NCBI RefSeq assembly: GCF_004010195.1
Contig: NC_057719.1
Location: forward strand, 14,382,364-14,446,363
Source: Chiloscyllium plagiosum
Lineage: Eukaryota
Reading direction: 5' to 3'
DNA: 64,000 nucleotides
Positions 1-64,000 of this stretch are shown here, piece after piece. How positions within the stretch are numbered: the first letter of the stretch is position 1; each line of letters opens with the position of its first letter. The notes under the pieces are model-generated. The model was not told the DNA's origin. It did no database searches and was given only the letters and a program-made list of their open reading frames with translations. The position numbers were made by a program, and so were the translations under genes.

Positions 1-320
1 TTGGATCGGCGCAACATCGAGGGCCAAAGGGCCTGTACTGCGCTGTATTCTTCTATGTTCTATGTTCTATGTTCCTTTGGCAACTCATTCCATACACACG
101 CCACACTCTGTGTGAAAAAGTTGCCCCTTAGGTCTCTTTTAAATCTTTCCCCTCTCACCTTAAATGTATGCTCTCTAGTTCTGGATTTCCCCACCCCAGG
201 GAAAAGACCTTATCTGTTTATCCTATCCATGCCCCTCATGATTTTATAAACCTCTGTGAGGTCACCCCTTAGCCTCCGACACTCCAGGGAAAACAGCCCC
301 AACCTATTCAACCTCTCCTA
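1..320. mobile_element. CR1 LINE fragments: + strand 3' tail (1-73) abutting a - strand ORF2 C-terminal fragment (74-320)
   Basis: Tail 'agggcctgtactgcgctgta..(tctatgt)n'; 74-320 is the reverse complement of the CR1 C-terminus seen at 30900-31170. Confidence 0.85.
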
Positions 321-889
321 AAATTATGAAGGGACTTGATAAGATAGAAGCATAGTAACAAACACCTAATTAGCTCCTGAGTGACGTTTGCGCGTGTCTG
401 TGTCCTGCAAAGAGGAAACATCTCAATCTCTTTTGATCCTTTCTATATCGAGAAGTAACAGAAAACCTTCTGGTAGCTATTCTCACTTATTCAATAATCT
501 ACTCTCCAAATTTCCTTGTTGGAAGGGAAAACCATAAAGTCAACTTCAGAAGGTTTAAAAGGGCAGATTGCTCAGCTAGTAAATGGAGTAAATGTACATC
601 CCCAACTTCGGATCTTTAGCAAAAAGAAAATCAGAAGAATGAGAAACAAACCCCAAAGAAAAAAAAAACTCATTGACATCTGTGATCTGGACTGGGGCCA
701 GAACTATGCCATGCTGACTTCTTTTCCCATTCTCACCCTTAATACTCAGGTCCTGTCTTGTCTCTTTGTGTGTCTATCTGTGTATGGGAATTTTTAAAAT
801 GGGTACAGTTTGAGTCAGAGAAGTATAAGCTCATAATTCATGTTTCTTTCTTTGTCTTTGGTTTAAAAATGATTAGATTACAAATAGTG

Positions 890-1035
890 AGGCACTCCTG
901 CCTTCAGCCCTTCCCTTCCTACTTCCAGAACAGCAATGGTGTTCCCCTTGTTCTCACTGACCACCCCATCTTTCTTCTCATTAAAAGGATCATGTCCTGC
1001 CATTTCTATCTCCTTCAACCAGATGCCACCACCAG
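890..1035 (+). mobile_element. Penelope-like element ORF remnant
   Basis: Translates GVPLVLTDHPIFLLIKRIMSCHFYLLQPDATT, resembling the region that follows DRTPLV in the Penelope copy ending at 53787. Confidence 0.65.
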
Positions 1036-1116
1036 AAGGCAGCTCAGAGGAGATTTCATAGAATTTGCCAAAATTAAGAGCGGGCTGGGTGGACCCATAG
1101 GGAGAAGTTGATCCAC

Positions 1117-1495
1117 TCATAGAGCCATAGGTCCAACTCGTCCATGCCGACCATATTTCCCAAACTAAACTGCGTTTGGCCCATATCCCTCTAAATGTTT
1201 CCTATTCATGTGAAAAAGTGAATGAGAGGGCATAGATTTAAAGTGATGTGTAAACAAAGCAAGAGTGATGTGAGAAAAAGCTTTTTCACACAGTGAGTAG
1301 TTAGGGAGCAGAATGTACTGCCTGGGAACGTGGTGAAGGCAGGTTCAATTGACACATTCAAAAGGGCCATTGGATGATTATTTGGATAGAAGTGGTATGT
1401 AGAGATGTGGGGGAAAGGCAGGAGATTGTTACTAACGAAGGGACAAAGGGCTGAATGGCCTCTTTCTGCACAGTAGCAGCATTGTGATTCACTAT
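1117..1495. mobile_element. Two decayed CR1 3' fragments (- strand then + strand)
   Basis: Similarity to the CR1 3' end: FFTQ.VV-like coding remnant and 'gggctgaatggcct' tail. Confidence 0.7.
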
Positions 1496-2559
1496 TGTAA
1501 CGGTTCTGGTATGTTTTCACGACGAGGATTGTGGCAGCCTTGGAGACAGGCTGAGCAGAATGCCCAGTGGCTTCTGGATACAAGCTGAGACCCAATTGCG
1601 ATGTCAAGGCCTGTACAGCTCAAACCGAGGGGAGTGAGCCTCCACCTGGGCAGAGACTCTCAATAGGACACAGCCCAAGAGGCCAAAAGACACCAGAGGG
1701 TGACTGGCCAAGTTTTCCATGCCAACATGGCCAACTGCCGACCCAGCTGAGGAACCTAGGTCTTCACTAGACATAGAGGGACAGAGGGGAAGAAGAAAAC
1801 ATACTATGCACACTGAGGTAGCTACATCACTGGAAATAAGGCACAATTTTGTCAATGGATTCACACATACTGTGACAATATTTGCTGCAACATTGCTCTG
1901 GTTAAGTCAGATCCACGTGAGATGAGCAGCCCATTCTAATATCACAAAGATATAAGCTGTTACATTTGCTAAGCATTGCTCATCTTTCATTAGCAACCGA
2001 GACTTTGACTGCACCATAACCTCATATGTCATGGATCATGGAGGCTTTAACTTTGATCATTGCAGCCAAGGCTTTGCATGTCAAGGTGGAGATCCTGAGG
2101 CTAAAAGCAATGCGTCAGGGCCTGGCTTTAACAAATCCTTCAACCCTCTCCTTATGGCGAGAATCAAGGATTGAATGTTGGGACACCTGTGAAAATGGCT
2201 GCGAGACACAGTATGAGTCAAATCCACCATATCATTAAAATAAATAGAGAAAGGTGAATGGCTTAACTCATTGTACAAAAAAAACAGTTCCTGGAATATA
2301 CAAACTATTCTGCATATTGTGATCTAAATATCAGCCTCCTCAAATCCCTTTGCTCCTCCAGATTGTGTAATTTCATGTCTCATTTAGAATATTTATATTT
2401 CTTCAATCCAAAGTTGATGACTCACATGTCCCCAATTTATCTTTACCCTGTCATGACTTGGTCTGTGGAAATCTGTGTTCCTTTGTATTTCTGTGATCCC
2501 ATCCACTCACCTCAGTGCCATTTTAAAAAGTGCATGTTCAACTCTAGCCTCCTCCACAG

Positions 2560-4020
2560 TAGTTAGAAACCATGGAAAGATTACTGTGCAGAAAGAGGCC
2601 ATTCAGCCCGTTGTGGCCAAGAAAGGAAGGCTAGCTACCCATTCTAATAGGACATTCCAGTACTTGCTGCTTTGGCTTAAAATGCTTCAGGAGTAGGTTC
2701 CTTGTAAATAGGTTGAGTGCTTCTGTACAAACCACCAAAAAGGAGCAGACATTCCAGAAACCATCACCTTCTAAGTGAAAAAGCCTTTCCTCAACTCCCC
2801 TCTATTCCTGTTACCAATCACCTCAAATCTGCGCCCCTCAGAAATCAACACTTTATTGGTGAAAACAAATCTGTCCTGCCTACTTTATCTTAATTCTTTT
2901 GTACCCCTTGACCTCCATTGTTTTAAGGATTAAAGACTCTAACATGTCCAAACGCTCCTCATGGTTGCAATTTCCAACCCCTACCATCATCCTCATAAGT
3001 TTCCTCTGTGTTTTGTCCGGAGCAAACATGTCCTTTCTATAAAGTGGAGACTCAGACTTCCATTTGTTACATTTTATACAGTTCCAATTTTTAAAAAAAT
3101 GCTTTTGTATTAAAATCCAATAAAGGAAAGTATTTCAAAGATTTTTTTTTAACCACCTTATCTAGCAGCCCTGCTACCTTCAAGGACTGGTGGACATGTG
3201 CTCCAAGATCTCTTAGTTCCTCAGTATCCTTCTCTTTATTGTGTTTCCCTACTTTTATTTGCCCACCCAAATGTATGACCTTATGACTTCTCGGGATTGA
3301 ATTCCATTTGCCATTTTGCTTCCCACTCAACCAAGCCATCGATATTATTCTGGAGTTGATAACTATTCAACTATTCACAATCAATTTTAAATGACTGTAT
3401 TTTGTAGTGACTGTAACTTTCTCAATAGTGTCTCGCACATTGGAATCTAAATAGTAAACATACACAGCAAACAGCAAGGGAACCACACTAAGTCCCGTGG
3501 AACACCACGGAAACCACATTCCGTTTGCAAGAACATCCATGAAGTATTACCTCTTGCTTCCTATCGCTGGGCTAAATTTGGATTCAATGCATTATACTCC
3601 CTAGTATCGCATGTGCTTTTACTTTGCCGACCAATTTCCAGTCTAGAACCTTGTCAAAGGCCTTTCTAAAATCCATATAGTCAACATGCACTGTACTACC
3701 TCATCAAACTTCCTCGTTAGTTCTTCAAAGCGTTAATTTGGGTTATGAAGACATGACCTTCTCCTTACAAACTAATACTGTATATTTGGGTTAAGCCATG
3801 TCTTTCTCCATGACAATGTATCCTGACTCTCAGAATTGCATCAAATAATTTTCACAACAAAGAAAGACTGCCTGGGGTATAATTATTTGACAGACCCCTT
3901 ACACCTTTTTCAACCACAGGTATAATTTTCACGGACATCTGGCACCTCGTCTGTCACTAGTGAGGACTGAATAATGTTACTCAGAACATCCATCATGGCT
4001 GCCATGACATGTTCTAGATA
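2560..4020 (-). mobile_element. Old CR1 LINE ORF2 (RT/C-terminus) remnant
   Basis: Minus-strand ORF with LRDLGAHVHQSLKVAGLLDKVVKK; tail 'gaggccattcagccc' near 2595. Confidence 0.75.
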
Positions 4021-4049
4021 CAATCTATCTAGCCCTGTTGTTTCTTAAA

Positions 4050-4770
4050 TTATTCATTAAAGAGATGTGGGTTCCACTGGCAAAGCCAATATTTATTGTC
4101 TATCCATAGTTGCCCTTGAGAAGATGGTAGTGAGCTGTCTTCTTGAATTGCTGCTGCCCATTTGGTATAGGTGCCCCTAAATGTAGTTAAGGGAGGGAGT
4201 TCCAGAAATTTGACCCAGCAACACTGGAGGAATGGTGATATGTCTCCAAGTCTGGACAGTGAGTGGCTTCGATTGGAAGTTGGAGATGACAGAACTTCCA
4301 TTTATCTGCTGCCATTATCTTTCTAGTATTAGGGATCAAGAGTTTGGAAAGTGCTGTCTGAGAAACATGAGTGGATGTGTGCAATGCATCTTGTAGATGT
4401 TATATCCTGCACCGATTGAATGCTGTTGGCAGAAGGAATGTATATTTGTGGATGCCGTTGCAATGAAGCAGGCTGTGTTATCCTGGATAACATCAAACTT
4501 CTTAAGTGTTGGCATAGCTGCACCCATCAGGCAAGTGTGGAGTATTCCATCATACTCATGACTTGTACCTTGTAGATAGTGGACAGAACTTCTGACCAGC
4601 TCTTGTGGCCATAGTATTTATAGGGTTAGTTCAGTTCAGTTTCAGGTCAACAGTTACCCAAAGGTGTTGATTCAGCAATGATAATACCATGGAACGTAAA
4701 GGGAGTGTGGTTAGATTCTCTGCTGTTGGAGAAGTTCATTGCCAGGCATTTATGCACCGTGAATATTTAT
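4050..4770 (-). mobile_element. Second LINE family (CR1-group, L2/Crack-like), 3' fragment
   Basis: TLKKFDVIQDNTACFI..NIHSF..YKMHC, homologous to 62433-62993. Confidence 0.8.
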
Positions 4771-5180
4771 CTACCTTCAAGAATGTCAGCACCTCCATTA
4801 CTGTCTTGCCTTCTATACTTATTACATTGAATATTGCATTGAATATTACACACTCCTCTTTCCTGAGAGTGTCTGCATCATCCTTCTACTTTCTGTAGGC
4901 AAAATACTCATGAAGAAGCCTAGCCACATCTTCTACATTCATACACATCCTGTATGTCTCTTACCCTCCCCTTAGTTACCATCTTGCTCAACATGTAATG
5001 ATAAAACATCTTTGTGTTTTCCTTGATTTTTGCCTTTTTTCATAATCTTTGCTTTCCAATTTCATTTTTACTTCACCCCTGTACTCTCTGTACATCTTTA
5101 GGTTTTCTACATTTTTACGTTTTTGTGACTGTCACAAACTTTGTTTTTTTTTGCATAATGTTACCCTGGATACTACTGGA

Positions 5181-5401
5181 TATAGGTTGTGCTGCTATAA
5201 TGCATGTTTCATTAATGCAAATTTGCGATAACACAATTGATGAATTGAGGACACGGTTTCAAAAGTGTGAACTTTTAAAGCACGTGTTGGTTATAACATG
5301 ATTCCGGCACCATTAGTTTAAATGGTGCTGCTATTACACGATTTTCTTATAACAGGATTGCACGAGAACAGAATTACTGCGTTATAGCAGAACTGCATGC
5401 A
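5181..5401. mobile_element. Short non-autonomous DNA transposon (MITE), possibly Tc1/mariner-pogo type
   Basis: Imperfect terminal inverted repeats gtgctgctataatgca (5189-5204) and tgcgttatagcagaac (5378-5393); internal hairpin gcaccat..atggtgc. Confidence 0.5.
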
Positions 5402-6224
5402 CTAGGAGGCTCTAGATTTTGCAATAGCTCTCTTTTGTTTTATGAGGACAAGTCTACATTATGGCTGCAGAATCTCACTTTTGATCATTGGATTATAATG
5501 GTAAAAAGCCATTATACCAGATACAGTACATTATGGAAACCTGGGAAGCACTGCTTTTCAAATCTGCCAACTGAAGTAAATAATAAGTGCTAACCCAAAG
5601 AGGTGTCTCTGTCCTTTAGTAAGATGCAATTGATTACATGCAACTTGAGGATTCCAATTTGCAAGTGTGGAACAAAGCTAGGGGTCAGGCCTGTATTAAA
5701 CAAAGATCCAGAAACCTCAGACATCAGGAAGCAATAACATTTTGGTTGTAAATATATAAGATTAGCATAATTCAGGAATCAGCTTGTTCAAACTCATTTA
5801 TTTGAGTATGCAGGTTAATCTGGCTACTACTGCCACAGGGATTGAATCAGCAGCTGTTCAATCATTCTACACTCTCGTCAACTGAACTACATATACCTTT
5901 AACATATTCCCTGCCCACAATCACGTAACTAATTGCATCCCATGTCCTAAAATTACCTACAATCGCGTGCTTTCTCATTTTCACGAATGAATTCCAATAA
6001 CCATTCAGATAAGGATGCATGGCCAAAAGTCAATCAAGGGATGAATATAGACAGTATATAGGCTGTGAAGAAGTACTAGCCACTAACACAAGGTATCAGA
6101 TGCATATTGCTACAGTGGATTAGATGTCCTAGTACATAGAGATTTTTTTCTACAAGAATTGCACTGCAGTAAGGGCGGTGAACAACCTACACAAATAGGT
6201 GGTGCCACATATATATGTTCCTAT

Positions 6225-6690
6225 ATATTAGGAATAAGAGTAGGCCACTTAGTCCACTGAACCTGCTCATGGGCTGATCATCGAACTCAATATCATAATT
6301 CTGTGCCATCTCTATATCCTGTAATGTCAACAGACTTCAGGAATCCATCGTTTTTTGCCTTGAGCATGCTTAATGAGTGAGCTTGAACAGCCTTCTGCAG
6401 TAGAGAACTCCAAAGGCTTCACCACCGCCAACAGAAGACAATTCTCTTCATCTCAGCCTGAAATGGCCTCCCTCTTACAGGCAGACCATGCCCCCGGTTT
6501 TAAATGCACCAGCCAGGGAAACATCCTATCCACCCTGTCAAGTCCTGGAAACATTGTGAGAGATAAAACTCCAGAGGATACCTGCCCAGTTTCCTGGGAA
6601 TCTCCTAAAAAAAATCTCCCTCCATCCCTAGTGAATCCTAATTGTACTCCATCTGTGAGAGTACTTAATCCTATTCTGTCTCACACTGTG
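6225..6690 (-). mobile_element. Decayed CR1 3' fragment
   Basis: Tail 'aggaataagagtaggccac'; body similar to 14325-14740. Confidence 0.65.
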
Positions 6691-6824
6691 ACTTAATTTC
6701 AAGGCTTGAAAATTGTTAGCACCCCTCAAGTAAGCACTGTAAGACCTCTTCTGTTCAATAATTCATTTACAGGATGAAAGCACCACTGGCTAGGCCAGCA
6801 TTTATGACCCATCCCTAATTATGC

Positions 6825-7000
6825 GGTGGCAATGACCTAGTGGCATTATCGCTACACTGTTAATCCAGAGACCCGGTAATTATTCCCAGAACATGGATTT
6901 GAATTTTGCTGTGGTAGATGGTGGAATTTGAATTTAATAAATATCTGAAATTAGGAGTCTAACAATGACCATGAAACCACTGTTGATTGCCATAAAAAGA
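6825..7000 (+). mobile_element. tRNA-derived SINE, family 2 (5' part)
   Basis: Homologous to the 5' half of 48215-48548 and to the reverse complement of 7700-7850. Confidence 0.65.
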
Positions 7001-7009
7001 TGTAAGACA

Positions 7010-7520
7010 TAACACCAGTAGACATAGGAGCAGAAATAACAGCATTCAGCCCATCAAGTCTGTTTTGCCGTTCATTCATGGCTAACAGATTTATCAATCC
7101 CATTTTTCCATTTTCTCCCTGTAAACTTAGATCCCCTTGGCAATCAAAAACTTTTCTATCCCTGTTTTAAATAGACTCAATGACCTGGCCTCCACAATAT
7201 TCTGTGGCAATGAATTCACCACTCTCTGGCTAAAGGGATTTCTCCTTATCTTCAATTTAAAAGGTATTCCCTTTACTCGGGTCCTAGTCTCGCTTGCCAA
7301 TGGAAACATCTTCCCAATGTCCACTCTTTCCAGGCTGTTCAGTATTCTGTAAGTTTCAATCAGATCAGCCCCTCATCCTTCTAAACTCCATCGAGTATAC
7401 TCTCAGAGTCCTCAAATGTTGCTCGTGCGTTAAGCCTTTCAGTCCTGGGATCATTCTTAGGAACCGCCTCTGGACCTGCTCCAGGACCAATACCTCCTTC
7501 CAGAGGTATGAAGCCCAAAA
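7010..7520 (-). mobile_element. CR1 LINE 3' fragment
   Basis: LEQVQRRFLRMIPGLKGLTHEQHLRTLRVYSMEFRRMRG..FSQRVVNSLP. Confidence 0.9.
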
Positions 7521-7559
7521 ACAAATTTGGTTGACAGCATTTTTATTACCCATTTTCTT

Positions 7560-7850
7560 ACTTAGATAGCAGTTAGGAGTCAACCACATGTTTGTGGGTC
7601 TGGAGTCACATGTAGGCCAGACCAGGTAAGGAAGGCAGTTTCCCTTTCTAAAAGGACACTAGTGACCCAGATGGGTTTTTCCATCAAGGGACAATAGATT
7701 TGTGGTCATCATTAGAATCTTAACTCCAGACTTTTATTGAACTCAAATTCCACCATCTGCAGTGGTGGGATTTGAACTGGGGCTGCCAGAACATTACCTG
7801 GCTCTCTGGATTAACAGTCCAGTGATAATATCACCAGGCCATCGCCTCTC
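7560..7850 (-). mobile_element. tRNA-derived SINE, family 2
   Basis: Reverse complement carries the central block 'cccatctgg.tcactag.gtcctttag..tgtgactccagacccaca' also present at 48380-48480. Confidence 0.75.
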
Positions 7851-7994
7851 CTCCCAGAACAATAGGGGAAGGTCTGGGCAGGAGACTGGCTGCTGTAATT
7901 CATTCAGAGCTCCATATCAGCCATTACTATCTGAGAACTCATGACCCTAGAGTTGCAGCTCACAACCACACTTGGGGTCCTGCCCCCATTTTTG

Positions 7995-8100
7995 GGAACA
8001 AAGCCAGAAATTGCCTGAAAAGCTCATCAGGTCTGGCAGCATCTGTGAAGAGAAAGCAGAGATAATGTTTCTGGTCCAATGACCCTTCTTCAGAACTACT
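7995..8100 (-). mobile_element. Penelope-like terminal repeat, family D, with hammerhead-like motif
   Basis: Minus strand reads gtt-CTGAAGA-agggtc-attg-gacca-GAAA-catt; related copies at 14783-14910, 16252-16392 and 36435-36640. Confidence 0.7.
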
Positions 8101-8139
8101 GGACATTTGGAAGGTCCTGTTGTCAGAATCACCAGAATA

Positions 8140-8362
8140 GTTGCAGTGGAGGAACTGAGAAGATTTACTGCCACAGAAGGCTGTGGAGGCCAGGTCATTG
8201 AGTATACTTAAGACTGAGATAGATAAGTTCTTGAGTATCAATGGGATCAAGAGATATGGAGAGAAAATGGTACAATGGGGTTGGGAAACGTATTAGCCAT
8301 GATTGAATGTTGAGCAGATTTGATGTGCTGAATGGCCTAATTTCTGCTCCTATGTCTTATAT
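8140..8362 (+). mobile_element. CR1 3' end
   Basis: LPQKAVEARSLSILKTEIDKFL..KGI-like remnant and 'gctgaatggcct..ctcctatgtcttat' tail. Confidence 0.8.
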
Positions 8363-8364
8363 TT

Positions 8365-9320
8365 CAATGAAATAGAGTCTTTCCTGGAAGCAGGGTGTGA
8401 GGATGTATAGTTGAAGTAACTGTGGGAGTCATTTGGTATGGAATGGATATTGTGGTCAGCCTAGCTCCCGAAATGAAAATAGAGATGTTAGCAAAGGGAG
8501 GGGAGGAGTCAGATATGGACCAGGCATAAGGAAGAGCAAGGTGGAAATTGGAAATTGATGAATATTTCCAATTCTGGATGAGAGAGGGAAGCAGCACTGA
8601 TGATGTTATCGATATGCCAGAGAAAGAGTTGCAGCGTAGGACTAGAACAAGGAAAGCCCCATGTACCCCAGAAAGGTACAGTCAAAACTTGTGCCCATGC
8701 CTGTATCTATGGCCAGACCTTTGATCTGAAGAAAGTGGGAGGAGTCAAAAATGAACCTACCCAGGGTGAGGAGCAGCTCAGCCAGATAGAGGAAGCTGGT
8801 GGTGGATGGGGACAATTCAGGCCTTTTTTTCCAGGAATAAGTGGAAAGCCCTGAGACCATCCTGATGGAGTATGAACGTGTAAAAGGATTGCATGTTCAT
8901 GGTAAAGAGGCAGTTAGAACCTGCAAACTAGAAATTCTGATGTATAGCGGGAGAGGGATTGTGGATATCAGTGGGAAGGCACTGTACAAGGGAGAGGGGG
9001 ATTAAAATCGAGTCAAGTTAGGAAGAGAAGAGTTATGTGGGGCAGTAACAGCCAGAAACAATGGGTCTGCCTGGGGATTCCTGTTTCTGAATTTTGTAAA
9101 GGAGATAGAAGAAGGCTATATGGGGTTGGGGGTCTGTGAATTTGGAGGAAGTGGCGGTGGGACCACCAGTTGAAATGAGGTTAGTTATTAGGACACAAGA
9201 CTTGGCATTCCATGTTGGGGTAATGATCCAAGGGAAGATAGGAGGAGGAGGTGGTACCTGAAAGCTGGTACTCAACCTCCACAATGCAGAGGTTGGTACG
9301 CCAGACAACAGCACCATTTT
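8365..9320 (-). mobile_element. Decayed Penelope-like reverse transcriptase
   Basis: FYLLYKIQKQESPGRPIVSGCYCPT and HFLQIKGLAIDTGMGTSFDCTFLGY match Penelope RT motifs (PKIHK..PGRPIVS; G.AMG). Confidence 0.85.
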
Positions 9321-9377
9321 GGGAAGCTCTGCTCTATGGCAGGCTCCTTAGATAAAGAGACCAAAGCTGCGTATAAC

Positions 9378-9785
9378 ACAGAATCACACAATTGTTACAG
9401 CACAGAAAAAGGCCATTCAATCTATCATGTCTGCTTTGGTTCCATTACTTAGTGTTAGTATCCTACCTTTCCCTATATCCTACCTTTTCCCCATAGGGGG
9501 CAACACGTGCAATTCATCTTTTAGCACACTTCATGAGAACCACAACTCACTGGATGTGACATTTCCTTTCTCCTAATGTTGATAAATCTACAGGATTTGA
9601 ATGTGCATTATTTCCACAAAAAAGAAGTCCCACATTTTGGACTTTTTTCTCTAAATCCTCTGGACTTGCTACTCCATCTCCATCCAAATCTTGATTCATT
9701 GCTCCCTTGACCAGTTCATTTGAACTTGCCTCCACCATATTGCCAGGCAATGCTTTCCATACTCACTGGATGAATTTTTTTTCTC
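9378..9785 (-). mobile_element. CR1 3' fragment interrupted by a 175-bp insertion (9495-9669)
   Basis: CR1 tail at 9378-9494 resumes at 9670 (MPGNMVEASS). Confidence 0.7.
9495..9669 (+). repeat. Direct repeat, copy 1 (copy 2 at 11422-11596)
   Basis: Ungapped 175-nt alignment with about 14 mismatches by manual count. Confidence 0.95.
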
Positions 9786-10179
9786 TCTCATCAGATCACG
9801 TCACTATAAACTCTAAGGTGTTGCCTGTCTAAGGCTGTATACAATTGGAGCAAGGTGCATTTGAAACTCATTTCTGCATTCACTGAGGCCGACTCAGCAC
9901 ATCATATTAGTAAGAAAGCATGGGAACCATACAGATAAACTGAATGTTAAAGCCAGCCTTTTAACATATCTAATACCGAATTTAATTACAAACAGGGTTG
10001 ATAGCTGAATGGCTAATTATGCATATTCATAATTATGTCCGAGAAAATCTGGAATATTTGTCATTCCAAATTGGCTAACAGCCCCATGCAGAAACAGATA
10101 CAATGACTCTAATCAATCTTACAAATAAAGTAAGTCTCATTCGCTGATAGGGGAAAACAAACTTTACTTCCCCACTTAC

Positions 10180-10280
10180 CAAAATACTGTTTGATACTCT
10201 CCTGGATCTATCATATTGATCTGTACCTCTGCTGTCCTCCATACCCTTGTAAGGCTGTTTCAGAGGACGGAGATCCCAAC
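10180..10280 (-). CDS. Candidate internal exon of an unidentified host gene; open frame (G)WDLRPLKQPYKGMEDSRGTDQYDRSRRVSNSIL
   Basis: Acceptor ttttctgcatattcatatag|G and donor TTG|gtaagt on the minus strand; only one of three frames is open; lies in non-repetitive sequence; peptide not recognised. Confidence 0.4.
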
Positions 10281-10445
10281 CTATATGAATATGCAGAAAA
10301 TGGATTTACTATCAATCTCCTCTGATAGGTGGAGAACAGAGGTACAGAACATTATCACAGAGTTTTCTATTTTAAGTAGAATACATTTTATAAAAAGTAA
10401 AATTGCAGAACTCAACTGCAAAGAGTTGCCAGTGTGGTCTATTGT

Positions 10446-10896
10446 GCATGTAGGTTTGCTCGCTGAATGGAGATTCATTTTCAGACGTTCGTCACCCTAT
10501 TGGGTAACATTTTCAGTGGGCCTCAGGTGAAGCAGTGTACATGTTTCCTGCTTTCTATTTATATGTTTGGGTTCCTTTGGGTTGGTGATGTCATTTCCTA
10601 TTCTTTTTCCCAAGGGGTGGTAGATGGGGTCTATCAACAAACACATTGAATTAGACCCCATCTACACCCCCTGAAAAAAATAGGAAATGACATCACCACA
10701 GGAAATGACATCACCAACCCCAGGAAACCCAAACATATAAGTAGAAAGTAGGAATCATCAGCAGTTCTTCGCCCGGAGGCCCACTGAAGGTGTTACCTAG
10801 TAGGGTGACAAAACATCTGGATATGAACCTTCCAGCTCAGCGAGCAAACCTACATCCAGAACCTCAATCTGAACTACAAATGTTCTCAAAACTCGC
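10446..10896 (+). mobile_element. Penelope-like terminus, family C, fold-back insertion
   Basis: About 10448-10632 is inverted relative to about 10654-10856; TSD tggtctattgt at 10435-10445 and 10897-10907; degenerate hammerhead motifs on both arms. Confidence 0.8.
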
Positions 10897-11421
10897 TGGT
10901 CTATTGTTTTAACCTCTGAAATGTCACCATAAAACAGCTTACTGTACTCAGTTGGCTGATACATGACAGCTAGCAATTGATTAAAAGACTCAGATAGCAA
11001 AGGCAACATTTTGGTTACACAGATCCAGAAAGCCTTCAGTTAAAGCCCATTAATCCAAGTATCTTCCTACATCCATCTAACCTGTGCATTTGTTTGCAAG
11101 TTCTTGTTTTTTGCTGAGGCCATGAAATGTAAAAAAAAATTGTTCTTTCTAGAAATGAAATGCAGAATAAGCAGGTCCAAACCAACTGGACAAGTCTTCT
11201 AAAAGATACATATGCAAAAGCGAAACTGCAAGGAAGAGTTATAGATTGAGGCAAGCTGACACATGCTATCAAAGATTACTTTCAAACTGAAGGTGCAACT
11301 AACTGTATAGTTGAAAGGTTAAATATTGTGAAGTACATTTACAACAATGTAAAACACTTTGCTAGTTACTTCTATGCATGAAAATTTCTATTACACTGTG
11401 AATATGTTTGAATTATCCAGG

Positions 11422-11596
11422 AGGGGGCAGTGCGTGCAATTCATCTTTTAGCACACTTCATGAGAACCACAGCTCACTGGATGTGACATTTCCTTTCTCC
11501 TGGTGTTGATAAATCTACAGGATTTGAGTGCTCATTATTTCCACAAAAAAAAAGTCCCACATTTTGGAATTCTTTCTCTAAATCTTCTGGACTCGC
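11422..11596 (+). repeat. Direct repeat, copy 2 (probable donor)
   Basis: Matches 9495-9669 and continues seamlessly into the downstream L2-like remnant. Confidence 0.95.
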
Positions 11597-11740
11597 GACC
11601 TTCCTCAACTCCTTCAACGCTTGCCTAAAAATACACTTTTTTGACCAACTTTCATTTACCTTGTCTCCATCGCTCTGAAGCTCTTTGGAATGGTTTTCGG
11701 CATTTAAGGCACTATGCAAATGCAAGCTTCCTGTATTGTA
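11555..11740 (+). mobile_element. Old L2-like LINE 3' remnant
   Basis: PTFWNS..SFNACLKIHFFDQ followed by tail 'aaggcactatgcaaatgcaag'. Confidence 0.55.
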
Positions 11741-12089
11741 GGAAAGCAAGAGATAGCTATGAATGACTCGAGATTTAACATCTTACTTGAAGCTGAAATG
11801 CGATGATGTGGAATCTAGGGATTTTGCGAAAACAAGAGAAAGAGTAGCATGAGAAATACACAGGCTTGGTCCATCTCTTTGTCGAAGTGTTGTTACCACT
11901 AGGTGAGTATTGAGGGTCACAGCTCCACTTCATTTAACTCTCTCTCCTGGTTGGTTGCAACAAACCTCTTTAACCAGATGAACAATGAAGGAGAGCCAGT
12001 TCCAAGGTTTACTTGTGCGAAAGAATATTAACTTTTATTACCCCCAAAACAGTAATAAAATGTGACAACAAACACATACATAATGAGCA

Positions 12090-14325
12090 TTTTCATTCAT
12101 TCATGAGCCGTAGGTATTATTGGTGAGGATAGCATCTATTGTCTATTCCTAGTTGCCATTGAGAAGGTGATGTGTTGCTGGAAAAGCACAGCAGGTCAGG
12201 CAGCATCCAAGAAGCAGAATCAACGTTTTGGGCATGAGCCCTTCTTCAGGAATGAGGAAAGTGTGTCCAGCAGTCCCAACCCTCAAACTCAGCACCACCT
12301 TCCTAACCTGCAATCCTCTTCCTGACCTCTCCGCCCCCAACCCCACTCCGGCCTATCACCCTCACCTTAACCTCCTTCCACCTATCGCATTTCCAACACC
12401 CCTCCCCCAAGTCCCTCCTCCCTACCTTTTATCTTAGCCTGCTGGACACTTTCCTCATTCCTGAAGAAGGGCTCATGCCCGAAGCGTCGATTCTTCTGCT
12501 CCTTGGATGCTGCCTAACCTGCTGAATTCTAAGGTGAATTCCAGCAACACATTTTCAGCTCTGATCTCCAGCATCTGCAGTCCTCACTTTCTCCTTGAGA
12601 AGGTGATGGTGAGCTGCAGTCCATATGCTGTAGGTTGGCCTGCAATGCCCTTAGGGAGGGAATTCCAGAATTTTGACCCAGTGATGATATATTTCCAAGT
12701 CAGGATGTTGTGTGGCATGAAATGGAATTTGCAGGTGATGATGTTACCATGTATCTTTTGCCTTTACCCTACTAGATGGTCGTGGATGTGGTTTTGGATG
12801 GCACTGCATAAGAAATTTTGGTAAATTTCTGCAATGCATCTTGTAGATATTGTTGAGACTGAGCATTGCTGGAGGAGGCAGTGTATGCTTGTGGGTACAT
12901 TACCAGTCAAGCTTGTTGAAATGGCACACATCCAGACAAGCGGGCAGTATTCCATCACACTCCTGAGTTGTGACTTGTAGCTAATTATCAAGTTTCAGGG
13001 GGTCAGGAAGTGAGTTATTCACTGCATGGTTCCTTGCCTCTGAACAGCCAATGTAGCCAATTATTTATGTGGCTAGTCCAGTTCAGTTTATGATCAATGG
13101 TAACGCTCAGGATGACGAAAATAGAAGATTTAGTAAAGGTGATGCCAAAGAACAGCAAGGTGTGATCCTTCCTTATTGGAGATAGTTATTGTCCAGCACA
13201 AATGTTAGTCTCCAATTGCCATCTCAAGCCTGGATATTGTTTTGTTCTGGATGCATTTGAAGTGCCTGCTTCAATTTCCGAGGATCACAAATGGTGTGAA
13301 CATTGCACAATCATCAGCGAACATCCTCACGTCTGATCTTATGATGGAGGGAATGTCATTGAGGAAGATGGTTGGGCCAAGGACATTACTCTGAGGAACT
13401 CCTGCAGAGATGTCCTGGAGCTGAGATGACTGACCTCCAACAGCCACGACCATCTTCCTATGTGTCAGGTATGATGCCAACTGGCAGAGAGCTTTCACCC
13501 GATTACCATCGATTCCAGTTTTCTAAGGGCTCCTTGATGCCTTGGTCAAATAGAGCAGTCAACTCTCACTTCACCTTAGAATTCAGATTTTTTCTTCATG
13601 TTTGAAGCCTGTAATGAGCTGAGTGGCCTTGGCAGACCCTAAACTGGGCGTCACTGAGCAGATTAATGCTGCTTAGTAACACTATTGATGTAACCTTCCA
13701 TCACTTTACTGATGATCAAGAGTAAACAGATGGGGCAGTTATTGGCTGTGTTGTATTTCTCCTGCTCTTTGAGTACAGGACATGGCTGAGCAATTTTCCG
13801 CATTGTTGGGAAGATGCTAATGTTGTAACTCTAATAGAAGAGTTGGGGAGCGGCAAGTTTTGGAGCACAAGTCTTCAGTACTATTGCCAGAATGTTGTCA
13901 GGGCCCACAGCCTTTGCAGTATCCAGTGCCTGCATCACACTTGTTGATATTGAGTGGAGTGAATCGAATCGGCTGAAGACTGGTAACTGTAATGTTGGGG
14001 ACCACCGGAGGAGGTCGCAATGGATCATCTGCTGAAGATTCTTGCTAATGCTTCAGCCTTATCTTTTTTACTGATGTGCTGAACTCCTTCATCACTGAAG
14101 ATGGGAATGTTTGTGAACCCTCCACCTCAATGAGTTGTTTAACTGTCCACCTCCATTTAGAACCAGGTCTGGCAGGAGTGCACAGTTTAGATCTGATCCA
14201 TTGGCTGTGGGATCATTTAGCTCTATCACTTGCTGCCTATGCCGTTTGGTAACTTCACCAGCTTGACATCTCATTTTATGTTCCTAGCATACCCTCCTGC
14301 ACTATCCACTAAATTAGGGTTGATC
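12090..14325 (-). mobile_element. Second LINE family (CR1-group), ~2-kb decayed RT and C-terminus
   Basis: KAVGPDNILAIVLKTCAPKLAAP; SYLTHRKMVVAVGGQSS..AGVPQSNVLGPTIF..MFADD; YKSQLRSVMEYCPLVW. Confidence 0.9.
12173..12594 (+). mobile_element. Penelope-like terminus, family A, with 5' inverted partial copy
   Basis: TSD ttgagaaggtgatg at 12159-12172 and 12595-12608; hammerhead-like motif at 12461-12488. Confidence 0.9.
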
Positions 14326-14740
14326 CATAGAAACAGAGAAGATAGGAACAGGAGGAGGCCATTCAGCCCTACGAGCCTGCTCCGCCATTCATCATGATCA
14401 TGGTTGATCGTCCAACTCAATAATCTCATCCTGCTCTATCCCCGTAACCTTTGATCCCATTTGCCCCAAGTGCTATATCTAACCCCTTCTTGAATACATT
14501 CAATGTTTTGGCATCACCTACTTCCTGTGGTTATGAATTCCACAGGCTCATCATTCTTTGGGTGAAGAAATATCTCCTCATCTCTGTCCTAAATGATCCA
14601 CCCCAAATCCTCAGACTGTAACCCCTGGGTCTAGACACACCCACCACCGGGAACATCCTCCCTGCATCTACCCTGTCTAGTCCTGTTAGAATTTTATAAG
14701 TCTCCATGAGATTTCACCCTCACTTGTCTGAACCCCAGCA
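14325..14740 (-). mobile_element. CR1 3' fragment
   Basis: Tail 'aggaggccattcagccc'; WNS.PQEV-like remnant. Confidence 0.85.
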
Positions 14741-15110
14741 CTCTCTCGAGACCAAGAGCATCCTTCTTAGCTGCTTTCAGTTGTGATGAAGGCTCAATGG
14801 ACTCAAAAGATTGACTGCTTCACTCTCTACAGATGCTACCAGACCTGCTGAGTTTCTCCAGCACTTTCTGTTTTTGTTTCAGATCGCCAGCATCTGCGGT
14901 TCTTTGTTACATTTTGTGTTACAGATTGCATTGGGACTCTGTTGTCGCTGACAGTGATGCCCAGTTTTGATTTGCTAAATCTGATTTAATCCTTCTGAGA
15001 GGAGGAACACTTTTGAGTCTCCATCTATCTTCCTTCTCCATCTACAATTTAATTGGGCGAAAGCTTCATCAGTCATTGTTGAACATCGAGGGGTGGGTCG
15101 AAGTGGGATA

Positions 15111-15590
15111 CCAGGGTTGGAGATGTTGCCAGGGTTGGAGGATCTGAGCTATAGGGAGAGGCTGAACAGGCTGGGGCTGTTTTCCCTGGAGCATCGTAGC
15201 CTGAGGGGTGACCTTACAAAGGTTTATAAAATTATGAGGGACATGAATAGGATAAACAGACAAATTCTCTTCCTTAGGGTGGGGGAGTCCAGAACTGGGT
15301 GGGGGTATAGGTTTAAGGTGAGAGGGGAAAGATGTAAAAAGAGACCTAAGTGGCAACTTTTTCACGCAGAGGGTGGTGTGTGTATGGAATGAGCTGCGAG
15401 AGGAAGTGGTGGAGGCTGGTACAATTGCAACATTTAAAAGGCATCTGGATGGGTGTATGAACAGGAAAGGTTTAGAGGGATTGGGGCGGTTGCTGGCTGG
15501 TGGAACTAGATTAGATTAGGATATCTGGTCGGCAGGGACATGTTGGACCGAAGGATCTGTTTCCGTGCTGTACATCTCTATGACTCTAAG
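15111..15590 (+). mobile_element. Young 5'-truncated CR1 LINE
   Basis: MLPGLEDLSYRERLNRLGLFSLEHRSLRGDL; tail ctctatgactct. Confidence 0.95.
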
Positions 15591-17193
15591 CCTCCTGCCC
15601 GGATACCCATATGGCCTAATAGTGCCAGTCGAGCAGGAAGCTGCCAGAAGCAGCTGAGAGAGATTCCTGGCAGAAAACTGGAATGGTACCCATTGGCAAT
15701 CTTCATCAGAGAAATCTACTGGTAATCCACTAGTATTTACCAATCTCTACTGGTCTCAAATACTGGTTGACTTACTGTTCCTACAGGGTTGGTGCAAGTC
15801 TTTCCTATTTCTGCCTTGGGAGTCAATTGGGCTCCTTGGCCATCAGGTCACAGGACGGAATGTCCTGTTCCACCTCAAGCTGCAGGACTGTCTGAGACCT
15901 TGGGGGGGCAACAGCAAGAGGTTGAAGGCCCCGGCTACTGACGAAAGGCCAGCGCTAAGGACTGAGATCAGCAGGAAGCCAAGTGAGGGGAGGGGAGGGG
16001 AGGGGAAGGGAAGGGGATGGCAGCTTACCCTAGGGGGGTGCGCGGAGGTCACAGGAAGAGGGCTCTCACAGGGGGTTGAAGACACGGACAAGAGGCGAGT
16101 CTTGAAGTCACCCCTTCCATGCCATTGATTGCACCGCCCCTCATCAACTTAGAGGCCAAACTCAGCATCTCCCCTCCAACGCCCCAAGCAATACAGAAGG
16201 CAGGCCATCCCATGTTACCACTCAGGAAGACTGTCACTTTCTCACCTCATATACAACAAAGAATTGCAGATTCTGGAGATCTGAAACAAACCAGAACAGA
16301 AATTGCTGGAGAAACTCAGCAGGTCTGGCTGCATCTGTGGAGAGAAAACAGAGTTAACTTTTTCGAGTCCAATGACTCCCCCCTTCAGAACTCTCACTTT
16401 CTTACCTGTTGGGCGCAGGATGAATCTGACCAGTAATGAGTTGGGGACCCTTAGGTGGTTGTTAATTGATCACTATACTGGTTGGGAAAGTTGACATATG
16501 GACCAGTCCACTCAGGACTTAACTGGTGGAACAGGCTGGAGGGGCTGAATGGCCTACACTTTTTCCTATGTTCATTGCTGAGGTTGTGGGAAGGGGATGT
16601 GTCTCCCCTGGTGCCAATCTGCTTTACTATTTGCCCTTCCCACTACCTTCCCCATTACTTTTAGTGAGGGTATATATTCACAATGTGGTCCTAGGAGGGA
16701 ATGGAAACAATATGTTGCTCTGAAAAACACATTCAGAAAATCAAGTCTAATTGAAGCAAGCTGTACAGACCAGGTGATATTTCTTCTTCCAAATTCTTAT
16801 GTTCATATAAAGCAAGAGAAAAGGATTTCCATTCCTGAATTATCCAGCAGTGCAATACTTTACACAGGTTGGTGCTTAATATTTAACTGATGAATTGAGT
16901 GTGATAATCCAAAATTCTGGTGCATTTACATTCTGTATTTCCTGCTACTGTGTGACTGTATGGTCAAAGCTGTGTGGCATTTTAAGAATTCACACATAAC
17001 ACATGTATTGCATTATAAACTTCACAAATAATTTAGCAGGAAACAACATACCTCTGGAGTTTTAATAATGTTCCACTTTACTTAAAGATCCATTTCAGCA
17101 TGCACTCTGAACTCCATGCTTTGGAATAACCTCAGTTTTTATGGATGGCGAAGAAATGGACTACGCCCATTTCTCTTTGGTCTCATTCTCCTT

Positions 17194-17432
17194 CAAGAGC
17201 AGGTGAGGACTGCAGATGCTGGAGATCAGAGTCGAAGAGTGTGGTGCTGGAAAAGCACAACGAGTCAGGCAGCATCCGAGGAGCAGGAGCATAAGCTCTG
17301 ATGCTGTTAGGAATGTTCGTGATGTTCCTCTTCACCACTTTCCCGATGAAGAGCTTATGCTCGAAACATTGACTCTCCTGCTCCTCGGATGCTGCCTCAC
17401 CGGCTGCGCTTTTCCAGCACCACACTCTTCGA
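17194..17432. mobile_element. Penelope-like family A fold-back insertion
   Basis: Inverted arms at about 17229-17288 and 17374-17435; TSD ctcattctcctt at 17182-17193 and 17433-17444. Confidence 0.9.
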
Positions 17433-18505
17433 CTCATTCTCCTTTATCTCATTTTCGTTAAGTCCAGAAGTACATGCAACTGAGGTCAACTTCAACAATC
17501 AAAAACTGCCTGTTACATAACCCTGTCCTGCCAGTTATATCTAATCAGCTTGTTCAGAGATATTATTACACATGCCCGGAGCAAGTGAGACTTGAACTCA
17601 GGCCTCCTGATGAAGCCATATCCCATTTTTAGGAGGCCAGGTCATTTTGAAGCCTCAATCACATGACTAACTCCAGACCAATATTTTAATCAATGGTAAA
17701 GCAACATTTCAGTGTTCTGCCACCTCTCTTCCTCCTCCCTCCACAAAACCAATTATAAACTTATCCTTTAGCTGCTGCACGACTGAGTAAACCTGAGAAT
17801 ATGAGTTGTCTACACTTCCCTTTATTTGACTTCCTAAAACCACCCAGGGACTATTGTAATCCTCAACACTGAATCTGTTGGTCACCTTTGCTGATACTCA
17901 GGCAGCATCTCCTTTAAAGTAATTCATTTCGTTCTGTTCTCCCATTGCTCAGATGACTAGCCTGTGGAATTCTCTGCCGCAGAAAACCACTGAGTCAAAA
18001 ACACAGAACTTTTTCAAGGAAGAGTTAGACATAATTCTGAGGGCTAAAGAGTAAGGGGACCAAGTGAGAACAGAGTATTGAGTAATACTTTGAGAAATTC
18101 ACTTGTGGGACTTGAGCCCCGATGGCTGGCCCGCATTTATTTCCAATCCCAAATTGCCCTTGAACAGCCATGTTCAGGTTGAACAGCAGAAAAGGCTCAA
18201 AAGGCTGAAAGGGTGAATCCTGCTCTTATGTGACCTCCAACAATCACAAATATCATTCATTGTGCTAAAGGTGACTCCAACCAATGCAGGCCCATATGTA
18301 GATATATAGGGTTAGTTCACAGATTAGCCAACATCTCATTGAACGATGGTAGAATGGTTCAATGGACAAAATGACCTTCTCCTATTCCTATGACTCATAG
18401 TCCTTTGAGGAGAAAGTGAGGTCTGCAGATGCTCGAGATCAGAGCCGGAGATGTGTTGCTGGAAAAGCGCAGCAGGTCAGGCAGCATCCAGGGAACAGGA
18501 GAATC

Positions 18506-18533
18506 GACGTTTCGGGCATAAGCCCTTCTTCAG
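18506..18533 (-). ncRNA. Minimal type I hammerhead ribozyme motif
   Basis: Minus strand CTGAAGA-A-GGGC-TTAT-GCCC-GAAA-CG-TC; catalytic core intact. Confidence 0.75.
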
Positions 18534-18538
18534 GATTC

Positions 18539-18566
18539 CTGAAGAAGGGCTTATGCCCGAAACGTC
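18539..18566 (+). ncRNA. Minimal type I hammerhead ribozyme motif
   Basis: CTGAAGA-A-GGGC-TTAT-GCCC-GAAA-CG-TC; catalytic core intact, palindromic ACGT at stem III. Confidence 0.75.
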
Positions 18567-20001
18567 AATTCTCCTGTTCCCTGGATGCTGCCTGACCTGC
18601 TGCGCTTTTCCAGCAACACATCTCATAGTCCTTTGAGTCTACCGATCTCATACAAATAGACAATACACAGAAAATTCAACAACCTTCCTCCTTTACAGAA
18701 GCAACTCACATCAGGTTGCAACCATGGGTGCCCAATGTAAATGTGGAGATGAAAACTGGACCTTATAATCACTGGAATTTAAGATTATACTTTCAATTAA
18801 TTTGGAGATAGTTAGTAGTCTCTATGAAGACTAACTTAAGTGGAATATCTTATCCAAGTAAAAATAAATAAACCTCACCTGATGGGGCAATGTTTTTATA
18901 TTTTGGAATTGCAACTCATTGCTTCTGACATTAAAGTATGTTCAATTACTAGAATTGCTCATTAGTTATTTGCTTAGTTTATCTAAGGTCAAGTGAAACC
19001 TGAGAACATGCCGTGTGAGAGAGACTTGTAACAACTCAATGTTGAAAAAGATCAGCAGTTTACAGCATTAACTTTAATTGCTAATCAGCATTAAACCACA
19101 CCACAGCAAGTCCCAGATCACCTTGAGGGCTTAAATGGCAAAAAGGCAGAGAAAATATGGGGTTGAACCTTACTGTGCTTTGGCTAAGTTTGGGTTACAT
19201 TGAGGGATTTTGTTTGCTGTAGGATTTCTCCCTGTATATGACCAACCTTGCCTCATTGACTGACAAGGGCATTGGCTGGTCAGTTAGCTAGAAATGGTAT
19301 GCAAGGGAATGGGGAGAAAGCAGGAGGTTGGCATAATAGGCAGAATGGTCTCCTTCTATGCCATTAGAATTCTGTGATCTACTCTGCCCTGTAACGTCCC
19401 TGAATCCCAGAACATCTTGCCACTCAGTGGATGTTCACTGAAACACTCCTGTTGCCCGCACCACTCCTTCATTATCCTGACAGCCCATTTCATCACATCT
19501 CCCTCACCACCACTCCCCATGTGGAGACCCGCCACTCCCCCTCCTCAATAGCCTGCCGTCCCCCCCAATGTTGATCCACTTACCACCTCCCCCACCCACT
19601 TCACTGACTTTACCCCGGCCCTATCCTTTTCCCCACCTCAGCCCATGCCTCTGCTGTCTCCTGCCAGCCTCGACTTACCCACCCCTTTAGGCAATGACCC
19701 TCCCTCTCTGCCCCTATTCCAGCCAGCCCCCTCAACAATCAATGCATGGACTCCGAGCACTGGATTCAAACCAGATCTCTGACCTACATTGACTAGCAGC
19801 CCCTAGACCTTTCTGACCAGACTGCTGACCATTGTCTTTGCAGCTCTCAGACTGACAACATGCAAATCGCTTGATCTTTGGTGATGCCCACTCCCCAGAG
19901 TGTAGTCAGACACATCCATGACCATGCCCTGCCCAAGCGGGCAAAGACTGTGACCAGCCCCTGGACTGTATGTGCCCATGATTGATGGCATTGGCTACAT
20001 G

Positions 20002-20305
20002 GGGTGGCACGTTGTCTCAGTGGTTAGCACTGCTGCCTCACAGCGCCAGGGACCCGGGTTCAATTCCCGCCTCGGGCAACTGTCTGTGTGGAGTTTGCAC
20101 ATTCTCCCAGTTTCTGCGTGGGTTTCCTCCAGGTGCTCCAGTTTCCTCCCACAGTCCAAAGATGAGCAGGTTAGGTGAATTGGCCATGCTAAATTGTCCA
20201 TAGTGCTAGGTGTCGGGGAATGGGTTTGGGTGGGTTGCTCTTCGGAGGGTCGGTGTGGACTTGTTGGGCCGAAGGGCCTGTTTCCACGCTGTAGGGAATC
20301 TAATC
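20002..20305 (+). mobile_element. HE1-type tRNA-derived V-SINE
   Basis: A box (cagtggttag), B box (ggttcaattcc), V-domain 'tgtgtggagtttgcacattctc..ggtttcctcc', CR1-like tail. Confidence 0.95.
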
Positions 20306-20638
20306 TCCCACAACAATAGCAGCATCCACTCAACTAGACTGAAGACATGGCCCCCCCCAATTTTCCAACATGGCTATTTGGGTGAATAAACGTGCTGTGT
20401 GTTTGCTGATCAGGCAGTTGGCACATGCTATAAGGGTTAGATCAATATCTGTATGTGAGATGTCGCTCTCACGTCTCTAGACAAATCCTTAATAACAAGC
20501 AACCTGGCAGCGTAAAAGACCATGTCTCAATTGTTTGCCGCACTTAGTAAGATAGGAAGCCACCTTATATTAATGAGACGAATGTGCAGTTAATAAGGAG
20601 TTCAACAACCAATAATCCATGTTAATTGGCAATTAGCA

Positions 20639-20651
20639 GTTGCCTAGCAAC
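20639..20651. promoter_or_regulatory. RFX X-box motif
   Basis: GTTGCCTAGCAAC fits GTNRCC-N0-3-RGYAAC and sits in repeat-free sequence; function untested. Confidence 0.4.
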
Positions 20652-21279
20652 AACAGCCTTCACTGTTCACTGATACATCAAAGCAACAGCAAGTTGCTCC
20701 CAACATCAAGATAGACCTCACTGGACCTGTCACAAATTTCCCCACAGACCACCTCAATCAGACCCCTGAAATGTCCACCATTGGATTCACAAAGCAAAAA
20801 CATCCCCTTCATAAGCTTTCAACCCGAACATGTGTTTGTTGCAAGATCACATTTGCAAACGAGAAAAGAAAGCAAAATTCCTTCAGCCAAAAAAAAGACG
20901 TATTTATGAAGACCAGTCAAAAACAATGGAAACATAATCACATATATGTAAATATTATTGCAAACAAAAGGAACTAAAAGGCTTCTAAGTATGCTGCCTT
21001 GTCACAAACAAGTATATGTTTGTTATTTTTAATGTCTGTGGTCCTTGTGCAAAGGATAGTGAGAGCCCACCAAAGCTGTATTAGATGAAGTCTCTTTAAG
21101 TGTCTCATGGCAACATACAGAGGAAACAGATAAATCCCTCGGCTCATAATTACTTTCTATGAGGAGCAATGTCCAAATTTTGCCTGTGTTAACATTTGCA
21201 AATAAAAACTCAGTGTAAACGACCCAACACCAAGTTAGGAGAAAATGCCAGTGATGAATAGGTCTAGAATTAATCGTGA

Positions 21280-21945
21280 CCAGAAGAAATAAGAACAGGA
21301 GTAGGCCATTCAGCCCCTCGAGCATGCTCCACCATTCAACAGGATCATGATTGATCTGACATTCCTCACATCCACTATCCTGCCCTTGCCCCATTACCCT
21401 TTGATTTCCTGTCTCAGCCTTAAATATACACAAGGACTCTGCCCTCCCATGGCTCTCTGTGGCAAGGAATCCAAAAGATTCTCAATCCTCAGCAAAGAAG
21501 TTCCTTTTCATTTCAGTTTTAAATTGGCATCACTTTATTCTGAGACTATGCCTCTCTAGTCTTAGACTCTTCCATGAGGGATACATCCTCTCAACATTTA
21601 CCTTGTCAAGTCCCTTCAGAATCTGATATATTTCAATGAGACCTTGTCTCATTCTTCTAAACTCCAGTGAGTACAGTCCCAACTTGTTGAGCCTTTGCCC
21701 ATATGACAACTCTTCCATACCGGAGAACATCTCAGTGAACTTTCTCTGAACTTCCTTCCATGTAACGCTATCTTACCTTAAATAAGAGGATCAAAACTGC
21801 ACACAGTGTCCAGATGTTTTCCCCCAGCACCTTATAGTTGCAGGACGACTTCCCTACTCTTATACTCCAACCCCCTTGAAATAAGGACCAACGTTCCATT
21901 GGCCTTCCTGATTACCTGCTGCACCTGTGTGTGAGCGTTTTGTGT
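21280..21945 (-). mobile_element. CR1 3' fragment
   Basis: MFSGMEELSYGQRLNKLGLYSLEFRRMRQGLIEIYQIL. Confidence 0.9.
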
Positions 21946-22159
21946 TCTAATTCCAAAAAGTCATACTTAAAGTGAGTACTAAAAACACAAGGAAAGAGTG
22001 CGAAAGTCTCAGATGAACTTATTAATAACATGAGTTTGAAAATCATGCAATACTTCATAATTGGAGTAATATTGAAAAGCTGAAAATTTTACAGCTCAGA
22101 CCTTGCTTAGTGAACTTGGCAAAGCAGAAAAATGTGAACTTTTTCCATGCCAATGAGAG

Positions 22160-22785
22160 ATAGAAAATATTGCGGCGAGTGACTCACCTCCTGACTCTCC
22201 AAAGCCTGTCCACCATCTACAAGGCATAAGTCAGACATGTGATAGAGTAGTCCCCACTTGCCTGGATGGGTACAGCTCCAACAACACTCAAGAAGCTTGA
22301 CACCATCCAGCACAAAGCAGCCCACTTAATTGGCACCACACCCACAAGCATCCACTCCCTCCACCACCAGCACTCAGCAGCAGCAGTATGTACTATCTAC
22401 AAAATGCACTGCAGAAATTCACCAAAGATCCTCAGATAGCACCTTCCAAAACCCACAACCACTTCCATTTAGAAGGCAAAGGGCAACAGATTGATAGGAA
22501 CACCACCACCTGCAAGTTCCCCTCCGAGCCATTCACCATCCTGACTTGGAAATATATCGCCGTTGCCATTCACCATCCTGACTTGGAAATATATCGCCGT
22601 TCCTTCACTGTTGCTGGATCAAAAGCCTGGAATTCCCTCCCTAACGGTCAACTCACAGCACATGGACTGCAGTGGTTCAAGAAAGCAGATCACCACCACC
22701 TTCTCAAGGGCAACTAGGGATGGGCAATAAATGACAGCTCAGCCAGTGACGTCCACACCCCACAAAATGAATGAATGAATAAATA
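22160..22785 (+). mobile_element. Second LINE family, 3' end
   Basis: LSTIYKA.VRHVIE.SPLAW..LKKLDTIQHKAAHLIG; tail ending (aatg)n aataaa. Confidence 0.9.
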
Positions 22786-23214
22786 ATACAAGCACAGAGG
22801 TTTTCTGTTCAGGAGCACGGATGGAGGGGCTATTAGGAAGGTTATTCAGAATAAGGGTAACCCAAAGAAGGCAGCATGAGAAACCTGTGGAAGGGATTGT
22901 CTTAAAGCAGATCATATTCAGGAAAAGGGTATCCTGTAAAATTCATTCAGCTACGTGGAGGACAAATGAACATCTGTTACCTGCTTTTCAAGATCTGCAG
23001 TGGAAGCATTTACAGGCTTATATCTGTCATTATCCTCAAGTTTTATCATTAGGAATCTCCAAGACACATTTGAGGTATGAAGTTACTTTGCTTACTAGTG
23101 CTTGCAGAGCCTTTTTGGTAAACCAGCCGGTGTGTATTGAGAAATCCACTCCAATTGTCACAAACTTCACAGATGTGTTAGTAACAATAGAGATCTAAAG
23201 TGATTAAGTGAGAG

Positions 23215-24105
23215 ATCTAATGATTCAGGTACATATGAAAGTTCTTTGAAAGATGCACCACAGGTAGATGTTTAGCACACTTGCCTTCAGTATTCAGAGC
23301 ACTGAGTATAAGCGTTGGGACGTCATATTATGGTTGTACAGGATGTTGGTGAAGCCACTTTTGGAATACTGTGTACAATTCTGATTGCCGTGCTATAGGA
23401 AGAATATTATTAAACCGGAGAGCATCTAGAAAAGTGAATGATACTGGAACTGGAAGATTTGAATTATAAGGAGAAGCTGGAACGGCTGGGGCTTTTTTCA
23501 CTGGAGCGTAAGAGGCTGAGGGCTGCCCTTATAGAGGTTTATAAAATCATGAGGGGCATTTTAAAGGTGAACAGCCAAGATCTTTTCCCTAGGGTGGGGG
23601 AGTTCAAAACCAGGGGGCATATTATTTAATGTGAGAAGAGAAAGATTTAAAAGGGGCAACTTTTTCATGATTTAGAGACGCCGGTGTTGGACTGGGTGGA
23701 CAAAGTTAAAAATCACACAAAACCAGGTTATAGTCCAACAGGTTTAATTGGAAGCACTAGCTTTTGGAGCTCTGCTCCTTCATCAGGTGGTTGTCAAGGA
23801 GCAGCACTCTGAAAGCTGGTGCTTCCAAATACACCTGTTGGACTATAACCTGGTGTTGTGCGTTTTCAACTTTTTCACACAGAGATTAGTGCGCATATGG
23901 AATGAACTGCCAGAGCAAGTGGTAGATTTGGTATAATTACAACATTTAAAAAAGATCTTTGGACAGGTCCGTGATTAGGAAAGATTTACAGGGATATGGG
24001 CCAAATGCAGGCAAATGGGACTAGTTTAGTTTGAGAAACATGGTCGGCATGGGCGAGTTGGACTGAAGGGACTATTTCTGTGCTGTATGACTCTAACTAT
24101 GACTC
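23215..24105 (+). mobile_element. CR1 3' fragment
   Basis: LEDLNYKEKLERLGLFSLERKRLRAALIEVYKIMRG..FFTQRLVRIWNELPE. Confidence 0.9.
23668..23865. mobile_element. Penelope-like terminus, family B, fold-back nested in CR1
   Basis: Inverted arms ccaggttatagtccaacagg / cctgttggactataacctgg; flanking caacttttt repeats; minus-strand CTGATGA-A-GGAGC-AGA-GCTCC-AAAA-GC-TA at 23786-23758. Confidence 0.85.
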
Positions 24106-26867
24106 ATTAGCCCTTTGAGGATCAGAAAAAGTTTACTAATACAGATAAATTGCAAATAAACAGCTAATTTTTTATTGCCATTGTCAAAATTGAATGCCAT
24201 GTATTCCTATAATAACATAAACAGTTTATTATAATTTTTAAAATACATTTTTAAAATAAATAACGCAGGCTTTTAGTATCTTTTCAGATTTGGACACCAT
24301 GTCAGTTTGATGATAAACTCCTGTAGGAGGTAAAGTTGAAAAAATAGTCTGTAGGAACACAGTCACATTATAACATGAACCCACACCCACTTCCACATTT
24401 ATTGCATTCAACATAATGAATGTATATTTCTAAAACATACTATTGCATAAAGTTTGAAACCAATTTTCTAGATAAGTGAGTTAACAATGTTAAAATACTT
24501 ACTTTGATGTACAAATGCATTCTTTCCTCAAATAATTAACATTAATAATAACATTGCTTAGGAAGATTTAACAGTTCAAGACAGTTTTGACAATTTATTC
24601 AGCATTTGAGTGCCTTTTAATTGAATGGATTTCTTTGCTATAATACTCGAGGCTAATGCTAATGCAATTCAACATTATTATGTGGAAGGTGAGGAAAAAA
24701 AGTAGAGAGGCTAGGGAAGGGATTTCAATGGTTAGGACCCAGGCAAAACCACCGATGGTAAGGCATTTAAAACTGGGGATATTGGAGAAGCCAGAATTAA
24801 AGGAGCCCAAATATCTTGAAGGTTGTGGAACTGGAGGTGATTTCAGAGCAAGGCTGGCTATGCAGGGATTTGAAAACAGGAATGGACGTTTTGGAAAAAA
24901 AGTATTGCTTACCCAAAAACCAGGTCAGCAACTAAAAGGCTGATGGATGCAAGGATTATTTTTGTTTGTCATCTGTCTAATTAACTCTGTAAGCAGTGAC
25001 TTCAAACATTTTGTTACATTTGTTGAAATTGAAATAAATCAAAATATGGTCAATCAAACCAGGTTCCTGTCTGGGATCTGATTTGCTCAGTTATAAGATC
25101 AGCTCTGCTCCCTAATTAGATTCCCATGAAACCACTGAAAACTGAAGGGTTAAATTGGACTTCCTTTTTCCCTTGATGCCAAGAATCTAATTTTTGCACT
25201 CTTGCTGTTCGCCACATAGTTTAGAAGCTGGGAAAGTTCCACCGTAACGTTCTGTTGTAGACACAAAAAGAATTATTCTACTTCTGGGGAGAAACAAATC
25301 TAGGAACACTCAATGTGAATCTCAGCAAAAAATTCAATAGGGAAGTCAGAGTAAATGTATCTGGAGAGTTATGAGAATTTAAAGTTGACAACCACAGGAT
25401 CTGATCGAAGTAAACTGGACAGATGCATTTCAGGGAAGGCTACGTGAGAATATGAGGAAAAGGGAATCATAGAGTTAGCTCAGGAAAGATGGAGGGAGGT
25501 TTAAATGCAAAATGTTTGCTGGCCTGGTTGGATTACATGACCTGTTACTCTTCTGTATATCATATGTAGCACACAAATAATATGTAGCAATCCTATCCCA
25601 AAGTGCTTGAATTAGATTTGACATTAGATTCTGGCAGATTTCACAATGTATCAGGATACAACTCTCAGTTTCTTTAAGTACAGTTCCCCACTTCCCCAAA
25701 TGCCTATGACTAATTTGTTTGAGTATCCATTGCCCTTCTGTAAACTATTTGCTTATCTCAACTGTCTACTGTATGAGCGCACTCACTAACCACCCTTCAA
25801 CCATACATACGAATCCCTCCGACACTAACGACTGCTTCAACAGTTAATTCTCCAAACCACGTTTTCACGACTATATATTCTCACCTGACTATTTCTAATA
25901 AATTAACCACTCAGCAGTCTCCCAATCTGACCAATAAATTCAAAATTTCCCAGTACTTTCCTTCCTTATTCCTCTTCCCAAAACATTCTCTACTCACACA
26001 ATGGAAATGTACTGAAATTATTCCTTCTACTTCCCAAATCTTTACAAAACCAACATGCTGTCCTCAATACCATTTCCACATTCTTCCCATTACCAGGGTC
26101 TCCTTTTCCTTCAAAAAATTATGGGCCTGATTTTGAGAGTTTCCATTAACAGTGAAGACTCTTGCCAATTGTAATTTTAGTCTGAAATTCATGTAAAATA
26201 TTAGTAATATGAGAGCCACTGGGGCTTTTCCCCAGGTGTCTTTAGTTCGATACTTTTCTAAAACAGGATTTATTTTTTAAAAAGATAATAAGATGAACAA
26301 TATTCCAACAGCTAAACCTCAATCAGATCATGTACAATAGGAAACTGCAGGCACATTCCCAATATTTTCTATGCATCATGGTAGAAAAGATAGTCATTTT
26401 CTAAAATACAAATCTATTAGGGGAGGTTCCCCCAATTCATGTACATTCACAATATTGACTAGTGTATAAAGAACATAAGCCTTTTACACATTCTGATCAT
26501 GTGGTAATTCATACCAAGGTACTTTTGGGACATGAAAATCATTTAAAGCAAAAGACCCAACCAATTTTCACAGCCACAAAACCATAATAGGACACAGCTG
26601 TTCCCAATCTGTAGAAATATAGACCTTCTGTAAGTTATCTATCACTCTGAATGTAAAAGATAAGACTGCAGTTAATTGACTAGTTAACAAATTCTGGAAA
26701 TCATTAGTTAACAGTGCTGTAAGAACTACAGCAGCTGACAATGTTTATGGAATGTCTGACAGCTATACATAATGCCGACTTTACTTTAGAATGTGAAGTG
26801 GAATACTTTGGCCACATGACAACAGCGACTATACTTTAGAAGTACATAACTGTAAAGTCCTTTGGGG

Positions 26868-27830
26868 TGCCTTGTTGTTAGTGATTGCCTATCGATCCAA
26901 GAATTACATCTTTTCAGGGTTGAGAGTTTCTGATGTGGATCTTCATGTGACTGAACATGTGAACCTATGGATCTTAGTGTAGGACATCCAGCTAAGGATT
27001 AGGAACCTGAGTGCAGGGTTTGCTTCCTTTCATTTCTTTCTCTGCTGTTAGTCTGGTTAATCACTAATGCATTTTGACTCTAAGTATGATGGACAAACTG
27101 TTGCCCTTTTAAGCGACTGGTATCAAGCTCCTCTCAGTTGTTAATGTTTCAAGGAAAGCCTCACAGTTTATTTCCAGCTCTCTCATGAAAACACTAGCCA
27201 TCTGAGAAGTAGCCCAAGTAGCGAAGATGTTTTACAGTCACCTGGGTGCAGAATTCAGTCCATCAGAGTTTAATTTCCATGACGTTTGCCTGAAGTCTTG
27301 TCGAGCTGGCTTCAAGAATGACACGAGCATTTGTTTATCTATCCTCGTACTGAATCTGAATTGGGGGTGGGGTGGGGGGCACTATTGGTCGAACTTCTCC
27401 AGTTCTCTTATGATACATATCGGAGGTCTCACTGCAGTACAGGGGTGTGGTGAAATTGCCCTGCACACTAGGACTTTAGTTAACTAGAGCCAAATATTTC
27501 CTGTCAAAGAGTTGTTGATCACCATACAGTCCAATAAAGGTTTAAACATTCCTGTCATGATGGTTCCATGTCCTTCAGGCATCTCCTGTTGGTCAAATGC
27601 TTGCTGCTGGAATTTGTAGAGGCTGAGCAGGCATAGCCGATCCAGTGTTGGATCTCTTGGTCAATGGTGGTCTTTTAAAAGAGGTGGCTGCCAAGGTACA
27701 GAAAGCATTCAATGTTTTCCACATCAATACACATAGGTAGCGGCGTATTTGATTGCACAGCTCTAGTTTGATAGGTGTTTTGTTTGGTGGGATTCAAGGA
27801 GCAGCTGAGTGTCCTGTATGCAGAATCTCT
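26868..27830 (-). mobile_element. Decayed RTE-clade LINE (RT thumb to 3' end)
   Basis: ENIECFLYLGSHL..TIDQEIQHW; TKVLVCRA..ELEKFDQ; terminal FSHMKIH-like motif and short (aac) tail. Confidence 0.7.
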
Positions 27831-28861
27831 AACTCACCAACTCAATGTGAACTTCAGCAGCTCCTTGAGTGATACTGTCGGAAGCTCCTGGCTCTTGGTC
27901 TGGACATGAATAGCTGCAAGATCGGGTCGAAGTGCCAGACAAAGAGCAGTCAACTGGTGCTGTATCCCACCAGCAATGCAAATGAAGGGAGACTATGGTC
28001 CCTACTCATCATGGCTTGACACATAGCTGTCGAGATTGTGTGAACAACGATGACCCAAGGTCCCCCGTAAAGCAATGTAAAGTGCTACCAGGGTCTATAT
28101 GTCAACTCCTGTGATGAGATAGTTGCCGATGGTATGCGAACCTGTGAGTCAAGCGTCTGCATACAGTTGATACATATATGAAGAGCACTGGACATGTGTT
28201 GGCCCTGAGAGCATCAAATACATTATTAATGAAAATAGTTCCTTGTTCCACATTGATCCTCCAATCTTAATAATTTCAGGCCGAATTGAAGTCCATTCTA
28301 TCTGTTTGTTTCCAAATTGCTGACCTCATCTTCAAAGATATTTGCTTCTCCAGTCAACCAGAAGTATTCAAAAGACACGTAATTGAAGTGTGTAGCATAG
28401 GTTGCAAGTGGAACATCCATGTCTAAAACAGTTTACCATGTCACAAGAGGGGAACAAAATCCATTGATCCATTGTAATGAGGTAATCTTGCAAGGGTGAC
28501 AGGATTTCAACATTTTCAGATAGCCTGCTATGCCATTGGTTCACATAAAAGTTTCCTGCTCTGACGAGTTTAGAAGGTACTTGATAAGTGGATTAAACCA
28601 ATTTAAGACAATGAGAGGGCTAATTAAATCCTTTTGTATTCTAAGGAAACTATTATGAAGATCAACTGATTATGTAACAGTTTAGCTGATGACTAATTTG
28701 ATAAATAATAGTTGCCTACAGAGATGTTTGGCAGTACTGATGATACAGCAATAGTTTAGTTGTTTGATAAATAAGAAGAGTCTCCTTTCTTGGGAACATG
28801 CTTTCTATATGGAAATTTCTAATTTGAAAGGTCAGATGGTTGAGACCCATAGTAGTATGGT

Positions 28862-29160
28862 GGGCGGTACGGTGGCACAGTGGTTAGCACTGCTGCCTCA
28901 CAGTGCCAGAGACCCGGGTTCAATTCCCGCCTCAGGCGACTGACTGTGTGGAGTTTGCACGTTCTCGTGTCTGCGTGGGTTTCCTCCGGATGCTCCGGTT
29001 TCCTCCCACAGTCCAAAGATGTGCAGGTCAGGTGAATTGGCCATGCTAAATTGCCCGTAGTGTTAGGTAAGGGGTAACTGTAGGGGTATGGGTGGGTTGT
29101 GGGTTGGTGTGGACTTGTTGGGCTGAAGGGCCTGTTTCCACACTGTAATGTAATCTAATC
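28862..29160 (+). mobile_element. HE1-type V-SINE
   Basis: A and B boxes, V-domain, tail 'gggcctgtttccacactgtaatgtaatctaatc'. Confidence 0.95.
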
Positions 29161-29837
29161 ATAGTGTTTTTGTAGATCAGAAGCAGGTCCCTTACTCCAC
29201 TATGGCCACTGGTTATCACATATCCGAGTATTCAAATCCCATTTTCCCTCACTTGGTTCGTAAGAGAAATTTAAAAGGTGCCATGGAACAAGAGAATGCA
29301 GCAGAATAATTACTTTGAAGGAAGTCAGGGGAATGCTAATCACACCAAACAATAGGGGACTTGACAGACTTAAACATAATAAGGTTTTTGTTTATCTGAA
29401 CTACAATCAGGGAAACTGTACAGCTTTGAAAAATGCAGAGTCAAGCTTCTCTAACATTTATAGTGCCCTGTTAACACCATATATAGTTAAATAAAATAAG
29501 CATGGAGCTCTAAACCCAATTAGCCTGATAGTAGTCAGTCTGGAAAATACTGAAATCTATTATTTAAAAATGAATTGTTGAAGCCTTTCATCTTGTAGTC
29601 ATCAGGGCAATTTATGATAATACAAAGGGAAAAAAACAACATTTTCACAGTATGAGTCGTAATTGATTGGCAAGTAGACTATGTGATTGATAGAGGCATT
29701 GCAAAGGTGAATGCACAAGTTAATTGCCAAGCTCTGATATTTCGCAGATTGGTCCAGGCATTGCCCTGAAATATCAACCAGGGAATCATTATCATCTATT
29801 TTTTTGAACTGAACTAGACACAGTGTGCATACATAGA

Positions 29838-30186
29838 TTAGAATCATAGATCCCTACAGTGCTGAAAGAGGTCATTTGGCCCATCAAGTCTGCATCAACC
29901 CTCCAAAGAGCCATCCCATCCAGACCCGGCCCCCTACTTTATCCCGGTAATGCTGCATTTCCATTGGCTAATCCACCTAGCCTGCACAACCCTGGACATT
30001 ATGGGCAATTTAGCATGGCCAATCCACTTAACCTGCATATCTTTGGACTGTAGGAGGAAACCAGAGCACCCACACAGACACAAAGAGAATATGCAAACTC
30101 CACACAGACCCAAGACCAGAATCAAATCTGGGTCCCTGGCACTGTGAGATGGCAGTGTTAACTACTGCGCCACTGTGCCATCCACC
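29838..30186 (-). mobile_element. HE1-type V-SINE
   Basis: Reverse complement matches 28862-29160. Confidence 0.9.
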
Positions 30187-30230
30187 ATGTTCTCTCTGTC
30201 TGTGATGAACACGCCCTATGCATTAATATA

Positions 30231-30436
30231 GGAGAAAGTGAGGACTGTAGATGCTGGAGATCAGAGCTGAAAATGTGGTGCTGGAAAAGCGCAGCAGGTC
30301 AGGCAGCATCTAAGGAGCAGGAGAATGGACGTTTCGGGCTTTCCTGAAGAAGGGCTCATGCCCGAAACGTCGATTCTCCTGCTCCTTGGCTGCTGCCCGA
30401 CCTGCTGCGCTTTTCCAGCACCACATTTTCAGCTAA
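30231..30436. mobile_element. Penelope-like family A fold-back insertion
   Basis: Inverted arms; TSD gcattaatata at 30220-30230 and 30437-30447. Confidence 0.92.
30344..30371 (+). ncRNA. Minimal type I hammerhead ribozyme motif
   Basis: CTGAAGA-A-GGGC-TCAT-GCCC-GAAA-CG-TC. Confidence 0.75.
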
Positions 30437-30689
30437 GCATTAATATATTCAGCTTCAAGTGCACCAGCTTCACTGATAATCTTCAATTGGTTCTCAGCAT
30501 CATTCTTCACACACTTGAGATTATTTACCAACTGTTGTCCAATCAGAGAACCACATCTAATGTTGGACATTGTGTTACGAGTTTTGCAAGTGCTGGCTGC
30601 TTGGGTATGGTCAAAATCTTGCTTGTTGTGAACAACCAAAGGAATAAATTGTTTGTACAATCCATCAGTACTTGGATCTGCAGTACTGA

Positions 30690-31363
30690 TCCAGGTAGAT
30701 AGGATAGTGAAGAAGGCGTTTGGTATGCTTCCCTTTATTGGTCAGAGTATTGAGTACAGGAGTTGGGAGGTCACGTTGCGGCTGCACAGGACATTGGTTA
30801 GGTCACTGTTGGAATATTACATGCAATTCTGGTCTCCTTCCTATCGGAAAGATGTTGTGAAACTTGAAAGGGTTCAGAAAAGATTTACAAGGATGTTGCC
30901 AGGGTTGGAGGATCTAAGCTATAGGGAGAGGCTGAACAGGCTAGGGCTGTTTTCCCTGGAGCGTCGGAGGCTGAGGGGTGACCTTATAGAGGTTTACATA
31001 ATTATGAGGGGCATGGATAGGATAAATAGACAAAGTCTTTTCCCTGGGGTCGGGAAGTCCAGAACTAGAGGGCATAGGTTTAGGGTGAGAGGGGAAAGCT
31101 ATAAAAGAGACCTAAGGGACAACTTTTTCACGCAGAGGGTGGTACGTGTATGGAATGAGCTGCCAGAGGATGTGGTGGAGGTTGGTACAATTGCAACATT
31201 TAAGAGGCATTTGGATGGGTATCTGAATAGGAAGGTTTTGGAGGGATATGGGCCGGGTGCTGGCAGGTGGGACTAGATTGGGTTTGAATATCCAGTCGGC
31301 ATGGACGGGTTGGACCAAAGGGTCTGTTTCCATGCTGTACATCTCTATGACTCTATGACTCTA
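30690..31363 (+). mobile_element. Young 5'-truncated CR1 LINE with an open ORF2 C-terminus
   Basis: About 195 uninterrupted codons QVDRIVKKAFG..LERVQKRFTRMLPG..GRWD*; (ctctatga)n tail; gtactga on both flanks. Confidence 0.97.
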
Positions 31364-33182
31364 CGTACTGAGCAATTTACCAGCACTGAAATCCACATTA
31401 CTTACTCTTTTGTGCGATAGGCAGAACATCTGTTTGGTTTGATGGCAAATTCCTGTTGCGTGTACACCAGTCATATTGTTATTGCATAGTAGCAGCATGA
31501 AAATCCTACTTCACCTTTTAGTCAAACTTTTGAGATAACTCATCCAAGATAGACTGGGCACCTTGAAGGATCAAAAATGAGAGTCTTAGACCCATCCATG
31601 TGTTTGTGCAATATATACTGAGAAGTAATGTGATCAGGGAAGCCACTATCCTACAGGATGGCTTTAATACCCCATTTCAGTATGAATTGGCATTTACCAA
31701 TTATCAACCTCGCACAGATATTCTTGCAAGTTGTCCTGAAGAGTGCAAGACGGAAAAGCCTGTTCTGTACTGTTAAACAACTGCTTATTAATTCTCAACA
31801 ATACAATTGGAAAATGCTCGCGCCTATAATGATTATGTTTCTTATTCACGCATCGGATGTGGACATCACCAGTTCAGCCACATTTATTGCCCATTATAAT
31901 TGCCACGGACAAGGTAACGGTGAGCTGCCTTCTTAAACAGGCCTTACAGTGTGATTTGGAATGGAGTTCTGGATTTTGATCCAGCCACAGTGAAGGAACA
32001 GGGATATACTTCCAAGTCAGGAATGCGTGTGGCTTCATTAATTTGAGGCTAACTGGACAAAAGCACCAAATTTCCTCACTCTCCTTTCTTGAACAGCAGT
32101 GTTGTCATTCTAACTTCAAATCCATTGGGATCATTGTTGAATTTATGAATATTTTGCAGTCACTTACTACCAGACCTTTCAGCTCATCTAGCAATCAACC
32201 TCTCCCCTCACACCTATAAGTTTAATTCGGTTAAATGTTTACAATCTTATTTGAACTTCAGCATATTACTCTCAAACATAATATAAAACTCAGTTACACC
32301 ATGGTCACGTCCTGTCACCCTTGAGAATCTTTTATTCTGACATTACTTGTTAAATCTCCCTCATTACACAATGCTAGAATAAAATAGACTTGGATCCACA
32401 ACACATTGTTTTCAGAATCAGTCACAAAAACATTCTATAAATTCATCTTCCAGGGTACGGTTGCCAGAGTAACAGCAGGCAATGAAAAATATTATTATTC
32501 ATGTGGTTTGGGAGTAAAATGTTTAGTTGAGTTGCATGCCTGTTCTTCCACATAATGATTGACTCACAGTACATCTATTCTATTTAGATCGGTTTTCTTC
32601 ACTTATTAAGCAGCTCAAAAACTCAACAAAATAGCAGAATACTGTGGCACAGTAGGCTTAAAACAATTAAATTATCTTGCCATTGCAAGGTTATTTCATT
32701 AACAATCGATTTCATCCCTGTAATGCAACATGGCAACTGTAATGCATCGATAAAAGAATATTCAATGACATTGCGTTTTAGCCCAAACTTTGTTACAGGT
32801 GCAATGCACAAAATATATAAAATCTGGCAAAGTGCTTTTTAAAAATAAGACTTTCAATGCAGTCCTTGTTATTTCAGCTGGACTTAGTAACCTTAATGAT
32901 AGTTGCTATAAATACATTTCATCATAACATTCATGTAATTCATCAAACCTTCATTGCCAATGGGAAGCAGACTGAAAGGGAGGACACATTAAAAGACAGA
33001 ATTTTAATATTTCAGTATTGATTTTTCAACCTCTTCCCCCTTTGAGAAGAGCACTCCCCAAGAGTGGCATTTACTGTTTAATTGTAATGGTCAGAAAATC
33101 TTGCAGGCTGTGCTGACTTCCGTATCAAAATTCCAGATATATGCTCCTGAAATGTAAGTCTGCAAAATCTACTGTACTGACT

Positions 33183-33470
33183 TATAGAACATAGAACTGT
33201 ACAGCACAAAAGGCCTACAATGTTGTGGCGAACTTGATGCCAAATTCAACTCAGCCGTTCTGCCTGCCCTTGGTCCATATCGCCCCATTCTTTGCACATT
33301 CATGAACTTGTCTAAAAGTCCCTTAAATGCTCTAAATGTATCTGCCTCCACCACCACCCCTGGCAACGTGTTCCAGACCCCTACCACTCTGTAAAAACTT
33401 GCCCCTCATCTCTCCTTTGAACTATTCCTCCCCTCACCTTAAATGCATGTCCCTGAGAATTAGACATTTC
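33183..33470 (-). mobile_element. CR1 3' end
   Basis: VGVWNTLPGVVVEADTFRAFKGLLDKFM. Confidence 0.9.
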
Positions 33471-36434
33471 AGCTTAATTAGACTTAATTAGTTTAATATG
33501 TATCTGTTGTGTTATATTGGCATGTTCATATATATGAACTCATCTTGCCAAGTGCTGAGATAAACAGGAGGTCCTGCCATGAAAAATATAGAAGTTGGAA
33601 ACAAGAATTTAATTCCACTTTAAATCAAAAGTGTATGGTTTATATGCAGTGAAATGGGCTTGTGAAGTTGGCAGACAAAGCTCATTATGCATTTTCTTGC
33701 GCTACATTTCTGCAGTCTGCTGCAATTGTGAATTAAGATCACTGCCATCAATTTGTGCCACAAAGCTTCTAAGTCCTGCAAATTATTTGACCAGACTGTT
33801 TAATTGTTGAGTTTTCAATGCAGTTCCTCTGCAGTAAGAGAGAGTGAATTTCCATTTTGCAAACAAGTTTGTTTCAGAATGTCACAGTTTTGTATTTTCT
33901 CTTCTATGTTTTCTAGTACCAGGTATTTTATATACTTTCCATGTTTCTGAAATGTTAATCAATATGCATCTTTACAATGTACTTTGAGGTCAATTTATAC
34001 GCAGCATGAATTTGATGATGCTGCAAACCTTCCAGTAGGGGTACCTCCCACGCCAGAGCCACAGCAACATTTGCAGTGATTGAACAACAACAGGAAACAC
34101 AATATTCGGCAGACTGGGGCCGCGCAACCCATAAATTCTGTGGTGAAATGCTGGTTTAGCAAAGCATTTTCATTGACCGTCTGTGAGCAGGAGGCTGGGG
34201 GACAGACAGTGTCTATAACAAGGCTCTGGAATAAAGAAGCAATCCCTCACTCACACATTGGGTTCAAATCCCTTTCCTCAGGCTGGGTCCTGTCACAGGC
34301 ACAGGGGCTTGGGGAACTGTCTACATAAGCAAAGTGGCCTTTGAATATCTATAATTCTGGAAATTAGAGTTTGCATGGGCTGATCAGAGACTGGCAATAA
34401 TGATACATCTTTTCACGGATGCAATGAATGTTCTGAATTGTAATCAGGAGTTACGGTGTTCTATTTGCTCCTGCTCATGAATTTATTTTCAAGACAACTC
34501 ATACGGTATATCTTTGGCCTGATTAACCGTCAGTGACCATAAACAACTTCACTGCTTGCTTTGCATTAGCAAGGAACCAGTTGTGGAGCTTTGCCAAGTG
34601 CAGCCAGCTAACAACATATGGATTGCATATTCTGTAAGTTTTACTCGACTCAACCAGGCTGCCTGGGGCCAACACAGTTAGCATTATACTACCAGCTAAC
34701 ATGCTTCGATACATGTATCAAATAAAAGACCAAAACATGCATCACAAACTGCAACATTACTATTCCACTGCACTGCCTACCAAAGGTGACAAATATCATG
34801 GTTATTTCCCAAACTACTTAATGCCACTGGTAGCTACAAAAGCAAACATACTGCAGATGCTGGGAGTCTGAAATCAAAGCAAGTTGGAAGTAGACTAGAA
34901 ATTCTCAGTCTTTTTCCTCGGTCCATAATTGTTTCCTGACCTGTTGAGTCTTTGTAGCATTTTCTGTTCTCATTTCACTGGCAGTTATCATGCATCCAAA
35001 ATACAGCCCATCACATTACAATTGTCTTGCTTGGCATTCAGTTTCTGTAGAAGTTGCAAGTGTGGTAAAACATTCAAATACATGTTACATAGGACATATA
35101 GCACAGAAACAGACCATTTCTCACATATGTCAGCATTGCTGTTCCACTCAAGCCTCTCATTTTCCGTTATCTAAATCTATCATTAAAACCCATTATTCCC
35201 TCCTGATTAGTGACTCAAGATTTTAGCTCTCAGGCTTTACTGTCTCTCATTGTTTCTTTTGTACCACTTCCAGTCTTGTTTAATTCCCAAACAGAACCTT
35301 TTCTTCATGATGCTGACTACCGTCATTCACCTAACCTCAATTCTCTATCATAACATTCAAGGCTACAACTTAGTGAGTGAAGGTGGGACAGTATAGGTTT
35401 CGGTGGTACAGACTCAGTGGGCTGAAGGCCCTCTTCTGTTCTGTGTAATTCAATGACTCTGTAAGAGCACTAATCTATAGAACTGGACTTGGTTCAACTT
35501 ACTTGATATATGTATGTTGTAAGGTGTATGAAGTTTTTTTGAAATAAGGAAATCTTCGAAAAGGCAAGTTGACACATAATCATTGTAGCTTGCAATATTG
35601 GACCGTCAACATAGGGCATAATACAACTGGGAAGTATCATCTTGTTAAATGTTACAAAACATGCCATATTTTATTATAGCTTTTCTCCAGTTCCTGCAAA
35701 CTCAGTAGACAACATCGAGACCGCCTAACGACTCTTACAAGATGTGCCCAGTTTTGCCACACAGCAGACTCCTATAAGATTCTGCCCTGTTTCATTTAGC
35801 TAGGAACCTCCTAGTCATGTAACATAAAATTCATTTACCAACTGAGCCAACAAAAAGTACAGACATTATTTCTGATGAAAGCGTATGCTACAGAGCAATT
35901 ACGAAACACCAGTATGGGTTGAGAATAAGTTACATTGATGGTCAACATCCAAGCACTTGGTGCCAATTTACTTGTGGATCCTTTCCATAAATTGTGAGCC
36001 ATTCGCTATCAATATCATCTATTTGATTGGTGACTCATAATATAAAAATAAATAATTATTAGAACAGATCAGCCAAGATCTCATTGAATGGCAGAACAAT
36101 CTCAATAAGCTACTCCTGTCCTATGTCTAATGAATGACTGCAGATGAGTTACATCAAGACAGACCAGAAAAGGAATAGGGTCCACTAGTTACTTAAATGT
36201 TCCTGTATATTATCACTGGGAGAGGACCAAGTGTATAATGAATGGTGAGAGGGCAAACTGGTTTCCTTACACATTGATAATATGTTGCCAAAACAATTTA
36301 CAAAAACTATTGTCAGAAATTTGCAAATCTAACTTCTATCGTACACAAGTAGAAACACCATGTCCATCTTTCTACTATTTATTCTTAAATCCTTAGAATA
36401 CAAAGTAAAGCAAGTAAAGAAAACATCCAACGAA

Positions 36435-36640
36435 AATAAAACAAAGAACCTCTGATGCTGGAGATCTGAAACAAAAATAGAAATTGCTGATGAAACTCAG
36501 GGAGAAAGCCGAGTTAACCTTGCAAGTCCAGTGACGCTTCATCAGAACGTGTGAGTCACCAGAGTTGAAATGTTGACTCTGCTTTCTCTCCACAGATGCT
36601 GCCAGACCTACTGAATTTTGCCAGCAATTTCTGGTTTTAT
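36435..36640. mobile_element. Penelope-like family D fold-back
   Basis: Inverted arms agaaattgctg / cagcaatttct; same family as 7995-8100. Confidence 0.7.
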
Positions 36641-37229
36641 TAAAGAAAATGTTAACATAAGTTCAACAGGATTTTCTGTTCTACTTTGAAACAGGAATTG
36701 CAAGCTTTATATTTCAGCTTTGTTAAATGAAAAGAAAAATTGTGTTTACAGTTGTTTATCTTTATTCAGATTTAATATTTTTTTCCTTGGGCAATTATGT
36801 CATGGTAAAAGTACGCATATGTCTTAGATTACAATCTCACCCAATTATTCAGATGGTGAGGCATTTCTCAACATGTCAATTAAATGTTCCACCAGAACTT
36901 AGATGCAGGTGTGACTTTCATCATATTTACAGAATGTTGGTTTCAAAGTGTAGAAAACAGTGAAGATATATCCCAATTTCTCAAAATAGCTATTCATCAA
37001 GTCTGCTTAGTCTTTCGGATAAAATGGAAAAATCCATCATCCAACTCAGCTTCTTCAATTCAAAAATTAAGAAATAACAGAGTCATTTTTCACTGAGATT
37101 ACAAAATACCCAGTGGGGGAGTGGTGGCCAAATTAATGACAGCTTGCCGGATTAGAGTTAGCCAATGAAATTTCCTCTCAGGCTAAGGCTCTGTAGAATT
37201 AGGTGCCCCTCCTTACAATATACAAATTT

Positions 37230-37400
37230 AGATCACTCCACATGCCTGGACGGGTCAGGAGAGAAGACCAATACAGATCTCAGAGAACATGTGATAACAT
37301 GCTGTATTCTCCAATGTTACCATGTATGCTCGGCTGATTGGGATCACTCGGAAGAGGAAGATTTGGAAAATGAATGAGAATCTAGAGGCCAGCAAAAGCT
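37230..37400 (+). mobile_element. Possible PIF/Harbinger transposase C-terminal remnant
   Basis: TCLDGSGE..VITCCILQ..EEEDLENE resembles the FRCLDxSGG..CCxLHN motif plus acidic tail. Confidence 0.4.
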
Positions 37401-38024
37401 AATTCTTCAGATGACATTTGAACATGTAACAATTCACTCTCCTAACTGTTTAATGATTGTATTGACCTGCATTTGATTATGTTCACTTAGCTATGTTCAC
37501 TGTACCTACATCTTGAAATGCAGAAGACCACATGACTGGGATGAATTTACATGTGACTGCAAACCTTGTGATGCAAGGGGACTTGGACACAGCATTGGTG
37601 GCAAACAGTAATATTGCAGAAAGTAAGCCAGTATCTAAAAAAGAACCGGGGGCCTTTTGAAAAAGAGGAAGGGTGGAAATCAAACTACAGAGTACACAAT
37701 GAACTTGCATTGTTTGGTGATACCTTTCCCACAAGCTAAAAAATGAGAAGTTATCCCAAAAGCATTATAACAATGTATCTTGCAATTTGCCGATGAAGGA
37801 CACCCAGTGTAACTGCCTAAGCTTTGGAGTAATAAATAAAAAAAAGTGTGATTGATTTGTCACTGATTGGTCATTCACAATGCTAAATCTTACACTAAGT
37901 ATATAAACATACATAAATATTTCAACCATTTTGTTCAGAGTTAGTAAAAGACAGAGATTTAAATTTTTTTTTTATAATTGTCCCTTCATTGGTTACTGAT
38001 CGTCTTAGCATCACATCCAAAAGC

Positions 38025-38385
38025 ATTCACTCCCTCCACCAACGACGCTCAGCAACAGAAGTGTGTCCTAATGCAAGGTGCACTGCAGAAATTTGCCAAA
38101 AATCCTTAGACAGCACCTTCCAAAACCACAACCATTTCCATCTAGAAGGATAAGTGCAGCTGATATGTGGGATCAATACCATCTGCAAGTTTCCCTCCAA
38201 GTCACTCTCCATCCTGATTTGGAAATATATTGCCAGTCCTTCACTATCGCTGGGTCAAAATCCTGGAATTTCACTCTTAAGTGCATTATGGGTCCACCTG
38301 CACCAAACAGACTGCAGCGGTTTAAGGAATCAACTCATCACCACCTTCTCAAGGGTAACTAGGGACGGGCAATAAATTCTGGCAG
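38025..38385 (+). mobile_element. Second LINE family, 3' end
   Basis: HCRNLPKILRQHLPKPQPFPSRR..HHHLLKGN. Confidence 0.9.
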
Positions 38386-40973
38386 TGAAAATGCGGGTGA
38401 AAAAGTCAGGCTACACTGGTATGGAATACCAGGAGCATTATATGGAGATAAGAGGAGTAATTGGAGCCAATTTAATAAACTTGAATAACTTCTCAACTCT
38501 ACTGTAAGAAAGTAAGCTTATGCATTAACAAGTCACTGTAACATTCCACATTAGAGCAAAGGGTAGGTCGCCATAAAATGCATTCTCAATGGAGAACAAG
38601 AGCAGACCTGATGTATGTTGCACAAATCCAATTTCTCAGTCAGTAAGCAAAATGCCTTTTATAATTGTAGGACAAAACTTCATGAAGGTGGTTGATGAAT
38701 TCACGCCAGAATTCCAAACTTTTGTGACAGAGAGGTTCCACTATGAATGGCCGTGGGTGTATTAATACTTTCGCAATATACAATAAAGAGAAATAAATTT
38801 TGAATTCATTCCTTATGAAATTCTTCAACAACCATGAAGTAACAGCAGGAAATAAAGTACACAGCTTCATTTCCATTTTAAAATATTCTCCAAATTTACA
38901 ACAAAAATATTAGGATTGTGTAACAGAAATGCTTGTAATATTGAGCATATCACTGCAAATAAAAATCATGCAATGAACTAGACTTTAATCATATCCCTTT
39001 GTAATTATTGGAATGGAAATGCTAACAAAACAATGACCAAACATAACTTCAAAAGGATATAAAAAGCATTAATCAAGAGATCACTTTCATTTCTAGCCCA
39101 TCCTGATAATACTCAGTGTACTTAGGGCACCAGCCACAACAGCTGTTTGACCATGGCTTCGCGGGTCTTACATTTTGTCAGTCACTTATGACATGTCTGT
39201 TTTTTTCAGGCCTATTGGTTAAACTCCAAGTGCACTCCTTTCAGAGTATTACTTTTACTGCTTCCTAATGAATTTTCTATGTTGCACTGAAGTTATTTGT
39301 CAAAAATGTGCAGTGATGTCCACCCTTGAAAAAACAAGAGTGCAATGGAATCATCGTTAAGAGCATATCACAGCAATGCATTACCTTAGTTATACACTAT
39401 ACATGTGATATATATTTTATTTATTCATAAAATCATTCTAATGTCTTTATCTTTAACAGTCACATCAGATCAATTTAAAACTTAAATCACTAAAAGCTCA
39501 GTATTGAAATGATACTCATATCCATTTAATTACTTGGATTATCTGTATTGGTGCTTGCAATTATAACATTTTCAACAAAGCAACCTCTGAGGCTTGGCCA
39601 CAGCTTTATTGAACAGGACCACTCCTCAGTCTTTCTGAGCCTTCACTCACACTTCACTCTTCAGTCATATCCCCAAACTGAACAGACAATTCGTGTCACT
39701 ATTGCCCTTCTTCAGCCATCCCTGGTTATGCTCTACATAAACGTCCTCTCAAATCTCTCACACTTGGCTTTTCCTCATTGGAGAAAGGAGTTCCTGCCAC
39801 CAGGGAGAGGCAGAGAACCAAGGTTAGACCAAATACTGAGTACTGCAGAACAGACTGTGAACTTGGATAAGGGTGATGCTGCCCAAGGGTGTAGGCAATG
39901 GAGAGGTAGTATTAGATATCATACTGCCATTCGATACATACAGTCACCGCATGCTGAATTGAACTAGTAATAGAAATGGCATAATACATAGAATCACTTT
40001 CCTAATGTCAACAATAATTTATATCATTCCTTCAGTGGCAGGGACAGGAGGATGCCAGGAATCCTCAAAGGAGGCATGCACCTAAGTGAGTACTGTATTG
40101 TGACACACTCATACCACCCTCCAGCTGTGCAGGTACGGACAGCTTGGCAGCTACTTGAGTAGAAATAGCTTGGTTGTCAGACAGCTGTTAGCCTCTGGAG
40201 AACAAAGCAATGCTGGAGACAAGTAGAGCTCTGAAAACTCTTCAGAGTGTACAGTACTCAGCACAATGTGGCTCCGATGGGCTGAATTGTCTGCTTCCAC
40301 ACTTTAGGGATTCTATGATGCCCTATATACTTGTCTACAATCTGGTCATATTATTTTCCTGAAGACTACTATTCATTTGCTGTCCGCAATGCAGTAAAGT
40401 GAATGGTTGAAGAACAAAGACTGCAAGTAGATTATTTGACTCATTTATGTAAAGACATACTGAACATCCTTCCTCAAACCTAAGTGAATAACGTTGTGCA
40501 ATAATTAAGTCTTCCTGCTCAGGCACACTGCTCAGCCTGGGGAGTTAGCTACAGAAAGGAACTTCTGAAGAAACAATGGGAAATGTGTACATTTCCAGAG
40601 GTAGTGCATACACGTGTAGAGGAGCCTCTCTCTAGTATGAGATGGTTTTTTCCGGTGTTTGCAATGTCCATCTCCTTGGGTGACCTGCATGGAGGAATGA
40701 TGGCTCAGGAAGGGAACTATGTGTAGGCCCTCAACAAGAACTTTACATTAAAGGGATGAAGGCTTGCTTTGTTGGCTCAATGCCTTACTGAGAGGCAGAA
40801 AAGGGCTCCCCTGCCTTTTGGCTTGCTGGAAAGTGCAGCTGACCTTGGGAGACAAGTCTGACAAAGAGCACATAGCGGTCAGAACTCTTCTCCAGGTGCT
40901 ACCACTTCTTATACCTCAGTCCCCTTTCCACCCTCAGGCAGAACCTCTCGTGGGGTCTCCTGCAAGGGAACCA

Positions 40974-41105
40974 CGGAGAAAGTGAGGACTGCAGATGCTT
41001 GAGATCAGAGTTGAGAGTGTGATGCTGGAAAAACACAGCAGGTCAGGCAGCATCCGAAGAGCAGGGGAATCGATGTTTTGGGCATAAGCCTTTCATAAGG
41101 AATGA
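40974..41105 (-). mobile_element. Penelope-like family A terminus (single arm)
   Basis: TSD caagggaacca at 40963-40973 and 41106-41116. Confidence 0.88.
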
Positions 41106-41487
41106 CAAGGGAACCATGCCTGCTTCTGTGCAGGGGTAGGTAGGGCAGTCTTTGGTTGGACTTTCATGGACTCCGAAAGCAAAAAGTTCATCCCCTCACA
41201 GGTATCAGAGTGGGAAAGCAGCTATCTGCCTCCAAGTCTGTTGAAGAACCACAGGCTTGACACTACATAGGAGCAGAAGAAATAAACAAAGAAGACATAA
41301 TTGTTGTACAATGTTATTCACTTGGGTTTGAGAAAGAATGTCAATCTCGTTCCGTATGTCTTTACATAAGAGTCAAATAATTTATTTACACTCTTTATTC
41401 TTCTAACATTCACTTTATTGTGTTGTGAACAGCAAATAAATAACAGGAAAAGAGTGTGACCAGATTGCAGACAAGTATTTAGGGGGA

Positions 41488-41765
41488 TCATAGAATCCCC
41501 ACAGTGTGGAAGCAGATGATTCGGCCTATCGGATCATCACCAACTCTCCGAAGTGCAGCCCACCCAGATCCACCTCCCACACTATAACCCTGTATTTCCC
41601 ATGGCCAATCCACCTGACCTGCACATCTTTGGACTGTGGAAGAGGACACACACAGAGTGAGAATATGCAAACTTCACCCAGTGAGTCGACCGAGGCTGGA
41701 ATCAAACCCTGGTCCCTGGCGTTATAAGATAGCACTGCGAACTACTGAGCCATTGTGCCACCCCA
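41488..41765 (-). mobile_element. HE1-type V-SINE
   Basis: Reverse complement matches the HE1-type copies. Confidence 0.88.
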
Positions 41766-41899
41766 TGAATATAATGACTAGATTTTAGAATGTGGGAATG
41801 GTAGTAAGATGGGAAAGAAGGTTGAAGATTGTACTGCAACATTGCTTGTCACAGTTACAGTAGCTAAAGCATGCTTGAAATGAGGCCATTGCTCACTTC

Positions 41900-42530
41900 T
41901 CAGACCACCCGGTAAGTGGTTTCAGGCTCCCTGGTCATATCCAGCTCCTCCTATTGATACCCAACCCCCCAATCTTCCTCCTCCTTGAGTGCTCAGTGTC
42001 TGCTGTTTCTACCTCCTGCAGCTCCATTCCTGTCTGCATCGCCACATTGTACAAGGCACAGCAGACTATCACCGTTCTACATATTGAGCATATTGAGAAA
42101 GGCGCGTCCAGATCAGTCCGGCACTGAACCACGTTCTCTTGGTCAACAATCATCCCGGAGTCGAGATGGCTAATGTTGTTCTTCTCCTTGGTGTCTGTGG
42201 TCAACTCCTCTCAGGTGTTATCAGCCGTGTCTGCAGATACAGTGCAATGACCCGCCATTTCACTTCGTGTGTTGGTGAAAACTTACAGGGATGAGGAAGT
42301 CAGTTCCCCCACTTCCTGAGGTATCGCCACTCTGTTATGCTGCTAAAGCTGATTCCTTGCCTACATGCCCTGTGTTGGGGTTATCACCACTTTCAGACTG
42401 GAGTCTCTGATCGTCCCATCTCTGAACCATGAAGGAGCAAGAGAAGCCAGCTGGTGTTCATCTTGTTACAAATTGGTGCTGCTGTTGCTGTACCTCCTGG
42501 TGCTGACATTCTTGATAACGATTGGTCTTT
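41900..42530 (-). mobile_element. PIF/Harbinger transposase remnant, internally deleted
   Basis: TTDTKEKNNISHLDSGMIVDQ (like YNxxHxxTRxxIE), a degenerate FxCxDxSG, and VIVCCALYNVA (CCxLHN). Confidence 0.65.
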
Positions 42531-42539
42531 TTTCCCTCA

Positions 42540-42870
42540 TCATAAAATCCCTACAGTGCAGAAGCAGGTAATTCGATCCACACCTAGCCTCTGAATAGCA
42601 TCCCAGCCAGACCCACCTCCCTACCCTATTCCTGTAACCCGACATTTCCCATGGCTAATCCACTTAGCCTACACATCCCTTGGACGCTACAGGCAATTTA
42701 GGATGGCCAAGCCACCTAATCTGTACATCTTTAGACTATGGGAGGAACCCAGAGCATTCAGGGGAGAGCAAGCAAACTCCACACAGACAATTGCCTGAGA
42801 CTGGAATTAAACCCAGGTGCTTGGCGCTGTGAGGCAGCAACACTAAATGCTGAGCCACTGCGCTGTACCC
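42540..42870 (-). mobile_element. HE1-type V-SINE
   Basis: Reverse complement matches the HE1-type copies. Confidence 0.88.
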
Positions 42871-43279
42871 GATCAGAGGTCTTTGCTGGAGCTCCAGAAG
42901 CTGCTCCCATGCCACAGTGAAGATCGATAGTTGGTAAGATCAGATCAAGGTCAAGTCCAATGCATGTGAAATGATGTCTAAGAATTTGGAATAATCTGCA
43001 AAGGGGCAGTTGTTGAAGCAGATACTGTGAATGAGCTTCTCCTATAGCCCAATTAATTTTTACAAAGCTTTCCAAACTCTCATTTTCATTGATTAGTGTT
43101 CTCCTCATATTGACTGGACAAGTTCTATAAAGCTCAAGAAACCTGCCTGTTTGCTATTCAATCTTCAACCTTGGGTTAAAGTCACAATTAATTGATTGTT
43201 TGAATGTTTTAAACACTGACCCAACAGCTTCATGGTGTTTCATAGTCACCTTCAGTACAATCTAGAAGTTTCTTTGAAA

Positions 43280-44098
43280 ATTTATTTTGTTGGACGTGGG
43301 TATTGCTGGTTGGGCCAGCATTGATAGCCTGTCCCTAGTTGCTCTCGAGAAGGTGGGGTGAGCTGCTTTCTTGAACCCCTGCAGTCCACCTGCTGTGGGC
43401 TAACCCACAATGCCATTAGGGAGGGAATTCTAGGATTTTGACCCAGCGACAGTGAAGGAACGGCAATATATTTCCAAGTCAGGATGGTGAGTGGCTCAGA
43501 GGAGAAGTTGAAGGTGGTGATGTTCCCATATATCTGCTGCTCTTATCCTTCTAGATGGGGGGTCAAGGATTTGGAAGGTGCTGTCTAAGGATCTTTGGCA
43601 AATTTCTGCAGCACATATTGTAGTTTGTACACAGTGCTGCTATTGAGCATCAGTGGTGGACGGAGTGGGTACTTGTGGATGTAAGCCAATCAAGCTGGCT
43701 GTTCCTGGATGGTGTCAATGTACTTGACTGTTGTTGGGGCTGCACTCATCCAGGCAATTGGGGAGTATTCCAACACACTCCTGACTTGTGTCTGGAGGAC
43801 AAGCTTTGGGGAGTCAGGAGGTGAGTCATTCGCCGCAATATTCCTCGCCCCTGACCTGTTCTTGTAGCCACTGTGTCTATGTGGTGAGTCCAGTTGGGTT
43901 TCTGGTCAATGATAACCCACAGGATGTTGATAGTGGGGGATTCAGTGATGGTAACACCTTTGAATGTCAAGGGACGGTGGTTAGATTGTCCCCTATTTTT
44001 GGTGATGGCTATTGTCTGTTATTTGTGTGACACAAATGTTACTTGCCACTTGCCAGCCTAAGCTTGGACATTGTCTAGATCTTGTTGTATTTGGACAG
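43280..44098 (-). mobile_element. Second LINE family, 3' fragment
   Basis: TFKGVTITESPTINILWVIIDQKPNWTHHIDTVATRTGQGRGILRR. Confidence 0.9.
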
Positions 44099-44775
44099 GA
44101 AAATGACACCCCAGCATTTTCTCAATATTCAAACCCAAATCCGAGCCTACACCTCAGATCTGCACCACCTTGGCAGTTAAAATTCTTCCTATTGTATTGG
44201 CTTAATCCTGTGTGTGCTCTCAAAGTATCTAACTCCGCCATATTAAGAAGAACTCCCTAAGTTGCATTTTTGTAATTGTGGTACATTATTGCCTGTGTGT
44301 GATAGGTTCATTGACACAAATATTATTTTTCAAAATATCGAGAAAATAAATTTGGAAATTAAAGAGTAAAAGTTATTACGACAGATTTCTGCTTTTTATA
44401 TTCCAACGTTCAGTCTCAAGATTCTCTAAAAATTTCAGTGCAAGTTGCTATTGTAACTATTGTACATGTCAACACAACTTAGGTTAAAAAATTTCTATCA
44501 AATAATGTTCACAAAGAAAGGACACTCACTAGTAAAAATGAAAACGAATAGGTTTCTGGGTGTGGGTAGTGACTGCGCTCTACTTGAGTTGAATGGGAAA
44601 ATATTGATAGCAATCAGACAGCCCTGTGTCTGCCAACCTGTGTATTGTGTGCAGTTCTGATTTTGACCCAGCAACACTGAAGGAACAGTGATATATTTCC
44701 AAGTCAGGATGAGGAGTGGCTTTGGAGGGGAACTTGAAGGCGGTGATATTCCCATATACTGTATCTGCTGCCCTT

Positions 44776-45268
44776 AGGAAGCATATTATTAAACTGTAGA
44801 GGAATCAGAAGAGATTTACCAGGGCGTTGCCATGAATGGATGGTCGGAGATATAAAAATAGACTGGTAAGGCTGAGACCTTTTCTCACTGGGAATTAAGA
44901 GGCACCCTTACTGGGGCTTGCAAAATCATGAGGGGCATATGTAAGAGAAGTGACAAGGATCCTTTCCTTAGAGTGGGAGAGTTCGAAACTAAGGGGCATG
45001 TTTTAAAGGTGAGCGGAGAAAGATTTAAAAAGGACATGAAGGACAATATTTTTACGGAGAGAGTGGATTATGTGTGGGATGAACTACCAGAGAAAGTGAC
45101 GGAAGTAGGTACAGGTACAAGACATTTGGATAAATACATGAATAGGAAAGTTTCAGAGGGATATGAGCCAAGTGCAGGTGGGTAGGACTAGCTTAGTTTG
45201 GGAACATGATCAGCCTGGACTGGTTGTACTGAAGGGTCTGTTTCCAAGCTGCATGACTATGACTCTAA
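44776..45268 (+). mobile_element. CR1 3' fragment
   Basis: MRGICK..RVGEFETKGHVLKV..FTERVDYVWDELPE; tail gactatgactct. Confidence 0.9.
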
Positions 45269-45721
45269 GAGATTTTCCAACACTAAGGACTGAAGCTAAA
45301 ACTCTTAAAAACCTTGATGGCTTACCTGGTTTTGGAGGACATTTTGTACATTTATGGTACCCCCATGATATTCCTACGCTCCCACAACAATCATCCTGTT
45401 TTGTGAGACCTGGAAGGGGTTTTCCACACTAAAATATAAAGACAAGAAATTAATTGTAGCCACAAGTGCCTTAGACCTTTATGGGAAAAAAGGTTTCTCT
45501 TCTTCCTAATAGTCAATTGTTTTACTTTTGGCCATGGTTAATAGTTGCTCATCAGATTGACAGATTCATAAAATAAGTTGGGAAAAAGGAAGGAAAAAAT
45601 ATGTCCCCATAGCCAGATTCATTTATTCCCATTGCAGCACCTAATTTGCTACTTTACAGATTTGAGAAATGGAAAACATGTTAATCTAGCTGTGACTTGT
45701 GATCAAGAGCTCAATACAAAT

Positions 45722-45893
45722 AGGAGAAAGTGAGGACTGCGGATGCTGGAGATCAGAGTTAAGAATGTGTTGCTGGGAAAGCACAGCACGCCAGGCAGTA
45801 TCCGAGGAGCAGGAGCAGAGGAGCAAGAGATTCTCCTGCTCCTCGGATCCCACCTGACTTGCTGTGCTTTCCCAGCAACACACTCTCGACTCT
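45722..45893. mobile_element. Penelope-like family A fold-back lacking the ribozyme segment
   Basis: Inverted arms; imperfect TSD gagctcaatacaaat (45707-45721) / gagctccatccaaat (45894-45908). Confidence 0.85.
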
Positions 45894-46944
45894 GAGCTCC
45901 ATCCAAATGTCTAGCATGGCTTTTACATTTTGGGATTGCCACGGATCCTTGTGTTCAGTGGCATCAATCAAACACTCAGGTGCATTATAAAGCACTGACC
46001 CTCCTCAATATCCACCCACATTGTGAGAGCCTATACCAGAGATTTAACAACGCTACTCTGATGTGATATGAACAAGCAATGTTTTTCTGTCACACCACAG
46101 GTGAAAATACGTGGTACAATAATGTCAGATAAGAATTGATTAAATAGCTATATCACAGCAAATAAGTATATAGGACGAACGTTATGATTGGGTTTATCTA
46201 ACTTAATTGAAAATCCTCTCGCTTCTTACATCAGTGGGTCTCCTGCTCAGTCTGTCTGAGCCTGGTGAGAGCTTGCCCTCACAGACCACTGTCAAAATCC
46301 TGAGTGATTGTCAGTTTTCTTGTCAGATAGAAAAATATGTAATCACTAAGAGAATCCAGGGTTATGGTTGTTGGGGTGGTGGGTGGTAGGAAAGTGGAGT
46401 TGATGATTATCAGATCAGCCATGATCTCATTGCATGGCAGAATAGACTTGATGGGCTGAATGGCCTATTTCAGCTCCTATGTCTTATGGTCTTATCCAGC
46501 TGAGTCTTGGCAGTGGACAGGGCAATACCTTCTGCAACTAATGTCTTCTAATCATGGCTATCTCCATCTTTCTCCACCACTTTATTACCCTCATCAACCA
46601 GTTGCTGCTTTGAGTGTCCCACTCTTTGGCAGTATATGTCCCTCCATCTCAATCTGCTCCTCACTGAAGGAGGCAAAAGCTGACTATGTGTAACCAATTG
46701 CTCTGTGCTGAACTTAGGCCTAACAGCCTGTCAGACGCTTACCTCTATGTATGAGCTACATCTTGGAGAAACCTTTACCATAAATCTTCCTCCACTGATT
46801 TTTCCCACTTGCATTATCTTCAACTCCTGCCTCATATAGCTTAATGCCTCTCACCTTTCCTGTTTTGAGACACTGCAGATGTCAATAGCTTCCAAGCTCT
46901 CCCACTATCCACCTGCAGCTGTGCCTTTGCCTCCTTGCAGCTAG

Positions 46945-47580
46945 TGAGGTAATACGGCGGCTTTAAGAGGTGCATTTTGTCCTGGGATCTTTTAAAGGGA
47001 GGTTTTAAGGCAGAGGAGATGAGCAATCTATCAGGTAGAGTAAACAGCTTGTGACGTCTTGTTTTTAAAGCTGGAATAATAGAAGCAGCCTGAAAGGGTG
47101 TGGTCAACCTCCCACAGAACCTGGATATTTAGTTTTAGCTTTCAGCTTTTTGCTGGGGTTGTGAAAAAGCTGCCATATTTCTCTTTGCCACTGTTGGAGG
47201 TCTCACTCCCTCAGAATTATCTTTTGATGTTCTTTCCTCCTGGATTGGAGAACTGCATGTAAGACAATCTATTTTCTAAATTTGCTTTTTGCCAAGGGGT
47301 GTGTCTATGGGATGTTACTACATGGAACAGTTAATTAGTAATAGTTACAGTATCTAATATTTTGTTAAACATTCTAATAGAGTTACAGCTTAGCCTATTG
47401 TTTTCTTTTTTTGCTGCATTTTAACAATAATATATGAATAAATTGTGTTTTGCTGAATGTAGAGTGGTTCAAATTGCATCTGGAACACAACACCTTCCAT
47501 TTTCTTTTCAAATGAGAAAACATTAGGGTCTAGGTTACCTTCTCAATATAGTTTGAGGGGGTCTGGTCTGGTTTGTAACA
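46945..47580 (+). mobile_element. Solo LTR of a Gypsy-type family
   Basis: TG..CA termini; CTAG TSD at 46941-46944 and 47581-47584; internal aataaa; colinear similarity to 52365-53024. Confidence 0.85.
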
Positions 47581-48100
47581 CTAGCAGGTCATTAAATGGT
47601 TAGTCATTTGGCTCAGTTGGTTGGATAGTTCATTTGTGATGCAGAGTGATGCCTGTTGGACCAACCAGATAGAAACTATTCTGCCTTTAAATTAGAGAAA
47701 AGTAACAGACCCACACTAGAGGTTTAAAACTAGCTAGAGACTGTACTAGGGAATGTTTTGTGTAATTTAGTTTCAGCAAAAAAAGGTCCCAATTCTATTA
47801 TTTAAGCCAAAATCCATTTCCAGCTTTGTGAGCAAATCCTTCAGTCCTTTAAGTCCTTTCCATATTTCAGTTGGACCATGTATCTCATCTTCATGCACCT
47901 CAATTTGAATCAATTCTCCTTAATTAATTTAAGTAACAAGAATTCTCAGTCTTGGGAAATTCAAAGGACTAGACACCCTCAAACCATGGGGAAGCCTTTC
48001 CAGATTTTCAACACAAGTTATGAGTAAATAAATTGCTTCTGCATTTTGATAATATTGACTAGTTTTCAGATTGTTCCTCATTGTTCCTGACACTTGAGTC

Positions 48101-48189
48101 AGTCATGTGGCCTAATTGACAAGGCGTCAGACTTCAGTATTAATTGGTATGCTATCAGAAGATTGCAGGTTCAAGTCCCGCTGTGATCA
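48101..48189 (+). pseudogene. tRNA-Arg(TCG)-like pseudogene with a 16-nt intron; anticodon now TCA
   Basis: Body tggcctaattgacaaggcgtcagacttcag|tattaattggtatgct|atcagaagattgcaggttcaagtcccgctgtgatca resembles vertebrate tRNA-Arg-TCG; insertion lies one base 3' of the anticodon; several stem mismatches. Confidence 0.8.
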
Positions 48190-48214
48190 TTCACTAGCGC
48201 AAATTTAGTTTTCA

Positions 48215-48548
48215 GGTGGTGATAGCCATATTATTAATTGAATACTAATACAGGAACTCTGTTAATATTTTGAGGACCCGGATTGGAATCCTCCACGGCA
48301 GATGGTAAAATTTGAATTCAACAAAAAAAGTCTGGAATTAAGAATTGACTGATTACCATGAAACCATTGCTAAAAAAAACCCATCTAGTTCACTTATTGT
48401 CCTTTAGGGGAGGAAATCTGCCATCCGCATCTGGTCTGTACTGTGACTCCAGACCCACAGCAGTGTAGTTGACTCCTAACTGCCCTCTGGGTTGGGCCAT
48501 AAATATGGGCCTATCTGGTGACACCCTTATCTCGTGAATGAATAAAAA
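48215..48548 (+). mobile_element. tRNA-derived SINE, family 2 (full length)
   Basis: Degenerate B box, conserved central block, and a tail resembling the second LINE family's 3' end. Confidence 0.75.
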
Positions 48549-49066
48549 CATGCACCACTACAGGAAGTAATGTCTCTGTATCTGCCTAATTAAACGTTAG
48601 GTTTTAAATACCACATTTATACCAGAGAACTGTTAGTGTGATAATTCCCATTTTACACCAATTCAAATGTTTAACCATGCGAAAAGCAAGCATGTTGCAG
48701 GAAACAACAACTTGTATTAGTACAGGGTCGAATCTTATAGGAGTCTGGGAGATGTGGCCTATGGTGGGATTTGAGGCAGAATTGTAAAGAGACCCTGGCG
48801 AGGCCTATCTCAACAATGGGAGCATCTTGCTGCTCCTTTTCTGTTTTAGCAATGTGGAGAAGCTGGTTTCCTGCTAGGTAGCAGGGAGTTGCCAATTAAA
48901 GGGGATTCCAGCTTGTCAGATGCCTTCAGTAATGCGCAACCTTTCAATATTCAGCTTCCGATCTTCCCAAACAAGTTAAGCATTGAGAATTCTCAACATG
49001 GAGAAGGTACCTAGTGATAGTAGCCCACCACTGTCTGCAAACAGCCTTCATTTTGTTCAGCACCAA

Positions 49067-50893
49067 GCCTGATGGAAGGTAAATTTAAAGAATAAAAACT
49101 TAACCTCGTGTATTCAGCTGTCTTCATTTTCTTGGTGGCAGTTGCAGTGGGACTAGCGTCAGCGAGGACCAGGGGCTTGATGGGAAAGTAAATTTAAAGT
49201 AAAAAACCTACCTCGTGTAAAGGCAGAATACACGCTGAGCAGGAGCAGACATGGGACTGCTGGGTAAGTGAGGTTACACATTTGGGCAGCTGCTTTACCC
49301 GAAACTACTCGGGTAATGTCTCCCACCCGTCCTCCTCCTCTAACCAAAAGAAAAGTTCTGTGCACTGGATTGGTAAGGTGACTAGGATTTTTTTTAAGTT
49401 TTCAGTAGTCTCATTGAGAATAGTGGGAATGGAGGTTGGGGCAGTTGAATGTTCCTCCTGCAGAATGTGGGAGGTAAGGGTCACCACTAGTATCCTTTCT
49501 GACTGTATCTGAGGGAAGTGCACCCAATTTCAGCTCTTTGAAACCCGCACGAGGAAACTGCAGCTGGAGCTGAATGAACTTCAGATCATTCAGGTGGAGG
49601 AAGGAGTCATTGAGAGGAATTACAGGGAGGTAGCCACACCTCAGGTACAAGAAGAAGGTAAATGGGTTACCGTCAGGGGACGGAAAGGGAACCAGCAGGC
49701 AGTGCTGGGATGCCCTGTGACTGTTCCCCTCAATAATAAGTATGCCGTTTTGGATACTATTGGTGGTGAAGACTTACCAAGGGCAAGCCATGGGGTGCAG
49801 GTCTCTGGCACAGAGTCTGTCCTTGTTGCTCGGAAGGGAAGGGGGAAGAGGAGCAGAGCATTAGTCACTGGGGACTCCATAGTTAGGGGTACAGATAGGA
49901 GGTTCTGTGGGAACAAGAGAGACTCACAGTTGGTGTGTTGCCTCCCAGGTGCCAGGGTTCCTGATGTCTCTGTTGTGTTTTCGGGATCCTTGAGGGGACG
50001 GGGAGGAGCCCCAAGTTGTGGTCCACATAGGCACAATGACATAGGTAGGTAAGGGGAATGGGGATTTATGGCAGATATTCAGGGAGCCAGGGTGGAAGCA
50101 TAGTGCTAGGACAAACAGAGTTGTTATCTCTGGTTAGTTGCCTGTGCCACGTGCTAGTGAGGTGAGGAATAGGGAAAGACAGGAGTTGAACATGTGACTA
50201 CAGGGACGGTGCAGGAGGGAGTGTTTTGGATACCTGGATAATTGGGGTAGGTGGGACCTCTAAAAACAGGATGGTCTTCTCCTGAACCAGAGGGGTACCA
50301 ATATCCTGGGGGTGGGGGAGTTTGCTAATGCTCTACTGGATGGTTTAACCTAATTCAACAGGGGGATGGGAACCTAAATTGTAGCTCCAGTATACAGGAG
50401 TTGAGCGTGGTGAGGTCCGAAATAAGGTTTCAAGGTTGCAAGAGGGCACCAGCAAGCAAGAAGCTCGTTTGAAGAGTATCTACTCCAATGCCAAGAGCAT
50501 CCAGAATAAGGTGGGTAAACTTGTAGCATGGGTTGGTACCTGGAACTTCGATGTTGTGGCCATTTCGGAGACATGGATAGAGCAGGGACAGGAATGGTTG
50601 CTGCAGGTTCCGGGTTTTAAATGTTTCAGTAAGAACAGGGAAGATGGTAAAAGATGGGGAGGTGTGGTATTGTTAGTCAAGGACACTATTATGGTGGCAG
50701 AAAGGACATTTGATGAGGACTCGTGTACTGAGGTACTATGAGCTGAGGTTAGAAACAAGAAAGAAGAGAGCTCCGCATAGTTCCAGAGACAACAATGGAA
50801 TAGTGCAGGTTAGAGGGGCTTCAGACTGGTTTCACAGGTTGGTGCAACATCTAGGGCTGAAGGGCCTGTACTGCACTGTAATGTTCTATGTTC
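49067..50893 (+). mobile_element. Internally deleted CR1 LINE: 5'UTR, ORF1 (Cys motif/coiled coil/SGNH esterase, 49429-50353), ORF2 AP-endonuclease start, 3' tail
   Basis: CSSC..KC; GDSIVRG, VHIG.ND and DGLLLN esterase blocks; YSNAKSIQNK..DVVAISETW..WGGVVLLVK; tail at about 50790-50893; stops and frameshifts present. Confidence 0.9.
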
Positions 50894-51374
50894 CAAACAG
50901 CAATCACACAGGGCATGGAACTGTGGCACCACCCCATGTACCACTCGATCACGGGCATCTGACACTTGTCAACGTCTCATGACTGTTGTGGCGCCTTTCC
51001 GATCCAATCACAGGTAGCTAAGGAAGCACATGCTTGCATTGCAAGGTGCACTAGCAAATAGCATTGAAAAGCTACAAAAAGAGATAGTGTGCGCACAGAG
51101 GCAAGCACGCAGGTCACAGATCAGACCAGGCTACATCTCAGTGCTCTCTTAGTGCTCACTCATTTCAGACTGGTCTGCAGGCTCTTAGCATCCATGTCTT
51201 TCCTTGCCATACTCTGCTAGTTAGCGTGTGGACACTCCAGCCAGCAGTATAAGACTCTCCATCCGACTGTACTGACATGCTAGCTTGCTCAGATCTGCAG
51301 AAGGTTGCTTGTCATTTGTGACCTGTCTTGTTGGGGTGGGGGTGGACTCCTTGCTTTCCAACATGCTGAGATCT

Positions 51375-51665
51375 TAGAATCCTTAGAGTGTGGAAGCAGG
51401 CCATTCAGCCCACATCAACCCTCTGAAAAGCATCCCACCCAGACCAAAGCCCATATCCTATCCCTGTAACCCTGCACTTACCATTGCCAATCCACCTAAC
51501 CTGCAAATCTTTCAACAGTGGGAGGAAACTGGAGCATCCAGAGAAAATCCACACAGACAAGAGGAGAATATGCAAAGCTCCACGCAGACAGTCATCTGAG
51601 GATGGAACCGAACTGGGGTTCCTGGCGTTGTGAGACAACGGTGCTAACCACTGAACCACCATTCC
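51375..51665 (-). mobile_element. HE1-type V-SINE
   Basis: Reverse complement matches the HE1-type copies. Confidence 0.88.
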
Positions 51666-51911
51666 TCCCCCTTGTCAATCTAACACTGACATCATGTATC
51701 AGATAGCTGTGTAGCAAGCACATTACATGTTCATTCACCCAAATGGCAAAGGTTGCAAATAGTCTGCTTCAGCTCCACACAGTTATGAGGGAGGGGGACT
51801 TGAATCAATGGGTAAGGTGTGGATTTGTGGCAGAGACCAAAAAAACAAGTTTGATTTTCTCAATATTTGGACTGCCACAGACTAAGGACAGCAGAGCCTG
51901 AGTGAGGGTAG

Positions 51912-52214
51912 ATTAGATTAGATTACTTACAGTGTGGAAACAGGTCCTTCGGCCCAACAAGTCCACACCGCCCCGCCGAAGCGCAACTCACCAATACCCT
52001 TACATTTACCCCTTACCTAACACTACAGGCAATTTAGCATGGCCAATTCACCTGACCTGGACTGTGGGAGGAAACCGGAGCACCCGGAGGAAACCCAAGC
52101 AGACACGGTGAGAATGTGCAAACGCCACACAGTCAGTCGCCTGAGGCGGGAATTGAACCCAGGTCTCTGGTGCTGTGAGGCAGCAGTGCTAACCACTGTG
52201 CCACCGTGCCGCCC
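51912..52214 (-). mobile_element. HE1-type V-SINE (young)
   Basis: Close to the reverse complement of 28862-29160; (attag)n tail. Confidence 0.95.
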
Positions 52215-53084
52215 AGCTCTAGTTCTGTATCTCCTAGATATTTCTGCTATCCACTTTTAGAGGTCACTACGTGAAAGGGGTCTGTGGTCTAAACAGGTTA
52301 CAGATGCACTTGTATCACCTTTTTGTTGTAGCAGTGACATGATTCTATAGCTGGGTCTGCTCACTGATGCAATGATGCTGTCACTTTAAAAAGGTTATTT
52401 TATCCTGGGATTTTTTTTGAAGAGAGGTTGTAAAGGCAGAGGTGCCAAAGTATCTATTGGAGATGGCCTAAGTCAATAACTTAAGAGGCCTTTTGTTTTT
52501 GTTTTTGTTTTAAAAACAGTTGTCACGATGGAAGGGGAGTGGCCAGTTCTCCAAGATCAGGCTCTCTTGCTTTTTTAGCTGTAGCAATCAAAGCTGTTTG
52601 AGTCCCAGAAGGATTGCAAGCTTCAGAAGATGATTCCTAACTGTGACTTTCTCCAAAATCTTTCTTGATGTTGTTCCCTCTAGGATAGGAGACCTGCCTA
52701 TAAGAATCTTGTCTAAATTTTCTGTTTTGCAAAGGGGTGTGTTTACGGGATGCTGCTGTATTGGAACGGTTAATTAGTAATTGGTACTGTATCTATTCTT
52801 CAGTTAAGTTTTCCAATAGTTAAGTTATCCTAAATTCCTCATTCTTTTGTTTGTATTTTAGCTGTAGTTTTTAAATAAATTATATTTTGCTTAATGTCGA
52901 GTGGTTTGACCAGTTGCATCACATCTGGAACACCCACTTCACATCTACCTTTAAAATAAGTAAAGGGTAAGGTCAAGACTACCTTCTTAAAATATTTTGA
53001 AGGGGTTTGATGTCCTGCATAAAAAAATTAAGCTAGGGTTGTTGGACTCAAAGGTAGTGAGTGATAGGTGTTAGTGTATTTTGT

Positions 53085-54215
53085 GGAAAAAGTGAGGACT
53101 GCAGATGCTGGAGATCAGAGCTGAAAATGTGTTGCTGGAAAAGCGCAGCAGGTCAGGCAGCATCCAAGGANNNNNNNNNNNNNNNNNNNNNNNNNNNNNN
53201 NNNNNNNNNNNNNNNNNNNNNNNNNNNNNNNNNNNNNNNNNNNNNNNNNNNNNNNNNNNNNNNNNNNNNNNNNNNNNNNNNNNNNNNNNNNNNNNNNNNN
53301 NNNNNNNNNNNNNNNNNNNNNNNNNNNNNNNNNNNNNNNNNNNNNNNNNNNNNNNNNNNNNNNNNNNNNNNNNNNNNNNNNNNNNNNNNNNNNNNNNNNN
53401 NNNNNNNNNNNNNNNNNNNNNNNNNNNNNNNNNNNNNNNNNNNNNNNNNNNNNNNNNNNNNNNNNNNNNNNNNNNNNNNNNNNNNNNNNNNNNNNNNNNN
53501 NNNNNNNNNNNNNNNNNNNNNNNNNNNNNNNNNNNNNNNNNNNNNNNNNNNNNNNNNNNNNNNNNNNNNNNNNNNNNNNNNNNNNNNNNNNNNNNNNNNN
53601 NNNNNNNNNNNNNNNNNNNNNNNNNNNNNNNNNNNNNNNNNNNNNNNNNNNNNNNNNNNNNNNNNNNNNNNNNNNNNNNNNNNNNNNNNNNNNNNNNNNN
53701 NNNNNNNNNNNNNNNNNNNNNNNNNNNNNNNNNNNNNNNNNNNNNNNNNNNNNNNNNNNNNNNNNNNNNNNNNNNNNNNNNNNNNNGGACCAGTGGGGTT
53801 CTGTCCTGGTGGCGATTGGAGGGGTGGGGCTCAAGGGCGGAGGAGCGGGAAGTGGAGGAGATGGGGTGGAGAGCATCGTCGATCACGTCTGGGGGGAAAT
53901 TGCGGTCTTTGAAGAAGGAGGCCATCGAGGTTGTACAGTATTGGAACTGGTCCTTCTGGGAGCAGATGTGGAGGAGATGAAGGAATTGGGAATATGGGAT
54001 GGTGGTTTTACAGGGGGCAGGGTGGGAGGTGGTGTAGTCTAGGTAGCTGTGGGAGTCGGTCGGTTTATAGTAAATGTCCACGTTGATTCGGTCGCCCAAG
54101 ATAGAAATGGAGAGGTCTAGGAAGGGGATGGAGGCGTCTGAGATGGTCCAGGTAAATTTGTGGTCGGGGTGGAAGATGTTGGTAAAGTGGATGAACTGTT
54201 CAACCTCCTCGTGGA
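53085..54215 (-). mobile_element. Young Penelope-like element, family A (RT thumb plus terminus), spanning the assembly gap
   Basis: DIYYKPTDSHSYLDYTTSHPAPCKTTIPYSQFL..FFKDRNFP; family A terminus at 53085-53170. Confidence 0.92.
53171..53786. other. Assembly gap
   Basis: Run of N. Confidence 1.
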
Positions 54216-54299
54216 AGAAAAATCAAAAAGTAAAGATAAGGAGATTGAAATACAATTAAGAGAGACTATGTTTGATCAAATAGTTGAGACAAAACAAGT

Positions 54300-54627
54300 C
54301 AACACTGCTGCCTTACAGCGCCTGGGTCCTGGATTCCATTCCAGTCTCGGGCAACTGTCTGTGTGGAGTTTGCATATTCTCTCAATGTCTATGTGGGTTT
54401 CCTTCGGCTGCTCAGGTTTCTTCTCACAATCCAAAAATGTGCAGATTAGGTGAATTGGCCATGCTAAATTGCCCATAGTGTTCAGGGATGTGTAGGCTAG
54501 GTGCATTAGGCAGAGATAATTATCGGATAATAGGTTGGAAAATGGATCTGGGTGGGTTAGTCTTCAGAGGGTCGGTGTGGACCTGCTGGACCGGAGGGTC
54601 TGTTTCCTCACTGTAGGGATTCTATGA
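54300..54627 (+). mobile_element. HE1-type V-SINE nested in the Gypsy element
   Basis: V-domain and tail. Confidence 0.88.
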
Positions 54628-56325
54628 AGAACAGATGGAAGACAAAGTGGATTTTTTTGATCAGAGAAATTAAGTGAATTACAACAGATGCTGGGTTTCT
54701 CATATCAAGGTAAGGTGGCATTGGAAAATCCATCCTTCAGTTGGAACAGATATCCCTGATGGATTTACAGGACACAATAATAGAAAGACAATTGGAACTG
54801 ACAAATAAATTAGAGTTATTTGCCAGAACCAAAACGAAAGAAGTGGTTGAAATATTTGCAAAACATTGGATGAAAATCAGTGACGGGTCAGACGCACATT
54901 CGTTTCAGTTAGCACAGATTCAATTGGAATTAAAGTATTTGTGTATGAAAAAGAAAAATAATTTAAAGCACTTGAGCTTGAAAAGAAGGGAGAAAGAGAG
55001 CATCAGCCAAAGAAGAAAGATAAAGAAAGAGCATTTAAGAGGCTGGAACGAGAAAACTCGGCATAATAATACAGGAAGTAGTAGAGACAGGGAACACTGG
55101 TTAAAATGATGCAGTTAAAAAGAAAGAGATGTCAGATACTGTGGAAATCTCGGATGGGGAATACCCTCGTCATAATCTAAAGTCCAGCAGGAAAATGCTG
55201 AAGTTTGCACAGGCTCTAACAAAATTTAAGTTTAGGGACACTTTGTCACCTGAGAAAAATAGCAAAACAAATGAAATAGCTGAAGAAAACTGGACTTGAC
55301 TAATCAAATCAAGTTGACAGGAAATTTGTCTAACACTGTCAGAGCAGGATTCTAGGGGTTATGACACTGTATTTTTTTTCTTCATCAAGGAATATAGGTG
55401 TCATTAACTGGAATTAGTGTCCATTCCCTGTTGCCTTTGAGAAGATAATGGTGAGGCAGTCCTTGTGCTGTCGGGACACCCACAATAATGGGAGGGAGGG
55501 AGCTCCTTGACTTTGACCCAGTGACAGTGAAGACATGGCAACACATGTGTTCAAGTTAGTTCCTGCAAGATACAGCAAAGGTTGTGAAATTGGAGGTAAT
55601 AGCCTGAGCGAACTTGAAAGAACAAAGCAAAATAATTTTGAAATGGAAATTAAGAATAAATAACATTTTGGAAAGTTCTCAGTAAAATTACTTTCTTGGA
55701 ATAATTTAAAGACTCACTACAATGTTGTAACAAGAATCCATGTTGAAAGCCAGTTGCTGGACAGGTAGCAGGAATGGGTGATGATTATGACCTGAATCAC
55801 AAAACTATACTCTTTTTCCATCGCCCCCAGGGATTTGAAAGGATGGGAGGTAGTGAGTGTTAGGAAAGGAAACCTTTCGTGGGGAAATCCCCACGATACT
55901 CTCCTCAGACTGGAAACAAATTTGCTGAGGTTGGAGGTGAAAATCAAAGCTCGAGGTGATTCCACTCTAATGAAGTGGGATTATTCATTCAGACTGTTGG
56001 TGATTGTGAGGGAAGTCTATTCATTAGAAAAGAGGTAAGTACCACTGATCATATTGTAACTTTAACTCCCTCAGGAGACCAGAGGTAAACTTTGCTGTAT
56101 GAGGTAGATAAGAGCTATAAAGACTTTTTGACAAAAGGAAAGATAACCCTTTATTCTTCATTTGATACAACCTAACCAATATCCTTATCAAGAAACAGAA
56201 GCTACTCAAAGTTGTTTGATACAGAAGGTCATAACTTTCCTTCCAGTGAGTGCAACGAAAAACAATAAATGGGATAACTCCAGCATATATCCAGGTTCTT
56301 AAATAAAGTGCAATAGGAGTGTGAC

Positions 56326-56848
56326 TTATAGAGTCATAGAGATGTACAGCATGGAAACAGATCCGTCGCTCCAACTTGTCCATGCCGCCCAGATATCCCA
56401 ACCTAATCTAGTCCCACCTGCCAGCACCCTGCCCATATCCCTCCAAACCCTTCCTATTCATTACATTACATTACAGTGTGGAAACAGGCCCTTCGGAAAC
56501 AGGCCCTTCATATACCCATCCAGATGCCTTTTAAATGTTGCAATTGTATTAGCCTCCACCACTTCCTCTGGCAGCTCATTCCACACACACACCACCCTCT
56601 GCGTGAAACAGTTGCCCCTTAGATCTCTTTTATATCTTTCCCCTCTCATCCTAAAGCTATGCTCTCTAGTTCTGGATTCCCAGACACCAGGGAAAAGACC
56701 TTGTCTATTTATCCTATCCATGCCCCTCATGATTTTATAAACCTCTATAAGGTCACCCCTCAGCCTCCGACGCTCCAGGGAAAACAGCTCCAGCCTGTTC
56801 AGCGTCTCCCTGTAGCTCAGATCCTCCAATCCTGGCAACATCCTTGTA
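56326..56848 (-). mobile_element. Young CR1 3' fragment nested in the Gypsy element
   Basis: MLPGLEDLSYRETLNRLELFSLERRRLRGDLIEVYKIMRG. Confidence 0.95.
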
Positions 56849-58501
56849 TTTGTTGTTGGGAGCAGTAGGAGTAGGAATTGTTACAAAGTTACAATTGTTA
56901 CAAATTATGGAAGGACTTGACTTACTTTTGGGTAATGATTCAGTGGGTGTAAATGTTGTACTTTCACAGAAAGTCTGAATGAAACACTTACTTTTCCATC
57001 ATGTGTGACAATCAGACCAATGGCTAAGCAAAGTCCATCACCAAGGAACACCACAAACAGCTGTTAGTGTAGACAGAATTTTCTTTCCCAATGGGGATGA
57101 ATCAAAAGAATTGTTCAATGTGCATTTGTTAATTGAAGTTCAGAAAACAGATCCAGAATTAAGAAAGATAATATGAGCAGGTTACAATGAAGCTGAGGCT
57201 GAAAGAGTTCCAGGGTGTTACTGTTTTCAGAGCAAAGCTCTGATGAGAGAGTGGAGATATCCTCACAGACTTGTGGACAAGGAGTAGACAATAGCTCACC
57301 AGACACTGGTATGTCTGTATTAAAATAAGCAGATATTGAGAGCAATACATGGAATTTTTAAGACAGGACATGCAAGAATACAAAAAAACTCAAGTGCCAA
57401 GATTTCGCAAGGACATAGTGCGATTTTGTAAACCATGCCATATATGTCAGGTCTGGGAAAACCTGAATGCATGATCAAACCATTACCTTTAAGACCCATG
57501 CCATTTTTTGAAGCGGATTATTCAGTCAGTCAGTAGATTGTGTCAGACCGTTACTGAAAACAAAAGCTGGATAGCAGTGTACCCTCACCATTATGATAGT
57601 GACAACCTGATTTCCAGAAGCAATTCTTTTGAGGACAAATATAAATATAATGGAAAAATTATCTCAATATTTTTACACATTATGGACAACCAATTGAAAT
57701 ATAATCAGATCAAAGTTCTAAGTTTATATCTAAACTTTTCCATGACATAAGCAATTTGAGTTTAGACAAGTTGATGTCTAGTGCATATAATCTGCAAACA
57801 GATGGTGTTTGAGAGATACCAATAGACTCTCAAAACAATTATTAAAATCTATTATTACAAATACACATAAGATTGAAACAGTGGATTAGATTCTTATCAT
57901 CTGTGACTTGAGATTCCCCCAAGGAATCTGTTGGGTTTAGTCAATTTGAATTAATCTATGGGCATGAGTTAAAATTGAAAATTGATTGAAATTTGCCCAT
58001 TGAAATTGACTAAGGAGAAGCTTTCAAGACAAGTGTTGGATTTTTAATACAGCATTAAGAATTCATGTTCTTTTAAGAAACTTTCACTGGCACTTAATTA
58101 CTTCAGAACCAAAAATAAAAGAATATGTGACAAAAATGCAACATTTAGAGAAGAAAATGAAGTGTTAGTGATCCTACCTTTACAAGATGAACATCTGAAA
58201 TTGAGATTCAATAGTCCATACAAGGTAGTAGGCATGTTAGTAGACTATCTATTTGATAGATAATCCTGATTACAGGAAGAAGTATGAACATGTTAAAGTG
58301 ATATCAACATAGGTAGGAAGATAAGACAGAGCAAATATGTCAGTTGCTTAGAGTTCTGGAAGGAGGGTATATAGTTGTGAAAGTGGTCTCCGACATTTCC
58401 ATTCACCAATACATAAGATTAGGACAGATAGTTGCCATATTTTGTATTTGGAGGAAACTCAATGTGAGGACCCGGTAAATTATTTTAAGGAACATTTTTT
58501 G

Positions 58502-58828
58502 TAGAATCTCTACAGTGTGAAAGCCGGCCATTCAGCACAATGAGTCCACACCGACCCTCTGAAGAGCATCTCACCCAGCTACCCTATCCCTGTATTTCCC
58601 ATGGCTAATCCACCCAGCCTGCATATCCCGGGGACACTATGGGCAATTTAGCATGACCAATCCACCTGACCTGCACATCTTTGGAGTGTGGGAGGAAACC
58701 AGAGCACCCGAAGGAAACCCATGCAGACACAGGGAGAATGTACACAGAGTTACCTGAGGCTGGAATCAAACCCCATGTCCCCAACACTGAGAAGCAGCAG
58801 TGCTAACCACTGGGCCTTCATGCCACCA
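58502..58828 (-). mobile_element. HE1-type V-SINE nested in the Gypsy element
   Basis: Reverse complement matches the HE1-type copies. Confidence 0.9.
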
Positions 58829-59145
58829 TAGACAAAGCAATGAACCAAGGTGCAACATTTTAGCCAGATATGATGTAGACGTATATAGGAATCAGTACTG
58901 ATACAGCAACGTTCTCATCAGTTAAGCTCAGAAGAACAAGCTCGGGTGGAAATAGAGACTTGAGATCTTCAAAAAATAAAAACACTGGATTGAATCGAGC
59001 CAAAGCAGTTGGAGTTTACTGGTTATATTAGCTCTTAAACTAAATGGGTCAAATGGATTCTGCATAGGCTATGGATACAGTAATGAAAACAGACTTATGC
59101 CCAATACCTCAATTAGAAGATTGTATTAAAACAGTTGGCAGCTCA

Positions 59146-59990
59146 TAAGTTCATAAGATTTAGAAGCAGAATTCGCCATTCGGCCCATCGGGTCTGCTCT
59201 GCCATTCGATCATGGCTGATCTACTCCTCACCCCCATTTTCCTGCTTTCCCTCCATATCCCTCCAACCCGTTACCAATTAAAAAATCTATCTAACTCCTC
59301 CTTAAATTTACTTATTTTCCCAGCATCCACCGCAGTTTGGGATAGCAAATTTCACAGATTAACAACCCTTTGGGAGAAGTAGTTTTTCCTCAACTCTGTT
59401 TTAAATTTGCTGCCCCTTTCCCCTAAGACTAACCTCTCGTCCGAGAATGCCCCACAGGAGGAAGCATCCGCTCCATGTCTATTTTATCCACACCTGTTAT
59501 CATCTTGAATACCTCAGTTTGATCTCCCCTCATTCTTCTAGATTCCAGAGAGGATAGGCCTAAACTGTTCAATCTCTCTTCATACGACAAACCCCTCATC
59601 TCTGGGATCAATCTAGTGAACCTTCTCTGAACTGCCTACAGTGCCACTACATCATCTCTCAAATAAGGGGACCAAATATGTGCACAATACTCCAGATGCA
59701 GTCTCACCAATACATTGTATAACTGCAACAATACTTCCTTATCTATACATTCCATTCATTTAGCTTTAAAAAGCCAACATTCCTCTCACTCTCTGTATTA
59801 TTTGCCTGCATGCTAGTTTTCTGCGACTCTTGAATGAGTATACTTAGATCCCTCTGCACCGGAGCACCCCGAAGTTTCTCCCTCTTAAGATAATAGGTCG
59901 CCTTCCCATTTTATTGACCCAAATGCATGACCTCACACTTATCCACGTTAAACGCTACGTGTCACATTTTGGCCGACTCTCTTAACCTAT
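59146..59990 (-). mobile_element. CR1 3' fragment splitting the Gypsy RT
   Basis: MIPEMRGLSYEERLNSLGLSSLESRRMRGD; Gypsy RT stops at 59145 and resumes near 59990. Confidence 0.92.
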
Positions 59991-62384
59991 GTTCTTCATT
60001 ACATTGTAGGATTTATCTACTGAAGGGGTTCCAGCAGGTAGCATTACCACCAAAGCATACAAGTAAACAGTTTTTGTTACACCTATGGGCAATGTCAAGC
60101 TATTGCATTTGGGTTTAAAAATGCACCAGCAACATTCCAAAGACTAATGAATCAAGTCATAGCAGTACTGCCTAACTGTGTAATTTATTTAGGAGATGTC
60201 ATAATATGTGATAACACATTGGAATACAATGCAAAGTAATTGGATGGATTGTTTCGATAACTACAGCTAGTTGGCTTAATAATAATTCTCAAAAGTGAAT
60301 TTGCAAAAGCAAGGTTATTTCCCAAGCATGTATTGTATTGCAAGGGCAGTATTTTCCAAGAACAAAAATCAAAACTCTGATAGAATTCCCTTTCCTGAAA
60401 CGAAACAGAAAATTATGATATTTCTGAGAATGTGTGGGTTTTATCAAATATTTGTGCCTAATTTTAGCAGAATAGCTGTGCCTTTAATGGATTTGTAACA
60501 AAAACAGGTAACGGTTTTTATAGACAACAGCCTTTGAGATGCTGAAGGCAATCCTATTAAATTAATTGGTGCTGCTGCCCGGTGACTTTACTGAACCTGT
60601 TTAAGATGGAAACCATTCCTAAGACTACTCTTCATCACTGTGTCTGAAAGATCCAAGTGCAACTGAAGCAAGCCATACTTTTAAAAAGATACCTTTTCCC
60701 TGAAAAATCACCATATCACCTGACTCTCTGTAACCAGTTGGTCAGGGAAACTGGAGGCAGCCTCCTACTCCTTTTGCTTAACCCATGGTAAAGAGCTAAT
60801 TTAAAGACCTCCAAAATGGGAATTCCGGTTCATGAGCCAAATACCTTCCAACTATTGCTTCAGAGTCTATGGCATCAAGATTCCACACCCAGAATCCTAA
60901 AATGAATTCCAATTTTAACACTTCAAGAAAGTGTGGATGCTATAATAGATAAATATTGTGAGATTTTCTTTCCATACTCTCCAACAGATGATGGAAAAGA
61001 AATTTTGATGTTCTGATTGCAGATGAACCTAGTTAGGAGTCCCATGACTGTATCTCTTTCAAATGGTTAAAAATTAAACCTTTGCTCAAGATTTGGTTTG
61101 AATCCAGCCATCCATCTTTTAATCAGGTATTAAACTGTGGTCTCACCTTGTTTCTTAGATGGATGTGAGAGGTGCCATCGTATTATAAAAACAATGGAAT
61201 TTTGTCTACTTTCTGGTCAATATTTATTCTTCAATCCATGACTCAAAAAAACTTATTTGATAAACGATCATCATTAACTTTCTCCTTACTGATGCTGCCT
61301 GACTTTAGCATTTGCTGCAAAATGCTTCCAGCCTTTAGTGTTTTTATTGAATGCAGATTATCTGATAATTACAACATTGTTAATGATGGGAACTTAATGA
61401 GCACAAATTGGCTGTTTCACTTCCCACATTAATATCTATACTTCAAGAGTATTCACTGCCTGCAAATTGCTTTGAGACATTTTGAGATCCTGAAAGATGC
61501 TATACAAATACCAAAAAGCTTGTGTTTCGTTCCAAAAACCAAAAATCCAAAATGTTTAAATATGTTGTGAGTTGCTACACTTCTGCCTTCCAGCGTTTTC
61601 TGATTACTGTGGACAGTATTGTTAAGCACTGCAGAATCCGACACTGTGCATTTAATTGTTCTTTATTTCAATGAAAACAATGAGAATTTGTCAACTTAAA
61701 TTCAGTTTTGGACAAGTTGCAAAAATGTTTCTGCAGTCCTCAAGGCTCAAAACTCAACAAATGTTTCTTGAATGATGCACAACAGAACAGAATAGATGCT
61801 TGTAACATGTCATGATCATCCACAAGGGATGCTGTTGCTATCTAAACACACATAAACATATTCTTATATCCTGACAACTACTATTTGTTAACATCTCATG
61901 AATGTATGTTATAAACACTAGCATCTACAAGATGAATACATCTCACTAAAATTTAACACTGGATTACTATATAAGTGACTTGTTTTTACTTGTGCATTTG
62001 GATTAAACAGTAAGCACGCCTAAATGGGGAAAGAAAAGTGAAAAATGGGACTGTACCTTTTCTCCACTTGTTGCTGATTAGCATTTAAATCCCAAAACGA
62101 TTTGAAGCAGATCAGTGGATGCTTACCTTGCATTAAAAATCTCAGTGAAGGGATTATTTGTGAGAAATCACCAGTCATGGGATATTACAAAGGACTTTCC
62201 CTTCTGAGGTAATGAGAATAACGATGAATGTGATGATTTAAATGAGTGAGAGTTCACTGATCAGAAATTCACCATCAAGTTAAACAGCACAATTATGTTG
62301 TCCCTCCCAAAATAGCGACACAAATTTTCACCATCATGGCAAGTAGTTTACTTTTCTATGTATTTACATTTCATTGATTATATT

Positions 62385-63057
62385 TTTGAAAATTCATTTC
62401 TGGGATGTGGGTGTTGCTGACGTGGCCAGCATTTATTTCCCATCCCTAGTTGCCCTTGAGAAGGTGGGGGTGAGCTGCCTTCTTGAACCCCTGCAATCCA
62501 CCTGACCTGGGTCCACAATGCCATTAGGGAGGGAATTCCAGGATTTTGGCCCAGCGACAGTGAAGGAACTCGGATATGTTTCCAACTCAGGATGGTGAAT
62601 GACTTTGAGGGGAGCTTGAAGGTGGTGGTGTTCCCATGTATCTGCTGCCCTTGTCCTTCTAGATGGAAGTGATTGTGGGTTTGGAAGGTGCTGTCTGAGA
62701 ATTTCTGGTGAATTTCTGCAGTGCATCTTGGAGATAAAACACACTGCGGGTACTGAGCGCCAGTGGTGGAGGTAGTGGATGTTTGTGGGTATAGTGCCAA
62801 TCATGTGGGTTGCTTTGTCCTGGATGGTATCAAGCTTCTTGAGTATTGTTGGAACTGTAGTCATCCATGCAAATGGGGAATATTCCATCACACACCTGAC
62901 TTGTGCCTTGTAGGTGGAGGACAGGCTTTGAGGATTCAGGAGGTCAGTTAGTTGCCGCAGTATTCCTAGCCTCTGACCTCCTCTTGTAGCCAATATATTT
63001 ATGTGGTGGGTCCAGTTGAATTCCTGGTCAATGATAACCCCCAGGACACTGATAATA
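62385..63057 (-). mobile_element. Second LINE family, 3' fragment
   Basis: GQRLGILRQL..LSSTYKAQVRCVMEYSPFAW..LKKLDTIQDKA. Confidence 0.92.
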
Positions 63058-63265
63058 TCTCACCGTATTAATTAATTTTCCCCTCAAACAAAAAACTGTT
63101 TCCAAAAATCAACAATATAAACTGAGCGGATATGTGTCACGTTGCGTATTCTGTCTTGTATCGGAGTGAGCTTATGGCTGTGCTAATCATTTTCCTTCTC
63201 TCTACTTGAAATGGAACCACTGCAACTGCATCAGGTGCCTCTACAATGTCAATGGGCACAGTAGT

Positions 63266-63377
63266 CATGATTTGGAGATGCCGGTGTTGGACTGGGGTGT
63301 GAGAAGCGGAGCTCCGAAAGCTAGTGTGCTTCCAATTAAACCTGTTGGACTATAACCTGGTGTTATGTGATTTTTAA
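63266..63377. mobile_element. Penelope-like terminus, family B, short rearranged copy
   Basis: Shares gccggtgttggactggg and ctccgaaagctagtg..cctgttggactataacctggtg with 23668-23865. Confidence 0.8.
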
Positions 63378-64000
63378 CAATAGACACAGTGACATTCTGA
63401 ACTCCCTATCCACACTGAGCAACGTCAATGCATCAGGCTATGTGTAACTTTGTCAGACTGGTTCTCTCACAACTAGGTTTGTGTGGGGCAAGCTCCAGCT
63501 CAGAGATAGTGTTTCAGTGCAGAAGGAAAGCCAGCATCCTCTGGCCAAGGAGGATGGCTTACATGTTGCTGTCTGGCCATGTGCTGCCTCAATGTCAGAT
63601 GGAACATGGCAAACAAATCACATGCTTAAAAACTGTGATAATGTGTGAAAGTCAAAGTGGACTTATTGGAGTTAGGTTGGGCTCCAATCAGTTGTGGTAC
63701 TTCCACAGTTAGTCCAGTGTTTGGGTTATTTCTAGTCTCAGGGCTTGGCTATGGTCAGTCAGGTGCCAAACCGGGAATCCACATCATTACAGTCTATGAG
63801 GTCGGGGCACAGTCAGATCCAGAATTTAAATGGAAGCAGCCAAGGCCTTCTTACAAGTCAGCCACCAGGATACTATTGTGAACTCAGTTTGGGGAATGGG
63901 CTGCAATTATTCAGAGCGGGGGGGGGGGGGGGGGATGGTGAAAGGTCAGTAGTGTCATACGAATCAAAAGGCATGAGGAGACATGTCAAACAGAGGGATA

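What the first reader, a model, noticed from the sequence alone, without database searches (positions are those of the whole stretch)
8060..63330. Four different Penelope-like terminal families share one minimal hammerhead-ribozyme architecture with covarying stems
Seen: otherwise dissimilar short repeats all contain CTGANGA, one extra base, a stem II, GAAA, a 2-nt palindromic stem III and TH. Family A: GGGC-TYAT-GCCC (12461, 18539, 30344, minus 18533), with a compensatory GAGC/GCTC variant near 17344. Family B: GGAGC-AGA-GCTCC with stem I cac/gtg (minus 23786-23758). Family C: GTTACC-TAGTAG-GGTGAC with stem I cca/tgg (10784-10817, decayed core). Family D: GGTC-ATTG-GACC (minus, ~8093-8063). 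Established: Penelope-like retroelements carry minimal type I hammerheads thought to cleave as dimers. Inference: this genome is densely seeded with self-cleaving RNA motifs, some intact and possibly inside a host intron. Stem I of family A looks weak (2 bp).
Basis: partly seen in the sequence, partly recalled or inferred. Interest (0 to 1): 0.75.

Follow-up and report, generated by a model that had tools for sequence, protein, structure and literature searches.

The report
Penelope hammerhead stubs from uncut RNA
These short repeats are end-pieces of four Penelope-type jumping-gene families that carry an already described tiny hammerhead ribozyme motif; most copies in this window are damaged, many copies across the genome begin at the motif's first base after an extra G and so were likely copied from capped, uncut RNA, while five U6 RNA copies joined at the predicted cut suggest that the motif sometimes does cut.

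Summary
The shared architecture holds at family level: core, extra base, G-C-closed stem II, palindromic stem III and UH, with covarying stems; a strict descriptor finds 28 hits in 1.06 Mb against 0 in controls. It fails at copy level: 3 of 21 window copies keep the full core, the quoted B, C and D copies are core mutants, and A and D are related. Each family is the end repeat of its own Penelope-like retrotransposon (three Neptune-type, one Poseidon-type). Such minimal hammerheads were described in 2014, so this is a new member of a known kind. Two things go beyond that. First, 5' ends of copies pile up at the first bases of stem I, not at the cut, with a strong excess of one extra G (2,597 vs 1,554). 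That fits reverse-transcriptase run-off from capped, uncut RNA. Second, five U6 copies are joined exactly at family A's predicted cut, indirect evidence of occasional cleavage. Inverted pairs are single insertions whose two motifs lie on opposite strands. No host intron was shown. The scan noted both readings earlier on other windows of this genome; I reached the first independently and tested the second.

The parts
18394..18637 (.). Family A inverted pair, one insertion flanked by a 16-bp target-site duplication (18394-18409 / 18622-18637)
   Evidence: folds as one long hairpin
18506..18533 (-). Family A minimal hammerhead, full core and stem II, stem I 2 bp
18539..18566 (+). Family A minimal hammerhead, full core; first stem I pair lost; copy begins at A(-4)
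30220..30447 (.). Family A inverted unit with 11-bp TSD; the minus arm keeps only the 3' half of the motif
30344..30371 (+). Family A minimal hammerhead, full core
12159..12608 (.). Family A inverted unit with 14-bp TSD; plus arm carries about 190 nt of the element's 3' UTR; motifs at 12461(+) (GAAG) and 12249(-) (AAAA) are core mutants
17182..17444 (.). Family A (GAGC/GCTC variant) unit with 12-bp TSD; motif at 17343(+) has CCGATGA and ACAT
40972..41105 (-). Decayed family A end (core start about 41099)
45722..45901 (.). Family A inverted tails without the motif; the plus arm starts at the predicted cleavage site
53085..53170 (-). Family A tail, joined across an assembly gap (53171-53786) to the RT fragment upstream
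53788..54213 (-). Family A PLE reverse-transcriptase fragment, 82% identical to the near-intact ORF of L194
23640..23882 (.). Family B inverted unit; motif at 23786-23758(-) has AAAA for GAAA and is preceded by G-ACAACCAC
63251..63378 (.). Family B inverted remnant; 5' half of the core missing
10435..10907 (.). Family C (Poseidon-type) inverted unit with 11-bp TSD; motifs at 10784(+) and 10516(-) both core-mutated; arms only 76% alike
7997..8097 (-). Family D end; motif 8093-8063 with an inserted A; copy begins at A(-4)
8371..9188 (-). Decayed Neptune-type RT fragment (39-50% identical to family A RT); its relatives carry the D end about 1 kb downstream
14779..14908 (+). Decayed family D end
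16273..16392 (-). Decayed family D end beginning at A(-4)
36436..36651 (.). Decayed family D inverted unit

Best explanation
The repeats are end-pieces of four Penelope-like retrotransposon families that each carry a minimal type I hammerhead motif, and many short copies are likely DNA run-offs of the capped, uncut front of the element's RNA, with the motif predicted to cut only occasionally. Steps. (1, shown) Each motif lies in the end repeat behind its own RT/GIY-YIG coding sequence. (2, inferred) An internal Pol II promoter starts the RNA at an initiator-like A that is the first base of stem I in A and D (TCA+1TT, TCA+1GT) and lies 8 nt before the core in B (TCCA+1CA). (3, inferred; shown in vitro for an anole Poseidon element) The RT primes at a DNA break internally on the RNA, at either of two sites about 60 and 97 nt past the cut site. 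(4, inferred) It copies through the uncut motif to the cap, often copying the cap as one G, and the copy is sealed with a 7-16 bp target-site duplication; in about half the events a second, inverted cDNA is joined in the same insertion. (5, inferred) The motif has almost no stem III, so it needs a partner RNA or the element's protein to cut; it sometimes does, leaving a 5'-OH end that was joined to U6 and retroposed. (6, shown) After insertion most copies decay, largely at CpG sites in and beside the core.
For: Linkage: motif downstream on the same strand in 15 of 19 (A), 11 of 14 (B) and 7 of 9 (C) protein-anchored loci (self hits left out) and 18 of 29 RT-anchored loci for D, 16 of them 0.94-1.39 kb downstream. 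An 893-aa frame has RVT_1 (E 6e-8, over cut-off) and GIY-YIG (E 3.5e-4, just under cut-off). 5' ends of tail-anchored copies fall at -10..-1 in 52 of 158 (A), 20 of 52 (B), 30 of 95 (D), against 6, 5 and 4 in the 40 nt upstream, and 8, 0 and 11 within cut-2..cut+3. Extra G: HG-ATTC+core 2,597 vs HW-ATTC+core 1,554, a G share of 0.63 against 0.25 expected. No excess at -3 or -2 ends (6 G vs 10 T; 4 G, 4 A, 4 C; hand count in the 100 rows). Same excess in D (35 of 100 listed, p=0.013) and B (9 of 14, p=0.003) (hand counts; test). In 3 of 11 TSD-resolved copies the G is a lone untemplated base and in 2 more it ends an untemplated stretch. 3' ends cluster at +57..69 (19 of 30) and +95..99 (6 of 30). 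U6: 2 of 20 and 4 of 30, 5 distinct loci, join at the exact cut, against 3 of 158 ordinary copies starting there (p about 1e-6 counting 2 further U6 joins inside the ORF). Core differs less than tail in all four families. Literature: internal initiation, protein-assisted cleavage and uncut RNA as dominant template (PMC11167929); an internal Penelope promoter (PMC2377424); extra G marks capping in L1 (PMC11702581); RtcB joins U6>p to 5'-OH RNA (PMC6789731).
Against: No RNA evidence: the one run that gave reads covered only repeats and showed no pile-up of starts or ends at the predicted start or cut (about 2% of the run, poly(A) single-cell). In 6 of 11 TSD-resolved copies the G lies inside the TSD, and 23 of 40 G-copies have an inverted arm that can supply it; no A/T-ending control copies were fetched. 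Ends spread over -4..0, not one base. Family C shows no clear pile-up (3 of 21; p=0.2 vs upstream). No full pLTR-ORF-pLTR element was seen: 0 of 14 ORF-start loci had the end repeat joined upstream (one unlinked stub nearby), and 0 of 76 long A tails shared a continuation. With only long copies and variable tail columns removed, core-versus-tail conservation stays significant only in A (p=0.04; B 0.69, C 0.39, D 0.58). Free folding does not pick the hammerhead dimer. The U6 joins are all in one A subfamily.
Confidence: 0.68

Rival explanations
1. The 5' pile-up comes from RT pausing, fold-back or microhomology joining at the structured motif during copying of a long 3'-end transcript, and the G comes from the target site or the inverted arm; the RNA start is elsewhere. 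The motif itself is as in the best reading.
For: 6 of 11 resolved Gs are inside the TSD; 23 of 40 G-copies have an inverted arm; ends spread over several bases; no upstream pLTR found.
Against: The G excess is confined to the base before the initiator-like A and recurs in B and D at their own A; lone untemplated Gs exist; an RT moving 3' to 5' would be expected to pause before the stems, not after passing them (inference).
Confidence: 0.14
2. Cleave-and-circularise model (Cervera and de la Pena 2014): tandem transcripts are cut by dimeric hammerheads, ligated to circles and copied; copies cross the cut site because it was re-ligated.
For: U6 joins show that cut ends exist and can be joined; cores are conserved across families.
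Against: A circle has no 5' end, so it predicts neither the pile-up at stem I nor the extra G; few copies start at the cut; uncut RNA was the dominant template for an anole element in vitro (PMC11167929).
Confidence: 0.08
3. The 95-135 nt stubs are a self-propagating non-autonomous family: each carries promoter, motif and priming site, is transcribed on its own and is re-copied by the PLE protein.
For: Very high copy number, shared start and two shared ends, TSDs; no continuation into an ORF in 76 long tails.
Against: Stubs share subfamily variants with ORF-linked ends; no stub-only subfamily was sought or seen; the anole element needs 172 nt of ORF RNA for binding (PMC11167929).
Confidence: 0.08
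4. The motifs are kept by the host as intronic self-cleaving regulators.
For: 3 of 21 window copies and 58 of 326 sampled copies keep the core.
Against: Intact copies are simply the young ones; decay follows CpG sites; no host exon or host transcript seen; inverted pairs bury the motif in a hairpin.
Confidence: 0.02

Closest known systems
Minimal hammerheads (min-HHR) in pLTRs of metazoan Penelope-like elements (Cervera and de la Pena 2014, PMC4209133; parts 1-2 of 4 read, 2 supplementary files searched, one not searchable)
   Same: Core, extra base between 9 and 10.1, G10.1-C11.1, palindromic 15.2-16.2, several consensus families per genome, mostly solo copies, opposite-strand pairs 100-700 bp apart; reported in Xena, Poseidon and Neptune elements of fishes.
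   Different: No shark named in the passages or supplements searched; at least 46,784 exact family matches here against 4,000-9,000 in coelacanth and Xenopus (different search methods); stem II 4-7 bp and stem I 2-4 bp are shorter than the 7-8 and 4-5 bp of Schistosoma; the parts read do not describe a fixed 5' end with extra G or U6 joins.
Poseidon element of Anolis carolinensis, PAc (Frangieh et al. 2024, PMC11167929; parts 1-2 of 4 read)
   Same: Hammerhead in the end repeat, two internal RT start sites giving a 30-40 nt 'tail', uncut RNA as dominant template.
   Different: Shown in vitro for one Poseidon element; no RNA ends found at the cut there, whereas U6 joins here record the cut; three of four families here are Neptune-type; the RNA start at stem I is not described in the parts read.
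EN+ PLE clades Neptune and Penelope/Poseidon (Craig et al. 2021, PMC8557442; passages)
   Same: RT plus C-terminal GIY-YIG; CX2-5CxxC linker in A, B, D and absent in C; inverted 5'-truncated copies; optional tail.
   Different: No tree with reference elements was built; no full tandem element recovered.
U6/LINE-1 chimeras made by RtcB ligation (Moldovan et al. 2019, PMC6789731; abstract and outline)
   Same: Full U6 joined by its U-tail to a retroelement RNA end, then retroposed.
   Different: Here the partner end is one fixed bond, the predicted hammerhead cut, in 5 of 7 U6 joins to family A.
Animal non-LTR retrozymes (bioRxiv 10.64898/2026.07.22.740005; part 1 of 5 and passages)
   Same: PLE-derived, type I hammerhead, non-coding; present in one chondrichthyan.
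   Different: Defined as tandem arrays with a motif in each unit; the copies here are solo or inverted, with TSDs.

Membership tests
Minimal type I hammerhead (min-HHR) | Core CUGANGA, GAAA, UH | tested here: met
   Family majorities carry it; 28 strict hits vs 0 controls; only 3 of 21 window copies keep it
Minimal type I hammerhead (min-HHR) | Extra base between positions 9 and 10.1; G10.1-C11.1 pair | tested here: met
   All four families
Minimal type I hammerhead (min-HHR) | Palindromic 15.2-16.2 in place of helix III | tested here: met
   ACGU in A, C, D and AGCU in B
Minimal type I hammerhead (min-HHR) | Helix I of about 4-5 bp | tested here: inconclusive
   A 2+1 bp (4 bp in one subfamily), B 3, C 3 with covariation, D 4
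Minimal type I hammerhead (min-HHR) | Self-cleavage after H17, as dimer or with help | not testable with these tools
   Indirect only: 5 U6 joins at the exact bond in family A
EN+ Penelope-like element | One ORF with RT and C-terminal GIY-YIG | tested here: met
   A: 893-aa frame, RVT_1 over and GIY-YIG just under the Pfam cut-off. C: RT and GIY-YIG-like pieces in two frames; D: tblastn to A; B: GIY-YIG-like piece only, RT not examined
EN+ Penelope-like element | Hammerhead in the terminal repeat behind the ORF | tested here: met
   15/19, 11/14, 7/9, 18/29
EN+ Penelope-like element | Inverted 5'-truncated copies and optional 30-40 nt tail | tested here: met
   5 of 6 window inverted units TSD-flanked; two 3' end clusters about 35 nt apart
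EN+ Penelope-like element | Tandem pLTR-ORF-pLTR arrangement | tested here: inconclusive
   0 of 14 ORF-start loci and 0 of 76 long tails show it; many loci are truncated or gapped
Neptune clade (A, B, D) | CX2-5CxxC linker between RT and EN | tested here: met
   A CNRRRCNTC; D e.g. L225, L229; B one clear case (L211) in 15 (the regex also catches the EN CxxC, so its counts overstate)
Penelope/Poseidon clade (C) | Linker absent | tested here: met
   0 of 10 loci
Neptune or Poseidon clade | Placement in an RT tree with reference elements | not tested
   No reference PLE proteins were fetched
Non-LTR retrozyme | Tandem arrays with a hammerhead in each unit | tested here: not met
   Window copies are solo or inverted; a few same-strand pairs 350-410 nt apart were not examined

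The most novel reading that the evidence does not exclude
In these vertebrate PLEs the hammerhead is literally the first 35 nt of a capped mRNA. The genome holds hundreds of thousands of 'strong-stop' copies that map the transcription start and both RT start sites to the base, while U6 fusions record that the ribozyme cuts in the germ line. Cutting would remove the cap and first 32 nt, so the ribozyme would act as a switch that takes an RNA out of the capped pool, rather than as a processor of tandem transcripts.
Probability: 0.4. Interest if true: 0.62.

Novelty: new member of a known kind. Interest (0 to 1): 0.42.

Why it matters
The motif and its link to Penelope-like elements are published, so the finding as written is ordinary. 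What the ribozyme does in these elements is described as unclear (PMC8557442), and RNA ends at the cut were not found in the one element studied biochemically (PMC11167929). Here the copies give base-level predictions: where the RNA starts, where the RT starts, that templates are mostly uncut, and that cutting still occurs. Each can be tested with CAGE, 5'-OH/cyclic-phosphate sequencing and a young near-intact family A element.

Tried and rejected
Rfam scan of the window: no hammerhead family among 13 matches up to E=10; the miRNA hits (mir-680, MIR6425, MIR1144, mir-3127) are the inverted PLE pairs and are far below cut-off. Pfam gave nothing on four window fragments and nothing over cut-off in 150 of 223 non-repeat frames of at least 48 aa, so no host exon was shown; short exons could be missed. 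Sequencing runs: no RNA holder listed. Of two raw poly(A) runs one gave no reads and the other reads almost only on repeats in 5000-19900; not used as evidence on expression. Only that stretch could be laid, so the rest of the window is untested. A shared spliced leader upstream of the 5' pile-up (as for the D. virilis intron ending at helix I) was rejected: upstream sequences are unique flank or inverted arm. A template jump onto the cut 3' fragment as source of the G in A is disfavoured because B and D show the G without a matching fragment. Free-energy folding does not return the hammerhead dimer and says nothing either way. The search for a full tandem element failed. Lunse et al. (PMC5785218, dimer cleavage of PLE hammerheads) is not held and was seen only as cited in PMC6765202. 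Literature searches for shark PLE hammerheads, for a pLTR start site at the ribozyme and for U6-Penelope chimeras listed nothing on point; the library lacks most subscription papers, Repbase/Dfam entries and bioRxiv supplements, which may name these families.


Full report
Setting. The window is C10:14,382,364-14,446,363 of a 3.56-Gb assembly. That it is a shark rests on my recall of the repeats and on earlier scan notes, not on a test. About 39% of the window is repeat by BLAST against the fetched loci.

Observation. The stated coordinates hold hammerhead-like strings, but most are damaged. Exact CTGANGA + one base + stem II + GAAA occurs only at 18533(-), 18539(+) and 30344(+). The quoted copies at 12461, 17343, 23786 (B), 10784 (C) and 8093 (D) each carry core changes. 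A tail-anchored inventory finds 21 such ends in the window. At family level the architecture is real. Exact patterns number 41,780 (A), 3,665 (B), 873 (C) and 466 (D), with reversed controls 0. A family-blind strict descriptor gives 28 hits in 1.064 Mb, all from these families, against 0 reversed and 0 in five Markov simulations. That sample is the window, 200 kb on each side and six 100-kb blocks from other chromosomes. A and D are not independent: their tails align at 65-75%.

Conservation and covariation. Among copies collected by their tail and spanning the motif, non-CpG core positions differ less than tail positions: A 3.6 vs 8.2%, B 4.1 vs 7.3%, C 2.5 vs 10.3%, D 8.0 vs 12.6%; N7 and loop II vary freely. 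The span requirement biases this. With only long copies the gap stays significant in A and C (p about 0.002) but not B or D, and after removing variable tail columns only in A (p=0.04). So the selection signal is mainly between families and subfamilies; individual copies decay. Covariation is seen in stem II of A (p=0.007) and D (p=0.0008 tail-anchored; p=0.59 motif-anchored) and stem I of C (p=0.002 and 7e-5); B's stem I case is not significant (p=0.06, 0.21). Core plus stem II survive in 40/158 (A), 8/52 (B), 7/21 (C) and 3/95 (D).

Identity. Loci picked by protein or RT DNA, not by the motif, carry the matching motif downstream on the same strand: A 15 of 19 (three of four misses have long N gaps), B 11 of 14, C 7 of 9, D 18 of 29 (3 had an A end instead, 8 nothing). 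L194 holds an 893-aa frame with RVT_1 and GIY-YIG and the linker CNRRRCNTC. The linker is also seen in D and once clearly in B, and in 0 of 10 C loci. By the criterion in PMC8557442 (passages) that makes A, B, D Neptune-type and C Penelope/Poseidon-type; no tree was built. The window itself has RT fragments at 53788-54213(-) (A) and 8371-9188(-) (D type). Family A ORF copies reach 98-99% amino-acid identity to each other, so it was active recently.

Anatomy of insertions. Five of six inverted units in the window are flanked by 11-16 bp direct repeats, so each pair is one insertion. The two motifs of a pair lie on opposite strands and a read-through RNA folds into one hairpin (-181 kcal/mol); such pairs cannot be cis dimers. 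3' ends of young A copies fall at +57..69 (19 of 30) and +95..99 (6 of 30) past the cut, like the two RT start sites and tail of the anole element (PMC11167929, parts 1-2).

5' ends. In tail-anchored copies the 5' boundary lies at -10..-1 before the core in 52/158 (A), 20/52 (B) and 30/95 (D), far above the 40 nt upstream (6, 5, 4) and above the motif interior; only 8, 0 and 11 start near the cut; C shows 3 of 21 (21 of 347 tail hits were dropped because they did not reach the tail's start). Upstream is unique flank or an inverted arm, not a shared leader. The modal A(-4) of A and D, and A(-8) of B, lie in initiator-like strings (consensus recalled, not tested). Genome-wide, A copies starting at -4 are preceded by G 2,597 times and by A/T 1,554 times, where 0.25 G is expected; ends at -3 and -2 show no such excess (hand count); D (35 of the first 100 of 531) and B (9 of 14 among the first 100 of 1,603) show it more weakly. 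Of 40 G-copies fetched (from the first rows), 23 have an inverted arm and 17 unique flank. Of 18 examined, 13 have a TSD: G inside it in 6, lone and untemplated in 3, ending an untemplated stretch in 2, undecidable in 2. An extra G marks capping in full-length L1 (PMC11702581, one passage), and Penelope has an internal promoter (PMC2377424, passages). I infer that many stubs are run-offs to the cap of an RNA whose first bases are stem I, copied while uncut. This agrees with uncut RNA being the dominant template in vitro (PMC11167929). Against: no RNA data support it, G inside TSDs and inverted arms blur the count, no A/T control copies were resolved, and no master with an upstream end repeat was found.

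Does it cut? Earlier scan notes pointed to U6 fusions, which I tested. Of 48 U6 matches I fetched 20 dispersed ones: 2 continue exactly at family A's predicted cut and 2 into the A ORF interior (the latter read by eye against the L194 protein). A U6 3'-end pattern lists 30 places (7 in the reversed control), 4 of which continue at the cut. That is 5 distinct loci, against 3 of 158 ordinary copies starting there. RtcB joins U6 cyclic phosphate to 5'-OH RNA (PMC6789731, abstract); a template switch at a free 5' end would give the same product. Either needs an RNA end at that bond, so the ribozyme likely cuts at times. I saw this only for one A subfamily; the notes' claims for other families were not checked.

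Comparison. PMC4209133 (parts 1-2) already describes this architecture, multiple families per genome, solo copies, opposite-strand pairs and weak dimer cleavage; PMC6765202 (passages) reviews it; PMC8557442 calls the function unclear; the 2026 retrozyme preprint (part 1, passages) includes one chondrichthyan. The finding is therefore a new member of a known kind. My searches listed no paper on a capped start at stem I or on U6 joins at the cut, within a library that lacks most subscription papers.

Host gene. No exon over Pfam cut-off in 150 of 223 non-repeat frames and no reads on unique DNA in 5000-19900. A scan note places LTBP2 38 kb beyond the window (not checked). The intron idea is unproven.

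Verdict. Observation partly confirmed, interpretation partly supported. Identity as PLE min-HHR ends about 0.95; the capped, uncut run-off mechanism with occasional cutting 0.68; interest 0.42.

Noticed in passing
window 48101-48189 (+): tRNA-like match over the Rfam cut-off (36 bits) with a 19-nt insert in the anticodon loop; probably a tRNA pseudogene
   Followed up: no
window 30632-31276 (+), 14985-15590, 56300-56880 (-), 72-320, 23437-24095, 44862-45250: 3' ends of a CR1/L2-type LINE (name recalled), several 85-94% alike
   Followed up: no
window 19989-20220, 28861-29145, 41580-41776, 42632-42867, 51464-52215, 54298-54613, 58582-58827: Many copies of a tRNA-derived SINE of the shark HE1 type (name recalled)
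   Followed up: no
L372, L375, L376, L379, L384, L387-L390: Of 20 dispersed U6 copies, 8 are joined to the 5' end of that SINE and one (L372) to a tRNA-like sequence (read by eye)
   Followed up: no
L381, L385: U6 joined to the interior of the family A endonuclease region rather than at the cut
   Followed up: partly
window 49513-50741 (+): Decayed frames resembling a LINE ORF1 esterase region and the start of an APE endonuclease (recalled; no Pfam hit)
   Followed up: partly
window 60042-60236 (+): Another small RT fragment (RVT_1, E 1.3e-4, under cut-off)
   Followed up: no
L038, L033, L343, L113: Different PLE families are often joined directly to one another (A arm next to a B or D end), suggesting cross-family template switching or insertion into each other
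   Followed up: no
window 53171-53786 and many ORF loci (L164, L174, L176, L355, L356): Assembly gaps fall inside young family A copies, so long ORF lengths reported by the genome search can be runs of N
   Followed up: partly

Follow-up and report, generated by a model that had tools for sequence, protein, structure and literature searches.

The palindromic insert at 18410 in the 64-kb window (the whole stretch of shark DNA analysed here) is best explained as a stump, dead on arrival, of an endonuclease-bearing Penelope-like retroelement (PLE) recently inserted into a probable intron, and we give this explanation as a whole a probability of about 0.9. Recomputation confirmed the 177-bp palindrome that a previous, sequence-only reading had described, with 88-nt arms, a 1-nt spacer and a single mismatch (C18505/A18567), so that the arms are complementary at 87 of 88 positions. 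The flanking 16-bp direct repeat claimed by the same reading was also recovered; it is exact and not extendable, and 3 nt of its right copy overlap the right arm. A 16-nt match was found in one of 3000 random window pairs at the spacing of this target-site duplication (TSD), and that pair may be the 18394 repeat itself or another insertion. The palindrome is smaller than the whole insert, which begins with a 38-nt tail that has no mirror copy on the right side and belongs to the element (Table 1).

Table 1. Positions of the insert, its parts and the related features in the window (a dot marks features given no strand)
Feature	Position	Strand	Remark
Left 16-bp TSD copy	18394–18409	.	Single copy in the empty allele; its first and its last four bases are reverse complements of each other
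38-nt tail, 3′ end of the PLE copy	18410–18447	−	On this side only; tail as in the available parts of PMC3846280, PMC8557442 and PMC11167929
Left arm, tail-bearing 5′-truncated copy	18448–18535	−	Reaches 2 nt upstream of hammerhead C3
Minimal type I hammerhead core	18506–18533	−	Extra A before the 4-bp helix II; loop III absent
Spacer T	18536	.	Equals position −3 of the plus-strand copy; A18535, common to both arms, is a 1-nt microhomology
Right arm, tail-less 5′-truncated copy	18537–18624	+	Reaches 3–4 nt upstream of C3; final 3 nt in common with the TSD
Second minimal hammerhead core	18539–18566	+	G-to-A at position 1.1 (18567, CpG site) breaks helix I
Right 16-bp TSD copy	18622–18637	.	Exact match to 18394–18409
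Sole LTBP2-like exon found in the window	45327–45428	−	34/34 codons match shark LTBP2-like proteins
Same-family 3′ end and reading frame	53085–54222	−	3′ end at 53085–53170; frame at 53788–54222, beyond an N gap

We consider it very likely that the insert is an ordinary inverted insertion of a PLE. The terminal-repeat hammerhead motif, the inverted 5′-truncated copy, the one-sided tail of 30–40 nt and the TSD are all present at 18410, and an inverted pLTR with a tail of 30–40 nt at one end, a 5′-truncated copy and a TSD make up the published layout of PLE (PMC3846280, PMC8557442, PMC8969392; the publications cited here and below were available in part). The head-to-head inversion is a routine product of PLE insertion, and the element had not been named by the sequence-only reading. 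Very short 5′-truncated PLE inserts, with a median of 128 bp, were reported to arise de novo in Chlamydomonas (PMC9977147). The inserts of endonuclease-bearing (EN+) PLE with an inverted pLTR and a tail (PMC3846280; PMC8557442) have the same head-to-head 5′-truncated copy, tail, TSD and junction palindrome, whereas the shark insert is without any ORF sequence, has a 1-nt spacer and has an empty allele that was directly observed. Its TSD is 16 bp long, compared with 8–10 bp in the rotifer examples that the available texts give.

An ORF for reverse transcriptase (RT) and GIY-YIG is absent from the insert itself, and the link of the family to such an ORF is indirect and crosses an N gap. The family copy at 53085 sits downstream of a frame of 145 codons, and about 600 bases of N separate the two. 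The best homologues of this frame are shark proteins with 74–80% identity, and it is 41–51% identical to longer homologues carrying RVT_1 and GIY-YIG; a Pfam search with the frame itself gave no family. The names of the homologous proteins were the basis for taking the host to be a shark. A broken RT reading frame on the minus strand at 8302–9327 is 34–59% identical to the same PLE-type proteins.

The left 127 nt of the insert matched six other loci in the window, giving a family of seven loci; four extra matches of 32–33 nt belong to a looser relative and do not enter this count. Five of the seven loci are inverted pairs (12166, 17197, 18410, 30232 and 45724), the locus at 40976 is a solo copy, and the copy at 53086 is cut by the N gap. 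The outer end, that is, the tail, was found on one side only in every inverted pair; it measures 38 nt at 18410 (42 nt counting overlaps), and the short arms fall 24–42 nt short of the 3′ end at the four loci where the aligner reached this end. All six loci tested had best flanking repeats of 11–16 bp with 0–2 mismatches. A G precedes the tail at six of the seven loci, and at 18410 this G belongs to the target, because the empty allele shows it. Since the sibling arms are only 87–95% alike, as against 87/88 at 18410, the 18410 copy is, judged by arm divergence, the most recent of the window's inverted copies. The tail arm of the 12166 copy has a 9-nt insertion that forms a small internal palindrome (12525–12545). 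When 46,057 contigs of one run were aligned to the stretch, the depth was concentrated on the element; summed contig depths were not taken as copy numbers.

Inverted pairs of other repeats were also observed. The pair at 10442–10861, in which 163 of 191 aligned bases are alike, has decayed hammerhead-like cores on both strands with a longer helix II and is probably a second PLE family. A third repeat forms an inverted pair (70/81 alike) at 23699–23876 within a LINE fragment, and its minus strand has a minimal hammerhead-like core.

All three DNA runs carry the empty site, which makes the insertion young and either polymorphic or lineage-specific. Four runs were aligned to 17800–19300, namely the DNA runs X1 and X5 (organism A, different studies) and X11 (organism B) and the RNA run X21; the DNA runs represent two near-identical sharks and one relative. 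The empty site has a single target copy in the contigs of each DNA run. One contig each of X1 and X11 joins 18393 directly to 18622, and a single contig of X5 joins 18396 to 18627, two bases shorter. The flank letters differing from the window numbered 3 of about 1270 in X1, 11 of about 1250 in X5 and 45 of about 1275 in X11, plus gaps, and the empty contig of X1 may be the other allele of the source animal. These contigs show the presence of the empty allele, not the absence of the filled one; the filled allele, which was not among the listed pieces of any run, a minority of all pieces, is known only from the window. The claim of a very recent insertion agreed with these empty sites and with the identity of the arms at 87 of 88 positions, the one difference being a CpG to CpA change at one of the eight original CpGs. 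At 18655 and 18085, a 7-base deletion and an A-to-G change common to X1 and X5 are absent from the window and from organism B, so that neither organism A sample has the haplotype of the window. The base at 18491 made up about half of the aligned depth in organism A (X1, X5) and about 4 in 100 in organism B, which suggests that it marks a subfamily that grew in the lineage of organism A.

From the structure, the TSD, the empty allele and the family membership, all of which were directly observed, we infer how the insert may have been formed. The RT-endonuclease of the PLE would nick both strands 16 nt apart, and each 3′ end would prime the reverse transcription of uncleaved element RNA; an uncut template is suggested because each arm continues past the predicted cut site. 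One priming at the outer start site would give the tail, and the other, about 40 nt further in, would give the tail-less arm. Both cDNAs would stop just past the hammerhead core, their ends would be joined at the 1-nt overlap and filled in, and one CpG would have decayed since the insertion. The palindrome and the paired hammerheads would then be by-products. We rate the two-primer step at slightly better than even odds. The fuller proposal is tentative and falls somewhat short of even odds; in it, the RT-endonuclease acts as a dimer and primes on sense RNA at each of the staggered nicks, using the two start sites that bound the tail, and the cDNAs are end-joined without an antisense template.

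In LINE-1 twin priming, two nicks and two primings produce an inversion between TSDs, and the pieces come mostly from different parts of the RNA. In contrast, both shark arms start near the 3′ end and hence mirror each other. In agreement with double priming, the purified PLE protein of Anolis was reported to cut and extend both strands, with two start sites bounding the tail (PMC11167929). In the same in vitro work on Poseidon of Anolis carolinensis the RNA template was uncleaved, which resembles the shark arms crossing the cut site, whereas the shark target lacks the ATT preference. A statement of the double-priming explanation for head-to-head PLE inserts was not found in the literature searched, which left most subscription papers outside its scope.

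It is possible, though rather unlikely, that the same element made its second arm by copying the first cDNA through fold-back, or by self-priming on antisense RNA, the latter being the published reading of junction palindromes according to the available text of Arkhipova et al. 2013 (PMC3846280). In favour of this, the arms were identical at insertion and have variants in common (4 columns, of which 2 fall in the TSD overlap) that the other window loci lack; however, these shared variants may only mark a subfamily, the 18491 base being so common in X1 and X5. Fold-back of a tail-bearing cDNA needs a tail arm that is longer at the centre plus a loop, so that 18410, 30232 and 17197 break this rule clearly and 45724 marginally. 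Relative to C3, the tail-less arm reaches −3/−4 and the tail arm −2 at 18410, with A18535 common to both, and the tail-less arm also reaches further 5′ at 30232 (−3 vs. +16), at 17197 (−3 vs. +29 aligned) and marginally at 45724 (+28 vs. +32), the alignment ends of the decayed 17197 and 45724 copies being uncertain. Only at 12166 does the tail arm reach further (−109 or more vs. −22), and this copy fits fold-back equally well. The junction at 18410 would need template bases (−3, −4) that are missing from the tail arm, and fold-back would leave a loop of 0–1 nt there, with 30232 being more extreme; a tail-less cDNA, in turn, is unable to template the tail. Double priming from two nicks is compatible with all five inverted loci, a number too small to settle the matter. 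The aligned contigs gave 416 different joints (15 shown), which were not used for the fold-back test because, on a palindromic reference, the tail cannot be assigned to one arm or the other. At 45724 the tail-less arm begins right on the predicted hammerhead cut (45829, +28); this is one case in five and could be due to chance or to a cleaved template.

The window contained five hammerhead motif matches, whereas none of 100 shuffles reached five and the shuffle maximum was 0. The CTGAAGA boxes of the insert start at 18539 (plus strand) and 18533 (minus strand), each 3 nt from the palindrome centre. The cores on both strands have the extra base 9/10.1, the G10.1–C11.1 pair and a palindromic 15.2–16.2 four-base helix III without a loop, the features compared being those given in PMC4209133 for minimal type I hammerheads. 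The core boxes, too, are those of the metazoan PLE hammerheads described there; the shark differs from that account in its helix II of 4 bp (Schistosoma families 7–8), in cores 5 nt apart and in a broken helix I on the plus strand. The minus core has a predicted cut between 18506 and 18505, and all 6 pairs of its helix I are possible, made in part by the junction; the plus core can form 4 of 6, its closing pair being broken by the arm mismatch at position 1.1. The cores had previously been called intact, which is true of their letters but not of loop III, which is absent, nor of this closing pair. No hammerhead match at the gathering score of Rfam was found across the window, nor was one among the 23 matches obtained in 10000–32000 with E allowed up to 10.

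It had also been proposed that a long hairpin would block the folding of the ribozyme. In silico, helix II had a pairing probability of 0.0000 in the whole-insert fold, where helix I of both cores was likewise unpopulated, and forcing the hammerhead fold cost 53.6 (plus) and 51.1 (minus) kcal/mol. When most of the opposite arm was removed, helix II was predicted to form at ≥0.98; because 8–9 nt of that arm were kept in these single-arm folds, the low values they gave for helix I do not serve as a clean control. The predicted blocking therefore stands but carries little weight, because, in the available text of PMC4209133, minimal hammerheads did not cleave when present as a single motif, dimers had low cleavage, and pairs lying close together on opposite strands were noted. 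The cores of this locus are likewise not expected to self-cleave as monomers. The Anolis motif was reported to cut only with the element protein, and cutting was dispensable for insertion (PMC11167929).

The LTBP2-like exon encodes a TB domain and is the only host exon detected in the 64 kb. The Pfam scan, which covered 299 of 379 stop-free frames outside repeats and left out the 79 shortest, yielded this exon and two retroelement domains, and no other 10-residue stretch of the 1872-residue LTBP2-like protein matched the window at 8/10. The insert lies probably in an intron of more than 45 kb of a minus-strand LTBP2-like gene, if the gene is intact and collinear, a placement taken from one exon, with the following exon outside the window. 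A tRNA-like match of 36 bits at 48101–48189, interrupted by a long insertion at its anticodon arm, is a candidate tRNA gene, pseudogene or SINE head.

A transcript of the insert is plausible because the site is probably in this intron. If the host pre-mRNA reads through, the RNA would fold into a hairpin of 87 pairs, hiding a ribozyme that would be unable to cut alone anyway. In the minus-strand RNA the helix is predicted to be uninterrupted, as the mismatch becomes a G–U pair, and the whole-insert MFE is −209.9 kcal/mol. Intronic RNA is nuclear, which favours ADAR over Dicer. Such a fold would suit a hairpin that is transcribed in the LTBP2-like intron and then edited by ADAR or cut into siRNAs repressing the family, that is, a working silencing or editing substrate; we regard this as improbable. 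In the RNA run X21, of which about 2 in 100 were read, 6 of 30 bins had depth, every one of them on the element, and no reads lay on the unique flanks; the X21 animal may lack the insert, so the run is uninformative on the locus. The family reads in this one run go in both directions, as a silencing substrate might lead one to expect; however, 97 in 100 aligned reads continue into unlike sequence and thus come from other copies, and none is locus-specific. A>G changes occurred at 6 and T>C at 6 places, compared with 5 and 3 in the DNA run X1, and with many copies mixed these counts cannot show editing. The insert also appears too young and patchy for a selected regulator, being one among very many such hairpins. 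The idea of double-stranded RNA and siRNAs is already in print for Drosophila Penelope, in which the inverted repeat could likewise give double-stranded RNA; siRNAs matched the inverted Penelope regions in transformed D. melanogaster, but the available text says that they silence Penelope inefficiently (PMC3681739).

There is very little chance that a non-autonomous palindromic unit, MITE- or retrozyme-like, moved as a whole. The similar size (about 180–240 bp) and the TSDs at four of the five inverted loci would suit it, but the palindrome centres differ at all five, the aligned contigs hold many different joints, and neither terminal inverted repeats nor a head-to-tail tandem is present. A symmetry centre lying 3 nt from CTGAAGA, which the sequence-only reading had singled out, exists at 18410 but was rejected as a fixed feature, since it holds at one of the five inverted loci. 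Other classes were rejected as well. For a MITE, the left end is an unpaired tail and the centres vary, in place of a constant interior with terminal inverted repeats. A non-LTR retrozyme needs two or more head-to-tail hammerhead units according to the available text of 10.64898/2026.07.22.740005, and the units here are only head-to-head. The best Rfam score for a microRNA precursor was 50.3 bits against the 97 needed, and such matches were those of generic hairpins.

An assembly or library fold-back artefact, which might be thought of since the empty site is found in all three DNA runs and the filled site is listed in none, is hardly credible, as a chimera would mirror the flank rather than duplicate exactly 16 target bases, would not give a one-sided tail as in the four older siblings, and is not expected to place a CpG transition between the arms.

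The empty allele and the probable host intron are what is new here, and the insert itself is ordinary. In the partly available literature that was searched, no article centred on the PLE hammerheads of sharks or on polymorphic PLE inserts in sharks was found. The locus matters little in itself; it is a non-coding PLE stump that is usable as a presence/absence marker. It shows the recent activity of a PLE family in this shark lineage. The steps yielding inverted PLE inserts are still undefined according to the available parts of PMC8557442 and PMC11167929, and young inserts whose empty sites are known lend themselves to comparing the two-primer model with the fold-back or antisense models. If double priming is true, the polymorphic shark family would allow the cut geometry and the junction rules to be counted over many events.
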